This document shows, one piece after another, positions 1 through 64,000 of a stretch of 64,000 nucleotides of DNA (positions are counted from its first letter, which is position 1; every line of letters begins with the position of its first letter). The position numbers were made by a program, and so were the translations under genes. The notes below the pieces were generated by a model. That model searched no databases and was not told where the DNA came from. It worked only from the letters and a program-made list of their open reading frames with translations. Source of the stretch: a virus; IMG/VR virus record IMGVR_UViG_3300029931_000011. One strand, 5' to 3'.

Positions 1-1056
1 GGCGCCGTCCTCGAGCGCCAGGGTGATGAACGTCGCCCGCATGTCGTAGTGCCGCCGCGGCCGGAAGCCGAGCGCCGGCAGGTCCTCGTCGCGCCAGCGG
101 CGCGCCGAGTAGTAGGTCGGCCGGAACGGCTCCGCCTCTCGGCGCGTGACGCGTGCGGCGGCGTCCGCCGGCGGCAGCGGCACGATCAGGTCCTCTGAGC
201 CCGGCGGCCGCCCCATCATCTCGGCCCAGCCTGCCAGCTTCCACTCGGCCAGGATCGCCGCGAGCGTCGGGTGCACCGGGATATACTTCACCGAGTCGGT
301 CTTCGTCGACTTCGTGCGGAACTGGCGGGTCGAGAACGCGAGCGCGACGAACAGCTCGCCGAGCGGCTGCTTCGCCGCCTCGTAGTGGCGCCAGCGGAGC
401 GCGGCGGCCTCACCGGGACGCACGCCGGCGAGGAGCTCGAGCGCGTACACGACGCGACGATCGGCCGGGATCTGCGGCGACGAGATGATCGCGGTCGCCT
501 CGTCGCGCGTGAAGACGGCGTCCTTGCGCCACTCGGGATCCTTGTCGCGCTTCGGGCCGAGCTGGCGCTCGGTGAGGATGCAGGGCGACTGCCCGATCAG
601 CCCGGCGAGCCGCGCGTCGCGGAAGAGCGCCGACACGACGGCGTAGATGTTGTAGACGGTTCGCTGCGCGACCGGTTCGCCGGTCTGCGCGCTCGGCGTG
701 GTGCGGATGCGGCGGACCAGGTCGACGAGGTGCTGCGTGTGGACGTCGGCGAGCGGCATGTCGCCGATCACTGGCAGCACGTGCGCCTCGAGGCGTCCGC
801 GGTCGTGCTTCCAGTCGTGGCCGAGCGCCTCGCGCTCCTTGAGCCACTGCGCGACGTACCTCCTGACCGTCATCGGGCCCGCCCCGGCGCCTGCGCGCTC
901 GTTGCGCTCGCGCTCGGCGTCGAAGCGCCGCTGCGCGTCGCGTAGGAACTTCTCGGCCTGTTCCTCCTCCTCCTGACGGAACCCGGTCGCGAGCTGCTCC
1001 CACTTCCCGGTGACGCCGCGGACCTTGCCGTACCAGCGGTTGCCGCGCAGGAACAT
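1..1056 (-). CDS. int: Tyrosine integrase; 3' end runs off the left window edge
   Basis: Own translation of the minus frame that stays open to base 1. It is absent from the ORF track because there is no stop in the window. Reads MFLRGNRWYGKVRG...VYALELLAGVRPGEAAALRW...RRHYDMRATFITLALEDGA, with recombinase R and H-x-x-R boxes. ATG at 1056; GTG at 1062 is an alternative. xis lies directly upstream. Confidence 0.85.
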   Translation of the reverse strand, partial: MFLRGNRWYGKVRGVTGKWEQLATGFRQEEEEQAEKFLRDAQRRFDAERERNERAGAGAGPMTVRRYVAQWLKEREALGHDWKHDRGRLEAHVLPVIGDMPLADVHTQHLVDLVRRIRTTPSAQTGEPVAQRTVYNIYAVVSALFRDARLAGLIGQSPCILTERQLGPKRDKDPEWRKDAVFTRDEATAIISSPQIPADRRVVYALELLAGVRPGEAAALRWRHYEAAKQPLGELFVALAFSTRQFRTKSTKTDSVKYIPVHPTLAAILAEWKLAGWAEMMGRPPGSEDLIVPLPPADAAARVTRREAEPFRPTYYSARRWRDEDLPALGFRPRRHYDMRATFITLALEDGA

Positions 1057-1070
1057 GATCACGTGCTTCT

Positions 1071-1367
1071 TCAACGCGCGCCCCGCGAGAGGATGCGCGT
1101 GATCCGCTGGGCGCGCCGAGCGTCCTCGTCAGGCCGCGCACGCGGCGCGATCACGGCGCTCGCCTCGACCCGCACGGCTCGACCGATTCGCATCGCGGGC
1201 AGTCTGCCATCGCTGATGGCCTCGCGAACAGTGGAGAGTGAGATCGAGTGGCGCCCCGCGTACTCGGCGGCGGTGATGTAGACCGCGGCGGCCGGCTTCT
1301 CGTCGTTGCGCGCCTTCGCGAGCTCCTCGCGGATGAGGCGGCGGAGCATGTCCTCGAGCTCGCTCAC
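1071..1367 (-). CDS. xis: Excisionase-type HTH DNA-binding protein
   Basis: Track ORF of 98 aa. YITAAEYAGRHSISLSTVREAISDGRLPAMRIGRAVRV matches the excisionase/MerR-type HTH pattern. Lies immediately upstream of int on the same strand. Confidence 0.8.
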   Translation of the reverse strand: MSELEDMLRRLIREELAKARNDEKPAAAVYITAAEYAGRHSISLSTVREAISDGRLPAMRIGRAVRVEASAVIAPRARPDEDARRAQRITRILSRGAR

Positions 1368-1627
1368 CGCCCCTCTCCATCACGGAGGGAGGCCCGCGGG
1401 TCGGTGCCAGGAGCAGGGCGGCCGGCGCGCCGTGCGGCGATCGACTGGCGGAGGCGGGCTGGCTGGTGGCCCACATGCCAGCCACCGCACCACTTGCATG
1501 GGTAGACGTGGATCCATCGCTCGCCTCGTCGGCGCATCGCCGCAACATGGCCGGCCGCCGATGCTTGATCCGTGTACCTGACTTTACCCTTGCACGATCG
1601 CCGACGGACAGCCCTCTTGCTGCTCAT
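1364..1627 (-). CDS. Small zinc-ribbon-like protein with C-terminal CGGWH motif
   Basis: Track ORF 1364..1663 trimmed to Met13, giving an ATGA overlap with the upstream stop at 1624. The motif KVRY...A...YPCKWCGGWHVGH recurs at the C-terminus of 25610..26149. Confidence 0.55.
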   Translation of the reverse strand: MSSKRAVRRRSCKGKVRYTDQASAAGHVAAMRRRGERWIHVYPCKWCGGWHVGHQPARLRQSIAARRAGRPAPGTDPRASLRDGEGR

Positions 1628-1893
1628 CGCGAGACCTCCCTTCCGTCGGCGTTTGGCCACCACGGCTGCTCATCGTTCCAGAAGCCACGCTCGTCTCCGA
1701 ACCGCTCCCCATACCGTGCACCGAGGTCGAACGACGCGGTCAGCGCCCCAGCCATGGCGAGGTTGCGGCCGAGGCAGGCCATCGAATCCATGAACCGCAC
1801 AGCGATGGCGCGAGCGTGGGTCGGGTACTGCCGCTCGTACTCATCAGGCACGAACATGAACGCCACATTCCACCAGTTGACGAGACCGCTCAC
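1624..1893 (-). CDS. Hypothetical protein
   Basis: Track ORF 1624..1944 trimmed to GTG at 1893, one nt after the upstream stop. GGGGAGGGG lies just upstream as a Shine-Dalgarno candidate. GC3-rich. Confidence 0.5.
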   Translation of the reverse strand: MSGLVNWWNVAFMFVPDEYERQYPTHARAIAVRFMDSMACLGRNLAMAGALTASFDLGARYGERFGDERGFWNDEQPWWPNADGREVSR

Positions 1894-1894
1894 G

Positions 1895-2635
1895 TCACCC
1901 CTCCCCCGGCAGGCTCTCGGCCTTGCCCTCTGGTGGGGTGGCATCCCCTGGTCTCACCTCGATCACGGTGACGCCCGCAGCACGGATCGCGTGCATCACG
2001 TGGCGCAGGCGCTCGCGCAGCCCACGCATGATGTCGGCATCGGCGTGGCCGAACCGAAGGCATGAGCATCCCATCGGGACGAACGGGTGGCCGCTGTGGT
2101 AGCCGTGCCCCTCGCCACGCTCGCCGCACCCGCACGTGTCCGGGTCGATCTCCTTACCGCAGCCGTCGCAGAACGATGTCAGTTCCACCGCCATCACCCG
2201 GTCCCCTGCGGGTGGGGTGGCGGGCTCGCTGAGTCGGCGAAGCGTGTCGATGGCCAATCGGCAGTCGGCCACGGTGACTTCGCAGCGCGCCCCGTGCGAC
2301 GCGCGCGATACGATGCGCAAGGCCACGCGCAGGGCTCTTTGTTCCTCCTCGGTCAGCCCTACGGCGGGCTGCGCGAGGAGGCGGTCGATAGTGTCGGTCA
2401 CCCACGGCCAGTCGTGGTGCTGGTACACGCACTCGCGCGCGCGCAGCAGGTTGGCGCGGTCTTCGGCGGTCAGACCTACGGCGGGAGGTGGGGTGACCAG
2501 CATCCGACGGATCGCGGCCTCCTTCTCGCGGCAGTCGCGAGCAGTTGGATGGTCGCCGTCGCCGTCACGCTCGCAAAGCAGCGCCCGGTTGATGAGGTCG
2601 TGACAGACCTCCACGATCAGGTCGCGGTCGCTCAT
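1895..2635 (-). CDS. Hypothetical Cys/His-rich protein with an internal repeat
   Basis: C-terminal 246 aa (MSDRDLIVEV...) of track ORF 1895..3145; the N-terminal part of that ORF is Arg/Pro-rich junk overlapping the next real gene. Repeat PAVGLT(A/E)E(D/E) occurs twice. Contains the cluster CDGCGKEIDPDTCGCGERGEGHGYH. Confidence 0.55.
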   Translation of the reverse strand: MSDRDLIVEVCHDLINRALLCERDGDGDHPTARDCREKEAAIRRMLVTPPPAVGLTAEDRANLLRARECVYQHHDWPWVTDTIDRLLAQPAVGLTEEEQRALRVALRIVSRASHGARCEVTVADCRLAIDTLRRLSEPATPPAGDRVMAVELTSFCDGCGKEIDPDTCGCGERGEGHGYHSGHPFVPMGCSCLRFGHADADIMRGLRERLRHVMHAIRAAGVTVIEVRPGDATPPEGKAESLPGEG

Positions 2636-2636
2636 C

Positions 2637-3149
2637 TCATCCCTCCCCGCCCGTCGGGGTGCCCGAGCGGTATGCGTCCACGGCGCGGTCCGTTTCGCAG
2701 ATGGCGTCTTCGTACTCGCTGAACGTGTAGCGGCTGCCGTCGCTGCGTTCGCGCTGCCGCTCTGCCGCTTCCACCACCGCCCGCATCCGCTCACACCTCT
2801 CTGCCAGTGCGTCCCGCTCGTCCTTGACTGCTCGGCACTCGTCCGCCATCTCCCGGATGGAAGCGGCGGCCATGTCCAGTTCGGCGCGGGCGGCGTCGCG
2901 CTCGCGATGGACCTCGGCGAAGTCTCGCCCCCACTTCTCGGCGGCTGCTTTCGCCTCATCCCTCTCCCTGGCCAGGCGCTCGTTGTCGGCCCGGAGGCGG
3001 GCGATCTCGGCGGCGCTGCCGTCGTCGTCCTCGGAGGGGAGGGAGAGGATGCCGATGCGCGGAATTGACCGGGGCGCCTTGCCCATCGTCGCCTCGGCGT
3101 GCGCGAGGTACTCGGCTTCGAGGTCAGGCGGTAGCTTGTCGTCACTCAT
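2637..3149 (-). CDS. Coiled-coil protein
   Basis: Track ORF of 170 aa. Long charged heptad-like stretch (ARLRADNERLARERDEAKAAAEKW...ERDALAERCERMRAVVEAAE). Confidence 0.6.
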   Translation of the reverse strand: MSDDKLPPDLEAEYLAHAEATMGKAPRSIPRIGILSLPSEDDDGSAAEIARLRADNERLARERDEAKAAAEKWGRDFAEVHRERDAARAELDMAAASIREMADECRAVKDERDALAERCERMRAVVEAAERQRERSDGSRYTFSEYEDAICETDRAVDAYRSGTPTGGEG

Positions 3150-3468
3150 TGGCTTCCTCCTCTATCGTCATCACCAGCCGGGTTAGCTGGTCACGCAGCC
3201 AGCGAACCTCCACCGTCGTGAGCCAGCCCAGCCCGCGACGCTCCATCACGCGATTGGCCTTCGGGTCGGCGACCTTCTCCGGCAGAACGCGCTCCAGGGT
3301 TATCTGCGTCAGTTCGCCGGGCTCGCGGAAGATGTGCAGCCGCCATCCGGGGTCGGCCTTGGGGTCGGGGTCGGGTAACACGACGTCGAAAGCGCGGTCC
3401 GGCTCCTCCTCGTCGGGGGTGCCCGCGCCCATTGCGCAGTAGCGATCGTAGTCGTCGGACTCGCTCAC
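3142..3468 (-). CDS. Hypothetical acidic protein
   Basis: Track ORF of 108 aa. GC3-rich, with short overlaps to both neighbours. Confidence 0.55.
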   Translation of the reverse strand: MSESDDYDRYCAMGAGTPDEEEPDRAFDVVLPDPDPKADPGWRLHIFREPGELTQITLERVLPEKVADPKANRVMERRGLGWLTTVEVRWLRDQLTRLVMTIEEEANE

Positions 3469-3872
3469 TTCGACCCCTCACCATCCCTGGGAGCCTCTGG
3501 AGCGAGGAGCAGGCGGAGCCTGTCAGCCCGTTCGTTGCTCTCCCACTTGTCGCGGAAGTACGGCGTGGCGTAGCCCCACCCCTCCTCCGCAAGATCGATC
3601 GCCTCCCTCAGCCACGCCTCCAGCTCCTCGAGCCTGGAGAGCAGGGCGTCGGCCGAGTTGCGCAGGGCGACGATGCCGGCGGCGTCGGGGTCGCCAGTCG
3701 TGGGGCCATTCTCGACGGTGCCCATCGTGGCGATGTGCGGCTCCCAGTCGTCACCCTCGTCGTCGGTGGACTGGTAGATGCTGACGGTCGGCCACGGACC
3801 GCAAACCTTCCATGGCCCCGGGCTCATCTTCGCCAGCACCTCGCGCAGTCCCTTCAGGTCTAGGTCACCCAT
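3465..3872 (-). CDS. Ead/Ea22-like phage protein
   Basis: Track ORF of 135 aa. N-terminal SPGPWKV motif followed by ...AAGIVALRNSADALLSRLEELEAWL, a pattern I associate with the Ead/Ea22-like family. Confidence 0.5.
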   Translation of the reverse strand: MGDLDLKGLREVLAKMSPGPWKVCGPWPTVSIYQSTDDEGDDWEPHIATMGTVENGPTTGDPDAAGIVALRNSADALLSRLEELEAWLREAIDLAEEGWGYATPYFRDKWESNERADRLRLLLAPEAPRDGEGSK

Positions 3873-4599
3873 TGCTCTCCTCCTTGGCCTTGAGTGCGGC
3901 GATGCCCGCCATCACCAGGGCAATGCCCAGGTCGATGGCAGCCGCGGGGTCATCTGGCGCTGTCACCCCTTTCCAGTTGCGACCAGAGATGGCGGCCTCA
4001 AGCGTCTGAAGGGGGACACCGAGAACTCGGGCGAGGTAGCTCGTGGATGCGCCGTGTGACTTCATCAAGAGCGCGTCGCTGACGATCTTCTCGGTGAGCG
4101 TGTTGCGTCTCGTGTTTCGGCTTTGCTCGTCGCGCGTCGCCCACCGGCAGTTTCCCGGCTCGTAACCCTTGTCGTTGTCGATGCGGTCAAGGGAGTGCAC
4201 CGGGGAGGGCTTCGGCCCCATGTCCGCCAGAAACGACTCAAAGGAACCGGACCACCGGTCACAGACCGCAATTCCGCGTCCCACATAGTTGTGCGCGCCC
4301 CTCCTCGTCGACCGTCCGCATCGATCCTTCATGTTCATCCACGCCTGGTACTCGCTCTTGTGCATGGACCGGAGAACGCTCGCTTCCTTGCGAGCGCATC
4401 CGCAACTCGGGGCCCCGCCACCGCGCGCGACCTGACGTGGACTGGCATCGTCGCGCTCGACGGCCCTTCCGCAATCGCACTGGAACATCCAGAACCACGA
4501 GTGGCCGACCTTGCGTGTCCGCTCCCTCGCCACTAGTCGCCCGTATCTCGTACCCGGAGACGTGGGCGCCAGCACCGGCTCGTCGCTACGCCGCGTCAT
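3865..4599 (-). CDS. Degenerate-HNH (DRID) nuclease-like protein, paralog P1, with C-terminal HTH
   Basis: Track ORF 3865..4707 trimmed to Met37, with GGAGG 6 nt upstream. Core YVGRGIAVCDRWSGSFESFLADMGPKPSPVHSLDRIDNDKGYEPGNCRWATRDEQSRNTRRN. N-terminal CDCG...SCGC. Confidence 0.7.
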   Translation of the reverse strand: MTRRSDEPVLAPTSPGTRYGRLVARERTRKVGHSWFWMFQCDCGRAVERDDASPRQVARGGGAPSCGCARKEASVLRSMHKSEYQAWMNMKDRCGRSTRRGAHNYVGRGIAVCDRWSGSFESFLADMGPKPSPVHSLDRIDNDKGYEPGNCRWATRDEQSRNTRRNTLTEKIVSDALLMKSHGASTSYLARVLGVPLQTLEAAISGRNWKGVTAPDDPAAAIDLGIALVMAGIAALKAKEESNG

Positions 4600-4821
4600 C
4601 GCTTGCCTCCATCTCGGGTCTCGGTCTGCATCGCGTCTCCCTCGGTTGCTCTCGTGGTGAGCCGACGACGTGTCACCGTCGCCGGCCCGGGCCGCCACGC
4701 TCGACATGGGCGGCCTTGTCGCCGTGCCTACGTTGAGGCGCGCGCACCGCGCTGCGGTACTGACGAGTCGGGACCGAGCCCGACCTCCTCGATTTGGTTC
4801 GAGTCGTCCATGGTGGTCACC

Positions 4822-5475
4822 TCAGAAGCGACGAAGCGCGCGAGCGATCGGCGACGGCTCGTGCGCGAGATCGGCGGTCGCGAACGGGATGTCGTCGTCG
4901 GGCCCGCCCCCGCCGTAGCTCGAGCCGGGCGCGTTCGGGTGCGCGTCGCGGCGCGGCGGCGGCGCGGTGCGGTTGGGCGGCGGCGCCGCCGACCGCTGCT
5001 GCTGGCCGCCTCCGTTGCCGCCGATCTTGCTCTTCATCTTGCGCGCGAAGTCGAGCACCTCAGCATCCGTCATCGCATTGCCCTTGAGGTCGACCTTCAC
5101 CGCCCCGATGCGATTCACCCACTTCACCTTCGACCGCCACTTGCCGTCGTTGCCGAGCTTGAACTCGCGCACGAGCGACACCTCGCTGGCGCACGCACCG
5201 CCGTCGACGATCGCGGGGAGCTCGGAGAGGTCGTCTCCGGTCCACCCGCACGTGCGGAGACCGTCGATCGTGTACTCGTAGAACGAACGGCCCTTGCTGC
5301 TGACGTCGTCCGAGAGCGAGGCGAACCACGTCTCGTACTTGCCGGCGTCCTCGCCGTCGAGGATCTTGAAGCGGCCGACGAGCTGCGGACGACGCACGCC
5401 CTCGTACTCGTCCCAGCCGAACTGGACGCCGCGCAGAACGCCGCGGCAGCGGATCTCGTAGGTGTCATTGCTCAT
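4822..5475 (-). CDS. DUF669-like single-strand DNA-binding protein
   Basis: C-terminal 217 aa (MSNDTYEIRC...) of track ORF 4822..5814. Gly/Pro-rich tail containing DDDIPF (the SSB tip motif). Position is directly downstream of the Sak4-like ATPase. Confidence 0.65.
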   Translation of the reverse strand: MSNDTYEIRCRGVLRGVQFGWDEYEGVRRPQLVGRFKILDGEDAGKYETWFASLSDDVSSKGRSFYEYTIDGLRTCGWTGDDLSELPAIVDGGACASEVSLVREFKLGNDGKWRSKVKWVNRIGAVKVDLKGNAMTDAEVLDFARKMKSKIGGNGGGQQQRSAAPPPNRTAPPPRRDAHPNAPGSSYGGGGPDDDIPFATADLAHEPSPIARALRRF

Positions 5476-6641
5476 GGCGCGGTCTCCTCGGTGCTGGTCT
5501 CGGTCTCGGGGTTGCTGGTGTCGGTGTTGTTCGCGGTGGTCTCGATCGGCGTCGACTGCTGGAGGCCGACGAGGTAGCGGTGCAGCGCGCTGGTGTCGTC
5601 GCCGGCGCGGGCCACGGCCTTGCGCATGGCCTCGACGTGGACCGGGCGCTCGTCGGCGGACATGAACAGCGTGCCGAGCCGGTCGAGCTCGGCCTCGATG
5701 CTCTTGCGCAGGCCGTCGGGGCTCATCGAGTAGAGCGCCTCGAGTGCGTCTGCGAACGGTGCCCACTGCGCCTCGCTGGCCAGATCGATCTCCGACGGCA
5801 TCGGCAGCGAGCACTTCGCCGCCCAGGTCGTCTTGCGCTGGAGGTGGATGATGCGGTTGCCCGAAACGCCGATCGCCTTACGGCCGATCTTCCGCACCGA
5901 GTCGTCGTAGGTGATGAACCCCACGACGTCGCACTTCTCGAGGAGCACGCCGGCGGCCTTCTCGTCGAGGCGCGGGCGGAAGATGTCGAAATCCTCGGCG
6001 AGCACCGACTTGTACTTGGCCACCACGGCGTGACCGAGGAGGATGACGTGCATCCCGGCCTTGAACCGGACGTCGTCGAGGCGCCGCACGAGGACGCGCC
6101 ACATCTGGACGGCGATCTTCTGGCCGCTCGAGTAGCCGAAGTCCTCGATGTTCTCGATCTCCTTCCCCTCCTTGTTGCGGTGCCCGCGGGCCCGAGCGTC
6201 CTCGACGATGCGGTCGAAGATGAGCTGCTCGAGCGCGGCCACGCCGTCGAGCACGACGGTCTTGTAGCCGTACTGCTTCGCGTTCACGACGAGGTCGTCG
6301 AGCGCGTCTTCGACCTCGGTGAGCGTGCGCGCCACCGTGCCCTCGTCGCCCTCGGCGGGGCGGAACGGGTAGCGAGTCACGTGGAGATGGCGGGTGCGGC
6401 CCTCGATGTCGAGGAAGATCGGAGACGGCGCGTCGGCAGCGAGGCTCGACTTGCCGATGCCCTCGTCGCCGTAGAACCAGAACAGCTTCGGATCGCGTCG
6501 GGCGCCGGCCACGACGGCGCCGAGCTTGGACGCCTTCACGGGTGCCGGGGCCGCCGGCTTGGCGGTCTGCGTCGTGCCGGACGCAGGGCGGGCGCCGTTG
6601 GCGGGCGCGGGACGAGGGACGGGTGCGGTGTTGGTCGCCAT
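5472..6641 (-). CDS. AAA_24 / Sak4-like RecA-family ATPase
   Basis: C-terminal 389 aa (MATNTAPVPR...) of track ORF 5472..8027. Walker A reads FWFYGDEGIGKSS; Walker B-like reads TVVLDG. ATGA overlap with the downstream SSB gene. Confidence 0.75.
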   Translation of the reverse strand: MATNTAPVPRPAPANGARPASGTTQTAKPAAPAPVKASKLGAVVAGARRDPKLFWFYGDEGIGKSSLAADAPSPIFLDIEGRTRHLHVTRYPFRPAEGDEGTVARTLTEVEDALDDLVVNAKQYGYKTVVLDGVAALEQLIFDRIVEDARARGHRNKEGKEIENIEDFGYSSGQKIAVQMWRVLVRRLDDVRFKAGMHVILLGHAVVAKYKSVLAEDFDIFRPRLDEKAAGVLLEKCDVVGFITYDDSVRKIGRKAIGVSGNRIIHLQRKTTWAAKCSLPMPSEIDLASEAQWAPFADALEALYSMSPDGLRKSIEAELDRLGTLFMSADERPVHVEAMRKAVARAGDDTSALHRYLVGLQQSTPIETTANNTDTSNPETETSTEETAP

Positions 6642-6664
6642 GCGATCGCTCCTCCTTCGAGCGG

Positions 6665-7702
6665 TCAGGGCTGCGCCGTGCGGCGCGGAAATCGCGTCTC
6701 GTCGGTTATGTCCGCCGAGCCGGTGCACAGGGGGATGAAGGCGCACGCGGCGCCGAACGAACGGCAGGCGTGCGTGTTGCCGCGGGGCCACATGTCGAGC
6801 ACCTCGCACATGCGGGCCAGGCGGATCGTTTCGAGCAGATCGCTCCGCATCTTGGGGAGCTCGTCGTCGGTGCGCACGATCGTCGCGCGCTGGTAGAACT
6901 TCTCCGGCGCGGATGCGATGGCGGCGCGCACGCGAGCGTCGAACGCCTCGGGGCTCTCGTCCTCGGCGCGCTGGTCCTCGTGGAGTCGCGGCTCCTCGAA
7001 CCAGCCCGTCTGGTTGCAGGTCGCGCAGCCCTCGCCGCGCTTGATGCCACCCTTGCCGCCGTGCGTGCCGCCGCAGAGCTTGCAGCCCTTGCCCTTCGTG
7101 TACTTGCGATTCTCCTCGGGCGTGGCGAGGAGCCGGTCGTGCTTGGGCTTGCCGATCGCGTCGTAGATAACGCCGGCGATCTCGTAGCCGAGCATCGCGG
7201 CCCCGTCGACGTAGATCGAGACCTGTCGATCGATGGTGAGCATGTCCCAGTAGCCGGTCCCGGGCGCGATGTCGCTCACCGTGTTCTTGTGCTCGATGAC
7301 GTAGATGCGGCCATCGGTCTCGTCCTGGATGATCCCGTCGATCACGCCCATGAGGACGTGGCCGCCGAGCTCGTAGCGGAAGCCGATCTCGGCGGCGAGC
7401 ACGCGCCACGCGACGCCGCCCCAGCGCAGCTCGTAGCCGTCGATCACGGCGTGCGCCTTGATGGCGTCGACGGGCGACAGGTTCGCTTCGATGATGCGCG
7501 CGTGCGCGATCGCGAGCCGCGCTTCGGGGCCCTGGTCGTGGGCGAGCAGCCACGCCTCGAGCCCGGCGTGTACGCCCTTGCCGTACGCCTGCGCGTCGGT
7601 ACCGGGCTCGATGAGCCGGTCGACGTACTTGTACTTGTACTTGCGCAAGCACGTGTGCAGCGTCGCAAGGCGCGACGAGCTGTACTCGGTGAGGTCCTGC
7701 AT
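6665..7702 (-). CDS. PD-(D/E)XK exonuclease, Cas4/RecB-like, with a Cys cluster
   Basis: Track ORF of 345 aa. VIDGIIQDE...IYVIEHK gives the D...D/ExK motif. N-terminal C (LHTC) plus C-terminal C...C..C (ACRSFGAACAFIPLC) is typical of Cas4-like Fe-S nucleases. Confidence 0.75.
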   Translation of the reverse strand: MQDLTEYSSSRLATLHTCLRKYKYKYVDRLIEPGTDAQAYGKGVHAGLEAWLLAHDQGPEARLAIAHARIIEANLSPVDAIKAHAVIDGYELRWGGVAWRVLAAEIGFRYELGGHVLMGVIDGIIQDETDGRIYVIEHKNTVSDIAPGTGYWDMLTIDRQVSIYVDGAAMLGYEIAGVIYDAIGKPKHDRLLATPEENRKYTKGKGCKLCGGTHGGKGGIKRGEGCATCNQTGWFEEPRLHEDQRAEDESPEAFDARVRAAIASAPEKFYQRATIVRTDDELPKMRSDLLETIRLARMCEVLDMWPRGNTHACRSFGAACAFIPLCTGSADITDETRFPRRTAQP

Positions 7703-7738
7703 GGAGTCTCCTGCGCACCCTCGGGCGCGCGGCTGGGG

Positions 7739-7945
7739 TCAGTGGGTGGCGAACGGCTCGCTCGTGAGCAGCTGGGCGGCCGCGTCGCTGGACAGGGTCA
7801 GGCACAGGTCCACGCGGTAGCCCTGCTCCGTGCTCGCCACGGCGAGCGTGCCGACGATCGGCGCCTGCGACTTGGCGAGGAGGGCGTCGAGCTCGCGCTG
7901 GAACGAGCGGATGAGGAGCGCGACGGTGTGGGCATTGCCGGTCAC
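7739..7945 (-). CDS. Hypothetical small protein
   Basis: Track ORF 7739..8152 trimmed to GTG at 7945, giving a GTGA overlap with the upstream stop at 7942. The upstream part of the track ORF is Arg-rich junk. Confidence 0.45.
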   Translation of the reverse strand: MTGNAHTVALLIRSFQRELDALLAKSQAPIVGTLAVASTEQGYRVDLCLTLSSDAAAQLLTSEPFATH

Positions 7946-8304
7946 GGCAACCGCCTGGCAGCGGCCAGCCCGCGCTCCAGCTTGGCGATGCGCACGGCCT
8001 GCGCGAGCGGCACGGTCCCGGCGACACCCACGAGGAGCCGCGCCTGCATCCGGGCGTCGCCGAGGCGGCGCTCGTAGTGGGCGACGAGGACCTCGCGCAT
8101 CTCGCGCCTGGTCTCGGGATCGAGGTCGCGCCACTCGGTGTGGCCGGCGCACGCGGCGAGGTCGCGGCCGAGATCGGCGGTGGCGCGGCGGATGACGGCG
8201 GGCGTCTCGAGGTCCTCCGGCGTCAGCGCCGACGTCTCGCGGGCGAAACGCGGGCGCTCGATGGCGCCGAAGGGCGGGGCGAGGGCTTCGCTGCGGGCGC
8301 GCAT
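7942..8304 (-). CDS. Hypothetical protein
   Basis: Track ORF 7942..8349 trimmed to Met16, giving a TGATG junction with the upstream gene. Confidence 0.5.
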   Translation of the reverse strand: MRARSEALAPPFGAIERPRFARETSALTPEDLETPAVIRRATADLGRDLAACAGHTEWRDLDPETRREMREVLVAHYERRLGDARMQARLLVGVAGTVPLAQAVRIAKLERGLAAARRLP

Positions 8305-8510
8305 CACGCAGCCGCCTTGATCGTCGAGACGCCCTTGCCGCGGAGCCACTCTCGCGCGGCCTGCACGAGCATCTCGCGTGACGGCGGCATCAGGCTCGCC
8401 TCGGCGTTCGGCGTCAGCGCCAGCGAGCGCGCGTACGAGCGCAGCGGGGTCTTCGGGCAGTCGCGGCGGTGCGCCGACTTGAGGCGCTTGCGCGGGCGGA
8501 ACTTCTCCAT
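8304..8510 (-). CDS. Small basic protein
   Basis: C-terminal 68 aa (MEKFRPRKRLKSAHRR...) of track ORF 8304..8750. Confidence 0.45.
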   Translation of the reverse strand: MEKFRPRKRLKSAHRRDCPKTPLRSYARSLALTPNAEASLMPPSREMLVQAAREWLRGKGVSTIKAAA

Positions 8511-8512
8511 GG

Positions 8513-9367
8513 TCAGGCCCCCTCCGTCGAAGCCGTCTGCTCGGCCGCGCACCTCTCGATGTCCTCCATCGCGCGCTCGTCGGTGGCGAAGAAGTGCGGC
8601 ACGCGACCGGTGCTCGCGCGGTAGATCATCGCGCCCGCTTGCTGCGATCCGCACTCGCGCTCCAGCGCGGCGCCGGCCGGGCCGGCGAAGTGGATCGCCC
8701 AGCCAGCGCGGCAGTGCGTCGTACCGCACACGCCGCCCGAACCGTGCCACTGCGACATGTCGAGCACGCCGCCCTTGACGGTGACGGCGTCGAGGATACG
8801 AGCGTCGAGATTCTCGACGACGGGAACGTTCGGGTGGCGCTCACGGTACCGCCGCGCACGCTCGGCGAGCACTTCGCGCGTCGGCTCCTGGCGCACGTAC
8901 GGCTCGGGCGGATCCGTCTTGTCGACGCCGCCTGGCAAGTTGATCGCGTCCGCGAGGTTGGCGTCCGCGAGGTTGGCGCCCGCGAGGTTGGCGCCCGCGA
9001 GGTCGGCGCGCGCGAGGTTGGCGTCCGCGAGGTCGGCGCCCGCGAGGTTGGCGCGCGCGAGGTTGGCGCCCGCGAGGTCGGCGCGCGCGAGGTTGGCGTC
9101 CGCGAGGTCGGCGCCCGCGAGGTTGGCGCCCGCGAGGTCGGCGCGCGCGAGGTTGGCGCCCGCGAGGTCGGCGCCCGCGAGGTTGGCGCCCGCGAGGTCG
9201 GCGCCCGCGAGGTCGGCGCCCGCGAGGTTGGCGCGCGATCCATCACCCTCGCCGTAGCGCCACGCTCGGTGCCTGGCTAGCACCTCGCTCAGCGCCTCGG
9301 CGAGTGAGGTGGCCGTATCGCTAGTGTAGAGCGCGACGTTCGTGAATCGGTTGCGGATGACGTACAT
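8513..9367 (-). CDS. Pentapeptide-repeat protein with a Cys/His-containing C-terminal domain
   Basis: C-terminal 284 aa (MYVIRNRFTN...) of track ORF 8513..9631. Has 19 consecutive A(N/D)LA(G/R/D) units (residues 46-140), then ...LDMSQWHGSGGVCGTTHCRAGWAIHF.... Confidence 0.8.
   Translation of the reverse strand: MYVIRNRFTNVALYTSDTATSLAEALSEVLARHRAWRYGEGDGSRANLAGADLAGADLAGANLAGADLAGANLARADLAGANLAGADLADANLARADLAGANLARANLAGADLADANLARADLAGANLAGANLADANLADAINLPGGVDKTDPPEPYVRQEPTREVLAERARRYRERHPNVPVVENLDARILDAVTVKGGVLDMSQWHGSGGVCGTTHCRAGWAIHFAGPAGAALERECGSQQAGAMIYRASTGRVPHFFATDERAMEDIERCAAEQTASTEGA
8948..9232 (-). repeat. 15-bp tandem DNA repeat array encoding the pentapeptide units
   Basis: The plus strand shows gcgaggttggcgccc / gcgaggtcggcgccc / gcgaggttggcgtcc units in tandem across this interval. 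The array is in frame with the coding sequence. Confidence 0.9.
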
Positions 9368-9369
9368 GA

Positions 9370-9912
9370 CTAGGCTGCCCCCTTCGGCGGAATCGGTCGG
9401 TCGTCGGCGCGCATCTCGTCGGCGATCTCGCCCAGGACGTTGCGCGCGTCGTTCACGTTGATCGATCGCTGGATGTGGTCGGCGAGCGCCTCGGGCGTCT
9501 CGCAGGTCGAGGCGGCTGCGGCGCGCTTGGCGTCGCGGGCGGCCATCGACTCGGCGATGTGGCGCCGCTGGCGAGCGAGTCGCGTGTCCAGCGGGATGAC
9601 GTCGGCGCCGGCGGCCGTGACGCACGGGCACCTCGCCCCCGCCTCACCGTCCCCGACCGACCGCTGCCGCGTGTACGGCCGCCCGTTGTCGTGCCACGTG
9701 ATGAGCCCACGGTCCTCGAGCGCCGCCCACGTCTCGAACACCGTGAGCACGCCGAGGTTGCAGCCGGCGGGGTCGTAGATGGCACCATCGACACGACGCC
9801 AGCCGAGGCGGGTGAGCACGTCGGGGAGGAGGTCGACGCTGGCGTTGACGGCGAGCGGGATCGTGGGGACGCCGCGGGGCGGCGCCGTCTTGCGCGTGCG
9901 GGTGCGGGTCAC
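9370..9912 (-). CDS. Hypothetical protein
   Basis: Track ORF 9370..10044 trimmed to GTG at 9912, giving a GTGA overlap with the upstream stop at 9909. Confidence 0.5.
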   Translation of the reverse strand: MTRTRTRKTAPPRGVPTIPLAVNASVDLLPDVLTRLGWRRVDGAIYDPAGCNLGVLTVFETWAALEDRGLITWHDNGRPYTRQRSVGDGEAGARCPCVTAAGADVIPLDTRLARQRRHIAESMAARDAKRAAAASTCETPEALADHIQRSINVNDARNVLGEIADEMRADDRPIPPKGAA

Positions 9913-10445
9913 GACGCCTTCGCCTCGCGCTCGACGACCGCATCCGGCAGCCGCGTGATCCGTCGCTGGTAGTGGTCGCGGTCGTGGACCGTCTCGCTCT
10001 CGCCGACCTCCAGGCCGCTCACGTCGTCGTACCCGATCCCCCACCGAGCGCCGTCGCCGCGGAGGAACTGGCCGAGCGTCGTTTCGTACGTCTCGATCGA
10101 CTCGTTCGCCTTGGGGTCGCCGGTCATGAGGGCGACCTCGATGCGAACGGCCAGATCGCGATCGATCTCGTCAGCCCTGCGCTCGTACCGCTCGATGTCG
10201 GCGCGGTCATCGTCCTTGAGCCGCTCGATCACCTCGGCGTCGGGCTGCGTGATGCACGCCAGCGCGCGATCGACGTGCGCACGGAGGTCGGACTCGCTCA
10301 CCGCGTACCTGGACGAGCGGAGGATCTCGGTGGTGCCGCCGATACGGCGCGACATCACGAGCGACGACGGGTACTGGCCCGACGCCACGCGGTCGCGCAG
10401 GCGCGCCGCCATGCGGCGGTAGGTGTCGGCGTCGATCGCCGCCAT
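9909..10445 (-). CDS. Hypothetical protein
   Basis: Track ORF 9909..10484 trimmed to Met14 (MAAIDADTYR...), giving a one-nt TGATG junction with the upstream gene. Confidence 0.55.
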   Translation of the reverse strand: MAAIDADTYRRMAARLRDRVASGQYPSSLVMSRRIGGTTEILRSSRYAVSESDLRAHVDRALACITQPDAEVIERLKDDDRADIERYERRADEIDRDLAVRIEVALMTGDPKANESIETYETTLGQFLRGDGARWGIGYDDVSGLEVGESETVHDRDHYQRRITRLPDAVVEREAKAS

Positions 10446-11053
10446 CACACGCCTCCCTGCCGCATCGACTGCTCGCGGAGCCACTCGTCAGCGACCTCGC
10501 GGAGCGAGAGCACCGGGATCTTGATCGTCGTCGGCTCCGTCGCGCCCTCGCGGAACGCCAGCCACTCGCGGGCCCTCGTCAGGTTCTCGGCGGCGACCGT
10601 GGCGACATCGCGCCCCTCGACCTCCTCCGTGATGATCTCGGCGAGCTCGCCGAACGCGAAGTGTGACTCGGCGAGCTCCTGCCCGCCGACCACCGACCAG
10701 TCGTCGTGGCGTCCCTGGCGGGCGAACTCGGTGACGCGCACCGTGGCGCCGTCGAGCGAGTAGGCGACGCGGTAGCTGTGGCCGTAGGTGTCGCAGTAGT
10801 CCGGCTCGATCGAGAGGATGTGGAGGCCCTCGGCCTCGTCGGCGTCCTCGATCTCGCCGCAGCCATCTTTGTGGAACGCGACGCCGCCGCACTCACTGCA
10901 CGCCGGCCCCCAATGCGAGGCGCCGCAGGTGGTGCAGCAGCAGTAGCAGGGGAAGGGTGAGACGGACTGCCCGACGCCGCCCGGCGAAGGCTCGGAGGGG
11001 GTTGCCGTTGACCCGGCCGAGACCGGGGAACCTGCGAGCGGGGCGTCGAGCAT
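10445..11053 (-). CDS. First gene of the leftward early operon; Cys-rich N-terminus
   Basis: Track ORF of 202 aa. Contains CYCCCTTCGASHWGPACSECGG. The ATG at 11053 directly abuts an operator/promoter and no Shine-Dalgarno sequence is visible. Confidence 0.6.
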   Translation of the reverse strand: MLDAPLAGSPVSAGSTATPSEPSPGGVGQSVSPFPCYCCCTTCGASHWGPACSECGGVAFHKDGCGEIEDADEAEGLHILSIEPDYCDTYGHSYRVAYSLDGATVRVTEFARQGRHDDWSVVGGQELAESHFAFGELAEIITEEVEGRDVATVAAENLTRAREWLAFREGATEPTTIKIPVLSLREVADEWLREQSMRQGGV

Positions 11054-11113
11054 GTCCGCACAGTATGCGGACTCGACTCGTATGTCAACTCGAAATCCGC
11101 ACAGAGTGCGGAT
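11054..11113 (-). promoter_or_regulatory. Leftward early promoter (PL-like) with two palindromic operators
   Basis: The minus strand reads ATCCGCACTCTGTGCGGAT-TTCGAG-TTGACA-(17 nt)-TACTGT-GCGGAC-ATG. The -35 box is at 11083-11088 and the -10 box at 11060-11065. Operators are at 11054-11072 and 11095-11113 (TCCGCA-N5-TGCGGA). Confidence 0.6.
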
Positions 11114-11122
11114 TGCCGAATG

Positions 11123-11368
11123 CTAGGCTGACCCCCTGGTGACGCGGCGGCTGAAGAGTGCCTTGAGGGCCGGCACCTTGCGCGGGGCTGTCCGTCGCAC
11201 GCTCTCCGCCATCCTCCTCACCACCGCCAACGCCTCATCGTGAAGCTCAGGGTTTGCGTCGCGAATCTCGCGGGCGAGCTCGCGCCATTCGACGCTGTCT
11301 CCGCTACCGCCGAGACTGAGAGTGTCGCTGCTTTCCTCTGGGGGTGGTGGCTGGTCCGGGCTGTTCAT
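11123..11368 (-). CDS. Hypothetical 81-aa protein downstream of the repressor gene
   Basis: Track ORF, GC3-rich. It overlaps the 3' end of the repressor ORF in another frame. It lies between the repressor and PL, the position rexAB occupies in lambda. Confidence 0.5.
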   Translation of the reverse strand: MNSPDQPPPPEESSDTLSLGGSGDSVEWRELAREIRDANPELHDEALAVVRRMAESVRRTAPRKVPALKALFSRRVTRGSA

Positions 11369-11816
11369 CGTCTGCCGATGTTACCGGCGCGGACTGACTG
11401 AGATGCGCTCGAAGCAGGGCTGTGAGATCTCGCAGTTCGGCCACTCCCGGCGAGGTTTCGGCAGCTTCGAGCCGACGACGAAAGACAGAGGCGTCTTCGG
11501 GGCCATCGAACACCACGTAGAAGCCCGGCGGCTCGATCTCCAGGGCTTCCGAGACGGCTAGTGCAACATCCCACACGACGTTCTTCCCATCGAGGCACCT
11601 CTGGATCCGCTCATCATTCACGAGCGGCCACTGCTGATGGTCGACAAGGGAGTCGAGGTAGCGCCAGCCCGGCTTGCGGGCGCCGGCCTTCTGTCGCTTC
11701 TCCTCTAGGCGTTCGCGGGCGAGCTTCACCCACCAGTGGCTGAGAAGATCCTCGGCGCCCTCCGGTTTTTTTATCGGCACGGCGGCCTCGCGCGAACCGT
11801 CGGATCTCGCTGGCAT
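11304..11816 (-). CDS. CI-like repressor candidate
   Basis: C-terminal 170 aa (MPARSDGSRE...) of track ORF 11304..12275. HTH-like segment IQRCLDGKNVVWDVALAVSEALEIEP. Divergent from the Cro-like gene, with two operators between them. Confidence 0.5.
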   Translation of the reverse strand: MPARSDGSREAAVPIKKPEGAEDLLSHWWVKLARERLEEKRQKAGARKPGWRYLDSLVDHQQWPLVNDERIQRCLDGKNVVWDVALAVSEALEIEPPGFYVVFDGPEDASVFRRRLEAAETSPGVAELRDLTALLRAHLSQSAPVTSADDEQPGPATTPRGKQRHSQSRR

Positions 11817-11841
11817 TCGCAGCCACGGTAGCAGTGACGAC

Positions 11842-11904
11842 GTCCGCACTGGATGCGGATTCGAGGCTCGTGCGACTTGACGCGAATCCGCACATAGTGC
11901 AGAG
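11842..11904. promoter_or_regulatory. Divergent repressor/cro control region with two operators
   Basis: GTCCGCACTGGATGCGGAT at 11842-11860 and ATCCGCACATAGTGCAGAG at 11886-11904; the second has a degenerate right half-site. TTGACG at 11877-11882 lies 17 nt upstream of CAGAGT at 11900-11905. Confidence 0.55.
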
Positions 11905-11914
11905 TCGTCACGCC

Positions 11915-12124
11915 ATGTCCAAGCCGATTCATCGTCAGCTCCTAGAGGCGGTCGAAGCGCAGGGGTTGACCTGGGATCAGGTGATTCGCCTGGCTGCGCT
12001 GAAGTGCTCGGCGGACTCCATCTCGCGAAAGCTGCGCGGGAAGCAGTCGCTCCGAGCGAAGGAGATCGAGTCGCTCGCGAAGGCATTGAGGATCCAGGTC
12101 GTCGCCGGCCGCGAGGCGGCCTGA
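11915..12124 (+). CDS. cro: Cro-like HTH regulator
   Basis: Track ORF 11834..12124 trimmed to Met28. MSKPIHRQLLEAVEAQGLTWDQVIRLAALKCSADSISRKLRGKQSLRAKEIESLAKAL is an XRE-type HTH. Divergent from the repressor candidate. Confidence 0.7.
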   Translation: MSKPIHRQLLEAVEAQGLTWDQVIRLAALKCSADSISRKLRGKQSLRAKEIESLAKALRIQVVAGREAA

Positions 12125-12129
12125 TGCGC

Positions 12130-12717
12130 TCACCTTCGCTCGCACTTCCCGATCCCCTCGTACCCGAGGTCTGCCCGCATTTTCTCGCACCGCTCCAGGG
12201 TGGAAAAGCAGTTGGGCGCCCCATCCTCGATGCGGAAGCAGAACTCTTCGAGGGGTTCGGGGGACGGCGGTGCAACGGACGGGGCGGGATCGGGCGTGCG
12301 AGTGCCCGCCGCTACCTCGGCCGCGATGGCCTCGGCCGTTGCGCTGAGACCGGCCTCTTGCTGTTCGCAGCGTCGGATGGTCGGCTGGCCGGGCTTCGTC
12401 GAGGCGCCGTACTTCGGCACGACAACCTCGCGGCACACGCTGTCAACGACGACGTCGCCATTGACGTAGAACACGGCCCATCGGACGGCCTGCCCGTTCC
12501 ACTGGCGCCACGCCGTGATGATCGGCGCGGTCGCGCCGTACGCGGCGCCAGCGCCGGGATCGATGACGGGCTCGAGCCCCTGCTCGACCATGGCCTGGTA
12601 GGCGCGTCGCATCCCGTCGGGGTCGGCGGATCGCCGGGCTGGCGTGAACGGCTCCGTCTTCGGTGGCGTCGCGCAGGCGCACGTCGCTACCACGATCAGC
12701 ATCGCGGTCTTCCCCAT
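12130..12717 (-). CDS. Secreted or membrane-anchored protein, possible lipoprotein
   Basis: Track ORF 12130..12930, with the start placed at Met72 (MGKTAMLIVVATCACATPP). This gives a signal-like hydrophobic stretch with Cys, but the lipobox VATC is weak. The longer start at 12930 cannot be excluded. Convergent with cro across a 5-bp gap. Confidence 0.55.
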   Translation of the reverse strand: MGKTAMLIVVATCACATPPKTEPFTPARRSADPDGMRRAYQAMVEQGLEPVIDPGAGAAYGATAPIITAWRQWNGQAVRWAVFYVNGDVVVDSVCREVVVPKYGASTKPGQPTIRRCEQQEAGLSATAEAIAAEVAAGTRTPDPAPSVAPPSPEPLEEFCFRIEDGAPNCFSTLERCEKMRADLGYEGIGKCERR

Positions 12718-12950
12718 GTCTCCATCCTCGCCGACCTCGGCGCCGTCGTCGAGGCTCACACCGGGCGGGTGAACCAGCTCGCGCTCCTCTCTCCAGTCGA
12801 GGCAGCCCCAGATATCGCTGCCCACGAGGGCATCGAAACTCTCGGCGCTGATTCGTTCGCTGCTCACGAATCCACAGTCTGTCCTCAGGCCGCCGGTGTC
12901 ACCGAACATCGCGGAACGGTCGCTTATCACCTCTGTTCGGCGGTGCGCGC

Positions 12951-13358
12951 ATGACCCGAGAGTTGTTCGAGAAGAACACGGATCCGGTCGTCCGCCGTCA
13001 CAACCACGACGAGGCCGAGCGGAAGTGTCTCCGCGTCCTGTCGGACATCGCCGATCAGCAGGGGCTCGACGTCTGCGCGGCAGCAGCGGGGATGGCCGGG
13101 CCGAACTTGCGCCAGGCGCTCGACGCCAAGCCCGGCCGCCACCTCGGCCAGCGCCAGCGCGTCGCGATCCTCGACCTCGGCAGCGACGAGCAGCGCACCG
13201 CGTACGCCAACCTGATGCTGCGCGCGTGGGCGAAGAAGACCGCGCCGCTTCGTGAGCGGACGGTCGAGGAGCGGCTGCGGGATTTGGAGTTCGCCGTCGC
13301 CGCCCGCTTCGGCGAGGCCGGCGTCGAGCTCGTCGAGCAGGAGAGGAGCCGGCCGTGA
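12951..13358 (+). CDS. Hypothetical early protein
   Basis: Track ORF of 135 aa. GC3-rich. GTGA overlap with the next gene. Confidence 0.6.
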   Translation: MTRELFEKNTDPVVRRHNHDEAERKCLRVLSDIADQQGLDVCAAAAGMAGPNLRQALDAKPGRHLGQRQRVAILDLGSDEQRTAYANLMLRAWAKKTAPLRERTVEERLRDLEFAVAARFGEAGVELVEQERSRP

Positions 13359-13993
13359 CCCGGCCCTTCTTCTTCGTCCCCGGCGCCTACGCACGGTCGG
13401 CGCCGTTCGCTGACGAACCGTACAGCGACGGGCTGCTAGCGATCGACGCGGACATCGCTGACGTTGCGCTCGCGTGCGATGCGGCCCCTGTCGGGGTTGA
13501 GCCGGCCGAGCCTCCCGAGGTCCCCGACGTGACGGCGTACGCGGCGATCACCGTCGCCGTGCGCGAGTGCCTCAAACCGCGCGCCCGAGCGATACTGCTT
13601 CTCTACTTCGTCCACGGCGTCGGCGCAGTCGAGATCGCCAAGCGGTTCGGCATCTCCCATCAAGCGGTGCGCATGTCACTCGACGCCTCCATCGCGAAGC
13701 TGCGCCGTCACCGTGCCGTGGCAGCCGTACGTCGCGGTCATCCGCTGTCGCGTGTGCGCCCATGTCGCCCGAGCGCGATGACTCGCGAGCAGGTGCGATC
13801 CATCAACGAGCGGATCGCGCGCGTCCTCGGCCCGACGCCGCGATACGCGATGTCGGCATACCAGCACTACGTCTCGGACGAGGCCCGCACAGATCGCCCG
13901 CGCTGGAAGTTTCAGCGCGAGAAGGCACGCCAGCGGAAGCAGGATCGCGTGCGGCAGGTCATCGAGCGGCATCTCGCGCAGAGGGCCGTTTGA
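13355..13993 (+). CDS. Sigma-70 region-4-like HTH protein
   Basis: Track ORF of 212 aa. LKPRARAILLLYFVHGVGAVEIAKRFGISHQAVRMSLDASIAKLRR matches the region 4.2 pattern. Confidence 0.6.
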   Translation: MTRPFFFVPGAYARSAPFADEPYSDGLLAIDADIADVALACDAAPVGVEPAEPPEVPDVTAYAAITVAVRECLKPRARAILLLYFVHGVGAVEIAKRFGISHQAVRMSLDASIAKLRRHRAVAAVRRGHPLSRVRPCRPSAMTREQVRSINERIARVLGPTPRYAMSAYQHYVSDEARTDRPRWKFQREKARQRKQDRVRQVIERHLAQRAV

Positions 13994-14391
13994 TGTCCAA
14001 GCTCTCGCGCCACTCCTCGCGGAACGTGCCGCTGGCGAAGCCGCGCGCGTGCGCCAAGTGCGGCAGCCCGTTCCACAGCCTGTGCCCGCGCGACCGCACG
14101 CCGATCGAGCGAACCACCCGCGTGAACCCTCGGCGTGAGGAGCCCCGACGCTCCGAGCGCGAGCGCAACGCCAACTACCTCGCGTGGGTCCACACGCAGC
14201 CGTGCTGCGCCGTCGGCCTACCGGGCCACGTCTGCGGCGGCCGCATCGAGGCCGACCACGCGGGCGAGCGTCCGCTCGGGCGCAAGGCCGACGACGACAC
14301 GTGCATCGCGATTTGCAGCCAGGGGCACCGCGAGCGCACCGACTTCTCGGGACCGTTCAAGACGTGGAGCCGCGACGAGATGCGCGCGTGA
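13993..14391 (+). CDS. DUF968/Ref-like HNH-type nuclease candidate
   Basis: C-terminal 132 aa (MSKLSRHSSR...) of track ORF 13567..14391. Contains NYLAWVHTQPCCAVGLPGHVCGGRIEADHAG...DDDTCIAICSQGHRE. Confidence 0.5.
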   Translation: MSKLSRHSSRNVPLAKPRACAKCGSPFHSLCPRDRTPIERTTRVNPRREEPRRSERERNANYLAWVHTQPCCAVGLPGHVCGGRIEADHAGERPLGRKADDDTCIAICSQGHRERTDFSGPFKTWSRDEMRA

Positions 14392-14537
14392 TCGTCCTCG
14401 CCGTCTCGCTCCTCATCGCCGTCATGAGCTCGCCCCACAGCCGCGAGCAGACGCCCTGGCCGTGGTTCGCGTGGGCGCTCGCCATCACGGCGGTCGTCAC
14501 GGGGATCGTGATGCTCGAGAGGGGTGCGCCGTGGTGA
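14388..14537 (+). CDS. Small membrane protein (49 aa)
   Basis: Tail of track ORF 14184..14537 from GTG, with a GTGA overlap. Two hydrophobic segments: VIVLAVSLLIAV and WFAWALAITAVVTGIV. Confidence 0.45.
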   Translation: MIVLAVSLLIAVMSSPHSREQTPWPWFAWALAITAVVTGIVMLERGAPW

Positions 14538-14719
14538 CCGCCGCCCTTCTCGTCATCCTCTTCGCCGCCGTCTGGCGCGTCCCGCGTCTCACGGTGCAGC
14601 GTGGAGTCGAGCTGCGCGCACCTGGCGCCGTCGCCGCCCTCGCGCTGTTTCTCGGGTGGGCGCTCGTCTGCGCGTCGATCGCCGGCGCCGCCGTCGTCTG
14701 CGCGGAGGGATGGCCATGA
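14534..14719 (+). CDS. Small membrane protein (61 aa)
   Basis: Tail of track ORF 14135..14719 from GTG, with a GTGA overlap. Hydrophobic segments TAALLVILFAAV and AVAALALFLGWALVCASIAGAAVV. Confidence 0.45.
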   Translation: MTAALLVILFAAVWRVPRLTVQRGVELRAPGAVAALALFLGWALVCASIAGAAVVCAEGWP

Positions 14720-15030
14720 CCGCGCTCGTCGTCACCTTCGCCATCCTCATCGCGATCGCCATGAGCGGGTACGCGCTCTGGTGCATGGTCCGCCATCATC
14801 GGACGAGGACCGACTGGAATCCGCTCGGGCGCGACCGCGCCGCGCGCATGTCGCTCCTCGGCACGATGCCGTGCGTCGACTGCCTCGGCGACCTCGGCCA
14901 GTGCCGGCCGTGGTGCGTGCGCGCCGGCGGACGCGGCGACAACCTGCAGGGCGACCGCGACTCGAGGCGCGTTGACGACCAGGATCGCCAGGTCGCGCGC
15001 CGCACGCGGCGCAGGGCGGTGGCGGCGTGA
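14716..15030 (+). CDS. Membrane-anchored small protein (104 aa)
   Basis: Tail of track ORF 14524..15030 from Met65, with an ATGA overlap. N-terminal TM segment TALVVTFAILIAIAMSGYALWCMV, then CVDCLGDLGQCRPWC. Confidence 0.5.
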   Translation: MTALVVTFAILIAIAMSGYALWCMVRHHRTRTDWNPLGRDRAARMSLLGTMPCVDCLGDLGQCRPWCVRAGGRGDNLQGDRDSRRVDDQDRQVARRTRRRAVAA

Positions 15031-15638
15031 CCCGCCCCATCGTCCTCCTCGATGTCGACGGCCCGCTCGCGCTGTTCGTCGAGGCGTGCCAGGCCGAGCT
15101 CGCCGGCCACGGCGTCTACCGCGAGGCTGCCGCCGTCAAAACGTTCCGTCTCGAGGAGGCGTGGAGCCTGTCGCCCGACCAGAAGCAGATCCTCGCGCGC
15201 GCCTACAAGCGTCCAGGGTTCTGCGCTGGCATCGCGCCGCGCGAGAAAGCGCGAGAAGCCGTCGAGCGCCTGCGCGGCATCGCCGACGTCTACGCGGTCA
15301 CCGCGCCGATGTGGAGCGGGCCGACGTGGCAGCACGAGCGCACCGAGTGGCTCGTCGATCACTTCGGGTTCCAGCGCGACCACGTCGTTTCGACGTCGGC
15401 AAAGTACCTCGTCGGCGGCGACGTGCTCGTCGACGATCGCGCCGAGACGCTGGTGATGTGGGAGCGACACGGGCGGGCGTCTGGTGTCGGCGTGCTGTGG
15501 GCGATGCCGCACAACTTCAACGCGTGGGCCAACGGCGAGTGGGACGGCGACCGGACTAGCGACTGGCAGGTCGTGATCAACCTGGCCGAGCGACTGGCAG
15601 GCGCGCGCGATCCGCAGGAGGCGACGCGTCGTGCGTGA
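15027..15638 (+). CDS. 5'(3')-deoxyribonucleotidase (HAD superfamily)
   Basis: Track ORF of 203 aa. The N-terminal LLDVDGPLA is HAD motif I. Overall length and layout fit the NT5C-type phage nucleotidases. Confidence 0.65.
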   Translation: MTRPIVLLDVDGPLALFVEACQAELAGHGVYREAAAVKTFRLEEAWSLSPDQKQILARAYKRPGFCAGIAPREKAREAVERLRGIADVYAVTAPMWSGPTWQHERTEWLVDHFGFQRDHVVSTSAKYLVGGDVLVDDRAETLVMWERHGRASGVGVLWAMPHNFNAWANGEWDGDRTSDWQVVINLAERLAGARDPQEATRRA

Positions 15639-16143
15639 TCGCCCCGGCGTCATGGTGGTCAACGTCGCCACCGGCGAGACCCGTCCGCGCGCGCGGAAGG
15701 GTCCGCTCAAGCACGGTCTCTCGCGGACGCCCGAGTACCGCGCGTGGCAGACGATGCGGCACCGGTGCACCCGGCCGACAAGCCCAAGCTGGCCCGACTA
15801 CGGCGGACGCGGCATCACCGTCGCCGCCGAGTGGCTCAATGACCCACGAGCCTTCATCGCCCACATCGGGCCGCGCCCATCTCCGAAGCATGAGGTCGAC
15901 CGCATCGACAACGAGCGGGGCTACGAACCAGGCAATGTTCGATGGGTCACGCGCCCGGTCAACGACCGCAACCGACGGAGCAACAACCTCCAGACGTTCA
16001 ACGGCGAGACCCTGACGATCGCCGAGTGGGCGGAACGCACCGGCATCAGCGCCGACACGCTCTACGACCGCATCACCCGGCGAGGTTGGTCAATCGAGAG
16101 GGCACTGACGACTCCGGTGCGCGCAAAGGCGAGGGCGGCGTAG
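15631..16143 (+). CDS. Degenerate-HNH (DRID) nuclease-like protein, paralog P2, with C-terminal HTH
   Basis: Track ORF of 170 aa. Core YGGRGITVAAEWLNDPRAFIAHIGPRPSPKHEVDRIDNERGYEPGNVRWVTRPVNDRNRRSN. Lacks the N-terminal CxCDCG element. HTH-like segment LTIAEWAERTGISADTLYDRI. Confidence 0.7.
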   Translation: MRDRPGVMVVNVATGETRPRARKGPLKHGLSRTPEYRAWQTMRHRCTRPTSPSWPDYGGRGITVAAEWLNDPRAFIAHIGPRPSPKHEVDRIDNERGYEPGNVRWVTRPVNDRNRRSNNLQTFNGETLTIAEWAERTGISADTLYDRITRRGWSIERALTTPVRAKARAA

Positions 16144-16207
16144 CCGCCGCGCAAGTTCCCCGCGCGCTCGGCGCGCTGACGTTTCCAACCCCAGCACACA
16201 GGAACCC

Positions 16208-16576
16208 ATGTCCAACAAGTATTTCAGTGAGATCGTGGCGGGCCTCGCCGAGGGCGACCTCGACGAGCGCGTCACCAAGCGGCTCTCCGAGCTGGCGCAG
16301 AAGGTCGAAGAGACCGGCGGCACCGGGAAGCTCACCCTGACGCTGACGGTCAAGAAACAGAACCGTCAGGTCGTCTTCAAGCCGACTTTCAAGGCGCAAC
16401 TGCCCGAGCCGGCGCTCGACGACACGATGTTCTTCGTCGACGCGAACGGTCAGCTCACGCGCGACGACCCGAAGCAGCTCCGGCTGCCGCGGGTCGCGAA
16501 GGAGGCGCGCGTCGTCTCCCTCGACGGCGGGAAGGCGAAGGACCCCAAGGACTCCAACGACAAGGACGGTGACTGA
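16208..16576 (+). CDS. Hypothetical protein preceding the DUF2303-like gene
   Basis: Track ORF of 122 aa. Clean ATG, and the upstream intergenic gap contains AGGAA. Confidence 0.6.
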   Translation: MSNKYFSEIVAGLAEGDLDERVTKRLSELAQKVEETGGTGKLTLTLTVKKQNRQVVFKPTFKAQLPEPALDDTMFFVDANGQLTRDDPKQLRLPRVAKEARVVSLDGGKAKDPKDSNDKDGD

Positions 16577-16578
16577 CC

Positions 16579-17505
16579 ATGCGTGACGACGAGAACAGCG
16601 AAAACGGCCCCATCCTCTCCAACAACGAGTCGATCCACGCGCTGCGCCAAGGCGTCAGCGTCGAGATGCGCACCTGCGACATCGAGATGGCGAGCAACGA
16701 GGGCAAGGACGTCTCCGTGCCCGTGCGCCTGGTCGAGCGCGGCCCCGGGCAGATCACGGTCGAGGTCATGCGCGACGTGATCGACGAGGCCGAGCGCCAG
16801 TCGGCCGGGCCGCGCCGCCGCGCCGGGACCGTCGAGATCGGCGCACTCGACTCGCTCATCGACTACGTCAACCGCTTCAAGGCGACAGCGGACGACGAGA
16901 CGGTCGCCTTCGCGCCGATCAACCCGCCCGGCGTCACCGTGATCTTCGACTACCACGCGCACGGCGGCGGCGCGCCGGGCTGGTGCGGTGACCGCGCGGT
17001 GTACCGCTGCCCGCTCTCGCGCCAGTGGCAGCTCTGGTGCAAGGCCGAGGGCGTCGGGTACTCGCAACTCCATTTCGGCGAGCTCATCGAGACCAACGAG
17101 GTCGACCTCTACGGCGACGACGAGATCGGCCTCGCGAGCGCCAGCCGGATGCTCGAGACGGCGCGCAACCTCATCATCCGCCAGGCCGGGAAGTACGAGC
17201 GGAAGATCAACCCGACCACGGGCGAGGGAACGCTCGTATCGGTCGAGGAGCACGGCAGCGAGTCGACGAAGATCCCGAAGGCCTTCGGCCTCGCCATCCC
17301 GGTCTTCGAGGGCTCGGACGTGAAGTACCCGGTCGAGTGCCGTCTGCGGTTCTCGATGGTCGAGGGCAAGGTCCCGCAGTTCTCGTTCGTCATGCAGAAC
17401 CGGCAGGACGTGTTCGACAAGGCGCTCACCGAGCTGCGCCAGACCGTCGCCGAGAAGTGCGGCATCCCGGTCTTCGTCGGCAACCCGCCGGCCGCCGCCA
17501 AGTAG
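16579..17505 (+). CDS. DUF2303 (YfdQ-like) prophage protein
   Basis: Track ORF of 308 aa. Size and central segment (...VIFDYHA...W..H.A.Y.CPLS.QW..W...) recall the YfdQ/DUF2303 family. Recognition is by eye only. Confidence 0.5.
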   Translation: MRDDENSENGPILSNNESIHALRQGVSVEMRTCDIEMASNEGKDVSVPVRLVERGPGQITVEVMRDVIDEAERQSAGPRRRAGTVEIGALDSLIDYVNRFKATADDETVAFAPINPPGVTVIFDYHAHGGGAPGWCGDRAVYRCPLSRQWQLWCKAEGVGYSQLHFGELIETNEVDLYGDDEIGLASASRMLETARNLIIRQAGKYERKINPTTGEGTLVSVEEHGSESTKIPKAFGLAIPVFEGSDVKYPVECRLRFSMVEGKVPQFSFVMQNRQDVFDKALTELRQTVAEKCGIPVFVGNPPAAAK

Positions 17506-17645
17506 CTCGAGCTCGACCACGGCGCCCGGAGAGAGCACGCGACATGCCGCCCAGCCTCTACGCGATCTCGAACCGTTACCTCAGGGGAACCCGTGCGAAC
17601 GGGCACCTTGGGCGAAGCCGCACGTGCGTGGAGGCGCGGTAGCGC

Positions 17646-18626
17646 ATGGCGGCAGCGGTCACCCTCTCGGCCGAGTTCTTCGACGACCCATCGTTCGATC
17701 ACCTCGGCGTGCTGCTCGGCATCGACCCCGATCTCGCTCGCATGAAGGTCGCGCGGCTGTGGTCGTGGCAGACCGAGCACTACAGCGAGGAGCGGCCGAC
17801 GTACGTGATCCCGGAGGGGTTCGTGATCGGCAAGCTCGGGGCGAAGGGGCCGGCGGCCATGATCGAAGCCGGTCTCGCCGAGCGCCGCGATGGCGGCCTC
17901 TTCCTGCGCGGCACCGACAAGCTCACGAGCACCGGCGACACGCGCATCGGGTGGCTCGGGTCACGGCGAGCCGACAAGGTCGCCGGCGGCAAGGCGCGGG
18001 CGGCACAGGCAGAGAAGATCGGAAGGGTCGGCGGCCGATTCACCAGCGGCGCACCAGCGGCGCACCAGCATGGCGCTGCTGGTCCAGCGGCGCACCAGCA
18101 GGCACCAGCAGGCACCAGCGGAACACCAGCGGCGACCACCAGCAGCGGCCAGCGGCCACCAGCTATCAGGGATCAGGGATCAGGATCTTCTTCTGGTTCT
18201 ACGCGCGATCCTGGCGTGTACGCCTCCATCGCCGAGCTCGTGACGCTCGCCTATGCGCGCATGGGCGCGGCCAGGGAATCCATCGAGCCCGGCGCGCCTG
18301 CACTCCCACGCCTCAGCGAGCGCCCGCTCGTGGACCGCTTGCGCGCCACGCCGCCGGAACGCCGCGAGCGCGACCTCGTGCACTGCCTCGACGTTCTGAT
18401 CGCCGAGGCGGAGCGCGACCGCTCGGTCAACAACCTCCGCATGGGCTACCTGGGCGGCGACCTCGCCTGGCCCGGACTGCTCTCGAAGACCGTCGCCAGC
18501 GTTCGCGGACGCGACGGCCCCGGCGGTGACCGCTCATCGCGCTCATCACGCCAGCCCACGGGTGCCGCAGCCGGCGCCGACGCCCTCGAGATCCTCCGAC
18601 GCCGCAAACAAGGCCAACCGCCATGA
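17646..18626 (+). CDS. Replication initiator candidate (lambda O-like logic)
   Basis: Track ORF of 326 aa. A low-complexity linker is encoded by an iteron-like repeat array. A loader-like gene follows with a 4-nt overlap. Confidence 0.5.
   Translation: MAAAVTLSAEFFDDPSFDHLGVLLGIDPDLARMKVARLWSWQTEHYSEERPTYVIPEGFVIGKLGAKGPAAMIEAGLAERRDGGLFLRGTDKLTSTGDTRIGWLGSRRADKVAGGKARAAQAEKIGRVGGRFTSGAPAAHQHGAAGPAAHQQAPAGTSGTPAATTSSGQRPPAIRDQGSGSSSGSTRDPGVYASIAELVTLAYARMGAARESIEPGAPALPRLSERPLVDRLRATPPERRERDLVHCLDVLIAEAERDRSVNNLRMGYLGGDLAWPGLLSKTVASVRGRDGPGGDRSSRSSRQPTGAAAGADALEILRRRKQGQPP
18041..18185. repeat. Iteron-like array, candidate origin of replication
   Basis: CACCAGC starts at 18041, 18052, 18063, 18093, 18103, 18113, 18124, 18137 and 18157, mostly 10-11 bp apart. 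One inverted copy (GCTGGT) at 18078-18083. Then ATCAGGG x3 in tandem at 18165-18185. Confidence 0.6.
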
Positions 18627-19201
18627 CCGACGAAGAAGCCGTCAAGATCATCACGCTCGCGCTCGCTGCCCTGCCGCAGCAGTCCGCGCGCATGACCGCG
18701 GACAACATCGCCAACGCAGCGCAGGTCTGGGCCGAGCTGATGCCGGACCACGACCGCGAGGAGGTGTGGTCGGCGGTGAAGCGGCTGCTGGTCACGAGCA
18801 AGTGGCTGCCGACGCCGGCCGAGATCCTCGCCGTGATCGACGCCGCCCGTCATGGCCGCCGCCCCGGCGGCGCCGAGCAGTGGTCGCGGGTGTGCGACGC
18901 GATCGGCGCCGTGGGTCGCTTCCGCCCGGCGCCGGCGTTCCGTGACCCGGTGACAGCGCGCGTGGTCGACGCGCTCGGGTGGCGCGAGTTGTGCGAGTCC
19001 GAGAACCAGGTCGCCGACCGCGCGCGCTTCATCGAGCTCTACGACCGGCTCGCCACCGAGGCCGTCGAGGATCGCGCGGTCGCTGAGGTGCCTGGCATCG
19101 CGCGCCCGGCGCTCACCGGCCCGCGCGGCCGCGTCGGCGAGATGCACCGGCTTGACGTGTCCGCGTTTCCCGGTCTGCCGCCGGCGAAGGAGGGCAACTG
19201 A
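18623..19201 (+). CDS. Possible helicase-loader-like protein
   Basis: Track ORF of 192 aa. The N-terminal part (...AQVWAELMPDHDREEVWSAVKRLLVTSKWLPTPAEILAVI) recalls G39P-type loaders. The assignment is weak. Confidence 0.35.
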   Translation: MTDEEAVKIITLALAALPQQSARMTADNIANAAQVWAELMPDHDREEVWSAVKRLLVTSKWLPTPAEILAVIDAARHGRRPGGAEQWSRVCDAIGAVGRFRPAPAFRDPVTARVVDALGWRELCESENQVADRARFIELYDRLATEAVEDRAVAEVPGIARPALTGPRGRVGEMHRLDVSAFPGLPPAKEGN

Positions 19202-19533
19202 TGGGCGACGACGACGACATCGACGACTCGATGGGCGCCAACCCCGAGCCCGTTCGCGAGGACGCGCGCGCCGACCTCGGCTACCAGGAGACGCTGGCCC
19301 CGCGCTCGAGGAAGCCGCGCGGCGACCGCGCCGGCCGGTGGGTGGTCGAGTTCCGTGAGGGGGCCGAGGAGCCGGCGGCGCCGGCGGCAACGCCGACGTG
19401 CCGCGTGTGCGGTCCGGTGCCGGCGGGGACGATCCTGCACTCGCACGGCGACGACTGCAGGCGGAACGTGTGCGGTCCGTGCCAGGGGAAGCTGAACCGG
19501 CAGCGGATGGGCGGCACTGGAGGTAGCTGGTGA
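19201..19533 (+). CDS. Hypothetical protein with an acidic N-terminus and CxxC motifs
   Basis: Track ORF of 110 aa. Contains CRVCGP...CRRNVCGPC. Confidence 0.5.
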   Translation: MGDDDDIDDSMGANPEPVREDARADLGYQETLAPRSRKPRGDRAGRWVVEFREGAEEPAAPAATPTCRVCGPVPAGTILHSHGDDCRRNVCGPCQGKLNRQRMGGTGGSW

Positions 19534-20364
19534 GCGCCGCGCACGTCGAACGCGGCGACGGCTGGGAGTTGCATCTCGGCGACTGTCTGAACGGTCTCTC
19601 GCTCCTCAACGACAGGAGCGTGACCGTGACGATCACGGATCCGCCGTACGAGGCTGAGGCGCACACCGAGGGCCGGCGCCAACTCGGCAAGGATCGCGCC
19701 GGCACGCACAAGGGAAGCGGCGGTCGATATCGCAAGGTGCTAGAGACGCCGCTGGCCTTCGCGCCGATCGCGAACGTCGATCGCGTGGCTGTTGCTGCAC
19801 AGATCGCGCGCGTCACGCAGCATCGTGCGCTCGCGTTCTGTCAGGCCGAGGCCGTCGCGGACTGGCGCGATGCCTTCAACGCAGGCGGCATCCCGTATCG
19901 ACGGGCGATGCCGTGGGTGAAGCCCGACGCGATGCCGTCGCTCCATGGACGGTGGCCGGGACAGTCGTACGAGTCGATCGTGCTCGCGATGCACCCGTCG
20001 GCGCCGCCGTGCCCGGTGGGGGGGCGCCTCGCGACGCTACGAGTTCACGCGCGACGCGGCGCTCTACCGCCGGCACGGCGAGAAGAAGACCGGCGAGGCC
20101 GCGCCGCACCCGACGATGAAGCCGCTCGACCTGATGCTACAGCTGGTCCTGGACTTCACCGAGCCCGGTGATCTCGTGCTCGACCCGTTCGCGGGCAGCG
20201 GAACCACCGGCGTGGCGTGTCTCTCGCTTGGTCGCCGTTTCGTCGGCTGGGAGATCGACGAGGCGTTCTTCGAGGTCGCGTGTCGTCGGCTCCGTGGCGA
20301 GCGCGCTGTGCCGCGGCCCGAGCAGCCAGACCTGTTCGCATCCACGCCAACGGAGGCCGCATGA
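19530..20364 (+). pseudogene. Beta-class DNA N6-adenine/N4-cytosine methyltransferase, interrupted by a frameshift in a G7 tract
   Basis: Track ORF 19530..20171 carries TITDPPY (motif IV). Track ORF 19945..20364, in the +1 frame, carries HPTMKPLDLMLQLV...LDPFAGSGTTGVA (motif I). The frames switch at GGGGGGG, 20018-20024. Removing one G joins them. Confidence 0.8.
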
Positions 20365-20711
20365 ACCCGTACGCCGACGTCGACGACCTCTTCGCCTGGG
20401 CGGATGCGAACGGCAGCCCGGCGGCCGCCGAGGAGCAGGCGACGAGCGACAAGCGCGACCACGAGGCCCGCTGGCGCCAGTTCCGCGCCGATCACCCCGA
20501 GGCGTGGCCCGCAATCCTCGAGTACCTCCGTGGCGAGCGCGAGCGGGGCGAGCGGCGGCTGTCGATGGCCCGCTGTTGGGAGGTGCTGCGCGGCCGGTTC
20601 GGCAAGGGCGTGAGGTTCGATAATTCGTGGCGCGCCATCGCAGCGCGGGATGTGGCCGCGGCGGACCCTGATCTCGGCGCGCTGATCGAGACGCGCAGGA
20701 GGAAGGCGTGA
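20361..20711 (+). CDS. Hypothetical protein
   Basis: Track ORF 20217..20711 trimmed to Met49, with an ATGA overlap. Confidence 0.55.
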   Translation: MNPYADVDDLFAWADANGSPAAAEEQATSDKRDHEARWRQFRADHPEAWPAILEYLRGERERGERRLSMARCWEVLRGRFGKGVRFDNSWRAIAARDVAAADPDLGALIETRRRKA

Positions 20712-21385
20712 GCGCCGAGCATTGCACCCGATGCCGCGGCGCGATGCTGCCAGAGTGGGGCGGGTATCGCTGGTGCCCGACGTGCCGCGAGGAGGGAGCG
20801 AAGCGCCAGCGCGCCCGCACCAAGACGGCGAAGGGGCGCGCGCTCCACGCGAAGCACTGCGCGACGTGGAGGGGCAAGAACCGCGAGGACTACAACGCCG
20901 GCCGGATGGACGACTACTACGCGCGCCGCGAGCGGAAGCAGTGCATTGCCTGCAGCGAGCCGGCGCTGCCAACGGGGCCGCGGTGTCAGAAGCATCGCGA
21001 CGCGCACGTGCAAGCGCAGCGCGAGTATCGCGCTCGGCGCGCCGGGGGCCAGCAGCGGCTGATCAAGCCGCTGATCAAGCCGCTGCCACGAAAGCGGCCA
21101 GCGAAGATGCCCGCACCGGTTCGGCGCGCGGCCGCGACCGAGCCCGCCCCGCACGAGCAGCTCGAGCTTCCGCTCCGCGTCCGCATCCTGCGCGTCGTCC
21201 GCTTCTATGACGCCGCCACCGGCGAGGACATCCGCGAGCACCTCGGGCTCGGCGATGACGCGCGCGACGCCGTGTCGGCGCACCTCTCGCGCCTGACGAA
21301 GCGCGGGCTCCTCGCCCGCCTCCCCGACCGCAGCCGCGCCGAGGCCGCGTACCGCCTCACCGACGAAGGAAGGAGGGCCGCCTGA
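20708..21385 (+). CDS. Zinc-ribbon plus winged-helix DNA-binding protein
   Basis: Track ORF of 225 aa. Repeated CxxC pairs (CTRCRG...CPTCR; CIACSE...RCQKH). C-terminal segment EDIREHLGLGDDARDAVSAHLSRLTKRGLLARL is MarR-like. Confidence 0.55.
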   Translation: MSAEHCTRCRGAMLPEWGGYRWCPTCREEGAKRQRARTKTAKGRALHAKHCATWRGKNREDYNAGRMDDYYARRERKQCIACSEPALPTGPRCQKHRDAHVQAQREYRARRAGGQQRLIKPLIKPLPRKRPAKMPAPVRRAAATEPAPHEQLELPLRVRILRVVRFYDAATGEDIREHLGLGDDARDAVSAHLSRLTKRGLLARLPDRSRAEAAYRLTDEGRRAA

Positions 21386-21687
21386 TGCGCACGTACAAGC
21401 CGACGGGTCGACCGGTGGGACGACCGAAGGCCCCGCGGAGCTCGACGACGACACCGATCGCCGACTGGCGCCTGGGTGAGCTTTCGCTCCGCGAGGCCGC
21501 CGTGCGCTTCGTCGAGCTGTGCAACGGCGTCGACGCGGCGACCGTCTGCGAGGAGTTCGGCGCCGACACAAGGGAAGGCCAGACGATCCGCGCCGCCCTA
21601 AATGGGGCTGCGAAGAGCGGAGAGCGCATCGTCAAGCACGATGGCGCGTTCTACCCGGCGCGCCGCGCTTCCCGGAGAGCCGCATGA
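21385..21687 (+). CDS. Hypothetical protein
   Basis: Track ORF of 100 aa. One-nt junction with the upstream stop. Confidence 0.5.
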   Translation: MRTYKPTGRPVGRPKAPRSSTTTPIADWRLGELSLREAAVRFVELCNGVDAATVCEEFGADTREGQTIRAALNGAAKSGERIVKHDGAFYPARRASRRAA

Positions 21688-21890
21688 CGCGAACGCTGTC
21701 GATCAACGGCTCGGTGCACATCGAGACCGATGCCGGCCACACCCTGCAGCACGCGGGGAAGGGGAAGCCGCGGCAGCTCATCTGCCATCGCTGCGACGAG
21801 CGGCTCTTCATCGAGGGCGAGACGTTCGACGATCGAGTCGAGCACCTCAGGCAGATCATCGCGGAGCACGGAGGTGCGTCGTGCCCGTGA
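21684..21890 (+). CDS. Hypothetical small protein
   Basis: Track ORF 21519..21890 trimmed to Met56, with an ATGA overlap. Confidence 0.5.
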   Translation: MTRTLSINGSVHIETDAGHTLQHAGKGKPRQLICHRCDERLFIEGETFDDRVEHLRQIIAEHGGASCP

Positions 21891-22195
21891 GGCGAGCTGC
21901 GCGACGAGATGCGAACGAGGACGAGATCGTCCGCGCACTGCGCGCCGCCGGCGCGTCGGTGTGTCTCCTCAGCATGAAGGACGTGCCCGATCTTCTCGTC
22001 GGGTTCCGTGGCGCGAACTTTCTGCTCGAGGTGAAGCAGGAAGGGCGCCGCGGGGCATCCATCAAGAGCATCCACGCCGAGCTCAGTGACGACCAGGCGG
22101 CGTGGCACGAGACCTGGCGCGGTCTCACGCCGGTCGTTGTTCGTAACACAGCCGAGGCGCTCGCCGCCATCGGCGCGACCACAGGAGCACCGTGA
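21887..22195 (+). CDS. VRR-NUC / PD-(D/E)XK nuclease, Holliday-junction-resolvase-like
   Basis: Track ORF 21602..22195 trimmed to GTG at 21887, with a GTGA overlap. EDEIVRALRAAGASV...VPDLLVGFRGANFLLEVK...LSDDQAAW gives the D...ExK motif. Confidence 0.55.
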   Translation: MRRAARRDANEDEIVRALRAAGASVCLLSMKDVPDLLVGFRGANFLLEVKQEGRRGASIKSIHAELSDDQAAWHETWRGLTPVVVRNTAEALAAIGATTGAP

Positions 22196-22488
22196 GCACC
22201 GAAGACCGCGACGTGTACCCCGCCGTCGTCCTCAACCCCGAGGCGATCGGCGAACCCAACCAGACGCCGGAGGTGCAACTCTCGCCGGCGCTGGTCGCCC
22301 TCGCGCGGGGCGAGTCCGCGGAGTCGGGCCCGTGCCGGAAGTGCAAGCGCGACGCACCGCCGAGCGCCGACGCCCTGGCCGCCAAGCTCGCGCGCGAGGA
22401 CACGGGCGGCCCGATCGAATGGCTGTCGTACGAGGAGCAGGAGCGGTGGCGCCGGATCGCGCGGCACGCGCTCGAGGTGATCGGGTGA
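22192..22488 (+). CDS. Hypothetical protein
   Basis: Track ORF of 98 aa. 4-nt overlaps on both sides. Confidence 0.5.
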   Translation: MSTEDRDVYPAVVLNPEAIGEPNQTPEVQLSPALVALARGESAESGPCRKCKRDAPPSADALAAKLAREDTGGPIEWLSYEEQERWRRIARHALEVIG

Positions 22489-23039
22489 GCGCCTCCGACG
22501 ACACCACGCCGACCGTTGAGGTCGTCGACTACTCCGACCTGCGGCCCTGCCCGCCGCTCCCCGGGCCGTTGTACGTCGACGACGAGCGCCTACCGCCGAA
22601 CTTCTGGTCCAAGGTGACGCCCGAGCCGAATACTGGCTGCTGGCTGTGGTTTGCCTGTGGTTCTGCTGATGGGTACGGGCAGTCGTTCGTGACGGGGAGG
22701 CAAGTGTACGCGCACAGGCTGGCGTACATCGTTCTTACCGGTCACGACCCGGGCGCGCTCCAGTTGGACCACCTGTGCCGCACGCGCTGCTGCGTAAACC
22801 CGGCACACCTCGAGCCGGTGACGAACGCCGAAAACTCGCGCCGGGGGCGCATTCGCCAGGTCACGAAGGAACGACACGCGGCCAAGACGCATTGCGTGAA
22901 CGGGCACCCGTTCACCGACGAGAACACCCTCGTCCGCACAGAGCAGGGGCGCTCTGGCGTCTACGGCATCCGACGTTGCCGAGCGTGCAACCGGGAACGG
23001 ATGCGGAAGCTTCGTAAGCTACGAAGGGAGTCGGCATGA
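22485..23039 (+). CDS. HNH endonuclease (canonical), with a borrowed N-terminal segment
   Basis: C-terminal 184 aa of track ORF 22086..23039, from GTG at 22485. Contains GCWLWFACGSADGYGQSF...LQLDHLCRTRCCVNPAHLEPVTNAEN plus CVNGH...CRAC. The N-terminal VVDYSDLRPCPPLPGP duplicates the N-terminus of the next gene. Confidence 0.8.
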   Translation: MSASDDTTPTVEVVDYSDLRPCPPLPGPLYVDDERLPPNFWSKVTPEPNTGCWLWFACGSADGYGQSFVTGRQVYAHRLAYIVLTGHDPGALQLDHLCRTRCCVNPAHLEPVTNAENSRRGRIRQVTKERHAAKTHCVNGHPFTDENTLVRTEQGRSGVYGIRRCRACNRERMRKLRKLRRESA

Positions 23040-23113
23040 GGGACGAATTTCAAGACGAGGGGCTCGTTGTCGACATTTCCGATCTTCGACCATGCCCATT
23101 CCTGCCTGGACCC
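22569..23113 (+). mobile_element. Putative HNH cassette (HNH core plus a replacement 5' end of the downstream gene)
   Basis: Bounded by two copies of the VVD(Y/I)SDLRPCP(P/F)LPGP coding segment, at 22521-22568 and 23066-23113, 545 bp apart. In the second copy 9 of 16 codons end in A/T; in the first, 0 of 16. Confidence 0.5.
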
Positions 23114-23485
23114 TTCCCGGAACGCTGCACCGCTCGCTGCGTGTGCTGTGACGACCGCATGGAGGTGTTCATCGACCAGCGTGTGAGCCTGGATGCCGAC
23201 AGCACCGGCGACACCGCCCGGCTCGTGCCCGCGATCCCCGTCGACCAGCACGCTCGGTTGCTCGCGATGTCGGCGAGCGCGGTGGGCCGCGATGGCGTCG
23301 GCGGGTGGCTGCTCATCCCGGATCCGAAGCGGGGCATCGAATGGGTGTGCCGCGAGTGCGCGAAGGTGGCGATCGACTTCACTGCCGACGAGGTGCAGAA
23401 GGCCGTCGCGATGTGGCTGCGGTGGTCGCGGATCGAGGTGGAGGACAGGACGGCGGGCGCGCCGAGGCGTTGGGGGCGGCGATGA
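23036..23485 (+). CDS. Hypothetical Cys-rich protein
   Basis: Track ORF of 149 aa. The first ~35 codons are AT3-rich and the rest are GC3-rich. Confidence 0.6.
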   Translation: MRDEFQDEGLVVDISDLRPCPFLPGPFPERCTARCVCCDDRMEVFIDQRVSLDADSTGDTARLVPAIPVDQHARLLAMSASAVGRDGVGGWLLIPDPKRGIEWVCRECAKVAIDFTADEVQKAVAMWLRWSRIEVEDRTAGAPRRWGRR

Positions 23486-23736
23486 AGTACAGCGAGCGCG
23501 ACCGCGACCTCGCAGCGAAGGTGTGCTCGATCGCGGCCTGCGGCGAGGCCGGTGGCGAGCACCAGTGCTACCAGTTCATCGCCGAGGAGATCTGCGACAC
23601 AGCCCGCCACTCGAAGCGCGTGGCGACCTTGGCGCTCAAAGCATGGGCCGAGGTCCCGGACAACGTCGTCGAGTTGAACATGGCCGAACACGACGCGTGG
23701 GCTGAGGCGATGCTGCGAACGGGATGGGAGCCATGA
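23482..23736 (+). CDS. Hypothetical protein
   Basis: Track ORF 23305..23736 trimmed to Met60, with an ATGA overlap. Confidence 0.5.
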   Translation: MKYSERDRDLAAKVCSIAACGEAGGEHQCYQFIAEEICDTARHSKRVATLALKAWAEVPDNVVELNMAEHDAWAEAMLRTGWEP

Positions 23737-24134
23737 ACCCGATCCCTCTCACCGGTCCCGACGGCACGGTCTACTGCTTCGCCTGCTCGACGTGCGGCAA
23801 GCCGTGGTCGTCCATCGATCTGGTCTACGTGCCGTCGCCGGTCGAGCGCGCGGAGCACATCGCCCGCTATCGCGACGAATCGCGCTGGCGCGCCGAGAGG
23901 TGCTGCCACTGCATGGACTGCGGCGACCCGCTCGTTCCGACGGAGGCGGATGCCGACGGGATGGTCTCGCTCTGGTCGAAGTCGATGTGCAGGCGCTGCA
24001 TCGCGAAGGCCGAGGAGAAGCGTCGCTGGAATCGGTTCGGGTGGGCATGGGGTCAGATCGCCGACGCCATCGCGCGCGGCATCACGACGGAAGCCGAGTG
24101 GAATGCTCAGTTCCCAGAGGAGGAGGACGAATGA
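23733..24134 (+). CDS. Hypothetical zinc-ribbon protein
   Basis: Track ORF 23724..24134 trimmed to Met4, with an ATGA overlap. Contains CFACSTCG...CCHCMDCG...CRRC. Confidence 0.55.
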   Translation: MNPIPLTGPDGTVYCFACSTCGKPWSSIDLVYVPSPVERAEHIARYRDESRWRAERCCHCMDCGDPLVPTEADADGMVSLWSKSMCRRCIAKAEEKRRWNRFGWAWGQIADAIARGITTEAEWNAQFPEEEDE

Positions 24135-24280
24135 CCGCCAACGACGTCGCCGCCCTCGCTGTCGCGGTCGCGCTCATCCTCATCGGCCCACGCCTCGATC
24201 CCGGCCGACGCGGCAACGTGCAGCTCGTCGTCTGGCTCGCCTGCATCGCGGCCCTGTTCATCGATTGGAACCGCCTATGA
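24131..24280 (+). CDS. Small membrane protein (49 aa)
   Basis: Tail of track ORF 23792..24280 (MTANDVAALAVAVALILIGP...VVWLACIAALFI). Confidence 0.45.
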   Translation: MTANDVAALAVAVALILIGPRLDPGRRGNVQLVVWLACIAALFIDWNRL

Positions 24281-24561
24281 CCGCCCGCCACACCCCCGAC
24301 GGACAGATCGCCCCGCCCGAGCGCACCGCTGACGGCACCGGCGCCCGCCGCTACGCCCCGATCCCCGGTGACCTCGTCGAGGTCCGTGCGGGCGCTCTCG
24401 TCGCGTACTTCAAGGCGCACGGTGTCCGCCTCGGATCCATCGATCGAGAGGCTGGCCCCGGCGCCGTCTACGTCGCACTGCCGGGCTACCGGGCATCGAT
24501 CCGCCTGGAGGTGGAGGACCTGACGCTGGTGTGGCGCCGGCCGCAGGAGTCGACGCCATGA
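24277..24561 (+). CDS. Hypothetical protein
   Basis: Tail of track ORF 23950..24561 (MTARHTPDGQ...), with an ATGA overlap. Confidence 0.5.
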   Translation: MTARHTPDGQIAPPERTADGTGARRYAPIPGDLVEVRAGALVAYFKAHGVRLGSIDREAGPGAVYVALPGYRASIRLEVEDLTLVWRRPQESTP

Positions 24562-24794
24562 CGCGCGAGGAGTGGCTGGCGCTCGAGGTCGGCGACGTGA
24601 TCATCGACCACAAGTGCGGCGGCGCGCGGCGGGTAGTTCGCGAGATCAGGCGCGTGACCAGCACGCGCGGCCAGCGCACCGGCGCCACCCGCACGGTGAT
24701 CCGCGTCGACAACCTCAAGAGCCCGGGCGCGCTGACGGTGATCTTCTCGACCGACGACTCGCCGGCCTACACGCGGTTCTCGAGGGCTCCATGA
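24558..24794 (+). CDS. Hypothetical protein
   Basis: Track ORF 24531..24794 trimmed to Met10, with an ATGA overlap. Confidence 0.5.
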   Translation: MTREEWLALEVGDVIIDHKCGGARRVVREIRRVTSTRGQRTGATRTVIRVDNLKSPGALTVIFSTDDSPAYTRFSRAP

Positions 24795-25060
24795 GGCAGG
24801 CGCTCAACCGCATCGACGTGCACAACCCGCTCGTCGAGCCCGAGCGCCCGGGCTACGCCGTCCGCCACAAGCTCCACGGCTGGTGGTGGACCGACAAGGG
24901 CTGGCAGTCGAAGCACGAGCACGTGAAGGTCTACGGCTCCCTTTCCGCCGCCGCCTACGCCGCCGGGATGCTCGCGGGCGCGCAGGTGACCAGCGTGCCG
25001 CGGGTGATCGGCGAGATGAGCGTCGGCCCGCTCGTGGTGTGGACGGAGGTGTCGACGTGA
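24791..25060 (+). CDS. Hypothetical protein
   Basis: Tail of track ORF 24572..25060 (MRQALNRIDV...), with an ATGA overlap. Confidence 0.5.
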   Translation: MRQALNRIDVHNPLVEPERPGYAVRHKLHGWWWTDKGWQSKHEHVKVYGSLSAAAYAAGMLAGAQVTSVPRVIGEMSVGPLVVWTEVST

Positions 25061-25188
25061 GCCGCATGACGCCCGAGATGCTGGCGCTCTGCTACGGCTC
25101 GCTCATCGCGTACCTCGCCGACTTCGCGTTCGCGTTCACGAGGCGCGTCGCGTGGTCGCCGAGGATGGCACCGGAGGGATGGGAATGA
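25057..25188 (+). CDS. Small hydrophobic protein (43 aa)
   Basis: Tail of track ORF 24883..25188 from GTG, with a GTGA overlap. Contains MLALCYGSLIAYLADFAFAF. Confidence 0.35.
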   Translation: MSRMTPEMLALCYGSLIAYLADFAFAFTRRVAWSPRMAPEGWE

Positions 25189-25613
25189 ACCCCGCGATGC
25201 AGCACATCGGCCTGCCCGACATCGACTTCTGGCACACCGACGAGTCGGACTGGCGCCGCGAGGCCGCGTGGCACCTCTGCGCGCAGATGGGCGCGCACAG
25301 CGAGGACGTCTACTGCGCCTCGTGGCTGCTCGATCTCGAGTACGAGCTGTGGGCAATCGGCGCGGGCGAGGCTTCGCCCGGGCTGTTCGACGAGCGCCTG
25401 TGTCGCGACCTCGTGGCGCTCGCGCGGCTCGTCGACTGCTGGTGGTTCTGCCCGCACTTCGCGCGCGACCGGCCGAACTTCACCCCGCACGACCGCCACA
25501 TCGGCCAGCGACGGCCCGTCGACCTCGCGACGTGGGAGCGGATGCGGCAGTGCCGCCGCGCGCTCGACAAGGCGTCCCGCTGCCCTGGATGCGGACGGAG
25601 GTGGCTGGCATGA
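25185..25613 (+). CDS. Hypothetical Trp/Cys-rich protein
   Basis: Track ORF 25152..25613 trimmed to Met12, with an ATGA overlap. Confidence 0.5.
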   Translation: MNPAMQHIGLPDIDFWHTDESDWRREAAWHLCAQMGAHSEDVYCASWLLDLEYELWAIGAGEASPGLFDERLCRDLVALARLVDCWWFCPHFARDRPNFTPHDRHIGQRRPVDLATWERMRQCRRALDKASRCPGCGRRWLA

Positions 25614-26149
25614 CCCGTCTCATCCCCGGCGAGAAGCTCGACGAGGCGACGCGGAAGCGGATCCGCGATCTCATCAAGGCGGTGAGCGGGGACGGCGACC
25701 GCGGAAACGCGTCGCGCATCGCGGCCGAGCGCCTGCTTGTACTCGCGCCGAACAACGCCGTCACTGCTGAACTGGTCGTGTTCGTCGAGAGGGTGCTGGC
25801 GATCGCGGTGTCTCACTGCCCTCGATGCCTTGACCCGAGCGTGGGTCTCTGTACGCCGTGTCGCGCAGCGCACGCGATCGAGTTCTCGGAGGCGACGCGG
25901 GTGCGACAAGGGCGCGTGACGCTGGCGCCCGTTCCCCAGGTGGCTCGGTCGCGCGGTGCGCTCGCCGACCGCGACCTCGACGAACTGATCGCCGAGTGCA
26001 CGCGGAAGAAGCGGTACGTCAGCCAGATCGACGCTGACCGCGTGGCGGCGAAGCGGGGTGCGTTGAGCGGCGTGGCGCTGCGGTCGTACTCATGCACCGC
26101 TGGCTGCGGTGGCTGGCACATCACCCACAAGCCCCAAAGGGCATCATGA
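25610..26149 (+). CDS. Hypothetical protein with C-terminal CGGWH zinc-ribbon motif
   Basis: Tail of track ORF 25268..26149 (MTRLIPGEKL...). The C-terminus KKRYVSQIDADRVAAKRGALSGVALRSYSCTAGCGGWHITH parallels 1364..1627. Confidence 0.55.
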   Translation: MTRLIPGEKLDEATRKRIRDLIKAVSGDGDRGNASRIAAERLLVLAPNNAVTAELVVFVERVLAIAVSHCPRCLDPSVGLCTPCRAAHAIEFSEATRVRQGRVTLAPVPQVARSRGALADRDLDELIAECTRKKRYVSQIDADRVAAKRGALSGVALRSYSCTAGCGGWHITHKPQRAS

Positions 26150-26949
26150 CCGGCGCCGCGCAGATCGCGCTCCTCGCCGACTGCCCGCCGGTGCCGGCGG
26201 CCCGGTCCGACGACGAGGAGATCGCCCGGGGCGTGGTGGCGTTCGTGACGTGGCTCGTGTCGCTCGTCGATCACGAGGAGCAGCGTGAGCGCGCCGCCGC
26301 CGCCCGCCGGCAACGTATCGCCGCGAAGGCCAGTCAGCGCAGCCTCGACGGCAGAACCGGATCGTCGTGGTGGTTGCCGGGCGACGACCGGGTTCATCTT
26401 CCCGTGCTCGTCCCGAATTCGGACCACTGCGGCGAGGATATCGACTGCGAGAGGTACACGTGCCCGTGGCACACGTCGCTTGAGCTTGGCGAGCCCGAGG
26501 TGGTCGACGGCTCGGTCTGGCGGCGAGCAACGATCAACACGGGGTGGCGCGAGGAAGGCGACCCGGTCCGTGGACGCCGGCCGTCATTCAACGTCGAGGA
26601 CCAGGCGGACGAGCGAAACTGGCCGCCCTTCGAGGCCGCGCTCCGCGAGGAACGGCGGGCGATGCGCGAGGCCGGTCACGATCCATGTGGCGACCGCTTC
26701 AGCAAGAGGGTGCGCGCGGCGCGCGAAGAAGCCGAGGACAGCGTCAACCCGCTCGCACCGCAGGAGATCGACGACATCACGGTGGTCGCCGTTGGGCGCA
26801 TGATCGGCACCAGCGACGAATCGATCCGGCTCACCACCAACGACGCGTTCGCCAAGCTGCGGAACATGGCTCGCGACGGGGGCTACGGAGAGACTGGCGA
26901 CGTGGACGACCTGATCGAAGCTCTCGCGTTCGGCGCCGGGGTCGAGTAG
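26146..26949 (+). CDS. Protein with a C-terminal sigma-region-4-like HTH
   Basis: Track ORF 26092..26949 trimmed to Met19, with an ATGA overlap. Contains LAPQEIDDITVVAVGRMIGTSDESIRLTTNDAFAKLRNMA. Confidence 0.5.
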   Translation: MTGAAQIALLADCPPVPAARSDDEEIARGVVAFVTWLVSLVDHEEQRERAAAARRQRIAAKASQRSLDGRTGSSWWLPGDDRVHLPVLVPNSDHCGEDIDCERYTCPWHTSLELGEPEVVDGSVWRRATINTGWREEGDPVRGRRPSFNVEDQADERNWPPFEAALREERRAMREAGHDPCGDRFSKRVRAAREEAEDSVNPLAPQEIDDITVVAVGRMIGTSDESIRLTTNDAFAKLRNMARDGGYGETGDVDDLIEALAFGAGVE

Positions 26950-26955
26950 GCCGCG

Positions 26956-27447
26956 ATGCTCATGGTCGAGCGCCGGCTCGCGCGCGAGCTCCGGGCAAAG
27001 AGCCGCAACCGGCACCGGAAGCGCAAGGAGCTCGGCGCGCGCGCCACCACAGAGCGGTCGAGGAAGCTCACCGACGAGGAGCGGCGCTACGGCGAGATGC
27101 TCGACGAGCTACCGCCGACGCCGCGCCCGCGCACGCGCGGCGAGTGCCGGGACATGGAGCGGCCGTGCCCGTACGTCGGCTGCCGGCACCACCTGTATCT
27201 CGAGGTCCTGCCGAGCGGCTCGATCAAGTTCAACCACCCTGGGCTGGAGCTCCACCAGATGCGCGAAACGTGCTCCCTGGACGCCGCCGAGCGCGAGCCG
27301 TCGTCGCAGGAGTGGACCGGCGTGCTGCTCAACCTGACGCACACCCGCGTCGAGCAGATCGAGATCGAGGCGTTGGCGAAGCTGCGAGGACGGTCGAACG
27401 AGCCCGAGCAGATCGGCGCGGCGCTGATCAGGAAGCCGCGTGAATGA
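26956..27447 (+). CDS. Sigma-region-4-like HTH protein, candidate late regulator
   Basis: Track ORF of 163 aa. Contains CPYVGCRHHLYLEV... then EWTGVLLNLTHTRVEQIEIEALAKLR. It is the last gene before a 340-bp non-coding gap and the late genes. Confidence 0.55.
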   Translation: MLMVERRLARELRAKSRNRHRKRKELGARATTERSRKLTDEERRYGEMLDELPPTPRPRTRGECRDMERPCPYVGCRHHLYLEVLPSGSIKFNHPGLELHQMRETCSLDAAEREPSSQEWTGVLLNLTHTRVEQIEIEALAKLRGRSNEPEQIGAALIRKPRE

Positions 27448-27788
27448 CGAGGGAATCGCGCCCTTGGGAGTTTTTTCTTGCGTGGGGCCGCCAGACCCCT
27501 GACTCTCCTCTCGCGCGCCCGGTCAGAGCGAAGGATCTCTGCTCCCACTTCTTCCGCCGAAGGCGCTCTCCCAAAAAAGAAGCGTGTCGGCGGCGAAGCC
27601 GCCTCTCAGCGGGGCTGGCGCTCCAAACGAGGAGCGGTGCCGGGCAAAGGCCGGCGAGACAAGATCTTTTGGTGAGAGGCCTGTCCGCGCGTCGGACCTC
27701 GCGAGCCCGCTGTCGCCTCACCCTCCCCGGGCGATGTGGCGCCAGCGCGACACTTGCGCCCTGGCCGGACCGTGGGCACGATCCCTCC

Positions 27789-27914
27789 ATGACCCCGATC
27801 CGCGCCCTCGCCGCCATCCTGACCGCCATGCTCGTCCTGGGGGCGTGCGGGGACTCAGGCCCCGGGGAGGACGGCGAGCTGCCGGCGGCGTTCACCGTGA
27901 TGGAGGTACACTGA
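27789..27914 (+). pseudogene. Truncated 5' fragment of a lipoprotein gene (41 codons)
   Basis: Tail of track ORF 27444..27914: MTPIRALAAILTAMLVLGACGDSGPGEDGELPAAFTVMEVH*. It has a lipobox (LGAC) and shares GEDGELPA(A/G)F with the intact lipoprotein at 28558. Confidence 0.6.
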
Positions 27915-28650
27915 TGCCCCCGTTCGTCGACTACACCGGGAAGCGATTCGGAGCCCTGGTCGTTGAAGGGAAGGCGGCGCAGACTGCCCACGGCAAGTTC
28001 CGCTGGTCGTGCCTGTGCGACTGCGGCGCCCGGACCATCGTGGAGGGGCGGTGCCTGAAGAGCGGCGGCGTGAGCTCCTGTGGATGCCAGCGGCGTGCGC
28101 GAATCAGCGCGAAGGCACGGGCGCGCTGGGGTGACCCGCTTGCGCTCAAGGAGAACAACCCGGTCGAATACAATGCGTGGGCGAACATGATCAATCGCTG
28201 CGAGAACCCACGTAACAAGTTCTTCTCGAACTACGGCGGTCGAGGCATCAAGGTCTGCGCCGAGTGGCGTGAGAGCTTCGCGCGCTTTCTTTCCGACATG
28301 GGCAAGCGCCCATCGCCGGGGCACTCCCTCGATCGCATCAAGGGCGACGGGAACTACACGCCGCTCAACTGCCGATGGGCGACCCGAGTTGAGCAGAACC
28401 GAAACCGACGCAACTGCCTCGAGCCCCACGAGCCTGACCAGATCCGGTGGCTTCGCGCCAGTGGGTACACGAATCGTGAGATCGCCTGCTTCTTCGATGT
28501 GCACTATTCCTCGGTCGCCCGCATTGCCCAGGGGCGTACATGGACGGAGGCTGCGTGATGCGTACATGGTTGGCTGCGGTCGCGGTCGCGGTGATCGCCG
28601 CGTGTGGTGGTGGCGGCGGGGGCGAGGATGGGGAGCTGCCGGCGGGCTTT
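27894..28650 (+). mobile_element. Putative nuclease-gene cassette (P3 plus a replacement 5' end of the lipoprotein gene)
   Basis: Bounded by the two GEDGELPA(A/G)F coding segments, 27864-27893 and 28621-28650. By my count 24 of 30 nt are identical. They are 757 bp apart. Confidence 0.5.
27914..28558 (+). CDS. Degenerate-HNH (DRID-type, here DRIK) nuclease-like protein, paralog P3, with C-terminal HTH
   Basis: C-terminal 214 aa (MPPFVDYTGKRFG...) of track ORF 27584..28558. Contains CLCDCG...SCGC. Core YGGRGIKVCAEWRESFARFLSDMGKRPSPGHSLDRIKGDGNYTPLNCRWATRVEQNRNRRN. TGATG junctions at both ends. Visibly more A/T-ending codons than its neighbours. Confidence 0.75.
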   Translation: MPPFVDYTGKRFGALVVEGKAAQTAHGKFRWSCLCDCGARTIVEGRCLKSGGVSSCGCQRRARISAKARARWGDPLALKENNPVEYNAWANMINRCENPRNKFFSNYGGRGIKVCAEWRESFARFLSDMGKRPSPGHSLDRIKGDGNYTPLNCRWATRVEQNRNRRNCLEPHEPDQIRWLRASGYTNREIACFFDVHYSSVARIAQGRTWTEAA

Positions 28651-29001
28651 GAGGTCAACGCGACACGAACGGATGGCGGTGGACCCGTCGTGAGCTGTCC
28701 GTCCACGCCGTCTTGGCGTGCGTGGTTCGAGGATGTGTCCTCCACCGGCGCGACCCTCACGCCGAATGGCGCCAGTGGGCCTGGGGCATGGGTGTGCGGG
28801 GCGCCGATGCGCGTCGACGGCGCGTGGGTCGTAGGCTGCGAGGCGAATACCGGAAGCGTCACGGTTTCGTCGGTGTTCACCTTCGCCGACGCTGGCGGAG
28901 GAGTGATCGATCACGTCGGAACCTTCAACGCTGACGGGAGCGCCGCCTGCGCCTCGTCGTACCGCATCGACTCCATCGTCGAGGACCTCGACGGCCCGTG
29001 A
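28558..29001 (+). CDS. Lipoprotein
   Basis: Track ORF 28540..29001 trimmed to Met7. MRTWLAAVAVAVIAACGGGGGGEDGELPAGF has the lipobox IAAC. The mature part contains several Cys. Confidence 0.65.
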   Translation: MRTWLAAVAVAVIAACGGGGGGEDGELPAGFEVNATRTDGGGPVVSCPSTPSWRAWFEDVSSTGATLTPNGASGPGAWVCGAPMRVDGAWVVGCEANTGSVTVSSVFTFADAGGGVIDHVGTFNADGSAACASSYRIDSIVEDLDGP

Positions 29002-29039
29002 ATGTGGGGACATGTCACGCGCACGCCTAGCGTGCTGCG

Positions 29040-29864
29040 GTGGCGTTCGCTGACGACGAAATCTCGCCCCATGACGGCGACACGGTAGAGCTCTACGAGT
29101 TCATCGGCCCGCAGATCGCGTATCGCTACACGAGCTGCGAGCGCCAGATCGTCCTGAACGGGAACGTGTACACGCCCGTGGCGGGGCTCGTGCGCACGGC
29201 TATCGGGGCCAACTCGACAGGTGACACGGCCGCCTTGGCGGTGTCGCTGCCCGTGACCACGCAGGTTATCCGGGACTACGGGCTCGACGACGTCCCTCCT
29301 CGGTCACTGTTGCTCCGAGTCTACCGACGACAGGAGCGTAGCGCCGAGTACGTCGAGATCTGGATCGGAAGCGTCAACAGCATCCAGCCCATGGGGCGCA
29401 TGGCCGAAGTCCGGTCGATCTCGCAGCTCGGCGAGCGGCTCGACATGGTCCTGCCGTCGGTGTCGGTGCAGAGGCTCTGCAACCATTTCCTCTTTGATCG
29501 ACGGTGCAGAGTCGACCGCCTGACCTACGACTTCGAGACAGTCGTGACGAATGTGAGCGGAGCGACGGTCACGCTGGCGTCGATCGGCATCGCCCCGGAC
29601 CAGTGGTTCCGCGCCGGCGAGATCGTGCGCAACGTTGACGGGGAGCGGCGTGCGATCGTCGACCAGGCCGGCGCCGTTCTCACGCTCGCACACCCGTTCC
29701 GAACGCTCTTGAACGGCAACGGGGTGACGCTCTACGCGGGGTGTGACCACACGCTCGCGACCTGCTCCGACAAGTTCAACAACGCGGTGAACTTCGGCGG
29801 GCACCCGACGGTGCCATCGAGCAACCCGTTCCTGACCCCGATCCGCCTCACGAGGGGGAGCTGA
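29040..29864 (+). CDS. DUF2163 / phage BR0599-family tail protein (RcGTA g13-like)
   Basis: Track ORF of 274 aa. The C-terminal YAGCDHTLATCSDKFNNAVNFGGHPTVP matches the BR0599 signature as I remember it. Lies directly upstream of the host-specificity gene. Confidence 0.6.
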   Translation: MAFADDEISPHDGDTVELYEFIGPQIAYRYTSCERQIVLNGNVYTPVAGLVRTAIGANSTGDTAALAVSLPVTTQVIRDYGLDDVPPRSLLLRVYRRQERSAEYVEIWIGSVNSIQPMGRMAEVRSISQLGERLDMVLPSVSVQRLCNHFLFDRRCRVDRLTYDFETVVTNVSGATVTLASIGIAPDQWFRAGEIVRNVDGERRAIVDQAGAVLTLAHPFRTLLNGNGVTLYAGCDHTLATCSDKFNNAVNFGGHPTVPSSNPFLTPIRLTRGS

Positions 29865-32800
29865 TGGCGTTCTGGACCATCGTGCAGCTCGGCTACCTGG
29901 CTGGCTACTACGGCTGGCAGATGTACAAGCATCACCAGGCGAAGAAGGAGGTCCCGCGGGCGGCCTCGCTCGATGAGTTCACCTACCCGCGCGCGACCGA
30001 GGGCGATCCCGTCCCGCTGATCTACGGGACCGTTCGCGTCCGCTCCCCGGTGGTCTTGTGGGTCGGCGATCTGGAGCCGTTCCCGCAGGTGGTCAACGGC
30101 GTCACGGTCGGTTACCAGTATCGCATCGGGATGCGGCTGCTACTCGGCCGCGGGAACACGGACGTTGGGGCAACGTCCGGCTTCGCGACGCTGCAAGGCA
30201 TGTACATCGGCGACGTGCAGCCGCCGAGCTTCGCGGGCCCCTTCTCTCCGACGGCGCACGCCGGCTACTACCAGGTCAACGCGGACGATTTCGACCCGGG
30301 CAACTTCAACGTCGGGACCAACGGGCGCCTCGTGTTCTACGACGGCTCGTGGGATCTCGAGCGGTACGCGCTCGTGGCGTCTGCGTCGGAGCCGCTGAAC
30401 CCGCCGTATCGCGGTCAGATCACCGTGCTCCTCCAGAACTGGTCCGTCGGCACCGCGCCGACGATGCCCTCATACAGCTTCATCGTCCACAACCCGGTCT
30501 ACATCCCAGGCTACGAGTCGGTGTCGGGGCCGATCGCCAACGGCGCGGCCAACCCGGCATCCGTGCTCTACGACCTGCTGACGAATGAGTGGGGCTGCGT
30601 CGCGAACGCCGCGCCGCTCGTGGATGTCGCCAGCTTCGCAGCGTGCGCGGCAACCTTGCAGGACGAGCAGCACGGCTTCTCGGCGATCATCAACGACTCG
30701 CGCGACGCGAGGAGCGTGGTGGAGCAGGTGCTTCGCCAGATCGACGGGGTTCTCTACGAGGACCCGCAAACGCGCCGCTACGTGCTCAAGCTCATCCGCG
30801 AGGACTACGACCCGAACACGTTGCCGGTGTTCGACCCGAGCAACGTCGTCGGCCAGCCGAAGAAGCCGACGAAGCTGTGGGACGAGGCAGTGAACGAGGT
30901 GCGGGTGATCTTCACGAACCCAGTCTCGGGCTACGGGGAGGGTGTCGCCGTCGAGCAGGATCTGTCGATCATCAGCTACAACGGCGGACGCCGCCGCTCG
31001 GCCGAGTTCCGCTTCCTCGGCGTCACGCACGCGCAGCTCGCTCAGGAGTTGGCGGCGCGCGAGCTCAACTTCCTTTCGCGCCCAATCTCTCGCCTCCGCA
31101 TGACGGTCAACCGCGAGGCGTTCGACCTCAAGCCGGGCGACGTCTTCCGCTTCAACTGGCCCGAGTGGAACGGGTACACCCAGGTCTTCCGCCTCGGCGA
31201 GATCGACTACGGCGACCTGGAGGACGGGAAGATCACGATCACGGCCGTACAGGATCGCTTCGCCATCCAGGGCACCGTCTTCGACCCGCCCGACGACGAG
31301 ATCGGGCCGACCCGGCCGGTCGCCGACCCGATCCATGTCAGCCACATCACCGAGGCGCCGCGGTGGATCATGCTCAAGGCCTACGAGCAGGGTCACATCG
31401 CCAACGTCGACGCGCAGCGGGGCTACTTCCTGGCCAAGCCGGAGGGGTCCGACTCGCGCTACCAGGTCCAGTCCGGCTGGTCGACGGCGCTGCAGGAGGT
31501 CGACATGCCCGGCCGGGTCTTCCCGGGCACGTTCACCGTGGAGACGGAGTACGCGAAGACGACCTCGGCCTACGACACGTCGACCCATCTGCGGATCGAG
31601 AACGTCGTGGGGTGGACGCCGGGCGTCGTGACCACGACGCAGATCCAGGTCGAGGGGCGCAACGTGATCGGTGTGCTCGATGCCAACGGCGCCCTCGAGA
31701 TCATGGCCTACGAGGACGTGATCGACCTCGGCGGCGGCGTGTACCGGCTCCTGAACGTCTGGCGCGGCCTGCTGGACACGGTTCCGGCCACGCACGCCGT
31801 CGGGGCGCAGGGCTTCGTGCTGCCCGGCAGCTACCTCGCCGCCGGCATGGGGCGCCGCGTGTACACGCATGGGACGGCGATCACGGCGTACACCCAGGGC
31901 GCCGCCGGCTCCTCGGTGGTGCCGGTCGAGGACAGCCCCGAGGACACCTTCACCGCCCGCTCGCGCTCTCTCCTGCCGTACCCGGGCAGCGACCTGCTCG
32001 TGAACGGAACGAAGGCGCCCGTGGCGCTCGAGGAGGGCGGCGTCACCCTTCAGTGGAATACCCGCGACCGCCTCAAGACGACGATCACCCGGGGCAACGC
32101 GAGCGCCGAGACGCCCGAGGCGAACACGACCTACGACGCCGTGGCCGTGAAGGGCGACCCGGTGACGCCGGGCTCCGAGGTGAGCCTCGCGTCCGGCGTG
32201 ACGACCTCGAGCACGACGCAGCACCCACTCGGCGCCGCCGGCCACGGCGCGCTCCAGGTCGGCGTCCGCACGAAGCGCACGGGCGTCGCGCTCTCCGACG
32301 GCACGACGCCGATCGGCGGTGTCTTCAACTGGCAGACCCCGCTCCTCGACATCCAGGCGCACCACTGGCGCAACCTGCTCTTGAACCCGCGCTTCGCTTC
32401 GGGCCTTGGGCTCAACCATTGGGACGCGGTCACCGGCGTCGCGACGACCTCGAACAGCGGCGGTCTCGGCAACAACAGCTTCTACGTCACGGGGCAGAGC
32501 GGCACGACGGTCGAGATCCGCCAGACGCTCGACCTCACCGGGTACAACCCGAAGAACTACAGCGCCGCCCTCGACTTCTACGTTCACAACGGCGGCGACT
32601 CCGGCGACACGGTGCAGGTCGAGCTCATCTCGCTCGACGCGGCGACCTCCGTGCTCCAGACGCAGACCTACGGCGCGAGCGACCCTGGCAACGCCTGGGT
32701 GAAGCAGACGCTCTCGATCGCAGACCTGCACGACGATACGAAGTACCTACGCGTGCGCATCATCCTCAACGCGGTCGGCGAGCTGGACAGCGTCGCCTCG

Positions 32801-35212
32801 TGCCGCGTCACCGAACTGTGCCTGCGCGTCGGGCAGGTGTCGGCGCAGCTGCTCCTCAACCCGAGCTTCGAGGCCGGGCTCACGTCATGGACGGCCGGCG
32901 GCTCGGGGATGCAGGTCCTCACCACGACGCCCTACGAGCTGACGAACTACGTCCGGCCGCAGGACGGCGCCTCGTCGACGCTCTCGCAGACGGTCGCGCT
33001 GCCGACGGGCTACGAGGATGGAGTCGTTGTGTGCGAGTGCGCGCGGATGAACGACGCGGCCGACGACACCGGCACCGTGCTGGTGGAGTGCCTGGACGGT
33101 GGCGCCGCGACGGTGGCCTCGGCGACGACCGGGGCCGAGGCGATCTCGCCGACGAACGCGTGGGTGCGGCGCCGGCTGGTCATCGACCCGATCCCGCCAA
33201 CCACCGTGAACATCCGCGTCACCTTCACCGGCACGCGGGTCACCGGCACGCCGAACAACTCGTGCGTCGACGACTTCGACCTCCGCGTCCACAAGCACCT
33301 CGATCCCGACGAGGAGACGCACCTCCTCGACGGCATGGACTTCGTCGAGCAGCCCTTGCCGCGCACGCTGACCGACTGGAAGCAGCACTTCCCGGCGGTG
33401 CCGCCGCCCGACTACGCGATCTACGACGGCGGGCTCGTCGGCCGCCTCGGCATCGAGCCCCTTCTGGAGGCCGGCGCCGGCTGCTTCGCGGGCGGCAAGG
33501 CGGTCGCCGTCGGGCCCGAGGGCGACGCGACGACCTGCTACGAGTCGACGGGGCGCTCCGACGTCGCCGACGAGGACATCCACACGGCGCCGGTCGGGGA
33601 TGCATTCGCGAACTTCGGCACCGCTGACCCGTTCACGGCGATCGCCTTCTGGAAGCTGACGGAAGGGTTCACCGACCCCGCCGGGCTCATGGGGCGCGTC
33701 GTCGGCTCGCGCGGCTGGGCCTTCGACCTCGACAGCGACTCCATCCCGCGCGTGCGCCTCTTCGGCGCCAGCGCGACCATCGCGCAGGGCGGCAACAACC
33801 GGACCGACGACGGCTCGCTCCACGGCGCCGCGATGATCTACGACCAGGCCAACAGCCTCTTGCGGTCGGTAGATCCGTCGGGCAGCTTCTCGGCCTCGAC
33901 TGCGGGCATGGGGGAGATCCGCGCGACCTCGCCGGGGAAGTTCCGGCTGATGGCGACGGGCGAGGCGGGTGTCGACCGGCTCCCAGGGCAGGTGGTGCGC
34001 GCGTACCTGTGGCGTCAGGCCCTCACGGTGGCGCAGGCGCAGGAGGTCATCCGGTACGCGGAGTCACCGGTGGCAGGGCTCGATCCGAACGAGCAGACCC
34101 GCGGCGGCACCATCGTGTGCGTCGTCGGCAGCGACAGCGAGGGTGTGCTCGTCGAGAAGTTCGGGCCGCTGCGGCCGGCGCTCTCCGTCGACCCGGGCTC
34201 TGGTCGCGTCGGGCTCGTCGGGATGCCTGCGCTGACGAACCTGGCGCCGGACACGTTCGACCCGGGGAGCGGATGGGATGCAGCAGGCTCGGGAGGCGCG
34301 GCCGCGGTCACGCTCGACGTCGCGGCGGACCCGACCGGACACAGGGTCGCGGCGCGCATCGTCGGCGACGACGTTCAAGAGTGGACGTTCGGGTACGCCA
34401 GCCCGCTCACCTTCGGCAGCGCCGGGACCCGCCACCTGCACTTCTTCGCGCGCGCCGACGACACGCACACGATGGCGGTCGCGCTGATGAACGCGGGCGA
34501 TGGCATGGTCGACTCCGACGGCTTCGTGGTCACGCCGCAGTGGCAGCTGTTCACCTTCGCCATGGCCTGGGATGGCTCCTCGAGCGGAGAAGGCTATCTC
34601 TCGTTCCGGGCGTCGAACGACGGCACGGAGCGCACCATCTACCTGTCGCCGGTCATGTTCCTGGGCGGCACCGCGGCGAGCCCTTGGCCCGGCACGATCC
34701 CGATCGGAACCCCCGGCGCGACGTCACCGCTCCTCACGATCGCGCCCTCGGCGCAGTTCAACCGCGAGGGCGAGATCGAGGTCGAGCTGGTCAACTACGA
34801 CGAGGCGGGCGTCATCGCCAACGCGCACAACGACGCGGACGACGACGACCGGCGGCGCATCACCTGGCCGACGACCGGGGGCGGGGACGTCGGCAGCGAG
34901 CACTACGACGGGTCAGGCTCGGACGACTCGTCGGCGCTGGTCGCGAACACGACCGTCGACATCGCCCAGCCCTGGAAGGCGCGGCTGCGGTGGAACCGGG
35001 CCGGGCTGGTCGACGGCGTGGCGTCGGCGTTCGTCGTGCTGCGGGCCGAGCAGGGCGCCACGGTCGAGCAGGACGGCGGGCGGGCGTCGGCGTTCTCGGC
35101 CTCGACGACGGCGCTGACGCGGCTGGCGCTGCTGCACGAGGCGGGCGCCACGAGCGCCATGGCAGGGCTCGTGTTCTCGGCGAGGATCAGCGCGAGGGAG
35201 CGGAAGGTGTAA
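29864..35212 (+). CDS. Host-specificity / central tail fibre protein (1782 aa) with multiple lectin-like modules
   Basis: Track ORF. The N-terminal ...DPVPLIYGTVRVRSPVVLWVGD... resembles the gpJ/Phage-tail_3 type. Two tandem NP(R/S)F..GL..W modules look CBM-like. There is a LamG-like segment (...WKLTEGFTDPAGLMGRV...LWRQALT) and a further CBM-like module. TGATG junction with the upstream gene. Confidence 0.75.
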   Translation: MAFWTIVQLGYLAGYYGWQMYKHHQAKKEVPRAASLDEFTYPRATEGDPVPLIYGTVRVRSPVVLWVGDLEPFPQVVNGVTVGYQYRIGMRLLLGRGNTDVGATSGFATLQGMYIGDVQPPSFAGPFSPTAHAGYYQVNADDFDPGNFNVGTNGRLVFYDGSWDLERYALVASASEPLNPPYRGQITVLLQNWSVGTAPTMPSYSFIVHNPVYIPGYESVSGPIANGAANPASVLYDLLTNEWGCVANAAPLVDVASFAACAATLQDEQHGFSAIINDSRDARSVVEQVLRQIDGVLYEDPQTRRYVLKLIREDYDPNTLPVFDPSNVVGQPKKPTKLWDEAVNEVRVIFTNPVSGYGEGVAVEQDLSIISYNGGRRRSAEFRFLGVTHAQLAQELAARELNFLSRPISRLRMTVNREAFDLKPGDVFRFNWPEWNGYTQVFRLGEIDYGDLEDGKITITAVQDRFAIQGTVFDPPDDEIGPTRPVADPIHVSHITEAPRWIMLKAYEQGHIANVDAQRGYFLAKPEGSDSRYQVQSGWSTALQEVDMPGRVFPGTFTVETEYAKTTSAYDTSTHLRIENVVGWTPGVVTTTQIQVEGRNVIGVLDANGALEIMAYEDVIDLGGGVYRLLNVWRGLLDTVPATHAVGAQGFVLPGSYLAAGMGRRVYTHGTAITAYTQGAAGSSVVPVEDSPEDTFTARSRSLLPYPGSDLLVNGTKAPVALEEGGVTLQWNTRDRLKTTITRGNASAETPEANTTYDAVAVKGDPVTPGSEVSLASGVTTSSTTQHPLGAAGHGALQVGVRTKRTGVALSDGTTPIGGVFNWQTPLLDIQAHHWRNLLLNPRFASGLGLNHWDAVTGVATTSNSGGLGNNSFYVTGQSGTTVEIRQTLDLTGYNPKNYSAALDFYVHNGGDSGDTVQVELISLDAATSVLQTQTYGASDPGNAWVKQTLSIADLHDDTKYLRVRIILNAVGELDSVASCRVTELCLRVGQVSAQLLLNPSFEAGLTSWTAGGSGMQVLTTTPYELTNYVRPQDGASSTLSQTVALPTGYEDGVVVCECARMNDAADDTGTVLVECLDGGAATVASATTGAEAISPTNAWVRRRLVIDPIPPTTVNIRVTFTGTRVTGTPNNSCVDDFDLRVHKHLDPDEETHLLDGMDFVEQPLPRTLTDWKQHFPAVPPPDYAIYDGGLVGRLGIEPLLEAGAGCFAGGKAVAVGPEGDATTCYESTGRSDVADEDIHTAPVGDAFANFGTADPFTAIAFWKLTEGFTDPAGLMGRVVGSRGWAFDLDSDSIPRVRLFGASATIAQGGNNRTDDGSLHGAAMIYDQANSLLRSVDPSGSFSASTAGMGEIRATSPGKFRLMATGEAGVDRLPGQVVRAYLWRQALTVAQAQEVIRYAESPVAGLDPNEQTRGGTIVCVVGSDSEGVLVEKFGPLRPALSVDPGSGRVGLVGMPALTNLAPDTFDPGSGWDAAGSGGAAAVTLDVAADPTGHRVAARIVGDDVQEWTFGYASPLTFGSAGTRHLHFFARADDTHTMAVALMNAGDGMVDSDGFVVTPQWQLFTFAMAWDGSSSGEGYLSFRASNDGTERTIYLSPVMFLGGTAASPWPGTIPIGTPGATSPLLTIAPSAQFNREGEIEVELVNYDEAGVIANAHNDADDDDRRRITWPTTGGGDVGSEHYDGSGSDDSSALVANTTVDIAQPWKARLRWNRAGLVDGVASAFVVLRAEQGATVEQDGGRASAFSASTTALTRLALLHEAGATSAMAGLVFSARISARERKV

Positions 35213-35215
35213 TGC

Positions 35216-36694
35216 TCAAGGCTCCGGCCAGTCAACCCCGCTCGCCGCGGCGGCGATGGTGGATTGCAGCCCCGGCGATGGCTCGTTCGCGTACCCGCTC
35301 GACGGGTCCGCGACGTGCGGGGTGACGCCGATGAATACCGGAAACCGGAACGGATGACCGTTCGTCGCGTGCTTCTTCCGGTAGTAGAGGATGCGGAGGT
35401 ACCCGTTGCTGCCGTCGCTCACCTGCGCCGACTGCACGAGCATCGGGTAGCGGAGCACCATGTAGACGCAGTAAGGGATCGACGGCGAAGCGTTGATCGC
35501 AGCGACGGCCCACGGGCCTGTCGTCGGCCGGTACGGGAACAGCGCGTGCTGTGTTGCGCGTACGGTTGCATTGGCCCAGTACGTCGGCTGATACGTGCCG
35601 TCGGGATCGTAGATCCCCATGTTCGCGGCGTGGTCGGCGATGTTCCCAACGGCCGCCTCGGCCGCTGCCCACCGCGCGTCGGATCCGAACGCGGGATGAC
35701 GCGCCGTCGCGATCAGTGAACCGGCCACCATGGAGAACGCCACAGCGACGTCGGACCCCGGACCGATCTCGATCTCCCCGTAGTCCGGCACGTCGTTGTA
35801 GCTCGGGACGTGGGAGTTGCCGGGAAGAATGTCGGGATAGAACGAGTAGCCGACGAAGTACCCGGGCACCCCGCGCTCGACACGGATCGTCTTGACGAAC
35901 GCGACCACGGTGTCGCTCTTGGCCGTTGAGCTGTTGATCGGGTAGTCGAGCGCCTCGTTGGCATCGTCTCGACGCCGAACCCCGAGCCCACCGAATGCCG
36001 ATGAGAGACTATAGGCGTCAACCTGGAACGCCACCTCGATGGCGTCCTGCGTTGCCTGGCGAACGGTGGCACGATTGTACGGCACGGTGGCGCCGACCAC
36101 GGGATACGTCCAGTCTCCGTACTGCGCGCTCATCACACGCGTGTACGCGCCTGACTCGTCAACGGCCCAGAGGTAGTGGGCGAGCGTCTCGGCTCCTGGG
36201 ATCGATGGAGTCCCGTGGGTGACTTTTATCTCCCCATTACTAATAACAATGGCGCGGATGTTGGCCTCGCCGGTCACCACCTGCCCGGCGGACAGTTCGA
36301 CGCCTCCGGCTCCCGTGATCGACAAGACACGTGCCCCCGGTCCACCTGCAACCGGTAGCCTCATCTTCACGGTCTCGGTGGCGCCGTCCGCATCGATCAC
36401 CGTGATCCATGCCCAATAAGCGGCGTTGCCGGCGAGCGGGACAAGGAGATCCGCTTGCTCCTCGGTGAGAGTGTACTCGAAGAGGCCGGCCGACGCGTCG
36501 GCGATCGCGCCGCTCACCGCGAACAGATTGGTGGACGCGTCGGCTGGGTTCTCGTTCGGGTCCACTGTTAGCGTTGACTCGTAGCCGGTTATGTCGATGG
36601 CTGCGCCGGTGGCATCGGTGTATGTCAGTCGGATCGGAGCAGTGTCGCCGGTGATCCGCGTTCGCAAGTTGCCGCCGTCGAGCACCAGCATCAT
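35216..36694 (-). CDS. Tail fibre / receptor-binding protein candidate
   Basis: Track ORF of 492 aa. The N-terminal Ig-like segment (GDTAPIRLTYTDATGAAIDITGYESTLTVD...AGLFEYTLTEEQ) is reminiscent of BppU-type N-domains. It is the last gene of the minus-strand structural operon. A 152-bp gap lies upstream. Confidence 0.5.
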   Translation of the reverse strand: MMLVLDGGNLRTRITGDTAPIRLTYTDATGAAIDITGYESTLTVDPNENPADASTNLFAVSGAIADASAGLFEYTLTEEQADLLVPLAGNAAYWAWITVIDADGATETVKMRLPVAGGPGARVLSITGAGGVELSAGQVVTGEANIRAIVISNGEIKVTHGTPSIPGAETLAHYLWAVDESGAYTRVMSAQYGDWTYPVVGATVPYNRATVRQATQDAIEVAFQVDAYSLSSAFGGLGVRRRDDANEALDYPINSSTAKSDTVVAFVKTIRVERGVPGYFVGYSFYPDILPGNSHVPSYNDVPDYGEIEIGPGSDVAVAFSMVAGSLIATARHPAFGSDARWAAAEAAVGNIADHAANMGIYDPDGTYQPTYWANATVRATQHALFPYRPTTGPWAVAAINASPSIPYCVYMVLRYPMLVQSAQVSDGSNGYLRILYYRKKHATNGHPFRFPVFIGVTPHVADPSSGYANEPSPGLQSTIAAAASGVDWPEP

Positions 36695-36846
36695 CTACTC
36701 CTCGCGCACGCGACGGATCGCGTTACCGGTAATGAGCCTGGCGGATGCGACCTCGACGAGGCACCGAATCGAACTCGCGTCTCGGAGAACGTGTCGGATG
36801 GCCATGGCGCGACCAGTGTGCGCATCCTCGAATGGTCAACCCACAT

Positions 36847-38886
36847 TCAGGCGCGCCCGGTGAAACGTCGGATGTTCGCAATGGGCACCGCCGCCGCCGC
36901 TCGCAGCTCACCCACCCCCGCATCGGCGACTGCTGCGAACGCGTAGATCGGAGCGTTCGCGGCGACCACTAGCCCGAAGCGAAATACGCCCGTGCCTGAC
37001 ATGGACAGTGCTGATGCGATGCTCGTCTCCGACGAAACCCCCAGGCTGGTCACAAGCCGCTGCGCACCGCCGTCGCGATCGACGATCGCGAGCACGTCGA
37101 CGAAGGAGCCATTCGCATGGTTGACACTGACGGATGACGTCCGAAGTGTCGACCCGTCCCACGTCTCCAGGTGCAAGAACCCGGACGCATCGAGGCGCAC
37201 GGCATAGTAGCCACCGGAGCCGCCGTGCTTCCCGATGATGTAGTCGGCCTGCGCTGCTGGGAACTTCACACAGGCGTAGAAGGCGACCTGTCCGGTGGTC
37301 GTGATCAGATAGCTCGACGAAGACAGGGCCAAGAAATCATCCGATGATGTCCCGGCCGTGACGGCGTAGTCGCTCGCAAGTGCTCCGGTCTGGCGGTAGA
37401 GGGGGGAGCCGACGCGCGAAAGCGGGACCCCGCCGATCGAGTCCGACAGGTTGCCCAGTTCCTCGTCGCACAGCCACGCGCTCGCCCACGTCCCGAACCC
37501 GAATGCGGCACGCAGCGCCGCCGCAGTCGACGGCCACGCGAACGACCGCACGTTGCTCTCCTGCACGACGATCGCCGGTGGCGACACCTTCGCCTTCCAC
37601 CCGCCGCCGTACTCGATCGCCACCTCGTCGGTGTCCAGCCGCGCCGTCTCGAGGAACGAGACGCGGGTGACGCCGCCCGTCGGGATCGGGTTGGCGAGCG
37701 TCGGCACGAGCGTGATCTCCTGGTAGCCCGAGCCCTGCGACGTGGAGTGGACGTAGTGGTGCGACACCGAGCGGTCGGCGTATTCGATCTGCAGGCGGCG
37801 ATGAGCAAGCGACGGGTACCAGTTGTTGATGTAGTCGGTCGTCACGCGGATCGCCGACGCGCCGGCGGCGGGCTGCTCGTGCAGCACGAGGTCGGGCCGC
37901 CAGGTCGGGAAGAGGAAGGGCTGCCAGCGACCGCGGCGCTCGGTCAGAAAGGCCTTCCACCACTGGCGGTCCGACGGCGAGTCGATGCGCCACGTCCCCA
38001 TCCGTCGATGCTTCGCCCGCCCCCACGCCGTGTCGCTCGTCATGGTCGCCCCGTTGTCGAGGAACTCGACGCCGGCGCCGAACACCTCGGGCGTCTCCTT
38101 CTCCTGGAACGGCCGCCGGTCGAGCACGGTGTACCCGTCGAACGTCGTCAGGGCCGGGGCGCCCGCCCCCCCGAGCGCACGCGCCCCGGCCCGAGCCGTG
38201 AACCGCCACCGGGAAGCGTTCACCGGATAGCGGCCGATCGTCTGCCCGTCCTCGAAGCGCACCGTCTCCACGGGGAAGATCAGCGTCGTGTGGGCCGGGA
38301 AGTAGCCGCCGACCGGCGGCGAGCTGACGACGTTGATGGTGCCGCCCGATGAGCCCGTGATCGTCGTCGTGTACGCCGATCCCGACGGGCCCCGCACGTA
38401 GATCCGCCGCCCGTTCTCGATCCAGTCGGACTTCGACGCGGCGTCCGCGCTGATGTAGATGGTCCCGCCGGTCAGCTCGACGATCGCCGCGACCGCCTCG
38501 TGAGGGAGCGGCAGTTCGTAGGTGCCATCGGCCGAGGCGCTGAGGAGCTGGCGGATAGTGCGCGTGTCGGCGTCGTCGAGGAGGAACGAGCCGTCGAACT
38601 TCTGCCGCGGGTGCGTGAGCGTGGCCCGACGCTGCTCGGTCCCGTCGTAGGCCACAAGCACGTCGGTGCGGTAGGAGAGCGTCCAGCGGAAGCCGGTGGC
38701 GGCGTCGGGGATGCGCGAGGTGCCGAGCTCGGCCGGAGCCGGTTGCTCGTCGAGGCCGAAGAGGTAGTCGCCGACGGCGAGAGCGACCTGCTGCGAGTCG
38801 CGGCCGGAGCCCGGACGAGGGATCGCCGCGCGGGCGAAGCGTCGCCCACCGAGCAGCGGCCAGCGTCCGAGGGTCGACGAGGCCAC
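36847..38886 (-). CDS. Tail/baseplate protein with a C-terminal concanavalin-A/LamG-like domain
   Basis: Track ORF of 679 aa. The C-terminal ~200 aa (...FYACVKFPAAQADYIIGKHGGSGGYYAVRLDASGFLHLETWDG...) looks LamG-like. Position is two genes after the tape measure. Confidence 0.55.
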   Translation of the reverse strand: MASSTLGRWPLLGGRRFARAAIPRPGSGRDSQQVALAVGDYLFGLDEQPAPAELGTSRIPDAATGFRWTLSYRTDVLVAYDGTEQRRATLTHPRQKFDGSFLLDDADTRTIRQLLSASADGTYELPLPHEAVAAIVELTGGTIYISADAASKSDWIENGRRIYVRGPSGSAYTTTITGSSGGTINVVSSPPVGGYFPAHTTLIFPVETVRFEDGQTIGRYPVNASRWRFTARAGARALGGAGAPALTTFDGYTVLDRRPFQEKETPEVFGAGVEFLDNGATMTSDTAWGRAKHRRMGTWRIDSPSDRQWWKAFLTERRGRWQPFLFPTWRPDLVLHEQPAAGASAIRVTTDYINNWYPSLAHRRLQIEYADRSVSHHYVHSTSQGSGYQEITLVPTLANPIPTGGVTRVSFLETARLDTDEVAIEYGGGWKAKVSPPAIVVQESNVRSFAWPSTAAALRAAFGFGTWASAWLCDEELGNLSDSIGGVPLSRVGSPLYRQTGALASDYAVTAGTSSDDFLALSSSSYLITTTGQVAFYACVKFPAAQADYIIGKHGGSGGYYAVRLDASGFLHLETWDGSTLRTSSVSVNHANGSFVDVLAIVDRDGGAQRLVTSLGVSSETSIASALSMSGTGVFRFGLVVAANAPIYAFAAVADAGVGELRAAAAVPIANIRRFTGRA

Positions 38887-38890
38887 CGGG

Positions 38891-39727
38891 TCACCGCTCG
38901 ATGTACTGGACGTTCCCGCCCGACACGTTCACGGCGGTCGTGCCCTGCGGCTGCCAGGCGAGGAAGGGCACGGAGCCGTCGAACAGCCGCGGGATGCCGA
39001 GCTGGTCCCACGCCGCCTCGACACGCCCCGAGGCAACGAACGGCAGCGAGGCGAGGTGGCGAAGGAGGAGGAGGTGGACGGTGCCCGAGACGAGCGAGGT
39101 GCCCAGCGTGATCGACTGGATCGATCGCACGCCCCGGTCGCCGGCCTGGAGCATGAACGGCACGAGGGTCCCGGCGGCGGCGGTGGCCGGGAAGCTCGGG
39201 ATCGTGCCGGTGCGGCCGGCGGTGCCGTCGCTGTTCGTGTAGCTGATGGTGCAGTTCGTGATGGCGCCGCCGTTGCCCGTCGACGACGACACCTCGAGCG
39301 CGGCGAAGACGCCTTCGCCGAGGGCCGCGCCGTTCACGTCGCGCGGCGGCGCGGCCGCCGGCGTGATCGCCTGCGCGCCCGTGGTCGTCGAGACGATGGA
39401 GCTGTTGTGCCAGAGGCGATCGAGCAGGAGGAGGGCGCCGGCCTGGTCGCACGCCGCGGCGAACCGGCCCAGCCGCTTCACGTTGCCGGCCGCCGCCTTC
39501 ACGAACGGGATCTGACCCGTCACCTGCGTCGGGTCGCTCGAGAGCGCGGCGCCGTTGAGGCCGGGCGAGGGCGCGGCGCCGGCGCCGGGCATCCCGGCCG
39601 AGTACCAGAACGAGTGGAACCAGTGCCCGACGCCCTCCATGGTGCCGCCGACCTTGGAGACGGGCAGAGGGCCGCCGCCGGCCGCGAGGCCGTATGCGAT
39701 GTCGTCGACGGTGAGAACGTCAGCCAT
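38891..39727 (-). CDS. Tail protein of unknown family (distal-tail position)
   Basis: Track ORF of 278 aa, immediately downstream of the tape measure gene. Confidence 0.5.
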   Translation of the reverse strand: MADVLTVDDIAYGLAAGGGPLPVSKVGGTMEGVGHWFHSFWYSAGMPGAGAAPSPGLNGAALSSDPTQVTGQIPFVKAAAGNVKRLGRFAAACDQAGALLLLDRLWHNSSIVSTTTGAQAITPAAAPPRDVNGAALGEGVFAALEVSSSTGNGGAITNCTISYTNSDGTAGRTGTIPSFPATAAAGTLVPFMLQAGDRGVRSIQSITLGTSLVSGTVHLLLLRHLASLPFVASGRVEAAWDQLGIPRLFDGSVPFLAWQPQGTTAVNVSGGNVQYIER

Positions 39728-39740
39728 GGTGGGTCTCCTG

Positions 39741-42155
39741 TCAGCGGGCGAGGGCGCCGCGCAGCTTGCCGGTGTGCTTGGCGAAGATGTCGATCACGAC
39801 CTGCTCGCCCTCGGACGAGCGGAGGAACGTCGCCACGAGCGCGTTCGGGTCGCCGGCGAGCGTGATGGAGAGCGGCACCGAGACGCCGCCGCTGGGCGCG
39901 TTGCTGTTGGCGGCGAGGCCCGGGTTCGTGACGGTCACGATCTCGCCGGGGGTCGCGCGGAAGAAGACGCCCTGCGAGTCGGGGCCGCCGGTGCCGCCGA
40001 CCCGGAATTGACCGCCGCCGGCGAAGTTGCCGCCGGTGATCAAGCCGGCCAGTAGCCCGCCCATCGACGTGAGAGCAGGTTGCCCGCCGGCACCAGTCGT
40101 GCCGAACCCGGCCTGCACCGCCTGGAGGAGCAGCATCTTCGCGATCAGGAGGGCGATCTCCTTGAGCAGGTTCTGCACGATCTGGCTGAAGTTGTTCTCG
40201 AAGGCGATGGCCGAGCGCAGCGCCTCATCGAAGGCGCCCGCGAACTCGTTCTTCATCGCGCCCTCGAGCTCCATCATCGGACGCTCGAAGTCTTCCTTGG
40301 CCTTGGCGGCGACCTCGCGTTCGACCTCGGCCAGCGCACGCATCTTCTCGCGCACGTCCTGCAGGAGCTCGAAGCGTTCCTGCGCCGCGTTGGCGGCCTT
40401 TGCCTCTGCCTCGGCGCGCTGGTCGGCCGCCCTGGCCGCCGCTTCCTCCGCCCGCACAAGCTCGTCGAGCTGGCCCCACTGCTCGGAGGTCAGCTCGACG
40501 CCCTTGCCGCGCAGGTCGTTCTCGATCTCGAGGAGCCGGGTCGTTCGATTCCGAACCTCCTCGCTCTGTCCGAGTAGGACGATCTCGCGCTCGATCTCGC
40601 GCACCACGGCCGCGTAGGGATCCAACTGGTCGCGGAGCATCTCCTCGCGCTGCGCCATCAGCGCGTTCGCCTCCTCCTGGGTCGTCAGGTGCGCGCGCAC
40701 GGCGCGGTCGAGGAGCCTCTGGGCCTTCTCTAGCTCCTGCTCCGCGGCGGTGACGTCGGAGAGCGAGCCGAGGAACGAGTTGTACTCGTCACGCAGCCGC
40801 TTCATCGCGTCGGCTGCGTCCTTGTCGCGCTTCATCTGCGCCTGTCGACTCTTGGCGCCGTCGCCGACGCCCTGGATCATGGCGCGCGTGGCGATCGGGA
40901 TGAGCGCCGCCGCCTGCTGCTCGGCGACGAACTTCGCCACCGCATCCTTCTGCTCGAGCCGCTGCGCCATCCCGGCGAAGCCGCCGAACTCGGTGTTCTT
41001 GGCGACGTCCGCGAGGAGCCCCTTCATGCCCTCGGTGTGGCGCGAAATCTCCTTGAGGGTGTCGACCAGATCGCCGACCCGCGACCCCTTGCCCGAATCC
41101 TGGACGGCGCCGTAGATGTCGCTCGCGGCGTTGTAGCTGCCCGTGATCGGGTTGAGGTAACGACGCGCCGTGCTGACCCCGCGCCAGAGCGCACCCCCGT
41201 CGAGCTGGTAGCCGCCGATCGAGATGTCGCCCAGCTCTCCGACGGCCTTCGATGCCATCGCGCCGACGCTGGCCACCATGCGGAGGCTGTCCGCGAGTCC
41301 GGCCAGCGCAGAGCCGAGGAGCTCGACGGCGCGGGTGTTCTGCGCGAACTCCGAGAGCGACTTCGACGCCTCGTTGCGAAACTTCGTCCACTGCTCGGCG
41401 AACGTCGGTAGGCGCTCCGCGTACTGGTCGAGCACCTCCTGACGCTGCGACTTGAGCGCGCTGATGACGACCTGCGAGGTGAGCTTGCCCTCGTTGGCCA
41501 TCGCGCGCATCTCGCCGCGAGTCTTCCCGAGGCTCTTCGCGATCAGGTCGATGATGATCGGCGCCTGCTCGAGGACGCTGTTGAACTCCTCGCCGCGAAG
41601 CGCACCAGCGCCGAGACCCTGAGAGAGCTGGGTGAGCGCAGCGTCGGCGCTGGCACCGGAGGCACCGCTCGCCTTGATCGCCTTCGTGAGCGTATCGACG
41701 GTCTCGATCGCCTGCCGCTGCGAGCCGCCCATGTCGGTGACGGCCTTGCCCACCTGACGGTAAAGGCCGACGACGGAGCCGAACTCCGACCCGGTCTCCT
41801 GCGCCGACTTGAACAGCTCGCGCTGCGCGATGATCTGCGCCTGGGTCGCCCCGTGCATCGCGCGAAGCTGGCTGGTAGCGTTCGTGTAGGCGTCGGCCAT
41901 GTCCATGGCCTCGCGCGCGCCGAACGCGGTCGCCAACCCAGCCACAGATCGCCCGACCGCCCCGGCGAGGTCGCTGCGCCGGGCGTCGCTGGCTGCCTTG
42001 CGCATCCCGTCGCCGATCGACTTCGACATCGCCTCCGACGACTTCTTCGCCTGGCGCTCCATGCCGATGAGCTCGCGATCGATCACGTCCGCCCCACGCT
42101 TTCCCTGCGTGGGGTCGATCGTCACGACGATCTCGAAGTCTTCATCGTTCGCCAT
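39741..42155 (-). CDS. Tail tape measure protein
   Basis: Track ORF of 804 aa. Long alpha-helical/coiled-coil sequence with a Gly-rich C-terminal part. Lies directly downstream of the G/GT chaperone pair. Confidence 0.8.
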   Translation of the reverse strand: MANDEDFEIVVTIDPTQGKRGADVIDRELIGMERQAKKSSEAMSKSIGDGMRKAASDARRSDLAGAVGRSVAGLATAFGAREAMDMADAYTNATSQLRAMHGATQAQIIAQRELFKSAQETGSEFGSVVGLYRQVGKAVTDMGGSQRQAIETVDTLTKAIKASGASGASADAALTQLSQGLGAGALRGEEFNSVLEQAPIIIDLIAKSLGKTRGEMRAMANEGKLTSQVVISALKSQRQEVLDQYAERLPTFAEQWTKFRNEASKSLSEFAQNTRAVELLGSALAGLADSLRMVASVGAMASKAVGELGDISIGGYQLDGGALWRGVSTARRYLNPITGSYNAASDIYGAVQDSGKGSRVGDLVDTLKEISRHTEGMKGLLADVAKNTEFGGFAGMAQRLEQKDAVAKFVAEQQAAALIPIATRAMIQGVGDGAKSRQAQMKRDKDAADAMKRLRDEYNSFLGSLSDVTAAEQELEKAQRLLDRAVRAHLTTQEEANALMAQREEMLRDQLDPYAAVVREIEREIVLLGQSEEVRNRTTRLLEIENDLRGKGVELTSEQWGQLDELVRAEEAAARAADQRAEAEAKAANAAQERFELLQDVREKMRALAEVEREVAAKAKEDFERPMMELEGAMKNEFAGAFDEALRSAIAFENNFSQIVQNLLKEIALLIAKMLLLQAVQAGFGTTGAGGQPALTSMGGLLAGLITGGNFAGGGQFRVGGTGGPDSQGVFFRATPGEIVTVTNPGLAANSNAPSGGVSVPLSITLAGDPNALVATFLRSSEGEQVVIDIFAKHTGKLRGALAR

Positions 42156-42158
42156 GGC

Positions 42159-42967
42159 TCACTTCTTCCTGGCCGCCTCGGCGGCTCGCTGCTTTGCTTC
42201 CTGCTCCTCGCGCTGCCACTTCAACCACGCCGCGTCCATCGCGCGGATGATGTCGTAGAAGGCGAGGAGTACCCGCCGAGAGCGCAGGCCCCACCGCTCG
42301 CCGTAGGCGAAGATCGTCGACTCCGGGATGGGCCCGATCCCGAAACCGATCGAGCGGTTCGTGCTCAGATCCCAGAACGCCTTGAGGCAGAAGGACTGCG
42401 CCAGCGACGTGACGGGCGGTTCGATGGCCTCGGGTGGTAGCGGCCGACCTTCGAGCGGGTACTGCCTCCACGCAGCCCCGTCGCGCTGCTCGCGCAGCTG
42501 CCAGGTCAGCCGCTCGACGAGTTTCCCGCGGCGGACTCCACATCGGCCGGGGTCACGTCGTCGGGCCCGGGGCGCGCCATCTTGACGACCTCCTGCTCGA
42601 TCGCGATGAACAACCCCAGGCCGACCTGCGGGGCCTCGATGAGCTTGACCAGGAAGTCGCGCCCCTTCCTCGGGGTGTACTCGAGCGCCACCCACTGCCC
42701 ATCGCGCTCGACCTCCCACCCGACGATCGCCGACGACGCGATGGCGCGGGCGCTGTCGCGAAGCTGCTGCATCCGGATCTCGTCGGGCGCCGTCTCTTCC
42801 TGCCGCTGACTCTCGAGGAAGTGCCGGAAGCCGGCCTCCATCAGGAGCGGGTTGTCGGGCGTCATCGGCACGAGGCCGAGTCGCCGGCGAGGCCGGATAC
42901 TCTCGATCACGTGGTGCGCCGTGGCCTCGGGCAGCACGAACTCGAAGTCCTCGAACGATTCGCTCAT
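42159..42967 (-). CDS. Tail assembly chaperone frameshift product (gpGT-like)
   Basis: The -1 frame continues from GGGAAAC as GKLVERLTWQLREQ...; this is the C-terminal part of track ORF 42159..43007. It ends 4 nt before the tape measure start. Confidence 0.6.
42506..42967 (-). CDS. Tail assembly chaperone (gpG-like)
   Basis: Track ORF of 153 aa. Acidic protein between the tube gene and the tape measure. A slippery heptamer lies 13 nt before its stop. Confidence 0.65.
   Translation of the reverse strand: MSESFEDFEFVLPEATAHHVIESIRPRRRLGLVPMTPDNPLLMEAGFRHFLESQRQEETAPDEIRMQQLRDSARAIASSAIVGWEVERDGQWVALEYTPRKGRDFLVKLIEAPQVGLGLFIAIEQEVVKMARPGPDDVTPADVESAAGNSSSG
42521..42527 (-). promoter_or_regulatory. 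-1 programmed ribosomal frameshift heptamer G_GGA_AAC
   Basis: Minus strand reads GCG GGA AAC TCG in the zero frame, an X_XXY_YYZ pattern. The -1 frame stays open for about 120 further codons. Confidence 0.6.
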
Positions 42968-43091
42968 CGTCGAGCACCGTGCGCCCGCGTCCGTCGAGGA
43001 TCCACATTCGGTAGCAGGGGCGAGAATCGAACTCGCTTCTGCTCGGGTATGAGCCGAGCGCGCAGCCGGAGCGCCTCCCTGCAGGAAGCCG

Positions 43092-44579
43092 TTACGCCGT
43101 CGGGCAGTAGGGGAAGAGGCTGACGATCAGCGTCGAGCCGAAGATGTCGTCCTCGTGCGCGTCGGCGCCGAGCGCGATCCGCACCGTCTGGTTCGTCGGG
43201 GTCTCGGGCATCCCGTTCGACAGGCAGCACGACGGCATGTCGAAGCACGCCGCGCCGTCGCCGTTGTTGATGAACCAGTCGCAGCCGACCGCGTCACCGG
43301 CCTCGAGCGCCGCGATCACCTCGGGCACGGTGAAGTGCGCGCCGACCTCGACACCCACGTTGACGGGGCCGGCGGTGTTGGTCACCGAGCCCATCACGCC
43401 GTGGCCGCCGTTGCGCTGGACGTCGGCCTCGAGGTTGAGCGCGACGCTCGTGATGATGCCGGTGAACGCCGTCCCGGCGACCTTCGCGCGGATGCGCCCC
43501 CGGTAGATGTGCGACGTGGTGTTCACCATCGTCTTCTGGAGCGTCTTGACCGGCGCGTTGAAGTTCGTCGCGCGGCTCGTCGTCGGGCCCGACGTCGTGG
43601 TGCCGCGCATCGCCACCGAGAGCGTGGCCTTCGTCTTCTCCGGCATCGAGATCGTGCCGCGGACGACCTGCATCCCGTGGGCGTAGAGGTACGAGGCGGC
43701 GTCGCCGGCGCCGAGCTTGTTGAACACGCGCTCGGTGCGCCAGTAGGGCAGGAGGAAGTTCGCGTCCGTCAGGTAGCGGACCCGGACGCGCTGGCCGTAG
43801 AAGACGTCGATCAGCTTCGAGGAGCCGTTGTCGACGGTGAACGGCGCGGTGGTGTTCTCGATCCGCATCAGGTTCGCGGTCGGCGTCGCCGCGATGCGCG
43901 CGGGGCCGCGGTTGGCCGCGACCGCGAAGGTCTGCGCCGCCGCGACGCCGCCCACCCAGATGGTGTCGCCAGCCTCGAGCCCGAGCTGGGTCAGGTTCTT
44001 CGTCGTGGTGATCAGGTTGCCGTCGCTGTTGACCTGGAGGTCGCCGGATGCGAACCGGAAGCCGCACACCTCGACCGTCGCGCCCTCGGCGGCGGCGAAG
44101 GTCTCGGCGACGAGGCCTCCGACGATCGGGATCTGGGTGGTGGTGCCGCCCGAGTCGACGACCTTGAAGCCGTTGTTCGCGGCGATCTTCGCACCACGCA
44201 CGAACACCAGCGTGTTCGCCGGAAGCGCCGCGCTCATGGTCGGCACGACGAAGTGCGCCGTGGTGCAGCTCGTCGGGAAGTTCGGCGCCGGGCCGGTGAA
44301 CGCCGCATGGAGCAGGCCCTCCGCGAACTCGCGAAAGGTCGACCAGGTCAGGTCGGTCTCGATCGACCCCTCGACCATCTTGTCGACCGGCATCCCGCGC
44401 TGCCGCTGGTTCGCCGGCGAGACCGGCTCGCGCTCGACGCTCTCGATCTGCGGCGCGAACCCGGTGAGCCCGCCCGGGTTGTACTCGTAGGCGTGGACGA
44501 CCGGGGAGCCGGGGAGCGCGCCCTCGCTCGACTCACGCGCGACCTGCAGGAAGGATCGGTTGCTCTCGCTGTAGCCCAT
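43092..44579 (-). CDS. Major tail (tube) protein candidate with a central insertion domain
   Basis: Track ORF of 495 aa. Position is between the head-tail joining genes and the chaperone/tape measure genes. Confidence 0.5.
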   Translation of the reverse strand: MGYSESNRSFLQVARESSEGALPGSPVVHAYEYNPGGLTGFAPQIESVEREPVSPANQRQRGMPVDKMVEGSIETDLTWSTFREFAEGLLHAAFTGPAPNFPTSCTTAHFVVPTMSAALPANTLVFVRGAKIAANNGFKVVDSGGTTTQIPIVGGLVAETFAAAEGATVEVCGFRFASGDLQVNSDGNLITTTKNLTQLGLEAGDTIWVGGVAAAQTFAVAANRGPARIAATPTANLMRIENTTAPFTVDNGSSKLIDVFYGQRVRVRYLTDANFLLPYWRTERVFNKLGAGDAASYLYAHGMQVVRGTISMPEKTKATLSVAMRGTTTSGPTTSRATNFNAPVKTLQKTMVNTTSHIYRGRIRAKVAGTAFTGIITSVALNLEADVQRNGGHGVMGSVTNTAGPVNVGVEVGAHFTVPEVIAALEAGDAVGCDWFINNGDGAACFDMPSCCLSNGMPETPTNQTVRIALGADAHEDDIFGSTLIVSLFPYCPTA

Positions 44580-44594
44580 GGTCGTGCTCCTCGG

Positions 44595-45032
44595 TCAGAA
44601 GGTCTCGTGGAAGGCGAAGCGCGCGCTGACGTTCACCTGGTAGTAGGTCGATGGCCCGGCGTCGCCGTCGACGCCGATGCGCCGGATGTCGGCGCCCATG
44701 AAGGTGACGGTGTCACCGGCGGTGCCCAGGTCGAGCCCGCGGAACACCTCGCGAACCTGCTGCGCCAGGGTCATCGCGCCGGCCTGGCCGTCGTCGGGGA
44801 TGAGCGGGGCGAAGCACTGCGCGATCACGTCGGCGCGCTGGCGCTCGACGCGGTGGCCGACGGGGCCGTGGCCCGAGGGGTCCGGCGGCAGGTCGCGCAC
44901 CGAGACGCGCACCCATGCCGTGTCGGCCGGCGGCTCGTACCGCTCGCCGTCGATCGTGAAGGCGACCGGCAGCGAGTCGAGCCGATCCTTCACGGCGGCG
45001 AGCACGAGCTCGGTGGCGGCGAGCGGCGTCAT
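44595..45032 (-). CDS. Tail terminator / neck protein candidate
   Basis: C-terminal 145 aa (MTPLAATELV...) of track ORF 44595..45524. ATGA overlap with the gp10-like gene. Confidence 0.45.
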   Translation of the reverse strand: MTPLAATELVLAAVKDRLDSLPVAFTIDGERYEPPADTAWVRVSVRDLPPDPSGHGPVGHRVERQRADVIAQCFAPLIPDDGQAGAMTLAQQVREVFRGLDLGTAGDTVTFMGADIRRIGVDGDAGPSTYYQVNVSARFAFHETF

Positions 45033-45385
45033 GCGGCCCTCGATTCGGCAACGCCCTTGGCGACCGCGTACTCGACGAACGCGGCCGGCGCCTGCTTCGA
45101 GTGCCCGGCGTTGAGCCGACGGATGTAGGGCACGTTGTTCGACACGAACGCCTTCCCGTGCTCGAGCCGGAACGCCACGACCTCGGCGAGCCCGGCCGCC
45201 TGCCGCGACGTGCCGGTGCCCCGCGCCGGCTGACCGACCGCGGGGACCCAGTTCGCGCGCGCCCAGCCCGTGTCGACCGGCGTGATCGCGACGAGCTCGT
45301 GCGTCACGTTGACGGCGATGCGCGCGACCGCCTGCTCGATCCGGCGGTCGAGGGCGGCGCGGATCTTGGCCCGCGACGAGGCCAC
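45029..45385 (-). CDS. HK97 gp10-like head-tail joining protein
   Basis: Track ORF of 118 aa. ...ITPVDTGWARANW...NNVPYIRRLN.GHS.QAP fits the gp10-family pattern. Confidence 0.65.
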   Translation of the reverse strand: MASSRAKIRAALDRRIEQAVARIAVNVTHELVAITPVDTGWARANWVPAVGQPARGTGTSRQAAGLAEVVAFRLEHGKAFVSNNVPYIRRLNAGHSKQAPAAFVEYAVAKGVAESRAA

Positions 45386-45388
45386 GGG

Positions 45389-45670
45389 TCAGCTCCTCGC
45401 GGAGCTGCGGCGCTCGGCGCGGGTCGGCTTGATGCGCGCGGCGGTCTCGGCCTGCGGCTGCGCGGGCGAGGACGGTTCCGGCCCGGGCACCAGCGGCGCA
45501 CGCTCGTTGTCGATGTACGCGCACTGCCAGAGGTTCAGGACGCGATGGCGCGGCACGCCGAGCGACTGCCAGTCGAAGGGCGCACCCGCCTCGATCTGCC
45601 GCCCGTCGAAGACGAAGGCATGTCGCGCCACGAATGGCGCGTCGAGGTTGAAGGGCGGCCGGTTCGACAT
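45389..45670 (-). CDS. Hypothetical head/neck protein
   Basis: C-terminal 93 aa (MSNRPPFNLD...) of track ORF 45389..46600. Confidence 0.45.
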   Translation of the reverse strand: MSNRPPFNLDAPFVARHAFVFDGRQIEAGAPFDWQSLGVPRHRVLNLWQCAYIDNERAPLVPGPEPSSPAQPQAETAARIKPTRAERRSSARS

Positions 45671-45684
45671 GGTCAGGGGCTCGA

Positions 45685-46746
45685 TCAGGGCAGCATCGTC
45701 TTGAACAGCACGCCCATCTTCGAGTTGACGAGCGTGAAGTCGTGCGCCGAGTCGCAGACGGTCTTCTGCGAGCCGCCGGGGCCGGCGTCCTCGTCGCGAA
45801 TCGAGCGGAGGCGGAATCCCTCGGTGTTGCCGACGGCCTCCTCCCACTGCGCGCGCGCCATCGCGCACGGCGCCTCGGGGTTGAACACGCCGGCGTCGTC
45901 GGCCACCGCGCTGGCGGCCTCGCCCTGCATCGCCGGGAAGCGGCGGTAGAGCAGCATCCCGTCGCTGGGGACGATGCGCGAGTTGGTCGCCGTCTCGCCC
46001 TCGAGCGCCGTGTTGTAGATGGCGCTCGCGACGCCGACCCACTTCACGCCGCAGAGGCGGGCGATCTCCGACTCGTTGGCCGGGGCGTCCCGGAGGATCG
46101 GGTTCGACCCGTTCGTGAGCGTGGCGCGCACGAGAGGGTGCATCGCCACGGCCTCGAAGAGGTCGGCGCCGAAGATGATGGCGTCGCCCTTCCAGCCGGT
46201 CGCGAGCTCGATGTCGTTGCGCTCCTCGCGGATCGCCTTGATCGGGTCGGTGTTCGCGTCCGAGAAGTGGATGCGCGTTCCCGTCGCGGTGGTGCGCGCC
46301 GGCGCCGCGCCCGACGACACGCCGGTGACGACGCGGAACCAGGTCGTGTCGGCGAACGCGAACGCCGAGAAGAGGAGCTCGAGGCTCAGGCTCGCCTTGT
46401 AGGCGAGGAGCTGCGGGATGATCTGCGACGGATCGATCGCGACGTCGCTGGCCCGCTTGAGCCAGTCGTTCAGGTTGTACCCGAGCGACCGCGCGTTGAT
46501 CTCGAACATCGCGGTCTCCTTGCCGAAGGCCGCGATCGGGGTGGGCGAGTTGTAGCCGCGGACGACCATCTCGTTGCGGTTCAGGTCGCCCTGCTTCCAC
46601 TTGTAGTAGGTGCCCGAGAGCTTCTTGACCGGCATCCGCGGGGCCGCCTTGCGCGCCACGAAGCCCTCGCCGGACTGGAAGAGCTTGATCGCCGCCTGGG
46701 TGAGCGGGACGTTGGTGTACACGTCGCCTGGGGTGAACGTCGGCAT
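45685..46746 (-). CDS. Major capsid protein (lambda gpE-like)
   Basis: Track ORF of 353 aa. Size and position (after the protease/scaffold and decoration genes) fit, and the layout resembles gpE (...TDPIKAIREE...AIIFGADLFEAV...). Confidence 0.7.
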   Translation of the reverse strand: MPTFTPGDVYTNVPLTQAAIKLFQSGEGFVARKAAPRMPVKKLSGTYYKWKQGDLNRNEMVVRGYNSPTPIAAFGKETAMFEINARSLGYNLNDWLKRASDVAIDPSQIIPQLLAYKASLSLELLFSAFAFADTTWFRVVTGVSSGAAPARTTATGTRIHFSDANTDPIKAIREERNDIELATGWKGDAIIFGADLFEAVAMHPLVRATLTNGSNPILRDAPANESEIARLCGVKWVGVASAIYNTALEGETATNSRIVPSDGMLLYRRFPAMQGEAASAVADDAGVFNPEAPCAMARAQWEEAVGNTEGFRLRSIRDEDAGPGGSQKTVCDSAHDFTLVNSKMGVLFKTMLP

Positions 46747-46816
46747 GGTCGGGCTCCTGCTGGTCGGTGTCGGTCGAGAGGGCGAGCCCCGAAGGGCTCA
46801 GGGATGAAGCGATGGA

Positions 46817-47809
46817 TCAGGCGAGAGCGAGGCCCGTCGCCGTGACCTGCTGCCACGCGGCCCCGTTCCAGCGGAGCTGCATGTGGTGCGCGGTCGTGCC
46901 GTTGATGTCGTCGATCTTCGTCGCCGCGGCGCCGTCGAGCGTCTCGGCGGTGATGTCGATCTCGCCGTCGGGCGTGCCGCCGGCGACCGTCACCTGCACG
47001 TCGATGAACTCGCCATCGACCTGGCCGTTCGGGATGTTGAACCCGCCGGCCGCGGCGCCCGTGACCGTGCCGGTGACCGACAGGTTGTAGCGAGCGACCA
47101 TGTCGTGGCCGGTGAGGACGTCGGTGCCGACGACCACGGTGCGCGCGCCAGCGCGGCGCTTGCCGACGACCTTCCAGCCGGTCGCGTGCATCCGCAGGCG
47201 CAGCGACTGGCCGGCGGCGGTGAAGACGTGGGTGGCCGACTCGGTGCCGGCCGGGCCGAGCGCGCCGTTGAGGGTGACCGTGCCGAGCGGCGTGCCGCTG
47301 ACGGCGACGCAGTCGATCTCGATCTCGTGGCCGAGCTCGCCGTCGTCGAGCGTGTACGCCTTGGTGTCGGCGACGGTGAGCGCGATGTGGCTCGCGCTCG
47401 GCGGGATGGCGCCAGCCGCGGCGACCGCCACCGAGGACGCCGCGGCGTGCGGCTGCACCAGCGGGCGGAGCACCGACACGAGACGGCCGGTCGCGCCGGC
47501 GCCGAGCGCCACGGCGTTGACGTGTTGGCCGGCGCCCGCGACGATCGCCCGGCCGACGGAGTCGGTCGTGAGATCGGCGCCCGCGTCGAACGAACCGCCG
47601 GCCTCGACCTTCATCACGCGCTCGATGAATGCGTCGACGCCCTTGCCTGCGGCGTCGGGCTCGCTGCCGATGACGAGGTCCGCTCGCTCTCCGGCGACCG
47701 AACACGCGACGACCCGGCCGGTGTTGTCGACCTTGCCGAAGCGGTTCTTGCGCGCGCTGAGGTCCGCGCCGCTGACGAGGCTGACCGGGGTGCTGTCGAT
47801 GGTGGCCAT
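46817..47809 (-). CDS. DUF2190-like head decoration protein with a C-terminal tandem-domain extension
   Basis: Track ORF of 330 aa. The N-terminal ~110 aa (...GRVVACSVAGERADLVIGSEP...VMKVEAGGSFDAGADLTTDSVGRAI) looks DUF2190-like. Two similar beta-rich segments follow, ending ...LRMHATGWKVVG and ...LRWNGAAWQQVT. Confidence 0.55.
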   Translation of the reverse strand: MATIDSTPVSLVSGADLSARKNRFGKVDNTGRVVACSVAGERADLVIGSEPDAAGKGVDAFIERVMKVEAGGSFDAGADLTTDSVGRAIVAGAGQHVNAVALGAGATGRLVSVLRPLVQPHAAASSVAVAAAGAIPPSASHIALTVADTKAYTLDDGELGHEIEIDCVAVSGTPLGTVTLNGALGPAGTESATHVFTAAGQSLRLRMHATGWKVVGKRRAGARTVVVGTDVLTGHDMVARYNLSVTGTVTGAAAGGFNIPNGQVDGEFIDVQVTVAGGTPDGEIDITAETLDGAAATKIDDINGTTAHHMQLRWNGAAWQQVTATGLALA

Positions 47810-47858
47810 GGTGTGTCTCCGTGGTTCGGTTCGTCGGTGGCGAAGGGGTGGTCAGCGG

Positions 47859-49415
47859 TCAGTTGCGCGGACCGCCGGGGAGCTCGCGCTCGTAGGCGGC
47901 GTACCGGGCCTTGCCGTCGTCGGTGGTGAGGTACTCGAGCGCGACGTCGTCGGGCTTCGCGTTCCGCGACTTCGCGAACTCGGCGAGGCCGGCGTTGTAG
48001 TGGGCGAGCGCGCCGGTCTCGGGCACGCCGCCGCCGGCGACGCCGACGCGCTTGGTGACCGACTCGAACGCGGTGTTGGCCGCGCGCAGGGTCTCGAGCG
48101 CCTCCTTGCGGAGCTCCTCGGGCAGCGCCTCGACGGCGCGCATGATGGCGACCTTGACGGCGTCCGAGCCCTTCACGAAGGGGATGACCTCGCGCGCCGA
48201 CTTCTCGATGCGGGCGGTCTCGTTCGCCTCGCGCGCCTTCGCGAGCTCGACGGCGTTGGAGTCGAGCTCCTTGGCCATCTCGACCAGCGACTCCTCGCCG
48301 GCGTAGTAGCAGCGCCCGGTGCGCTCGCTCTTGTGGATCGGCTTCGCGAGCGCGGCGCGGTCCGCCTCGGGCTTGCCGAGGAACTGCTCGAGCTCGTCGC
48401 CCTTGAGGCGCTTCGCGAACGCCGCCTGGTCGGCGGGCAGGTTGCGGAGCGTGTCGAGCGCCTTCGCGAAGGTCTCCTTCGCCTTGGCGAAGTCCGCCTT
48501 GAGAGCGGTGATGTCGGCCTGGGCCTTGGCGATGTCGGTCGGGTTGCTCATGGCGATGGTCTCCGTGGCGAGGGTGTGCGTGTGGCCGTCGGCCGCGAGC
48601 ACGGTGAGGGTTCCGTCGGCGCCGCGAATCCAGTTGTGGGAGTGCCCGTACTGGAATCCGTCGGCGCGGTCGTAGGACGTGACGCCGTCCTTCTCGTCGG
48701 CGTCGTAGATGAGGTGCTGGTGACCCAGCTCGTACGACGTCGCGGCGGGGGTGCGCTTCTCGATCGGCGTGACGAGCCCTGCGACGAGCGCGGCGTGCTT
48801 CACGAGCGAGACGGCGTGCGCGACCTTGGCCTCCGCGCTGACCTCGACCGTCGGCTCGCCGACATCGGCACGCTTGATGAGCGCGACCTTCGCGCCCTCG
48901 TGCGCGCCGAGCTTGACGACGCTGATCTCGTGGATCGAGACCTTGCGAAGCACCCGCTTGCGCTTCTCGACCTTCGCGGCCTTCGACTTCTCGATGACCT
49001 CGGGGTCGTGGCTCACGCCGCCGATCGACAGGCAGAACGCCTCGCCGCTCTCGATGCTCTTGAGCAGCTCCTCGTCGGGCTTGAACGCGACGAGGATGCC
49101 GGCGGTGCCGTGGGTGTCGACATCGCACGCCTTGGCGATGTCCTCGGTCATGCCCCAGCACGACACGATCGAGCCACGAGCGCCACCGGAGTGGTTCGCC
49201 TTGATCGTGCGGTCCTCGACCGGCAGTGCCGAGAGCTCGAGCGCCGCGAGGAGGATGTCGTCCTCGGGGATGTGGTCGCCGTGGCTGTCTTCGTAGGCCT
49301 CGCCGTCCTTCTTGGCGAAGCACGACCAGCCGAAGCACATGCCGAGCTTCTTGTCGAAGCGCAGCGGCTCGGGCGAGGTCTTCGCGAAGGCGAGAGGCTT
49401 GCTCACGAGCGCCAA
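47859..49415 (-). CDS. Prohead protease (XkdF-like) fused to a scaffold region
   Basis: Track ORF of 518 aa with a TTG start. The N-terminal ...EDSHGDHIPEDDIL...ANHSGGARGSIVSCW...ESGEAFCLSIGG fits the XkdF pattern. The C-terminal half is helical and charged. Confidence 0.65.
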   Translation of the reverse strand: MALVSKPLAFAKTSPEPLRFDKKLGMCFGWSCFAKKDGEAYEDSHGDHIPEDDILLAALELSALPVEDRTIKANHSGGARGSIVSCWGMTEDIAKACDVDTHGTAGILVAFKPDEELLKSIESGEAFCLSIGGVSHDPEVIEKSKAAKVEKRKRVLRKVSIHEISVVKLGAHEGAKVALIKRADVGEPTVEVSAEAKVAHAVSLVKHAALVAGLVTPIEKRTPAATSYELGHQHLIYDADEKDGVTSYDRADGFQYGHSHNWIRGADGTLTVLAADGHTHTLATETIAMSNPTDIAKAQADITALKADFAKAKETFAKALDTLRNLPADQAAFAKRLKGDELEQFLGKPEADRAALAKPIHKSERTGRCYYAGEESLVEMAKELDSNAVELAKAREANETARIEKSAREVIPFVKGSDAVKVAIMRAVEALPEELRKEALETLRAANTAFESVTKRVGVAGGGVPETGALAHYNAGLAEFAKSRNAKPDDVALEYLTTDDGKARYAAYERELPGGPRN

Positions 49416-49499
49416 CTTGCGGCACGCGCGCGTGCGAGACCAAGAAACGAATTTGGAACCCGACAGCGAGCGTCGCTAGCGTCGACGTCGTTGCAGATC

Positions 49500-49724
49500 G
49501 TGACACTCAACGACGACGAGCGGCCGAAGAGCGCGCGCCAGATCGAAGAGCACTTCGGCTGGCGGCCGGGAATGATCCGCGCGTGGCGACACCGCGGCGT
49601 CGGCCCGCCGGTGTTCGCACAGCCCACGCCGCGGGGCTACATGTACCGGATCCGCGACGTGCTCGCGTGGCTGGTCAGCACAGGACGCGCGGCGAACGCA
49701 GCGCCCGAGGAGAAGCAGACATGA
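49500..49724 (+). CDS. AlpA/excisionase-type HTH protein
   Basis: Tail of track ORF 47100..49724 from GTG at 49500; TTG at 49491 is an alternative. Contains SARQIEEHFGWRPGMIRAWRHRGVGPPVF...YRIRDVLAWL. Confidence 0.55.
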   Translation: MTLNDDERPKSARQIEEHFGWRPGMIRAWRHRGVGPPVFAQPTPRGYMYRIRDVLAWLVSTGRAANAAPEEKQT

Positions 49725-49951
49725 CCGAGGACTCCAAACGATGGGCCGACACTGCGACGAGCCCGGTCGCCGACATCAAGGCCGAAGCCGAGCGGCTGCT
49801 CGGGAAGCCGCTGCGCATCGCGGCCGGGCCGCCCGAGGCTGTGCGCTTCCGCGCGACGCCGTGCGAACGCATCGTCATCGAGCGTTCGCCTGCCCAGCTC
49901 GGCGTCGAAGGCTGCCGGTGCGGGTGCAGCGATGGGAGGCGGGTGCGATGA
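49721..49951 (+). CDS. Hypothetical protein
   Basis: Tail of track ORF 49226..49951 (MTEDSKRWAD...), with an ATGA overlap. Confidence 0.45.
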   Translation: MTEDSKRWADTATSPVADIKAEAERLLGKPLRIAAGPPEAVRFRATPCERIVIERSPAQLGVEGCRCGCSDGRRVR

Positions 49952-50232
49952 GCGCCGCGATCGTTCGCACGATCGGCCCGAACGTGAAGCAGCTCATTGC
50001 GATGCGCGCCTCGGTGCTCGCCATCCCGAGTGGGACGCAGAACCCGCTGGCTGTCGGCCTCGGCGTGTTGCTCGATCCCGCCACGATGAAAGCGCATCTC
50101 GCCGCCGCGCAGAGTGAGATCCTGGCTGCAGTCGATGCCGTAAAGGCGGCGCCCGACAACCGCTGGGGCGACGACGACGAGGCGATCGCTGGGGAACTGC
50201 TGCGCCGGGCAAAGGAGAGACGTCCCCGATGA
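49948..50232 (+). CDS. Hypothetical protein
   Basis: Tail of track ORF 49741..50232 (MSAAIVRTIG...), with an ATGA overlap. Confidence 0.45.
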   Translation: MSAAIVRTIGPNVKQLIAMRASVLAIPSGTQNPLAVGLGVLLDPATMKAHLAAAQSEILAAVDAVKAAPDNRWGDDDEAIAGELLRRAKERRPR

Positions 50233-50447
50233 TCGACCTCGGCGCCATCACGATTACGTGCGACCACGAAGGCTGCGCGGCGCGCCTCAAGACCTCGACG
50301 TCGAGCCCGCACGCTGCGCGCGACAGGGCGCGTCGCGAGGGCTGGGCAACGCGCCTGACGCGAGACGCTTTCGCGCGTGCCCTCGAATACTGCCCCGACC
50401 ACGCAGCGGCGCACGAGGCTGACACGATCGACGGGCGAGCGTTCTAG
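50229..50447 (+). CDS. Small zinc-ribbon-like protein
   Basis: Track ORF of 72 aa. Contains CDHEGC...AR..A..EGW...YCPDH. Its TAG stop and the MuF gene's stop share one CTAG. Confidence 0.5.
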   Translation: MIDLGAITITCDHEGCAARLKTSTSSPHAARDRARREGWATRLTRDAFARALEYCPDHAAAHEADTIDGRAF

Positions 50448-51421
50448 GCCGCCGCCGGTGCCGCCGTGCCGTCGAGGTAGGCCTGCGCGGCCTCCTTCGA
50501 GGCGAAGACCTTCACCGAGCGTCCACACCGGCAGTTCGCTAGTTCCTCGACGGGCGCATCGCGGTCGCCGGGGTGCTTGAGCAGGTTGCCGAGCCCGCTG
50601 CGAAACAACTCGCCCCACCGCTTCCGCTGCCCGTTCATCGACGAGTGCCAGTGCCGCGAGCGCGGCGGGCCGCCGGCGTGCCACGTCTGGATCGCGAGGT
50701 CGGCGTCGAGCGTGCCGTCGTCGATCGCCTGCTGATACGCCTCGTGCTGGCCGGCGTGCACGGCCGACATCGTCTCCGTGCGCGAGATGACCTCCGCTCG
50801 GTACCGCAGCGCGCGCTGGTAGTACCGCTCGACGAGCTTGTCGATCTGCTTCGCCGTGAGCGGCTTCGCCTCATCGATCGCGCGGCGGACCGTGCCGTCG
50901 TACCGGGCGTCGCGGAGCTCCATGCCGAGCGCGCCGCGATCGAGCGTCTCCAGCCGGCGGCGGTACGAGCGCACCCATTCGGCCTGCTTCGGCGTGAGGC
51001 CGATCGAGTCGCGTATAGCACGCGCCTGTTCGCGTGGGTTCGTGCCCGACTTGATCCCGTCGGCCATCACCTCCCACGCCTCTTCGCGCATCGCGTGAAT
51101 GACGCGCTGTCGGTTCGATCGGAGCTGCGCGACGGCGCGCTCGTTCGTGCCGTCGTAGGTCACCACGACGTCGAGCTTCTTCGAGAGCTGCTCGGCGACC
51201 TCGTTGGCGACGAGCGCGGTGACGGCCTCGGTCTGGGCGGCGAACAGCGCGGCCCCGCGCTCGACCTCGTCGAGCACGGTGGCGATGGTGCCCGATTCGA
51301 GCGCGTCCTCGAGCTTGGCGAGGGTGGCACGCGATCGAACGCGCTGCATGGCGGCCAGGTAGCGGCGGCGAACACGCGGGGTCTGGCGGTCGAGAAGCTC
51401 CTGCAGGCGCTTGCGGGTCAT
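50444..51421 (-). CDS. Head morphogenesis protein (Mu F / SPP1 gp7-like)
   Basis: Track ORF of 325 aa. ...VISRTETMSAVHAGQHEAYQQAIDDG... and the C-terminal ...NCRCGRS fit the MuF pattern. Confidence 0.7.
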   Translation of the reverse strand: MTRKRLQELLDRQTPRVRRRYLAAMQRVRSRATLAKLEDALESGTIATVLDEVERGAALFAAQTEAVTALVANEVAEQLSKKLDVVVTYDGTNERAVAQLRSNRQRVIHAMREEAWEVMADGIKSGTNPREQARAIRDSIGLTPKQAEWVRSYRRRLETLDRGALGMELRDARYDGTVRRAIDEAKPLTAKQIDKLVERYYQRALRYRAEVISRTETMSAVHAGQHEAYQQAIDDGTLDADLAIQTWHAGGPPRSRHWHSSMNGQRKRWGELFRSGLGNLLKHPGDRDAPVEELANCRCGRSVKVFASKEAAQAYLDGTAAPAAA

Positions 51422-51894
51422 CCGGGCCTCGGGACGCCGGGACCCGGCATCGCGGTGGGCGGAGGCCGCCCGTCAGCGCGCGCAACCTCATCGACTCGAT
51501 CGCACCATCCCTGGTACGGCGTCTCGTTGCGCACCTCGATGACGCGTTCGAGCAACGCGCGATGAGAGCACCCGCGCTCGTGCTGACGATGCGCCGGGCA
51601 GGTGCACCCGACAGCGGTGGCGCCGAACGAGCACGCCCCGCGACATGACGCGCAACCGCACTCGACGCACACCGGCGTCGGCGCGCCGCGCCACCACGCA
51701 AGGAGTCGCCGCCACCACGGCGCGCGTACGCGAGCGACAGGCAGCGGCGCGCACCAGCACGGCGCACGACCGTCCCACGCGCAGTGAAACCCGTGCGCCT
51801 CGTCGAATGCGTCCGCCTCGTGGCGGGGACAGATCGGCCGGCCGAGCATGGACACGTCAACAGTCTCGTCGTCTGCCGAGTAGCGCCTGATCAT
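51418..51894 (-). CDS. Cys-rich protein (13 Cys in 158 aa)
   Basis: C-terminal 158 aa (MIRRYSADDE...) of track ORF 51418..52317. ATGA overlaps on both sides. Contains VCVECGCASCRGACSF...GCTCP. Confidence 0.5.
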   Translation of the reverse strand: MIRRYSADDETVDVSMLGRPICPRHEADAFDEAHGFHCAWDGRAPCWCAPLPVARVRAPWWRRLLAWWRGAPTPVCVECGCASCRGACSFGATAVGCTCPAHRQHERGCSHRALLERVIEVRNETPYQGWCDRVDEVARADGRPPPTAMPGPGVPRPG

Positions 51895-52280
51895 GCCGCC
51901 GGCTCCTGCACCACGACCACGCCGAGCGCCTGCAACTCGCCGAGGATCTCGTCGAGCACCGTGTCGATGCCGCTCGCCATCACACGCTGGCCCTCGGTCT
52001 GCTCGACCTTCGGCACGATCAGGATCACGAGCCGATCGACCGGCCGCTCCTCGGGGCGGTCTCGCAGCGCCTTGCGTAGCACCCGCGCCACAGCCACGCC
52101 CTCGACCACGCGCGGCGCGCCGTCGGCGAGCATATCGGCGACGTGCTGCGATGCCTGCGACCAGCCCATGCCGATGAAGTCGTCGGTCGACACGAGCGGC
52201 AGGCCAAGGGCGAGCGCCACGGCGCGCGCCGAGCTCGACTTGCCCGTGCGCGGGCCGCCGACGATCGCGATGCGCATCAC
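51891..52280 (-). CDS. Small P-loop NTPase/kinase-like protein
   Basis: Track ORF of 129 aa. Walker A reads IVGGPRTGKSS. Walker B-like reads RLVILIV. Confidence 0.65.
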   Translation of the reverse strand: MMRIAIVGGPRTGKSSSARAVALALGLPLVSTDDFIGMGWSQASQHVADMLADGAPRVVEGVAVARVLRKALRDRPEERPVDRLVILIVPKVEQTEGQRVMASGIDTVLDEILGELQALGVVVVQEPAA

Positions 52281-52654
52281 CGCACCGCCAGCGAAAACGT
52301 CGCGGCCGCTGCGTCACGGTCCACGATCGTGACCACCGCCCGCGTCACCCCGCCCGCCACCTGGACGCGGTCACCAGCGCGTGGCTCTATCGCCCCGCCA
52401 CTGATCGTGTCGCCCAGGAGCACGACCATCACGTCGGTGCGCTTTACCAACGTGCCGTCGATGTGCCGTTGCTCGAGTGCCGCCTCGAAGCCCTTGCACG
52501 GGTAGGTTGCGGTCACCGGCTGCGTGCCGCCGGCGAGGTTGCCGGGCTCGCGAGTGGTGCCGGTGACGCGGGTGAGGGTGCAGTCGAGGAGGCCGGGCCC
52601 GATCTTCTGCGCGACGATCTTCGCGATGTCGACGCCGAACAGCTTCACGCCCAT
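52277..52654 (-). CDS. Head closure / head-tail joining protein candidate
   Basis: C-terminal 125 aa (MGVKLFGVDI...) of track ORF 52277..52831. Confidence 0.45.
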   Translation of the reverse strand: MGVKLFGVDIAKIVAQKIGPGLLDCTLTRVTGTTREPGNLAGGTQPVTATYPCKGFEAALEQRHIDGTLVKRTDVMVVLLGDTISGGAIEPRAGDRVQVAGGVTRAVVTIVDRDAAAATFSLAVR

Positions 52655-52656
52655 GG

Positions 52657-53193
52657 TCAGCCCCCGCCGTTGATGCCGAACTCGTCGCACGCATCGAACG
52701 CCGACTCGCCGTCGACGCCCGCCGCGTAGCTGCCGGCGCCCACGCCGCTCGACGACGTGCCCGCAAGGTACGGCGCGAGCAGCTCGGCGACGCGGCCAGG
52801 TAGCCGTCCACCGTCGCGCGGGCCGAACCACTCCACGTTGACGCCCTTCGCGTCCACACGCTTGATCTTGTCCTCGGTGGTGGTCGTCGTGAAGATCGAC
52901 GAGTCGGCGAGGCCGGCGAGCGCGAGTTCGTAGGCGGCGTCGATGATCGCCTGCGGCAGACCGGCCGTCGTCGGGTCGGCGTGGGTCTCGTCGGCGAAGT
53001 CGAGCCCGGAGATTACGCGCGTCGCGCTGACGAGCGCCTGCTTCTGTCGCTTGCCGCTGCTGGCTGTGTTCTCCGACGAGTTGTAGATCGGTTCGCGAGC
53101 GAGATCGCCGAGCGCGTACTCCTCGAGCGAATCAGCGCCCGTGTGCGTGCCGTACACCGAGTAGTCGACCGCGGAGATGGTGACCGTGCCCAT
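52657..53193 (-). CDS. Head-tail adaptor (gp6-like / DnaT_2-like) candidate
   Basis: Track ORF of 178 aa. ...ADSLEEYALGD...KQALVSATRVISGLDFADE... fits the connector-type N-terminal pattern. Confidence 0.45.
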   Translation of the reverse strand: MGTVTISAVDYSVYGTHTGADSLEEYALGDLAREPIYNSSENTASSGKRQKQALVSATRVISGLDFADETHADPTTAGLPQAIIDAAYELALAGLADSSIFTTTTTEDKIKRVDAKGVNVEWFGPRDGGRLPGRVAELLAPYLAGTSSSGVGAGSYAAGVDGESAFDACDEFGINGGG

Positions 53194-53196
53194 GGC

Positions 53197-54795
53197 TTAC
53201 TCCTCCTCCTCGGGGTCGTCGTCCTCGTCAGGATCTTCCTTGCCGAGCTTGGCCATCTCGGCCGCGACTGCGCGCTCCTCCTCACGCCGCAGCACGAGGT
53301 CTGCGTCGTCGTGGGCCCTCATCGGCGGCGCGCCGAGGTGCTCGAGGAAGAAGTTGACGATCTCCTCGACGCGGTCGGGCGAGGCGCCGGCCTTCTGGAG
53401 GAAGTCGCCGACGGCCGCCATCGCGCTCGGGATGTCCTGGAGCTCGATCGCGGCCCACGTGAGCGTCGGCGCCGTCTCCGGGTCCCAGCCGTTCCACGCC
53501 CAGAGGGGCATGACGAGGTCGCGGCGGAAGGTCTCCGCGATGCGGTTGAGCACCGACGTCACCGTGCGAATCGCCGCCGCCATCTTGCTCGCGTGCATCG
53601 CGTCGGAGCCGCGACCCTCCTGGCCGAGGAGCAGGTACTCGAAGCCGAGCAGCGCGAGCAGCTGCCACGTGAGCCGATCGATCCGCCGCTCGAGCGCGTC
53701 GAAGCTCGAGGCCTGCGAGGCGAGCACCTCGGCGTGCCACCGCCGCACCGGCGACGGGCTCTGATCGGTCGACGGGTAGGTGCTCGAGTCGAGGATGAGC
53801 CCGCCACCCTTGCGCACCTTGGCGTCGACGAAGTTCTTGACCGGCTGGAACTCGGCGTCGAAGTCGGTCGCCGTGTAGCCGCTGTCCTTCTGCGCGACCT
53901 TCCCCTTCCGCTCCATCACCGGCCCGTACACGATCGGGACGCCGTTCACGTCCTTCTCGAAGGCGCGGTTCTGGTAGCGGACGAGCTCCTGCATCTGCCG
54001 CACCGCCTCGGCGAGCTGGCGCATGACGCCGCAACCCTCCGGGTGGTCCGTGATCGGGATGTCCTTCGTCCACACCAGGCGGCCGCGCTCGATCGGGTGC
54101 TCGGTGCCGTCGTTCGGATCGCGCTGCACGATCCCGACGACCTGGCCGCGCTCGTGCTCCCACCGCTCGACGGTGTGCGGCGACAGCTTCATCAAGTCGA
54201 GCAGACCAAAGCGGCCGTCGGCGAGCCGCTTGAACGTCCACGCCTGCAGCGCGTAGCCGTCGAGCGTGGACATCGCCGCCGACATCACGGCGTCGGCCCA
54301 CTGCGTGTCCATGGAGCCGATCTGCTTCTGCAGCCAGGCCGCGCGCTCCTGATCCTCGGGCGTCGCCTCCTCGGCGGCGTCGGCCTTGTACGGCTCGACG
54401 GTCCACGTCGGCGAGCCCGCGAGCGTCAGGTACGCGCGCACGCCGAGCCCGACCGGGATGACGTTGCGCTTCCACTCGTCGAAGTTCCTCCACCTCGACG
54501 CGCCCACCATCTCGCCGTTCTTCTCGTTCGACTGCGGATAGCCGCCGTACCACGAGTAGCCCGGCACGCCCGCGCGCTCGGTCGGGCCGGCCGCCTTCTC
54601 GACCGCCGCCGCCTCGGTCGCCGACGAGGCCCGCTGCCCATGCAACGGCTCCTCCGACACGGGGTGGTAGTCGTCGAGCGCGTTACGCACAGGTTCCGGC
54701 GGCGGCATCGACGCGACGCCGAGCCAGGACGTGAAGCGAGAGAGCGCACGCATGGTCGGGGCCATGCTGCGGCCGCGATGGCGCGCGCCCCACAT
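53197..54795 (-). CDS. Portal protein
   Basis: Track ORF of 532 aa. The ATG lies directly after the terminase stop (TGAATG). Size and the acidic C-terminal tail are typical. Confidence 0.75.
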   Translation of the reverse strand: MWGARHRGRSMAPTMRALSRFTSWLGVASMPPPEPVRNALDDYHPVSEEPLHGQRASSATEAAAVEKAAGPTERAGVPGYSWYGGYPQSNEKNGEMVGASRWRNFDEWKRNVIPVGLGVRAYLTLAGSPTWTVEPYKADAAEEATPEDQERAAWLQKQIGSMDTQWADAVMSAAMSTLDGYALQAWTFKRLADGRFGLLDLMKLSPHTVERWEHERGQVVGIVQRDPNDGTEHPIERGRLVWTKDIPITDHPEGCGVMRQLAEAVRQMQELVRYQNRAFEKDVNGVPIVYGPVMERKGKVAQKDSGYTATDFDAEFQPVKNFVDAKVRKGGGLILDSSTYPSTDQSPSPVRRWHAEVLASQASSFDALERRIDRLTWQLLALLGFEYLLLGQEGRGSDAMHASKMAAAIRTVTSVLNRIAETFRRDLVMPLWAWNGWDPETAPTLTWAAIELQDIPSAMAAVGDFLQKAGASPDRVEEIVNFFLEHLGAPPMRAHDDADLVLRREEERAVAAEMAKLGKEDPDEDDDPEEEE

Positions 54796-56355
54796 TCACT
54801 CGTCGTACGTGCCGGCATCCGACGGCGCCCAGGTTCCGACCTGGTTCGTGTCGATCCCGCCGCCGCCGCGGTGGAGCAGGTTGAAGGCGTGCCGCGCCCA
54901 ATCGACCTGATCGTCGTGCGGGTCATCGAGGCCGGTGAACTCGCGGTGCTCCTCGATGAAGTCGTGCCAGTCGTCGAGCGGGTCGTCCGGGTCGGAGAGC
55001 GGCACCTCGACGCGCGCCTGGTTCCATGCGTCGGCGTAGGGCGTCGCGCCCTCCATCTTGCCGCCCTTCGTGAACGCCGCCGGCAGCGGGAAGACCTGCA
55101 CCTCGCCATCGAGCGCGCGGATCACGTCGGGCATCGCCGAGAAGCCGCCCACCGCTTCGACGTAGATCGGTAGCCCGTACTCCTTGGCCATCGGCTTCAC
55201 GTGCTCGCGAAGGAACGCTGGCACCGAGGCCTGCGCGCGCTTGTTGCGGAGGATGCGCGCGCGCTCGTTCTCGCCGATGCCGATCATTCCCATGACGCCG
55301 GCGGCCTGGTAGTCGCTCGAGGTCTTCTTCGTGCCCGCCGGATCCCACACGAGCGCGAGGCGCCACGCCTGCCCGTCGAGGCCAAGCCCCTCGAGCTTGT
55401 AGCGTTGCGGCTCGTCCTGGAAGAGCTTCGAGTCGCGCGGCCGCGGCTCCTGCTGGTAGAGCGACCACCAGCGATAGGCGCCCTTCGCGCGCTGCTTCCG
55501 CGCCCACTCGATGTCGTAGCCCGCCTCGGGCCAGAGCGCGATGTGGATGTCGGGGTCGAAGTCCTGCCCCCGCGCACCACCGTCGACGGGTTCGCCGGTG
55601 CGCGCGTCGACGACCGCGGCGAGCTTGATGTGCTCCCACGTCTCGCCGAGCCCGTCGCGCATGATACGGCCGAGCGGGTCGTCGAGGTGCCATCGTGTGC
55701 CGACGAGGAAGTTGCTCGCGCCGCGCTCCATGCGCGTCATGACGTCGTCGAGCAGGTACTCGAAGGTCTTGTCGCGGATGAGGCGCGACTCGGCCGCGAT
55801 GCGGCCCTTGAGCATGTCGTCGTTCACGATCGCGCCGCTGTTGCAGCCGCGCCCGGTGATGTCGCCGCCGACGCTCGTGGACTTGAGCCCGCCGTCGAAG
55901 GTCGTTGCCCAATCGTGCACGTTGGCGCGGTCGTCGGCGATCGGGACGCCGGCCTTGCGCGCGAGCTTGCGCGTCTTGTACGAGAAGTCGGTCGCGAGCG
56001 AGTCGCCGAAGGTGACGTAGAAGTTGAGGCACGCCGGATCGCGAAGAAGTCGCCACGCGAGGTACTGGCGCAGCGACGTCGACTTCCCGAAGCGCGGCGG
56101 CATCGAGCAAGTGACGTGCACCGGCCGAATGCGGCTCTCCTGGAACAGCGCGTAGAGCCGACGCAGGTGCCGCGGCACGACGCGTCCGAGCTCGGGCGAG
56201 TGCTGGTGCACGAAGTCGACGAAGGACAGCCCGCCGTGCTGCGCTTCGTACAGCGTCCGGTACCGCTCCTGGTCGGCGGGCGACAGCCGCGCCAGCTCAG
56301 CCGGCGTCAGCGCCACCAGTCGGCTCGCTCGGTGCGGACGCCGCCTCGCGCGCAC
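54796..56355 (-). CDS. terL: Terminase large subunit
   Basis: Track ORF of 519 aa. Walker A reads CSMPPRFGKST. A C-terminal nuclease-like part follows. The start is uncertain; GTG at 56316 is an alternative. Confidence 0.8.
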   Translation of the reverse strand: MRARRRPHRASRLVALTPAELARLSPADQERYRTLYEAQHGGLSFVDFVHQHSPELGRVVPRHLRRLYALFQESRIRPVHVTCSMPPRFGKSTSLRQYLAWRLLRDPACLNFYVTFGDSLATDFSYKTRKLARKAGVPIADDRANVHDWATTFDGGLKSTSVGGDITGRGCNSGAIVNDDMLKGRIAAESRLIRDKTFEYLLDDVMTRMERGASNFLVGTRWHLDDPLGRIMRDGLGETWEHIKLAAVVDARTGEPVDGGARGQDFDPDIHIALWPEAGYDIEWARKQRAKGAYRWWSLYQQEPRPRDSKLFQDEPQRYKLEGLGLDGQAWRLALVWDPAGTKKTSSDYQAAGVMGMIGIGENERARILRNKRAQASVPAFLREHVKPMAKEYGLPIYVEAVGGFSAMPDVIRALDGEVQVFPLPAAFTKGGKMEGATPYADAWNQARVEVPLSDPDDPLDDWHDFIEEHREFTGLDDPHDDQVDWARHAFNLLHRGGGGIDTNQVGTWAPSDAGTYDE

Positions 56356-56884
56356 GGCGCTCGAGCTCGGCCAGCTCGTCGAGACGCGTCGCCGGCGTCG
56401 CCTTGATGGCCGCGATCACCGCGTCGAGGCCTCCGGTGCCCACCTCGACCTTCGTGAGCTTCAAGCCGAGGAGGTCCATGATCTTCCCGGCCGCGGCGAT
56501 CGCGTTCTTCCGGTCCTTGGCCTCGCGGCACTCGAGCAGGAGGTCCTCGAGGATGCGGAGCAGCCGCGCGCGCTCGAAGGGTGCGGCGTCCTTGTCGATC
56601 TCGGCCCACCGCTCCGAGATGGCTTGCTTGTAGCGCCAGACGTGTCGCTCGGTCAGGCCAAACTGGCGAGCGATCTCCTCGACAGCGAGCCCCGGCGACT
56701 TCCCGCGCGAGAGCAACTCGGAGAGCGCGCGTCGGACCTCAACCCGCCCGAGTTGCGCGTCCGCCTGCTCCTGCTCCTCGGGCGTGAACGTGGTGACGGT
56801 CGCGCCTTCGGCGTCTCGTCGCTTCCGCGGGCGGCCGAGCGGCTTGCGCGTGGTCCGTGGCTTGGTCTTCGGCTTCGGGGGCAT
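56297..56884 (-). CDS. terS: Terminase small subunit
   Basis: C-terminal 195 aa (MPPKPKTKPR...) of track ORF 56297..57160. Basic N-terminus and HTH LAVEEIARQFGLTERHVWRYKQ. Confidence 0.65.
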   Translation of the reverse strand: MPPKPKTKPRTTRKPLGRPRKRRDAEGATVTTFTPEEQEQADAQLGRVEVRRALSELLSRGKSPGLAVEEIARQFGLTERHVWRYKQAISERWAEIDKDAAPFERARLLRILEDLLLECREAKDRKNAIAAAGKIMDLLGLKLTKVEVGTGGLDAVIAAIKATPATRLDELAELERRAREAASAPSEPTGGADAG

Positions 56885-56932
56885 GGCGTGCGCCTGTCCA
56901 CGATTGACACCAACTGACGCGACTTCCCCAAT

Positions 56933-57628
56933 TTGGGTTCGCGCTCGCACCTCGGTGACGGTGCCGTGGTGCCCGACGACCGCGACCGGCGCCGAGAGGC
57001 GGACCCGCTCCACGACACGGTGGACGAGTCGACGGGCGTGGTGCGCGACGCGGTCGACCCGGACAACACGCCGATCGACAAGCTGATCGCGCTCATCCGC
57101 GAGGACGTGGGCCTCCTGTCGGCGCGGGACGAGCGCCTCATCCGTGCCGTGGAGGCGCACCGGGAACGGGCGCAGGAGCGCAGCGAGAAGCGCCGCCCGC
57201 AGCCCGCGTCACCCGAGGTCGATCGCGCCCAGCTCGTGTCGCTGCTCGCCGAGGACATGGCGCAGTGGGAGCCGTTCCAGCACCTCCACGCGAAGGCCGA
57301 AGCCGCGCACAAGCTCGCCGAGAAGGCGGAGGCGCGGTGGAAGTGGCCGATGCGGATCGCCTCGATGCTCGCCGCCGGCGCGCTCGGCGTGGTGGGCTGG
57401 GTGCTCTCGGAGACGCGCTCGAGCGGCTACGAGGCGCGCACGACCGAGGTGTACCGAGCGCAGGTCGACGCGAACGCCAAGGCGATCTTGGTGCTCGACG
57501 ACGCGCTCGACGATGTTCTGCGAGAGCTGGCCGAGATCCGTGGGCGGATGTCCCGCGGCGGCTACCCGATTCGCATGGTGCCGGTCACCGGCCCACGCAC
57601 CGAACCCGATGACGACGATGGAGAGTGA
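56933..57628 (+). CDS. Coiled-coil membrane protein (one TM)
   Basis: Track ORF of 231 aa with a TTG start; the start is uncertain and GTG at 56966 is possible. TM segment MRIASMLAAGALGVVGWVLS. Confidence 0.5.
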   Translation: MGSRSHLGDGAVVPDDRDRRREADPLHDTVDESTGVVRDAVDPDNTPIDKLIALIREDVGLLSARDERLIRAVEAHRERAQERSEKRRPQPASPEVDRAQLVSLLAEDMAQWEPFQHLHAKAEAAHKLAEKAEARWKWPMRIASMLAAGALGVVGWVLSETRSSGYEARTTEVYRAQVDANAKAILVLDDALDDVLRELAEIRGRMSRGGYPIRMVPVTGPRTEPDDDDGE

Positions 57629-57631
57629 CCG

Positions 57632-58204
57632 ATGAAGAAGATCCTGTTCCCGCTCATGATCGTGTGTGCCGTGGCCCTCGGCTACGGCTCGATGTTCGCC
57701 GCCAACGCGATCGGCGAGGCCGAGGCGCCGGCGCCGGTGGCGCTGATGGTCGATGCCGGACCGGCGGCGGAGCCGGGCCCGGGGCCCGCGGCGGCAGCCG
57801 TGGGGGTCGAGCCGACGCAGCCGAGCATCGTCGCGCCCTCGGGGCCCTGCATCGATCGAGACGGGCCGGGGCCGGCGCCGTGCATCGCGACGCCTCTCGA
57901 CGCCCACGGCGAGTCGCTGGATACCGCGCGCGCAGCGCAGAAGGTCGGATGGCCGCTGCTCGTGCTCGTGCTGGCGTTCGGCCTGCTGACGGCGCTCGCC
58001 GGGCGGATCAAGTGGCTCGGCGAGGGGTATCGAGCCCTGGCGTCCGCCGGGCTGATCGCCGGGTTGGCGGCGGCGGCGAACGCGAGCTTCGCCGGCGGCT
58101 CCTACTACGCGATGGCCACGGCGGCGGCGGGTGCCGTGCTGCTCGCCCTGCAAGGCAACCGGACCGTCGCCGAGCTGGTGAAGTCGGCGAAGGGCGGGGC
58201 GTGA
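57632..58204 (+). CDS. Secreted/membrane protein with a signal peptide and C-terminal TM segments
   Basis: Track ORF of 190 aa. Starts MKKILFPLMIVCAVALGYGSMFA. Pro-rich linker. C-terminal hydrophobic segments (WPLLVLVLAFGLLTALAG; LASAGLIAGLAAAA; AMATAAAGAVLLAL). Confidence 0.6.
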   Translation: MKKILFPLMIVCAVALGYGSMFAANAIGEAEAPAPVALMVDAGPAAEPGPGPAAAAVGVEPTQPSIVAPSGPCIDRDGPGPAPCIATPLDAHGESLDTARAAQKVGWPLLVLVLAFGLLTALAGRIKWLGEGYRALASAGLIAGLAAAANASFAGGSYYAMATAAAGAVLLALQGNRTVAELVKSAKGGA

Positions 58205-58440
58205 TGGAGCCCCGCGAGCTGACGGTCCTGCGCGAGAGCGGCGAGCACATCGCGCAGTTCTTCTCCTACGCCCACCTACCCGAGAAGATGCAGGCGGTCT
58301 CGCGGCCGTTCGCCGAGCTGGCGGCCACGGTCATCGAGACGTGCCCGCGGAACCCGGAGCGCACGGTGGCGCTGCGGAAGCTCCTCGAGGCCAAGGACGC
58401 AGCGGTGCGGGCGTTCATCGCGAAGGACGTGCCGCGGTGA
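58204..58440 (+). CDS. Hypothetical protein
   Basis: Tail of track ORF 57625..58440 (MEPRELTVLR...ALRKLLEAKDAAVRAF), with a TGATG junction. Confidence 0.55.
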   Translation: MEPRELTVLRESGEHIAQFFSYAHLPEKMQAVSRPFAELAATVIETCPRNPERTVALRKLLEAKDAAVRAFIAKDVPR

Positions 58441-58925
58441 GCGACCTGCCCGAGTACAAGCTCGAGGGCTACGCGTCCGCCGGTGACGTGCTGCAGCTGC
58501 ACCCGGATGGCGTGCTGCGCCGCAAGCCGCCGACCCCTCCGCCTGTGCGCGAGGACCTCGGCACGCACACGTGCGGGCGCCGCACCGAGGACGGTGTGCC
58601 GCCAGACGGGCGGCCGGGGCCCGACACGTGGCGCGAGCGCCCGGGTGAGCTGCCGTCCTGCTCGTACTGCGGCTCGATGCACCCGAACGAATTCATGCGC
58701 ATCGCCGAGGGCGGCGTGCATGAGCTCGGCCCCACCGACAAGAGCTACAAGGTCTACGTCGATAGCCACCGGCCGTCGAAGTTCTACTTCCAGCACCTCA
58801 CGCTCGAGCAGCGGCACCGGTTCATCGAGCTGCTGAACGCGGGCACGATGAAGATCGGCTTCCCGGGCCGGTTCTACTCGCGACCGTTCTTCGTGCAGTA
58901 CTCGAAGCCGGCCGAGGGCGCCTAA
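58437..58925 (+). CDS. Hypothetical protein
   Basis: Track ORF 58341..58925 trimmed to GTG at 58437, with a GTGA overlap. Contains CSYCGSMHPNEF. Confidence 0.55.
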   Translation: MSDLPEYKLEGYASAGDVLQLHPDGVLRRKPPTPPPVREDLGTHTCGRRTEDGVPPDGRPGPDTWRERPGELPSCSYCGSMHPNEFMRIAEGGVHELGPTDKSYKVYVDSHRPSKFYFQHLTLEQRHRFIELLNAGTMKIGFPGRFYSRPFFVQYSKPAEGA

Positions 58926-58926
58926 C

Positions 58927-59031
58927 GTGCTGACCGCGGCCATCATGCTCGGTGCGGCAGCAGGTGACCGCGGCTGCGCGGTGGCGCTGGTGATGGCCGT
59001 CGTGATGGTCATGGCGCTGGAGGTGCGGTGA
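58927..59031 (+). CDS. Tiny hydrophobic peptide (34 aa), holin/antiholin-type candidate
   Basis: Own reading; below the track size cutoff. GTG start. VLTAAIMLGAAAGDRGCAVALVMAVVMVMALEVR*. Overlaps the i-spanin start. Confidence 0.3.
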   Translation: MLTAAIMLGAAAGDRGCAVALVMAVVMVMALEVR

Positions 59032-59423
59032 TGGAGGCGGTCGCCGGTCTCGTCGTCCTCGCGGTCATCCTCGGCGGCACCGTCACCGCGGTGGTGCTCG
59101 CGTACCGCCAGGCGCTCGCCGACCGGGACGCGCGCCGGGTGGCCGAGGTCGAGCGCGCAGAGATCGCTGGCGAGTTGCGCCTCACCGAAGCCGCCCTGGA
59201 GACGAGCGAACGCTTCCGCCTCGCGGAGAAGTCCCGAGGCGACGCACTGGAGGAGGAGCTTGCCGATGCTGACCGTGCTGCGATTGCCGATCCTGACCCT
59301 GGTGCTCGTCGTCGCGTGCTCGCGCGGTGGAGGGCGTCCCTCGACACCGCAGCCGCCTCGGCCCGTGCTGGTCGAGACGCCGGGCCTGTGTCTGACCCAG
59401 CAGCCGCCGATGCCGACCCCTGA
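59028..59423 (+). CDS. i-spanin (Rz-like)
   Basis: Track ORF of 131 aa. N-terminal TM segment AVAGLVVLAVILGGTVTAVVLA, then a charged coiled coil. A lipoprotein ORF is embedded in the +1 frame. Confidence 0.65.
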   Translation: MMEAVAGLVVLAVILGGTVTAVVLAYRQALADRDARRVAEVERAEIAGELRLTEAALETSERFRLAEKSRGDALEEELADADRAAIADPDPGARRRVLARWRASLDTAAASARAGRDAGPVSDPAAADADP

Positions 59424-59556
59424 GCTACTTGCCATCGCCGACGAAGGGACGCCGACCCCGGACCAGGAGGCGCTCTTGTGGACGTACCTGGAGGCGGTGG
59501 AGTCGTACGCATGGCGGGCGTGGAAGCTCTGCGGGCGAAGGGCGGTGGAGAGGTGA
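59266..59556 (+). CDS. o-spanin (Rz1-like lipoprotein), overlapping the i-spanin 3' end
   Basis: Track ORF 59260..59556 trimmed to the ATG. MLTVLRLPILTLVLVVACSRGG has the lipobox VVAC. The mature part is Pro-rich with Cys. Confidence 0.6.
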   Translation: MLTVLRLPILTLVLVVACSRGGGRPSTPQPPRPVLVETPGLCLTQQPPMPTPELLAIADEGTPTPDQEALLWTYLEAVESYAWRAWKLCGRRAVER

Positions 59557-59903
59557 GAGACGCCGTCGAGGCCATGGTGGGCACGGTACTCGTCATCCTG
59601 CTCCTGCTCGAGATGATCGCGGTCGCGTCGTGGCTGGGCGCCTGCAACCGCACCGTCGAGTACCCGGAGCCGCAACCGTGCCCCGCGCTCGCCAAGCTAC
59701 CGACCGGCGAATTGGTTCGGGTCCCCGCTGAACCGTCATGCCCGCTGCCGGGTCCGAGACCGGAGCCCACGCTGGCGGCATCAGTCGAGCCGGCGGACGT
59801 GATCTACGCGGCGACGATGACCGTGCTGGACCTCTCGCGATGGGGAGACGAGGTCGAGCTCTACGCCGGGTGTGTGGCGGCGCTGCCGGAGGGTGAGCCG
59901 TGA
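59553..59903 (+). CDS. Second Pro/Cys-rich lipoprotein (o-spanin-like)
   Basis: Track ORF 59478..59903 trimmed to GTG at 59553, with a GTGA overlap. ...MVGTVLVILLLLEMIAVASWLGACNRTVEYPEPQPCP has the lipobox LGAC. Confidence 0.55.
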   Translation: MRDAVEAMVGTVLVILLLLEMIAVASWLGACNRTVEYPEPQPCPALAKLPTGELVRVPAEPSCPLPGPRPEPTLAASVEPADVIYAATMTVLDLSRWGDEVELYAGCVAALPEGEP

Positions 59904-60037
59904 CGATCGGGCTTTTCATCGTCGGCGCTATCGCCTTCGTCGTGATGCTCGGCGCTGGCGGCTACTGGCTCGTGCGCACGATCGCCGGCCCGAACGATGT
60001 GATGGACCGCGATCGGGATGGGGACATCTACGAATGA
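59900..60037 (+). CDS. Small single-TM protein (45 aa)
   Basis: Own reading; below the track cutoff. GTG start with a GTGA overlap. VTIGLFIVGAIAFVVMLGAGGYWLVRTIAGPNDVMDRDRDGDIYE*. Confidence 0.4.
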   Translation: MTIGLFIVGAIAFVVMLGAGGYWLVRTIAGPNDVMDRDRDGDIYE

Positions 60038-60258
60038 TGGCCCCGCGCGCGACCGCCCGCTTCCTCCTCGCGCTGACCGCGTCCTCGGTCGTGTGGACCG
60101 CGCTGCTCGCGTGCCTCGGGTGGACCGCCGCCGCCGGGCTCTGCGCGGCCGGCGGCGTCTGCTCGCTCGTGGCCGCTCTCGTCCTGTGGCGCTGGGTGAT
60201 GCCCTGGTGGTGGGGGATCGCCGCGGCGGGCGCGCTGTTCGACCGGAGGCGCAAGTGA
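60034..60258 (+). CDS. Holin-like multi-TM small protein (74 aa)
   Basis: Tail of track ORF 59872..60258 from Met55, with an ATGA overlap. Contains FLLALTASSVVWTALLACLGW...LCAAGGVCSLVAALVLW...WWWGIAAAGALF. Confidence 0.5.
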   Translation: MMAPRATARFLLALTASSVVWTALLACLGWTAAAGLCAAGGVCSLVAALVLWRWVMPWWWGIAAAGALFDRRRK

Positions 60259-60515
60259 CCGCCATCAAGCCCCGCAGCCACGCCGTCAACCCCACCGCCG
60301 AGGTGCAGTCGTTCCGCGTGCAGCAGAGCGCGCTGGCGACGCAGATCGCGATCGTCGAGGGGCGCGCGATGATCTGCGGCCACGACCCGATCGCCGGCCG
60401 CGACTTCACGATCACCATGACGCGGTTCTACGTGGATCGTCGCCCCGTCGAGGACGGCTTCGCGCCGGCCGACGACGACCCGTTCACGTTCGACCTCAGC
60501 GACACGAAGGAGTAG
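60255..60515 (+). CDS. Hypothetical protein
   Basis: Tail of track ORF 60018..60515 from GTG, with a GTGA overlap. Confidence 0.5.
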   Translation: MTAIKPRSHAVNPTAEVQSFRVQQSALATQIAIVEGRAMICGHDPIAGRDFTITMTRFYVDRRPVEDGFAPADDDPFTFDLSDTKE

Positions 60516-60518
60516 CCC

Positions 60519-61313
60519 ATGCCCTCGTTCCTCTCCCGCCTTCTCGCGCCCTTCCTCGCGACGTGGCGCCAGCTCCTCACGCCGCCCGCCATCCCGTCCA
60601 CCGACGTGCTGATGAGCGAGACGGAGTCCGAGATCGATGCCGACGTGATCGAGGCATGCGGCAAGCTGGCGATGGCACGCCTGACCGAACTGTGGCGGCA
60701 GGATATCTACGACCCTCGCCACACCGAGACGAGCGAGAACGCCGAGCGGTGCCGCGCTGCGATCCTCGACATCATCCACAACGGCGGCGGGTGGCGGTGG
60801 ATCAAGCGATACGGCGGCGACGGCGCACCCGCGGCAGAGCACGCCGAGTGGTGCGGCTTCACGCAGGCGTGGGCGTGGGCGCCGTGGATCCCCGAGGAGA
60901 CGCGGAAGACGTGGTGGGCGTCGACGTACCGGCTCGATGCGTGGGCGCGCTATGCGGCGCTCGACATGAGCGGGAAGACCACGCCGAACCCGAAGCCGGC
61001 GCGCGGGCCCTTCCGCCTCTACGTCAAGCTCGACGAGCACTCGACGAAGCTTCCATTCCAGCCGCAGGCCGGTGACATCCTGCTCGTGGGCGACGGGAAG
61101 CCTGACTACGGCGACCACGTCTGCGGCGTGCTCGGGTACGACGAGAAGCGGCGGATGTTTTCTACGTTAGAAGGAAACGGCGGCGGCCTAGGGCCAGATG
61201 GAAAGAAGCAGCACGGTCTAGTGAAGGCCGAACGCCCCCTTGGGGCGACGTCCGGTCACTCGTACCACGCGCGGCGCCTCATCCGGCTTTCGCCGTCGGA
61301 CCTGATTCCGTAG
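60519..61313 (+). CDS. Endolysin, CHAP/NlpC-P60-like cysteine peptidase-amidase
   Basis: Track ORF of 264 aa. Candidate catalytic Cys in AEHAEWCGFTQAWAW. His in GDILLVGDGKPDYGDHVCGVLG, followed by STLEGNGGG. Confidence 0.65.
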   Translation: MPSFLSRLLAPFLATWRQLLTPPAIPSTDVLMSETESEIDADVIEACGKLAMARLTELWRQDIYDPRHTETSENAERCRAAILDIIHNGGGWRWIKRYGGDGAPAAEHAEWCGFTQAWAWAPWIPEETRKTWWASTYRLDAWARYAALDMSGKTTPNPKPARGPFRLYVKLDEHSTKLPFQPQAGDILLVGDGKPDYGDHVCGVLGYDEKRRMFSTLEGNGGGLGPDGKKQHGLVKAERPLGATSGHSYHARRLIRLSPSDLIP

Positions 61314-61985
61314 CCCACGCGCCGTCGTTGAGTACGTGGCTGACGGCTGACTCCGAGCAGCCGACCGCGTCGGAGATGGCCTTGTAGCTGTTGCCTTCTG
61401 ACCGCAGCGCGCGAATGCGTTCCGCCTTCTCCGGGGTGAGAACGACACCGCGACGATTCCTCGCCTGTGTCGTCGGCAGCGCCCACCGGCAGTTGCCCGG
61501 CTCGTAACCCTTGGTGCCGTCGACGCGATCGATGGAGTGACGCTTCGACGGGCGCGGGCCCATGTCGGCGAGGAACGCCGCGAAGCTCTCGCGCCAGCGG
61601 TCGCACACGGTGATTCCGCGGCCGCCATAGTCCGCGTAGTCGCCGCAGTTCGTGTCGGCGCACCGCTGGCGCATCCGCTTCCACAGGCCGAAGTCCGGGT
61701 GGCGTCGCTCGTCAGCGCGAGCGAGCCCATGCCTGAACTTGACCCTCGAGATACGCTCAGCCGCGCCCTCGCGCTGAAAGCATCCGCACGAGCGGGTCTT
61801 GCCGTTGCGAAGGGTTCCTGCGCGGACCACTAGTTCGCCGCCGCAGTCGCAGCGGCAGTGCCATGCAGCGTCTTTCCACTCGGGCTTGGCGACGCGCTCG
61901 ATGACGAGAAGCCGCCCGAACCGCTGACCGCGCAAGTCAATGAATGCCGGCATGTGACATCGATAGTCACGAATACCGGCGGCGC
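61224..61985 (-). mobile_element. Putative nuclease-gene cassette (P4 plus a replacement 3' end of the endolysin gene)
   Basis: Bounded by two 90-nt copies of the endolysin 3' end, 61224-61313 and 61986-62075, 762 bp apart. Confidence 0.5.
61279..61953 (-). CDS. Degenerate-HNH (DRVD) nuclease-like protein, paralog P4, with C-terminal HTH
   Basis: Track ORF of 224 aa. Contains CRCDCG...SCGC. Core YGGRGITVCDRWRESFAAFLADMGPRPSKRHSIDRVDGTKGYEPGNCRWALPTTQARNRR. Its 3' end overlaps the endolysin 3' end by 35 bp in antisense. Confidence 0.75.
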   Translation of the reverse strand: MPAFIDLRGQRFGRLLVIERVAKPEWKDAAWHCRCDCGGELVVRAGTLRNGKTRSCGCFQREGAAERISRVKFRHGLARADERRHPDFGLWKRMRQRCADTNCGDYADYGGRGITVCDRWRESFAAFLADMGPRPSKRHSIDRVDGTKGYEPGNCRWALPTTQARNRRGVVLTPEKAERIRALRSEGNSYKAISDAVGCSESAVSHVLNDGAWATESGPTAKAG

Positions 61986-62075
61986 AAGGCCGAGCGACCG
62001 CTGGGCGCGCGCTCGGGCCACGGCTACCACGCGCGACGGCTGATCCGCGTGGCCCCGCACGACCTTATCGGGTAG
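61986..62075 (+). pseudogene. Displaced 3' remnant of the endolysin gene
   Basis: Translates KAERPLGARSGHGYHARRLIRVAPHDLIG*; the live gene end is KAERPLGATSGHSYHARRLIRLSPSDLIP*. By my count 23/29 aa and 62/90 nt are identical. Confidence 0.7.
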
Positions 62076-62321
62076 CTAGCGCGCGTCGAAACAGCCGCGC
62101 GGGCACTCGTAGCCATCCTCGTACACCGTGCCGCAGCGGCCACACGTGACCATGCCGTGGTCGCGGCAGCGCGCGCAGAGGCGCGGCTCGGAGCCGAGGT
62201 GGACAGCCAGGAACTGCGGCCCTTCGATGCTGGGATCGGGCGCGGCCGCCGGGTTGTCGCGCCGCTCGCCGCAGGACGGGCAGTGGAAGGAAACGGGGAC
62301 GATCACGTTTCGCGCTCCCAT
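62076..62321 (-). CDS. Small zinc-ribbon protein
   Basis: Track ORF of 81 aa. Contains CPSCG...CARCRDHGMVTCGRCG...CPRGC. Confidence 0.5.
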   Translation of the reverse strand: MGARNVIVPVSFHCPSCGERRDNPAAAPDPSIEGPQFLAVHLGSEPRLCARCRDHGMVTCGRCGTVYEDGYECPRGCFDAR

Positions 62322-62662
62322 GATGCTGGCTGCGGTCGCGCGGCTGTGTCGAGGTCGATGTTCTCGAATGCCGTGTGCTCCTCGGGACGGATGAGTACCT
62401 GCACGAAGTCATCGTCGACGTCCTCGGGCTCGATCGCGGCGCGCACTACAGCGACAAGGTTCTCGACGTCGAGGTGATTGACGGCACCGACGAGAACGCG
62501 CCCGTTCATGATCTTCGACCCGTCGTGTGCATGGTCGGCGACGGCGAAGAGGCGAACGCTTTGGCTCTCCCACAGCGCGGTGTTGATGCGATCGATCATC
62601 CGCTGCTCGACCTCGGGGTCGCCGGACGGGATCGCGACGATGACGTCGGTGACGCGGCTCAT
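62303..62662 (-). CDS. Hypothetical protein
   Basis: C-terminal 119 aa (MSRVTDVIVA...) of track ORF 62303..62872, with an ATGA overlap. Confidence 0.5.
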   Translation of the reverse strand: MSRVTDVIVAIPSGDPEVEQRMIDRINTALWESQSVRLFAVADHAHDGSKIMNGRVLVGAVNHLDVENLVAVVRAAIEPEDVDDDFVQVLIRPEEHTAFENIDLDTAARPQPASWERET

Positions 62663-63210
62663 CGCTCCCTCGGTGGTAGCACGGCGCCCTGGCGTACGAC
62701 GGCGCGCGGCCGCTGCCATGTCCACGGCACGTGAGCGTGCCGCTCCACGAGACCCATGATCTCGAGCTGGGACAGGGCATCCATGAGGGCGTCCGTGGAC
62801 GGCCGCTCGGATTCGACGAAGCGGTCGGCGATCTCGTCGAGACCGAAGGCGAAGTCGCCGAGAATGAACCACACCTCGAAGACGATGCCGCCCTTCGCCT
62901 TCAGGCGTTCCGCGATCTCGCGATCCCGGCTGCGGTCCGGGCGGTTGCCGCGCACGAGCCTCGGCGGCCCTGGCGGCTCCACCTCATCGACCGCCGCCTG
63001 CAGCGCCGCGATCACCTCGCGGGCCTTGGCGGGGGAGAGCCACACGCCAGCGGCCTCGTAGTCCTCGTGCACGCTCAGCATGATCGGAGACGACGGCCCA
63101 GGGCAGTCGCGCGCGCGAGGCTCGCCAGCCGCGAAGTCGGCGAGCGTCTCGACCGTCACCTCATGCTCGTGGTCGGCGGGGCGGCCGTCGGGGATCTTGA
63201 TGGTGGTCAT
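62659..63210 (-). CDS. Hypothetical protein
   Basis: Track ORF of 183 aa. GC3-rich. 4-nt overlaps. Confidence 0.55.
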   Translation of the reverse strand: MTTIKIPDGRPADHEHEVTVETLADFAAGEPRARDCPGPSSPIMLSVHEDYEAAGVWLSPAKAREVIAALQAAVDEVEPPGPPRLVRGNRPDRSRDREIAERLKAKGGIVFEVWFILGDFAFGLDEIADRFVESERPSTDALMDALSQLEIMGLVERHAHVPWTWQRPRAVVRQGAVLPPRER

Positions 63211-63572
63211 GCTGGCGCTCCTCGGTACGTGTCGAATCCCTCGAACCCTCGATCACGCAGCCTGTTCACGACGAGCTTCTCGATCGCGGCCTCGTGCGCA
63301 GCTCGGCTGTCGGTGAGCTGCCCGAGCAGCGTGGGCACGGTGTCGAGGTTGATCGTCTCGGCGGCCCGCTGGCCTGCGAAGCAGCCGTGCGCCTCGACGG
63401 TGAGCACGGAGGTGCGGCGCGCGATCTCGCCCCGCTCGGGGTCGCCGGGCTCGGAGTAGATAACGCCGCTCACCTCGCAGTACGCGCCGCACGCGCGGCA
63501 CCGGGTGTAGGCGGTCGGGCCTTGGACCTCGATGGTGTCGGGGATCTGGATCGCGTCGTCGGGCATGGTCAT
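63207..63572 (-). CDS. Hypothetical protein
   Basis: Track ORF of 121 aa. Contains CRACGAYC. Confidence 0.55.
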   Translation of the reverse strand: MTMPDDAIQIPDTIEVQGPTAYTRCRACGAYCEVSGVIYSEPGDPERGEIARRTSVLTVEAHGCFAGQRAAETINLDTVPTLLGQLTDSRAAHEAAIEKLVVNRLRDRGFEGFDTYRGAPA

Positions 63573-63577
63573 CCTCC

Positions 63578-63802
63578 TCAGTCAAGCGTCAGCGTCTTCA
63601 GGTCGAGTCGCACCGCTTCCCGCGCGACGGCGTAGCGTTCGGCATGGAACGGCGGCTCGGTTGGCGACGGCATGTTCTTCACGAACCACGTGCAGCGTAC
63701 CGCTACGGCGGCAGAGCACGTCGGGCACTCGACACCGAGCGCCGCCATCGGCGTCAGAATCTCGGTGAGGCGCGCGAGGGCGCGGTCTTTTGCATCTGCC
63801 AT
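63578..63802 (-). CDS. Small zinc-finger-like protein
   Basis: C-terminal 74 aa (MADAKDRALA...ECPTCSAAVAVRC...) of track ORF 63578..63919. Confidence 0.5.
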   Translation of the reverse strand: MADAKDRALARLTEILTPMAALGVECPTCSAAVAVRCTWFVKNMPSPTEPPFHAERYAVAREAVRLDLKTLTLD

Positions 63803-63828
63803 GAGGGCTCCTGTTGTAGCGTGTCGGG

Positions 63829-64000
63829 GTGAGAACGTGCTCGACCTGCGGCTGCCGCGCGCCGCTCTGCCGTGAGTGCTGCGATGCCGCGCTCGACCAG
63901 TTCCGAGGCGTCGCGGCACTGCGCGGGCTGCTCCTCGGCGAGTCCGCGCGTACGCGTCGCCCGAGCAGCCCGCCGACGGAGGCCGAAGCCCGCGAGAAGG
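63829..64000 (+). CDS. Partial ORF running off the right edge; Cys-rich N-terminus
   Basis: Own translation from GTG at 63829: VRTCSTCGCRAPLCRECCDAALDQFRGVAALRGLLLGE.... GC3-rich. Not in the track because there is no stop in the window. Confidence 0.35.
   Translation, partial: MRTCSTCGCRAPLCRECCDAALDQFRGVAALRGLLLGESARTRRPSSPPTEAEAREK

Follow-up and report, generated by a model that had tools for sequence, protein, structure and literature searches.

What are the four copies of a small, nuclease-like domain doing in a single phage genome, and is a domain that carries arginine at the position of the catalytic histidine of HNH nucleases still an enzyme? We addressed these questions in a 64,000-nucleotide stretch of viral DNA (the window) in which four genes, here A to D, contain the domain. 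Our analysis favors the view that they are free-standing homing-endonuclease-type selfish genes that were acquired independently, with a non-canonical active site that is probably still functional.

Four family members and a canonical HNH gene in a complete phage genome

The window comes from a complete phage contig of about 65.7 kb that is circularly permuted and has no host flanks: the same sequence of about 65.4–65.8 kb was present in several metagenome assemblies with differing start points and no host DNA attached, which does not support the description as a prophage in an earlier, sequence-only reading. A six-frame scan of the window with a profile of the core domain returned exactly four matches, A to D (E 1.6e-37 to 1.8e-41), and since the next-best match had an E value of only 0.22, a missed copy and a chance result are both excluded.

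Gene A (3865–4599, minus strand, 244 aa; an alternative upstream ATG at 4707 is possible) comprises a Zn-ribbon module (~4390–4551), the core (4099–4365) and an HTH-like tail (~3955–4098), and matched phrog_374 (E 8e-50) and the core HMM (E 2.6e-40). Gene B (15631–16143, plus strand, 170 aa), whose first 8 nt coincide with the last 8 of the upstream gene 15027–15638, is without the Zn ribbon and has a core (15721–15987) from which two of the three usual cysteines are missing, followed by an excisionase/HTH_17-like tail (~16009–16125); its matches were to phrog_3377 (E 7.1e-51) and the core HMM (E 1.6e-37). Gene C (27914–28558, plus strand, 214 aa; phrog_374, E 3.8e-60; core HMM, E 3.7e-40) has a Zn ribbon (~27944–28090), core (28154–28420) and HTH tail (~28427–28543), as does gene D (61279–61953, minus strand, 224 aa; phrog_374, E 6.3e-62; Zn ribbon ~61780–61920, core 61441–61707, HTH tail ~61327–61434), the exact protein of which is present on 24 metagenome contigs. 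The 3' end of D overlaps by 35 nt a convergent CHAP-like lysis gene (60519–61313, plus strand, 264 aa; PF05257 (CHAP) or PF01471 in some homologs). The fifth gene, a canonical HNH_3 endonuclease gene (22485–23039, plus strand, 184 aa; D95-H96...N105...N117), had also been recognized earlier; it matched PF13392 (E 3.3e-9, 36.7 bits versus a cutoff of 24.8) and phrog_826 (E 1e-46), and PF13392 was found in all of the best 120 of its 2,357 homologs.

The four proteins indeed align over a common core of ~89 aa, with whole-protein identities to the first sequence of 37–39% and 31 invariant columns that include Y-G-R-G-I, W, F, G, P-S, H, D-R, Y, P, N, R-W and R-N-R. An N-terminal FGRL...CxCxCG...SCGC module, three strands in the AlphaFold model of D, occurs in A, C and D and not in B, in line with the three of four counted in the sequence-only reading. 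That reading also gave all four genes an HTH-like tail. The tails are real, though weakly detectable: Pfam models matched those of D (HTH_38, E 4.7e-4), C (HTH_38, E 0.011) and B (HTH_17, E 0.078), the tails matched PHROG DNA-binding families at E 7e-6 to 2e-3, and the D model has three helices at residues 174–209; however, the Pfam search found no HTH match in the tail of A, and the tail of B is of another HTH type than the other three.

An arginine signature in a very large family

Genes A to D belong to a very large, uncharacterized family that resembles HNH homing endonucleases and has arginine for the catalytic histidine. The profile searches placed them with PHROGs 374, 3377, 8790 and 2081, annotated as HNH or restriction endonucleases (E 1e-26 to 1e-62; E 1e-38 to 1e-62 for those labeled "HNH endonuclease"), which, together with a modular Zn ribbon–core–HTH build like that of homing endonucleases, bears out the earlier term "nuclease-like". 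The family comprises 127,427 clusters at 50% identity and includes "HNH endonuclease" entries in RefSeq and UniProt from cultured phages, among them Ralstonia RSF1, Enterococcus EfV12-phi1, Staphylococcus SEP9 and Twort ORF076, and Mycobacterium Courthouse G8I5L0 (995 places in 884 records; 1,063 in 946 records), with BFVD structure matches at TM 0.8–0.9 and 33–54% identity. These members are <60% identical to A to D, and most of the records have one match, whereas this genome has four. Their names come from annotation only and disagree with one another, ranging over HNH endonuclease, AP2 protein, DNA-binding protein, dUTPase, RNA polymerase subunit and hypothetical protein, and our literature search found no activity assay of a member. 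The DNA-polymerase inteins of Jerseyvirus hold a complete family member, out of frame, where the intein endonuclease would be expected. Because 118 of the best 120 homologs have no Pfam-recognized nuclease domain, the core is the sole catalytic candidate; the other two (P0068 and P0087) carry an extra canonical HNH domain.

Arginine (R61) occupies the D-H position in 572 of 580 domain instances (437/443 and 135/137), and histidine does so in none. It is part of a six-residue signature, [D/E]-R...Y...N...[Q/N]..N, that is complete in 496 instances (86%) and in all four genes here (DRYNQN in A, C and D; DRYNNN in B), and 16 of 17 F68 variants also lack another signature residue (Fisher p 1.5e-13). 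The histidine four residues upstream of R61 is not conserved and therefore cannot stand in for the missing base. Given its invariance across >100,000 clusters and its place within a co-conserved signature, the arginine is a stable variant under purifying selection and not decay, so that "degenerate", the label first given to these genes, is misleading.

The precedent for a His-less active site is PacI, a beta-beta-alpha-metal enzyme in which an Asp and an Asn hold one metal and a Tyr replaces the His (PMC4081073, PMC5714182). In the A–D family a loop Tyr is conserved to the same degree and a D...Q/N pair is present, but PacI is a restriction enzyme that is dimeric, recognizes an 8-bp target and contains two Cys4 zinc sites.

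The loss of the histidine could also mean that the core, once a nuclease, has lost catalysis and now binds DNA, in the manner of SMAD MH1, and that its carriers bind specific DNA sequences, for instance as regulators or anti-defence factors, or are hitch-hikers on breaks made by other nucleases (e.g., the canonical HNH gene). SMAD MH1 and the ENPP nuclease-like domains are inactive His-Me fingers without the catalytic His, whose fold survives as a DNA- or ligand-binding module (PMC5714182, PMC3384342). Compatible with such a fate are the absence of the general-base His from all 580 instances, the two to four tandem cores and one to three Zn-ribbon modules found within one protein, the occasional fusions to true HNH domains, as above, or to AP2 (P0096), and the many arginines among the conserved residues (R15, R30, R61, R74), as in DNA-binding surfaces; a report on T4 mobE and I-TevIII (PMC2790892) indicates that trans-homing of a defunct endonuclease does occur. 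We nevertheless regard a dead domain as unlikely. SMAD MH1 and ENPP also lost the equivalent Tyr and their catalytic regions devolved, whereas 86% of instances in the A–D family retain the Tyr along with the acidic residue and the amides, and these putative metal ligands and loop Tyr are lost together. Another nuclease domain is absent in 98% of the best 120 homologs, and the spread of so large a family without a nuclease of its own would be hard to sustain. In addition, independent acquisition, insertion footprints and conservation above that of a neighboring gene, all described below, are to be expected if the gene is selfish and autonomous.

Several features of the family were counted against a functional nuclease: the missing canonical general base, the change of the E-N ligand to E-Q, the arginine-rich conserved residues, the lack of an assayed member, and the tandem cores and extra canonical HNH domains, which would fit a DNA-binding module too.

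Predicted fold and relationship to HNH_3

The core most likely belongs to the HNH_3/I-HmuI lineage (PF13392, His-Me finger group 2, PMC5714182) as a derived His-Me finger (beta-beta-alpha-metal). The core-only AlphaFold model (pLDDT 92.9, pTM 0.80; full-length D, pLDDT 86.3) ends in a strand (58–61), a second strand (73–76) and a helix (78–86), and most likely kept from that lineage are the acidic D/E60 before the base position, the structural N72 and the helix-borne amides Q/N81 and N84; R61 replaces the general-base His throughout and the co-conserved Y68 lies in the loop between the strands. The support for homology to HNH_3 is consistent but weak. Profile–profile comparison with hhalign put hslDRi of the family on qLDHL of the HNH_3 alignment (P 0.002–0.005, probability 7–12%), with the preceding helix also in register (F..DMG.rP on aYe.LvG.iP) and agreement in motif spacing (N-x-R-W-x-T-x-x-E-Q versus N/H-L-R/E-x-V-T-x-x-E-N). 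The likeness to HNH_3 with a His-to-Arg change that had been proposed from the letters was thus recovered in register and motif, but not by Pfam, whose HNH models, PF13392 included, do not detect the family; searches of the core against NCBIfam and PDB sequences were also without a match. Foldseek searches of the PDB with both models gave nothing significant; the best match of the core model was PacI (3LDY; E 0.79, TM 0.32), and five of its 14 weak matches were HNH nucleases. The Pfam and Foldseek nulls and the low hhalign probability were also counted against the nuclease reading.

The family shares with HNH_3/I-HmuI-type endonucleases a phage-borne, modular build, in which a small catalytic-type core is joined to HTH, AP2 or Zn DNA-binding modules, the predicted beta-beta-alpha end, and the skeleton of helix, x-L-D-[H/R]-[IL] and N-x-R-W-x-T-x-x-E-[N/Q]. 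It differs in the Arg for the general-base His and the Gln for the metal-binding Asn, and in adding a conserved N-terminal helical half (W..M..RC...YGGRGI.VC..W) and the loop Tyr. It is rather improbable, in our judgment, that the core has an unrelated fold, be it a new nuclease or a DNA-binding domain, with DRID...N.RW convergent on HNH_3 and with PHROGs, RefSeq and UniProt propagating a mis-annotation as "HNH endonuclease". The database and fold searches just described and the inconsistent annotations would agree with this; against it, the predicted strand-loop-strand-helix has its motif residues at the canonical places, the D-R/D-H register, preceding helix and motif spacing all coincide with HNH_3, the weak fold matches are enriched for HNH nucleases, and a chain of weaker PHROG cross-matches to other HNH and Endo VII families joins both families through phrog_59, which the canonical HNH_3 gene also matches.

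Independent origins and insertion footprints

Each of the four cores is 60–66% identical to foreign domains (92% for D) versus 47–58% to its siblings, which rank only 68–449 of about 580 by similarity. Since each has many foreign homologs that are nearer to it than its siblings are, the genes, although homologs, were acquired independently and are not recent intragenomic duplicates; their earlier description as paralogous does not imply a duplication in this genome. Vertical duplication within the phage lineage, with the copies fixed in position and serving a phage function, is very improbable: the common architecture, the orientation of all five genes with the local transcription unit and the identity of A to D in every near-identical contig from several samples would suit it, but the sibling ranks, the footprints at C and D, the absence of D from the closest CHAP-gene relatives and its presence in a more distant one, and a GC3 of 0.78–0.84, at the low end among the window's genes, speak against it.

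Insertion scars had been reported at three of the five genes, and we verified them at C, D and the canonical HNH gene, which share the same kind of footprint. Ending at the ATG of C is a 41-codon remnant of a lipoprotein 5' end with signal peptide and lipobox (27789–27914, plus strand), which duplicates, in diverged form, the start of the intact lipoprotein gene 28558–29001 (64% aa identity over 25 residues, E 2.5e-8), with a 46-nt direct repeat (27843–27888 and 28600–28645, 72% identity). Beyond D lies a CHAP-like gene 3'-end remnant (61986–62075, plus strand; KAERPLGARSGHGYHARRLIRVAPHDLIG) whose stop codon abuts the convergent gene 62076–62321; it is a diverged copy of the end of the resident CHAP-like gene (61224–61313; tblastx, 76% aa identity over 33 residues, E 1.5e-12) and has further matches to CHAP-ortholog C-termini in contigs L137, L138, L139 and L016. 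In the canonical HNH gene, its own N-terminus (22521–22568, plus strand; VVDYSDLRPCPPLPGP) repeats that of the downstream gene (23066–23113; VVDISDLRPCPFLPGP), with 14 of 16 aa identical and 16 of 50 aligned DNA positions different. A search for flanking partial duplications at A and B found none, and no relatives able to show those two sites were found; the missing footprints there were counted against the selfish-gene reading.

Gene D is sporadically distributed among relatives. CHAP orthologs of 57–67% identity in L137–L140 have no D-like neighbor, those at 67%, 57% and 58% identity have no family member within 4 kb, and three related contig types are without D. The L016 ortholog (60% identity) has a D-like gene with the same 35-nt overlap and a different upstream neighbor, and that gene is more conserved (78–80% identity) than the CHAP gene beside it. 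The search for empty sites thus yielded orthologs without D, but as the downstream genes in L137–L140 differ from those of the window they are not clean empty sites, a point also held against the selfish-gene reading. Cluster J mycobacteriophages likewise have several free-standing HNH-type genes per genome, precise insertions adjoining lysis genes, and genes that some relatives have and others lack (PMC3706429); the documented example examined here, Courthouse gp46, has D-H and combines canonical HNH_3 with AP2, resembling the fifth gene and not A to D.

Proposed mechanism of spread

Homing-endonuclease-type selfish genes by our reading, A to D each encode an 89-aa core between optional N-terminal Cys-rich strands and a C-terminal helix-turn-helix. 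The Zn-ribbon and HTH modules would position the core at a specific site in an allele without the gene, which for D would be close to the 3' terminus of its presumed target, the CHAP-like lysis gene. There D60 and Q81/N84 may hold a single metal ion with which the core nicks or cuts, while Tyr68, like the Tyr of PacI, would act in place of the His, either as base or as nucleophile, and Arg61 would stabilize either the transition state or the phosphate. Repair by recombination with a gene-bearing phage would then copy the gene and some flanking donor sequence into the recipient, and it is this co-copied sequence that would give rise to the diverged partial duplications at C and D.

The Four Core Genes and Their Phage Genome

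The four HNH-like genes for which the sequence-only reading had claimed a common core, A (3865-4599, minus strand, 244 aa), B (15631-16143, plus strand, 170 aa), C (27914-28558, plus strand, 214 aa) and D (61279-61953, minus strand, 224 aa), were all present, and the alignment of their products (37-39% identity to the first sequence) contained 31 invariant columns. When the window was scanned in six frames with a profile of the 89-aa core, exactly these four genes were matched (E 1.6e-37 to 1.8e-41), and the best match after them had an E value of 0.22. The zinc-ribbon-like N-terminus described for three of the four was identified as FGRL...CxCxCG...SCGC in A, C and D, and B is without it. The C-terminal tails of all four genes had been read as HTH-like, and this character was retained, but the Pfam matches were below curated thresholds (HTH_38, E 4.7e-4 in D and 0.011 in C; HTH_17, E 0.078 in B) and the tail of A had no HTH match in Pfam. 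PHROG DNA-binding families gave matches at E 7e-6 to 2e-3, and residues 174-209 form three helices in the AlphaFold model of D. The fifth gene (22485-23039, plus strand) is a canonical HNH_3 gene, as had been proposed, based on its match to PF13392 (E 3.3e-9, 36.7 bits, above the cutoff).

The core of B (15721-15987) is missing two of the three usual conserved cysteines (VC to VA and NCRW to NVRW). Across homologs these two cysteine positions tend to vanish jointly, a sequence pattern which suggests that they may contact each other via a zinc site, a disulfide or packing. Gene callers differed on the start of A, giving a product of either 166 or 244 aa. The sole difference between near-identical contigs around this gene was the replacement of 82 nt (window positions 4898-4979) by 53 nt (positions 1456-1508 of a second contig, L003), which falls in the low-complexity C-terminal part of an SSB-like gene.

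The window encodes a large terminase (54796-56415), portal (53197-54795) and tape measure (39741-42158) proteins, tail proteins, an exonuclease and, as read from the ORF translation, an SSB-like protein whose tail is acidic (DDDIPF). An identical D protein was found on 24 metagenome contigs; six of the collection blocks that carry it include contigs of the 50-200 kb class, and the three long contigs retrieved, from different samples, were 65.4-65.7 kb in length. One long contig bridges window positions 64000 and 1 with a gap of just 1.5 kb. Since start points vary among samples and one contig joins the window ends, the ~65.7-kb genome is circular or circularly permuted and virtually complete; the window represents 64 kb of it. 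No host DNA is attached to the contigs, and the prophage status assumed in the sequence-only reading was not confirmed. The 1.5 kb outside the window (positions 6406-7953 of contig L001) comprises the last part of a 498-aa integrase-like gene and the first part of a radical-SAM-like one, and the former suggests that the phage may be temperate.

Size and Annotation of the Family

Over the core, A-D matched PHROGs 374 and 3377 with E values of 8e-50 (A), 7.1e-51 (B), 3.8e-60 (C) and 6.3e-62 (D), and the core belongs to PHROGs 374, 3377, 8790 and 2081, which are labelled "HNH / restriction endonuclease" (E 1e-26 to 1e-62). This is a very large family: over 7,700 of the 90%-clusters among 8,000 candidates scored match it, as do 127,427 of the 50%-clusters at E ≤ 1e-3 (109,884 when the threshold is E ≤ 1e-10). 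It occurs in 884-946 records of cultured phages of many hosts, with one match in most records (995 places in 884 records; 1,063 in 946). Database names for its members conflict, and include HNH endonuclease, homing endonuclease, AP2 protein, DNA-binding protein, dUTPase and hypothetical. PDB sequence searches with whole proteins and core profiles returned HTH matches only, plus one chance lipoprotein match, and megablast of the first 25 kb of the window against cultured phages gave no match.

In Jerseyvirus phages, a complete family member of 247 aa, with zinc ribbon and core, lies out of frame within the DNA polymerase intein, for instance in Salmonella phage vB-SeS-01 (OP494211.1) at 2584-3327 on the plus strand within the CDS 1151-4249; the intein's own frame has no stops across the nested gene, and ~156 Salmonella phage records match it. 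This gene resembles the "hidden out-of-frame HNH" that has been reported (PMC11855218). Another family member, at 106-738 of locus L008, belongs to a phage whose large terminase is 55% identical, and lies ~1.5 kb upstream of the terminase gene, a position unlike that of any of A-D.

It is already known that the family is annotated as HNH endonuclease and that a phage may carry several HNH-type genes, as is well documented for the Cluster J mycobacteriophages (PMC3706429). Several such genes in one phage are therefore ordinary biology, and the local finding is not the main point, which is that a very large phage family labelled "HNH endonuclease" is invariably without the histidine that defines HNH catalysis. 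Literature searches for an Arg-variant HNH or for the motif strings returned nothing relevant, and we found no description of family-wide Arg-for-His and Gln-for-Asn substitutions with a co-conserved Tyr, of any assay, of the missing Pfam/NCBIfam model for so large a family, or of a solved structure.

The Arginine and the Six-Residue Signature

To describe the core across the family, 580 domain instances were examined, of which 264 proteins supplied 443 and IMG/VR loci the other 137. At position 61 of the core, where the first His of HNH had been read as replaced by Arg, Arg was present in 572/580 instances and His in none; the catalytic His of HNH_3 is thus absent throughout. Position 60, directly ahead of the catalytic-His position and in HNH_3-type enzymes usually Asp, Glu or His, is Asp or Glu in ~96% of instances. 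Similarly conserved are Tyr at position 68 (562/580), Asn at 72 (575/580), a candidate counterpart of the structural Asn that HNH_3 has in the second strand or loop, Gln at 81 (516/580, with Asn in another 18) and Asn at 84 (526/580). The full signature, [D/E]-R-Y-N-[Q/N]-N, was identified in 496/580 instances and in all four window genes, with B having the DRYNNN variant. Phe replaced Tyr at position 68 in 17 instances, 16 of which were missing another signature residue as well (Fisher p 1.5e-13). Given this joint loss, the signature residues behave like a single functional site that degenerates as a whole. The designation "degenerate" was accordingly revised, the Arg being a fixed feature of the family and not a product of decay. 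His57, four residues upstream of the Arg, was considered as a displaced base or zinc ligand and excluded because it is kept in only about half of the instances (245/443 and 50/137).

Two His-Me fingers that have lost the His provide points of reference. In PacI, the Asp/Asn metal site is kept and a Tyr takes the place of the His (PMC4081073, PMC5714182), whereas in the SMAD MH1 domain both the metal site and the Tyr/His have been lost and only DNA binding remains (PMC5714182, PMC3384342). As judged by conservation, the Arg family resembles PacI and not MH1: it has a loop Tyr (Tyr68) that is lost jointly with the rest of the signature, and its signature is largely complete, in contrast to the devolved catalytic region of inactive fingers of the MH1 type. 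The likeness to PacI does not extend to a significant fold match to its structure (3LDY).

These observations bear on the alternative that the core is a dead DNA-binding module, which we consider unlikely although it is the best placed of the competing explanations. It would account for the tandem arrays of up to four cores, since homologs P0121-P0128, P0009, P0036, P0063, P0080 and P0101 carry 2-4 cores and/or 2-3 FGRL...CxCxCG...SCGC modules in tandem within a single polypeptide, and for the rare members joined to a canonical HNH domain (P0068, P0087) or AP2 (P0096). However, a module that only binds DNA would account poorly for the co-conservation of the signature residues and for the selfish behavior of the genes.

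Relation of the Core to HNH_3

No Pfam family covered the core of A-D at E ≤ 1, and in the Pfam and NCBIfam scans of all five proteins the core was unmatched; the HNH_3 assignment by Pfam was limited to the fifth gene. Alignment of the core by hhalign to 48 HNH_3 proteins was weak (P 0.002-0.005, probability 7-12%), in a register that places "F..DMG.rPs..hslDRi" on "aYe.LvG.iP.GL.qLDHL" and so the Arg on the catalytic His; against a single canonical HNH protein hhalign gave nothing. In addition, the core N-C-R-W-A-T-x-x-E-Q parallels the HNH_3 [N/H]-L-[R/E]-x-V-T-x-x-E-N when the sequences are read directly, and therefore Gln81 is the counterpart of the HNH_3 metal-binding Asn, with the conserved Asn84 three residues on. 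The AlphaFold model of the core alone (pLDDT 92.9, pTM 0.80) has a helical N-terminal half followed by a strand at 58-61, a strand at 73-76 and a helix at 78-86, which may correspond to a beta-beta-alpha-metal unit. Foldseek with this model against the PDB gave nothing significant, the 14 weak matches being headed by PacI (E 0.79) and including five HNH nucleases; the whole D model gave nothing against the PDB, and searches of BFVD returned members of the Arg family only. Taken together, it is probable that the core derives from HNH_3-type His-Me fingers. A non-homologous fold, with which the lack of significant fold matches would agree and the register and motif parallels would not, seems to us improbable.

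Relatedness, Insertion Footprints and Distribution

The cores of A-D are 60-66% identical to foreign domains (92% for D) versus 47-58% among themselves, and these siblings rank only 68-449 of about 580 in similarity to each other. As such, the term paralogous does not hold in the sense of recent duplication, and descent of A-D as vertical paralogs appears very improbable.

Insertion scars had been claimed at three nuclease genes, and footprints in the form of diverged partial duplications of a neighboring gene, as expected of co-conversion tracts, were indeed identified at C, D and the canonical HNH gene; no flanking partial duplications were found for A or B. On either side of D lies a copy of the 3' end of the CHAP-like lysis gene (60519-61313, plus strand), which is convergent with D. 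The resident end at 61224-61313 and a remnant at 61986-62075 are 76% identical over 33 aa residues (E 1.5e-12), and the stop of the remnant abuts the next gene (62076-62321). The arrangement before insertion could therefore be reconstructed, and the inferred target falls within the final ~90 nt of the lysis gene. C is preceded, at 27789-27914, by 41 codons left over from the 5' end of the neighboring lipoprotein gene (28558-29001), and a diverged repeat of them follows C (28558 onward). At the canonical HNH gene, the N-terminus (22521-22568) duplicates that of the downstream gene (23066-23113) at 14/16 aa, with differences at 16/50 DNA positions, and is an insertion footprint of the same kind.

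Among relatives of the CHAP-like gene, D is sporadic. Orthologs in loci L137 (67%), L138 (57%) and L139/L140 (58%) have no family member within 4 kb, whereas a 60% ortholog in L016 is accompanied by a D-like gene that is 78-80% identical to D and has the same 35-nt overlap; upstream of that gene is a serine recombinase unrelated to the window's neighbor. This distribution contradicts vertical fixation of D, and is consistent with a cassette of D plus the lysis-gene end that may spread horizontally. The loci that have no family member are not clean empty sites. Searches with neighboring genes found no relatives for the sites of A, B and C: the neighbors of C (tail-assembly) and A (AAA_24) returned only fragments of the same phage, and the phrog_210 neighbor of B no empty-site relatives. 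The TerL search of IMG/VR identified relatives at ≤55% identity only, with a different gene order, and nothing was found when metagenomes were scanned with the CHAP alignment or genomes with TerL. GC3 values of 0.78-0.81 (A, C and D) and 0.84 (B) put the four genes at the low end of the range of window genes.

Courthouse gp46 (L136, 12079-12624), a published free-standing HNH gene that is precisely inserted in a Mycobacterium phage, might have been a case of documented mobility within the Arg family, but this was rejected, as it is a canonical HNH_3 plus AP2 protein. Courthouse's own Arg-family member (UniProt G8I5L0) is labelled "uncharacterized".

Proposed Mechanism and Significance

The reading that we favor, and hold to be somewhat probable, is that A-D are selfish genes of the homing-endonuclease type whose core, a His-Me finger without the His, has kept the ability to nick or cut DNA. 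In the mechanism that we propose, one metal would be bound by Asp60 together with Gln81/Asn84, the base or nucleophile would be Tyr68, and Arg61 would stabilize the phosphate, with the zinc-ribbon and HTH modules supplying specificity. We speculate, with less confidence, that the whole family (>100,000 clusters at 50% identity) could be a very large class of active homing endonucleases in which the His general base was swapped for an Arg/Tyr-based mechanism, with PacI-like or GIY-YIG-like chemistry on an HNH scaffold.

Two targets can be reconstructed from this genome: that of D at the 3' end of the CHAP-like gene, and that of C at the 5' end of the lipoprotein gene. The question of cleavage is thereby directly testable, and it is here that the value of the finding lies. 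If proteins of this type do not cut, tens of thousands of "endonuclease" annotations are wrong and their selfish-gene-like spread needs another cause. If they do, the His-Me finger would, after PacI, have dispensed with its His in a second way, and these proteins would account for a large part of the mosaicism that phages show at gene boundaries. Should the family as a whole be an active class, it would be among the most abundant uncharacterized types of phage nuclease and a possible source of modular nickases.

Follow-up and report, generated by a model that had tools for sequence, protein, structure and literature searches.

Homing endonuclease genes are thought to persist in coding regions mainly by means of introns and inteins, or by splitting genes whose halves then assemble. 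Free-standing homing endonucleases of T4-like phages are associated with intronless homing, marker exclusion, co-conversion and gene splitting, the split genes including those interrupted by mobE (nrdA of Aeh1), mobA (T4 gene 60/39) and a seg-like gene (gene 43 of phage 25) (PMC2988022). In fungal mitochondria, mobile endonuclease ORFs (mORFs) make 'gene hybrids' that carry a foreign gene end, with examples in atp6 of Allomyces macrogynus, in atp6, atp9, cox2 and nad3 of Glomus, and in the partial cob and atp6 duplications of Endoconidiophora (PMC3630166, PMC6279837). Endonuclease genes are also present at the boundaries of genetic exchange, as 'HEG islands', in ICP1 and other phages (PMC10448857). 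Here we describe a phage locus in which an endonuclease-like gene lies between two diverged copies of the 5' end of a lipoprotein gene; in our literature search, no phage was reported to have an endonuclease gene between duplicated ends of a host gene.

The locus is located in a 64,000-nt stretch of DNA from an uncultured phage (the window) and is composed of three head-to-tail genes, a 41-codon ORF, the endonuclease-like gene P3 and an intact lipoprotein gene, with the following features in and around it.

27448-27475, + strand: terminator-like hairpin with a T run, found by pattern scan, which closes the upstream transcription unit
27717-27788, + strand: promoter-like region of the lipoprotein/tail-tip operon, in which 45 nt (27717-27761) match the nearest relative, L015, without a difference
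27789-27914, + strand: the 41-codon ORF, or stub, a probable stranded 5' end of the native lipoprotein gene, 80% identical in nucleotides to the L015 5' end
27904-27913, + strand: left junction and 10-nt insert leader AGGTACACTG, from a multiple alignment with relatives L015, L020, L005 and L019
27914-28558, + strand: P3, a free-standing homing-endonuclease-like gene (214 aa; PHROG 374 'HNH endonuclease', E 4e-60)
28546-28560, + strand: Shine-Dalgarno sequence GGAGG in the last P3 codons, 7 nt 5' of the ATG of the new lipoprotein copy
28558-29001, + strand: intact lipoprotein gene (147 aa) of a heterologous allele type, its body 63% identical to that of L005
29040-29864, + strand: baseplate-hub gene (Pfam PF09931 and PF09356)
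29864-35212, + strand: J-like tail/host-specificity gene (1782 aa; Pfam PF13550)
61953-61279, - strand: P3 paralogue (224 aa), found by tblastn and 39% identical to P3

The hub and J-like genes (29040-35212) have the same orientation as the lipoprotein gene and exhibit 81% nucleotide identity to L015. The transcription unit upstream of the locus ends with a gene for a 163-aa protein (26956-27447) that has a weak, sub-threshold match to sigma-70 region 4.

A sequence-only reading of this DNA had noted that P3 is bracketed by two GEDGELPA(A/G)F-coding segments (27864-27893 and 28621-28650) that are identical at 24/30 nt and lie 757 bp apart, and that both P3 junctions are TGATG stop/start overlaps (27912-27916 and 28556-28560). 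These values held on recheck, as did the coordinates of the three genes, and the two segments are identical at 9/10 aa. The repeat is real and is longer than had been claimed, since it extends over 46 nt (27843-27888 versus 28600-28645; 72% identity), begins at the lipobox Cys codon, and constitutes the sole direct-repeat family detected within 27400-29100. P3 is bracketed by two diverged lipoprotein-gene 5' ends (27843-27903 versus 28600-28660), and the best ungapped score between its flanks is 20, compared with a maximum of 18 in 300 dinucleotide-preserving shuffles. The TGATG overlaps are no mark of insertion, as stop/start overlaps are the norm in this genome: among 26 gene junctions examined, 22 overlap, with an overlap of 1 nt in 5 junctions, of 4 nt in 16 and of 10 nt in 1. 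A richness of P3 in A/T-ending codons had also been pointed out. Its GC3 of 0.81 is indeed below that of the flanking genes (0.88-0.94) and of the stub (0.93), but the shift is modest and falls within the phage-wide range of 0.78-0.98. The low value is common to P3 and the downstream lipoprotein gene (0.78).

We compared the locus with 15 related phage loci, all of which contain one uninterrupted lipoprotein gene of 125-195 aa directly upstream of the hub gene, and none of which has a P3-family gene. Homology to L015 covers 27717-27895 (to 27903 with the use of L020) and begins again at 28998, with about 80% nucleotide identity on each side. The resident lipoprotein gene is broken after nt 27903 (codon 38/39), which is near GEDGELPAAF, as had been proposed, but not directly behind it. 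What follows, from 27904 to 28997, is a 1.1 kb tract that is foreign relative to L015; it consists of the 10-nt leader, then P3, then a lipoprotein allele that is complete and of another type, and it replaces a gene body of 333 bp. The resident promoter region, signal peptide, lipobox and linker are kept in and ahead of the stub, with the native stub sequence ending at 27903 and the last three codons (EVH) and the stop being derived from the insert. The 5' regions of the endonuclease-free L015 and L020 alleles include ...GAGCTGCCGGCGGCGTTCAC(G/C)(A/G)T(C/G)(G/A)TGGC.... On the other side, sliding identity to L015 downstream of 28998 exhibited no step and no clear second boundary.

The stub, which is translated as MTPIRALAAILTAMLVLGAC GDSGP GEDGELPAAF TVMEVH*, encodes a signal peptide, the lipobox LGAC and the linker GDSGPGEDGELPAAFTVM. 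Its nucleotide identity to the L020 5' end is 78%, close to that observed with L015, whereas it is 62% identical to the downstream copy in the same phage, and that new copy is itself only 61% identical to the L015 5' end. Within the stub, L015 shares CGDSGPGEDGELPAAFT and L020 shares AAFTVM, each without a mismatch. Nor is the similarity a chance Gly/Glu patch, which the sequence-only reading had named as a possible refutation: the Cys-linker-(E)LPxxF stretch is the conserved N-terminus of the whole lipoprotein family, and the 80% identity to L015 covers the ORF together with about 70 bp upstream of it, including the perfect 45-nt block. These results bear on whether the 41-codon ORF is instead an independent small gene, for example for a leader peptide or a small lipopeptide, with its likeness due to convergence or low complexity. 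That the ORF is intact, has a high GC3 and is invariant in all assemblies would fit such a gene; we regard this explanation as highly improbable because homologous DNA starts a full-length gene in every relative (15/15 related loci), and because the homology stops abruptly, within a codon, at 27903. The earlier proposal that a mobile cassette inserted in the lipoprotein gene and stranded its old 5' end is thus supported by the 15 uninterrupted relatives that lack P3.

Since the sequence comes from metagenomic contigs, a chimera or misassembly at the repeat might be envisaged. However, contigs from more than 20 independent samples, obtained with three assembly pipelines and in many cases about 65 kb long, agree exactly over 27440-29100, which makes an artifact of this kind exceedingly improbable. 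The arrangement is unchanged in at least 24 independent assemblies, and P3 is present in every copy of this phage. A search of IMG/VR viral contigs matched only this same phage, a scan of metagenomes with the lipoprotein alignment returned nothing, and a scan of GTDB bacterial and archaeal genomes with the hub profile revealed no prophage relative. Close relatives are likewise absent among GenBank phages, where DNA matches are confined to short tail-gene segments and the proteins of the lipoprotein gene and of gene 60519-61313 (see below) are unmatched. Neither a donor with P3 beside this lipoprotein allele nor an endonuclease-free variant of this phage was found in these searches, so the event is reconstructed from relatives that are only 50-80% identical.

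The intact lipoprotein gene is translated as MRTWLAAVAVAVIAAC GGGGG GEDGELPAGF EVNATR..., with MRTWLAAVAVAVIAAC being the signal peptide and GGGGGGEDGELPAGF the linker. Lipoboxes are predicted after a basic N-terminus and a hydrophobic stretch in the stub (VLGAC), in the new copy (VIAAC) and likewise in the 15 alleles. The mature part of this protein is highly variable, with 21-30% identity between relatives, and the body of the new copy is 27% identical to L015 compared with the much closer match to the L005 allele given above. Judged from a dN/dS of 0.28 between the new copy and L005, the new allele type is under purifying selection. The sequence-only reading was right that the cassette brought a new gene end, and what was brought is most likely the whole lipoprotein allele within the 1.1 kb tract. 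The structure model of the new lipoprotein (pLDDT 65) has an all-beta body with four Cys. An indexed search recovered two homologues and an exhaustive profile search four; there was no match in Pfam, function-annotated PHROG or NCBIfam families, no phage match by tblastn, and no fold match at E < 0.1. The best PDB fold match (E 0.18), a lipocalin/LolA-like hit at the level of noise, was set aside as uninformative. An apparent truncation of the lipoprotein gene in contigs L007 and L010 (a 64-aa call) is a difference between gene callers, as the DNA is identical.

We also analyzed how the three genes may be expressed. The region ahead of the stub contains a -35-like TTGCGC (27754-27759), a 17-nt spacer and a -10-like CACGAT (27777-27782), and the stub ATG is located 7 nt past the latter with no preceding Shine-Dalgarno site, which is the layout of a leaderless mRNA. 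The same layout (TTGAC/TTGCG, 17/18 nt, xACxxT, 6 to 8 nt, ATG), without a Shine-Dalgarno site, is observed in all 15 uninterrupted alleles. We infer from this that 27717-27788 acts as a promoter. A generic sigma-70 scan called no promoter, including at 27717-27788, and GACACTTGCG, considered as a recurring phage promoter motif, shows no enrichment across the window (4 matches versus 6.5 expected). GGAGG is present only ahead of P3 and the new copy, and 0 of the 15 uninterrupted alleles have a Shine-Dalgarno site. The GGAGG of P3 (27902-27906) spans the left junction, and the new lipoprotein copy begins at an ATG that overlaps TGA, the stop of P3. The cassette had been suggested to carry its own promoter-proximal gene end; it does have Shine-Dalgarno sites, but no recognisable promoter, and would therefore depend on the resident promoter ahead of the stub.

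This layout helps to evaluate the possibility that a tandem duplication came first, placing an L015-type gene ahead of an L005-type gene, and that P3 subsequently inserted in the first of these with deletion of its body and of the spacer. Such a history would also account for the stub, for P3 and for a second gene that is intact and starts with a signal peptide of its own, and paralogous copies are conceivable given that lipoprotein bodies are hypervariable. However, none of the 15 related loci has two lipoprotein genes, and two events are needed, the first a duplication or an acquisition, the second an insertion accompanied by a precise deletion. Moreover, every free allele has the promoter and leaderless layout, in place of which the new copy has a Shine-Dalgarno site, and the new copy's low GC3 matches that of P3. 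We consequently consider a prior duplication improbable, and favor entry of P3 together with the lipoprotein allele on its 3' side.

In regards to P3 itself, its ORF is separate, with a start and a stop of its own, and no Rfam family, intron or other RNA element, was detected in 27300-29200 at E values up to 1. A Cys-rich module at the N-terminus of P3 is followed by a central beta-beta-alpha (HNH-like) element and by a helix-turn-helix at the C-terminus, and the structure model (pLDDT 87) has the predicted beta-beta-alpha element at 138-165. Profile matches are to PHROG 374, 3377, 2081 and 953, all named 'HNH endonuclease' (E 4e-60 to 3e-15), and its neighbours in a library of predicted viral structures (BFVD) carry the names HNH or AP2 endonuclease. 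No Pfam HNH model matches P3, even at E 10, nor does an NCBIfam HNH model, and a comparison with solved structures gave no sequence match and, with the multi-domain model, no fold match. Enzymes of the HNH_3 type have DH in their consensus at the position where the P3 family has LDRI, so that throughout this family an Arg occupies the place of the first His; P3 additionally has W71 in place of a near-invariant family His. A search for P3 homologues gave 1150, and the family occurs in 1004 phage records whose unrelated hosts belong to many genera, from Staphylococcus to Mycobacterium; its distribution is patchy. The nearest homologue (53%) is in an unrelated context, adjoining a ParB gene, and tblastn revealed three further paralogues within the window. 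From these features P3 appears to be a homing-endonuclease-type gene with a putative nuclease activity.

One paralogue, at 61953-61279, provides a second case that is a mirror image of the first, as it sits between two diverged 3' ends of the + strand gene 60519-61313. Copy A (61224-61313) ends this intact gene, whose ORF runs unbroken through the copy, while copy B (61986-62075) is stranded. The two copies match at 25/33 aa by tblastx (E about 1e-12), and the shuffle test gave 25 versus a maximum of 17 in 300 shuffles. In a distant relative, L027, this gene is uninterrupted and an endonuclease gene is absent; L027 is the sole relative available for this case and is equally distant from copies A and B. 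Both cases have the same polarity, in that the stranded end is on the 5' side of the endonuclease gene and the functional end on its 3' side. No 5' leader is shared between P3 and this paralogue, and a flank-versus-flank search at the endonuclease genes 3973-4554, 15631-16143 and 22485-23039 revealed no gene-end duplicates. In phage phiAH14a, a P3-family gene is located directly 5' of a tail-module lipoprotein gene whose signal peptide is like the imported one at 10/16 aa; among eight P3-family neighbourhoods sampled in GenBank phages, a true downstream lipoprotein was present in phiAH14a only.

The second case is also relevant to whether ordinary illegitimate recombination between two phages produced the locus, with P3 being a passive passenger that is dead or was never a nuclease. 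The absence of the canonical HNH His and of the near-invariant family His, together with the lack of a Pfam HNH match, is congruent with a passenger, and the P3 family may include domesticated DNA-binding proteins. The recurrence of the same arrangement and polarity around a second paralogue is nonetheless hard to explain for bystanders, and the patchy distribution of the family is typical of mobile endonuclease genes. We view a passenger role for P3 as unlikely.

Instead, we consider it likely that P3 entered the first gene of the tail-tip operon with 3' donor DNA, namely a complete lipoprotein allele of another type. In such an event the endonuclease would have cut an endonuclease-free genome in or beside the conserved ELPAxF-coding segment. 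Repair of the downstream break end would then have relied on homology to a donor that bore the endonuclease gene, with copying that ran back through the donor's lipoprotein allele and P3, and the upstream break end would have been joined without homology about 10 nt 5' of the P3 start codon. Joining of the upstream end without homology would explain why the native 5' end was kept and not converted. Transcription would begin at the resident promoter, at or near the stub ATG, and ribosomes would translate the stub, stop at the TGA that overlaps the P3 ATG and re-initiate on P3, whose GGAGG lies 7 nt ahead, and then in the same way on the new copy of the lipoprotein gene. Expression of the selfish gene would thus come from the tail-operon promoter, and the phage would retain a lipoprotein that works but has been swapped. 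In this scheme the promoter, the start without a leader and the coupling of translation are all predictions from the sequence.

A wider and more doubtful possibility is that P3-family genes are the phage counterpart of fungal mORFs. Specifically, their entry into coding sequences in the absence of an intron or intein may be made possible by a replacement for one end of the target gene that travels with them, always on their 3' side. This replacement may be a 3' end, or else a 5' end that includes signal peptide and ribosome-binding site. The native end left on their 5' side would then show where cleavage took place, and here the process would also drive replacement of the alleles of a hypervariable tail-module lipoprotein. 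This idea draws on the two cases of the same polarity in one genome and on phiAH14a. If true, selfish homing would be tied to the turnover of a lipoprotein with possible control over exclusion or over interaction with the host.

Phage lipoproteins encoded beside receptor-binding genes include Llp of T5 and Cor of phi80/N15-type phages, which function in superinfection exclusion or receptor masking. Like these, the small lipoprotein gene described here adjoins host-specificity tail genes and its mature part is strongly variable, although no sequence, profile or fold similarity to Llp or Cor was found. Similar to endonuclease genes of HEG islands, P3 sits right on the left boundary of a tract (27904-28997) for which the nearest relative has another allele type. 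HEG islands, however, exceed 10 kb and are bracketed by two endonucleases, whereas this tract is about 1 kb, has one endonuclease gene and has its junction in coding sequence where it leaves a stub. The locus has a selfish gene precisely where an allele swap begins, within a hypervariable lipoprotein gene beside host-specificity genes, and provides direct evidence that mosaicism of a tail module can be linked to endonucleases.

As with the endonucleases of T4-like phages, P3 is found without an intron or intein in or beside a phage gene, is present or absent among relatives, and appears to have co-converted donor DNA. A difference is that in T4-like split genes both halves are needed and reassemble as subunits with nothing duplicated, whereas at the P3 locus a gene end is present twice and a functional gene includes just the copy lying 3' of the endonuclease gene. 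This would represent a third survival route, in a phage, where the element supplies a replacement gene copy or gene end and leaves the resident end behind. As the stub would record the point of break joining, a cleavage site is predicted near the equivalent of 27903 in endonuclease-free alleles. An endonuclease gene between diverged duplicates of a neighbour's end may also serve in genome scans as a flag for recent horizontal exchange and for mis-annotated 'small ORFs'.

Finally, the arrangement shares with fungal mORFs an endonuclease ORF between two diverged copies of one host-gene end, an inserted copy that keeps the gene whole while the native copy is stranded, and a native copy that is nearer to a close relative than the inserted copy is (here 80% versus 61%). 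It differs from them in being in a bacteriophage and not an organelle, in involving an HNH-like phage family instead of GIY-YIG or LAGLIDADG enzymes, and in that P3 is not fused in frame but is joined by stop/start overlaps. At the P3 locus the stranded end is also a 5' end, with promoter, signal peptide and lipobox, and the gene body was probably swapped whole; because the lipoprotein body is also of a foreign type, the gene may be wholly imported and not a hybrid with a resident core. The locus at 61224-62075, on the other hand, has the layout of fungal mORFs, with a core gene followed by an inserted C-terminal end, an endonuclease gene and the native C-terminal end.

P3, an endonuclease-like gene, lies between a 41-codon ORF (the stub) and an intact lipoprotein gene, and the sequence-only reading's description of this region, including its two TGATG junctions, holds.

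Features of the P3 locus
26956-27447: gene of a 163-aa protein, upstream of the stub; match to sigma-70 region 4 weak and below threshold
27448-27475: terminator-like hairpin and T run after the 163-aa protein gene, and a 340-bp gap
27789-27914: stub ORF, 41 codons, encoding MTPIRALAAILTAMLVLGAC-GDSGP-GEDGELPAAF-TVMEVH, stop
27914-28558: P3, 214 aa, joined to the stub by a TGATG stop/start overlap
28558-29001: intact lipoprotein gene, 147 aa, after a second TGATG overlap, encoding MRTWLAAVAVAVIAAC-GGGGG-GEDGELPAGF-EVNATR...
29040-29864: baseplate-hub gene (PF09931 and PF09356), 3' of the lipoprotein gene
3' of the hub gene: J-like tail protein gene, 1782 aa (PF13550)

The two ten-codon segments encoding GEDGELPA(A/G)F lie 757 bp apart and are alike at 24/30 nt, as had been counted, and at 9/10 aa. 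The similarity between the stub and the downstream copy begins at the lipobox Cys codon and covers 46 nt at 72% identity; this pair is the only direct-repeat family within 27400-29100, and the flank-versus-flank score of 20 at P3 exceeded all of 300 dinucleotide-preserving shuffles (maximum 18). Two other features to which the earlier reading pointed carry less weight. The TGATG overlaps are present but are weak support, as 22 of the 26 junctions examined overlap in what is the house style of this genome (5 of the 22 by 1 nt, stop on start). The GC3 of P3 (0.81) is indeed below that of its flanking genes (0.88-0.94), yet it falls inside the genome range of 0.78-0.98; the stub has a GC3 of 0.93, and the downstream lipoprotein gene, at 0.78, is low like P3.

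Sequence searches returned very few homologues of the lipoprotein. One of these, P0002 (65% identical), is on a 953-bp contig, L005, where the lipoprotein gene is uninterrupted, with 97 bp of non-coding DNA before it and the hub gene after it. A graded series of relatives was obtained by searching with the hub protein (L015, the nearest relative, with a hub 76% identical, and L019, L020, L021 and L023), and a metagenome scan gave further loci (L030-L038, L050). An uninterrupted allele, which the earlier reading had proposed to look for in related phages, is present in each of them: a single lipoprotein gene of ~125-195 aa stands directly 5' of the hub gene, and a P3-family gene is absent from all these loci. 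Common to the alleles are a lipobox-bearing signal peptide, a short linker rich in Gly and Asp that leads to (E)LPxxF (the F is missing in some), and a body that has four conserved Cys and is otherwise hypervariable, with 21-30% identity between types. In the group to which this phage belongs, the hub gene and the J-like gene (29040-35212 in the window) come after the lipoprotein gene and a promoter, apart from the other tail genes; in more distant relatives (hub identity <=42%, and L022; L022 and L039-L108 compared) the hub gene comes directly after tape-measure or distal-tail genes, without a lipoprotein gene beside it.

Comparison with L015 by blastn locates the breakpoints. The window aligns over 27717-27895 and again over 28998-34835, at ~80% identity each, with the 45 nt at 27717-27761 identical, and L020 prolongs the left homology to 27903 (ELPAAFTVM/ATRE in L020 versus ELPAAFTVM/EVH-stop in the window). 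Where the L015 gene body has 333 bp between the breakpoints, the window has 1102 bp, made up of a leader AGGTACACTG, then P3, then a whole lipoprotein gene. The stub shares 80% identity with the 5' end of the L015 gene and 78% with that of L020, versus 62% with the window's own downstream copy, which is itself 61% identical to L015. In its body, the downstream gene shares 63% identity with the L005 allele and 27% with the L015 allele, and DNA similarity to L005 starts exactly at the GEDGEL codons (28621) and continues into the hub gene. Thus, the native start of the gene survives as the stub, and the allele that functions, 3' of P3, is imported. These breakpoints, together with the uninterrupted alleles of the relatives, support with refinements the earlier proposal that a mobile cassette had inserted into the lipoprotein gene and stranded its 5' end. 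That two tandem lipoprotein genes existed before P3 inserted is improbable, being backed by none of the relatives.

The imported lipoprotein retains the lipobox and all four Cys, and its dN/dS of 0.28 against L005 places this allele type under purifying selection as judged by sequence comparison. Database and fold searches matched the lipoprotein to no family, phage protein or fold, and its structure model is all-beta with moderate confidence only (pLDDT 65). Llp of T5 and Cor are receptor-masking lipoproteins; the window's lipoprotein resembles them in adjoining host-specificity genes and in its hypervariable body, a likeness that serves as a lead and not as a finding.

The arrangement is not an assembly artefact. 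The lipoprotein, P3 and the hub protein each occur on >20 contigs, many of them ~65 kb, which come from independent samples in JGI, ENA and Logan assemblies. All fetched loci have the same sequence over 27440-29100, which excludes misassembly. In essence, the window is the genome of a single uncultured phage. Its fetched copies included no variant without the endonuclease gene, and a search of GTDB (bacterial and archaeal genomes) found no prophage relative.

P3 matches PHROG 374, 'HNH endonuclease' (E 4e-60), and four more PHROGs whose annotation is HNH or restriction endonuclease. Homologues of P3 at E < 1e-10 number 1150, and tblastn found it in 1004 GenBank phage records, with hosts from Staphylococcus to Mycobacterium, where the matches carry the label HNH endonuclease, homing endonuclease or hypothetical protein. 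The nearest homologue (53%) sits beside a ParB gene on an unrelated contig. In the AlphaFold model (pLDDT 87), the CxCxCG...SCGC cysteines lie in an N-terminal beta module, which is followed by a helical middle part, by a beta-beta-alpha element at 138-165 and, at the C-terminus, by a helix-turn-helix. In BFVD, a library of predicted viral structures, the neighbours of this model bear the names HNH or AP2 endonuclease. Pfam and NCBIfam HNH models did not match P3 even at E 10, nor did solved structures. The consensus of HNH_3-type enzymes has its first His at the position equivalent to LDRI, where the P3 family has an invariant Arg, and of the 17 sequences aligned P3 is the only one with Trp in place of a near-invariant His, which is missing from one other member too. 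Given its patchy distribution, its presence or absence at this locus and three further paralogues in this genome, P3 behaves like a mobile endonuclease gene, with putative nuclease activity.

One of these paralogues lies in a second locus of the same kind.

Second locus and other endonuclease-type genes
60519-61313 (+): neighbouring gene, 264 aa, with its 3' end duplicated around the paralogue
61224-61313: copy A, ...KAERPLGATSGHSYHARRLIRLSPSDLIP, stop; end of the intact gene 60519-61313
61953-61279 (-): P3 paralogue, 39% identical to P3
61986-62075: copy B, KAERPLGARSGHGYHARRLIRVAPHDLIG, stop; in a 43-codon ORF, 61944-62075 (+), beyond the endonuclease gene
3973-4554 (-), 15631-16143 (+), 22485-23039 (+): two P3-family paralogues and one separate Pfam HNH_3 gene

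The diverged copies A and B share 25/33 aa (E about 1e-12) and score 25 versus a shuffle maximum of 17. In the distant relative L027 the gene is uninterrupted and directly abuts a convergent gene, without an endonuclease gene; L027 is equally distant from copies A and B. The topology is that of the P3 locus, with the stranded copy 5' of the endonuclease gene and the functional copy 3'. Endonuclease-type genes number at least five in this ~65-kb phage; no flanking gene-end duplicates were found at 3973-4554, 15631-16143 or 22485-23039, and the paralogue at 15631-16143 is missing the N-terminal Cys module.

Expression signals at the P3 locus
27754-27759: TTGCGC, stub promoter-like element
27777-27782: CACGAT, stub promoter-like element
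27789: ATG of the stub
27902-27906: GGAGG, across the junction
28546-28550: GGAGG, within the last codons of P3

The stub and 15 uninterrupted alleles (L005, L015, L019-L021, L023, L030-L037 and L050; 27717-27788 in the window) share a layout of TTGAC(A)/TTGCG, a 17-18 nt spacer, xACxxT, 6-8 nt and ATG, without a Shine-Dalgarno site. This layout suggests a promoter giving a leaderless mRNA, with the lipoprotein gene first in a tail-tip operon. A GGAGG, 7 nt ahead of the ATG, is confined to P3 and the imported lipoprotein copy. On the simplest reading, the resident promoter would drive a single transcript, with translation of the stub starting at a 5'-terminal AUG; at the TGATG overlaps, termination-reinitiation would then give translation of P3 and next of the lipoprotein gene. 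We infer this step from the layout, since a generic sigma-70 scan did not call the stub site and the motif is not repeated elsewhere in the window. The gene of the 163-aa protein lies just 5' of the lipoprotein locus in L015 as well. The gap from the hairpin to the conserved promoter block (27448-27716) is ~200 bp longer than in L015 or L005 and has no counterpart in either, no Rfam match and no coding-like ORF among those examined.

In genomes without their gene, free-standing phage endonucleases cut close to the site at which that gene inserts, and the gene is copied in along with flanking donor DNA (PMC2988022); endonuclease genes are frequently positioned at the edges of exchanged tracts (PMC10448857). 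The locus probably arose by such break repair, which fits its anatomy. An L015-like genome would have been broken within or next to the conserved segment that codes for ELPAxF. The downstream end of the break would have been repaired by copying from a donor with P3 just 5' of an MRTW-type lipoprotein gene, and the upstream end would have been joined without homology ~10 nt ahead of the P3 ATG, so that the native 5' end was kept and not converted. No donor with P3 upstream of an MRTW-type lipoprotein gene was found. In Pseudomonas phage phiAH14a (KU708004.1, 45547-46660; L109/L117) a P3-family gene (46% identical over 166 aa) immediately precedes a gene annotated as a lipoprotein gene; of eight neighbourhoods sampled, no other showed this. 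The pair lies between tail assembly genes K and I and resembles an insert complete in itself, as a TATAAT-like box lies upstream of it and a hairpin and T run downstream. The mature lipoproteins of the two phages are unrelated and their signal peptides alike (MRILIAAVAVAMLAGC versus the window's imported MRTWLAAVAVAVIAAC, 10/16 aa), a likeness that may be due to chance (rough estimate ~0.01).

A literature search found no phage description of an endonuclease gene with duplicated host-gene ends, which is not proof of absence. The closest precedent is the 'gene hybrids' made by mobile endonuclease ORFs (mORFs) of fungal mitochondria, in which a core gene is followed by an inserted foreign C-terminal end, the endonuclease ORF and the native C-terminal end, as in Allomyces atp6 and Glomus atp6, atp9, cox2 and nad3, and in which the sister species matches the native and not the inserted end (PMC3630166). 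Endonuclease ORFs lying between the copies of partially duplicated cob and atp6 have also been described (PMC6279837). The second locus has the layout of these hybrids, whereas the P3 locus is their 5'-end mirror image, with a promoter and signal peptide stranded. The split genes of T4 type (mobE in nrdA, mobA in gene 60/39) differ from both, as they involve no duplication and both halves are needed (PMC2988022). The P3 locus is a well-documented natural insertion of an endonuclease gene that stranded one gene end and imported its replacement, and such an insertion with a stranded gene end occurs twice in one phage genome. The same polarity at both, if general for this endonuclease family, would raise the importance of the finding; the arrangement itself is akin to fungal mitochondrial mORF hybrids and to phage intronless homing, and is not a new category.
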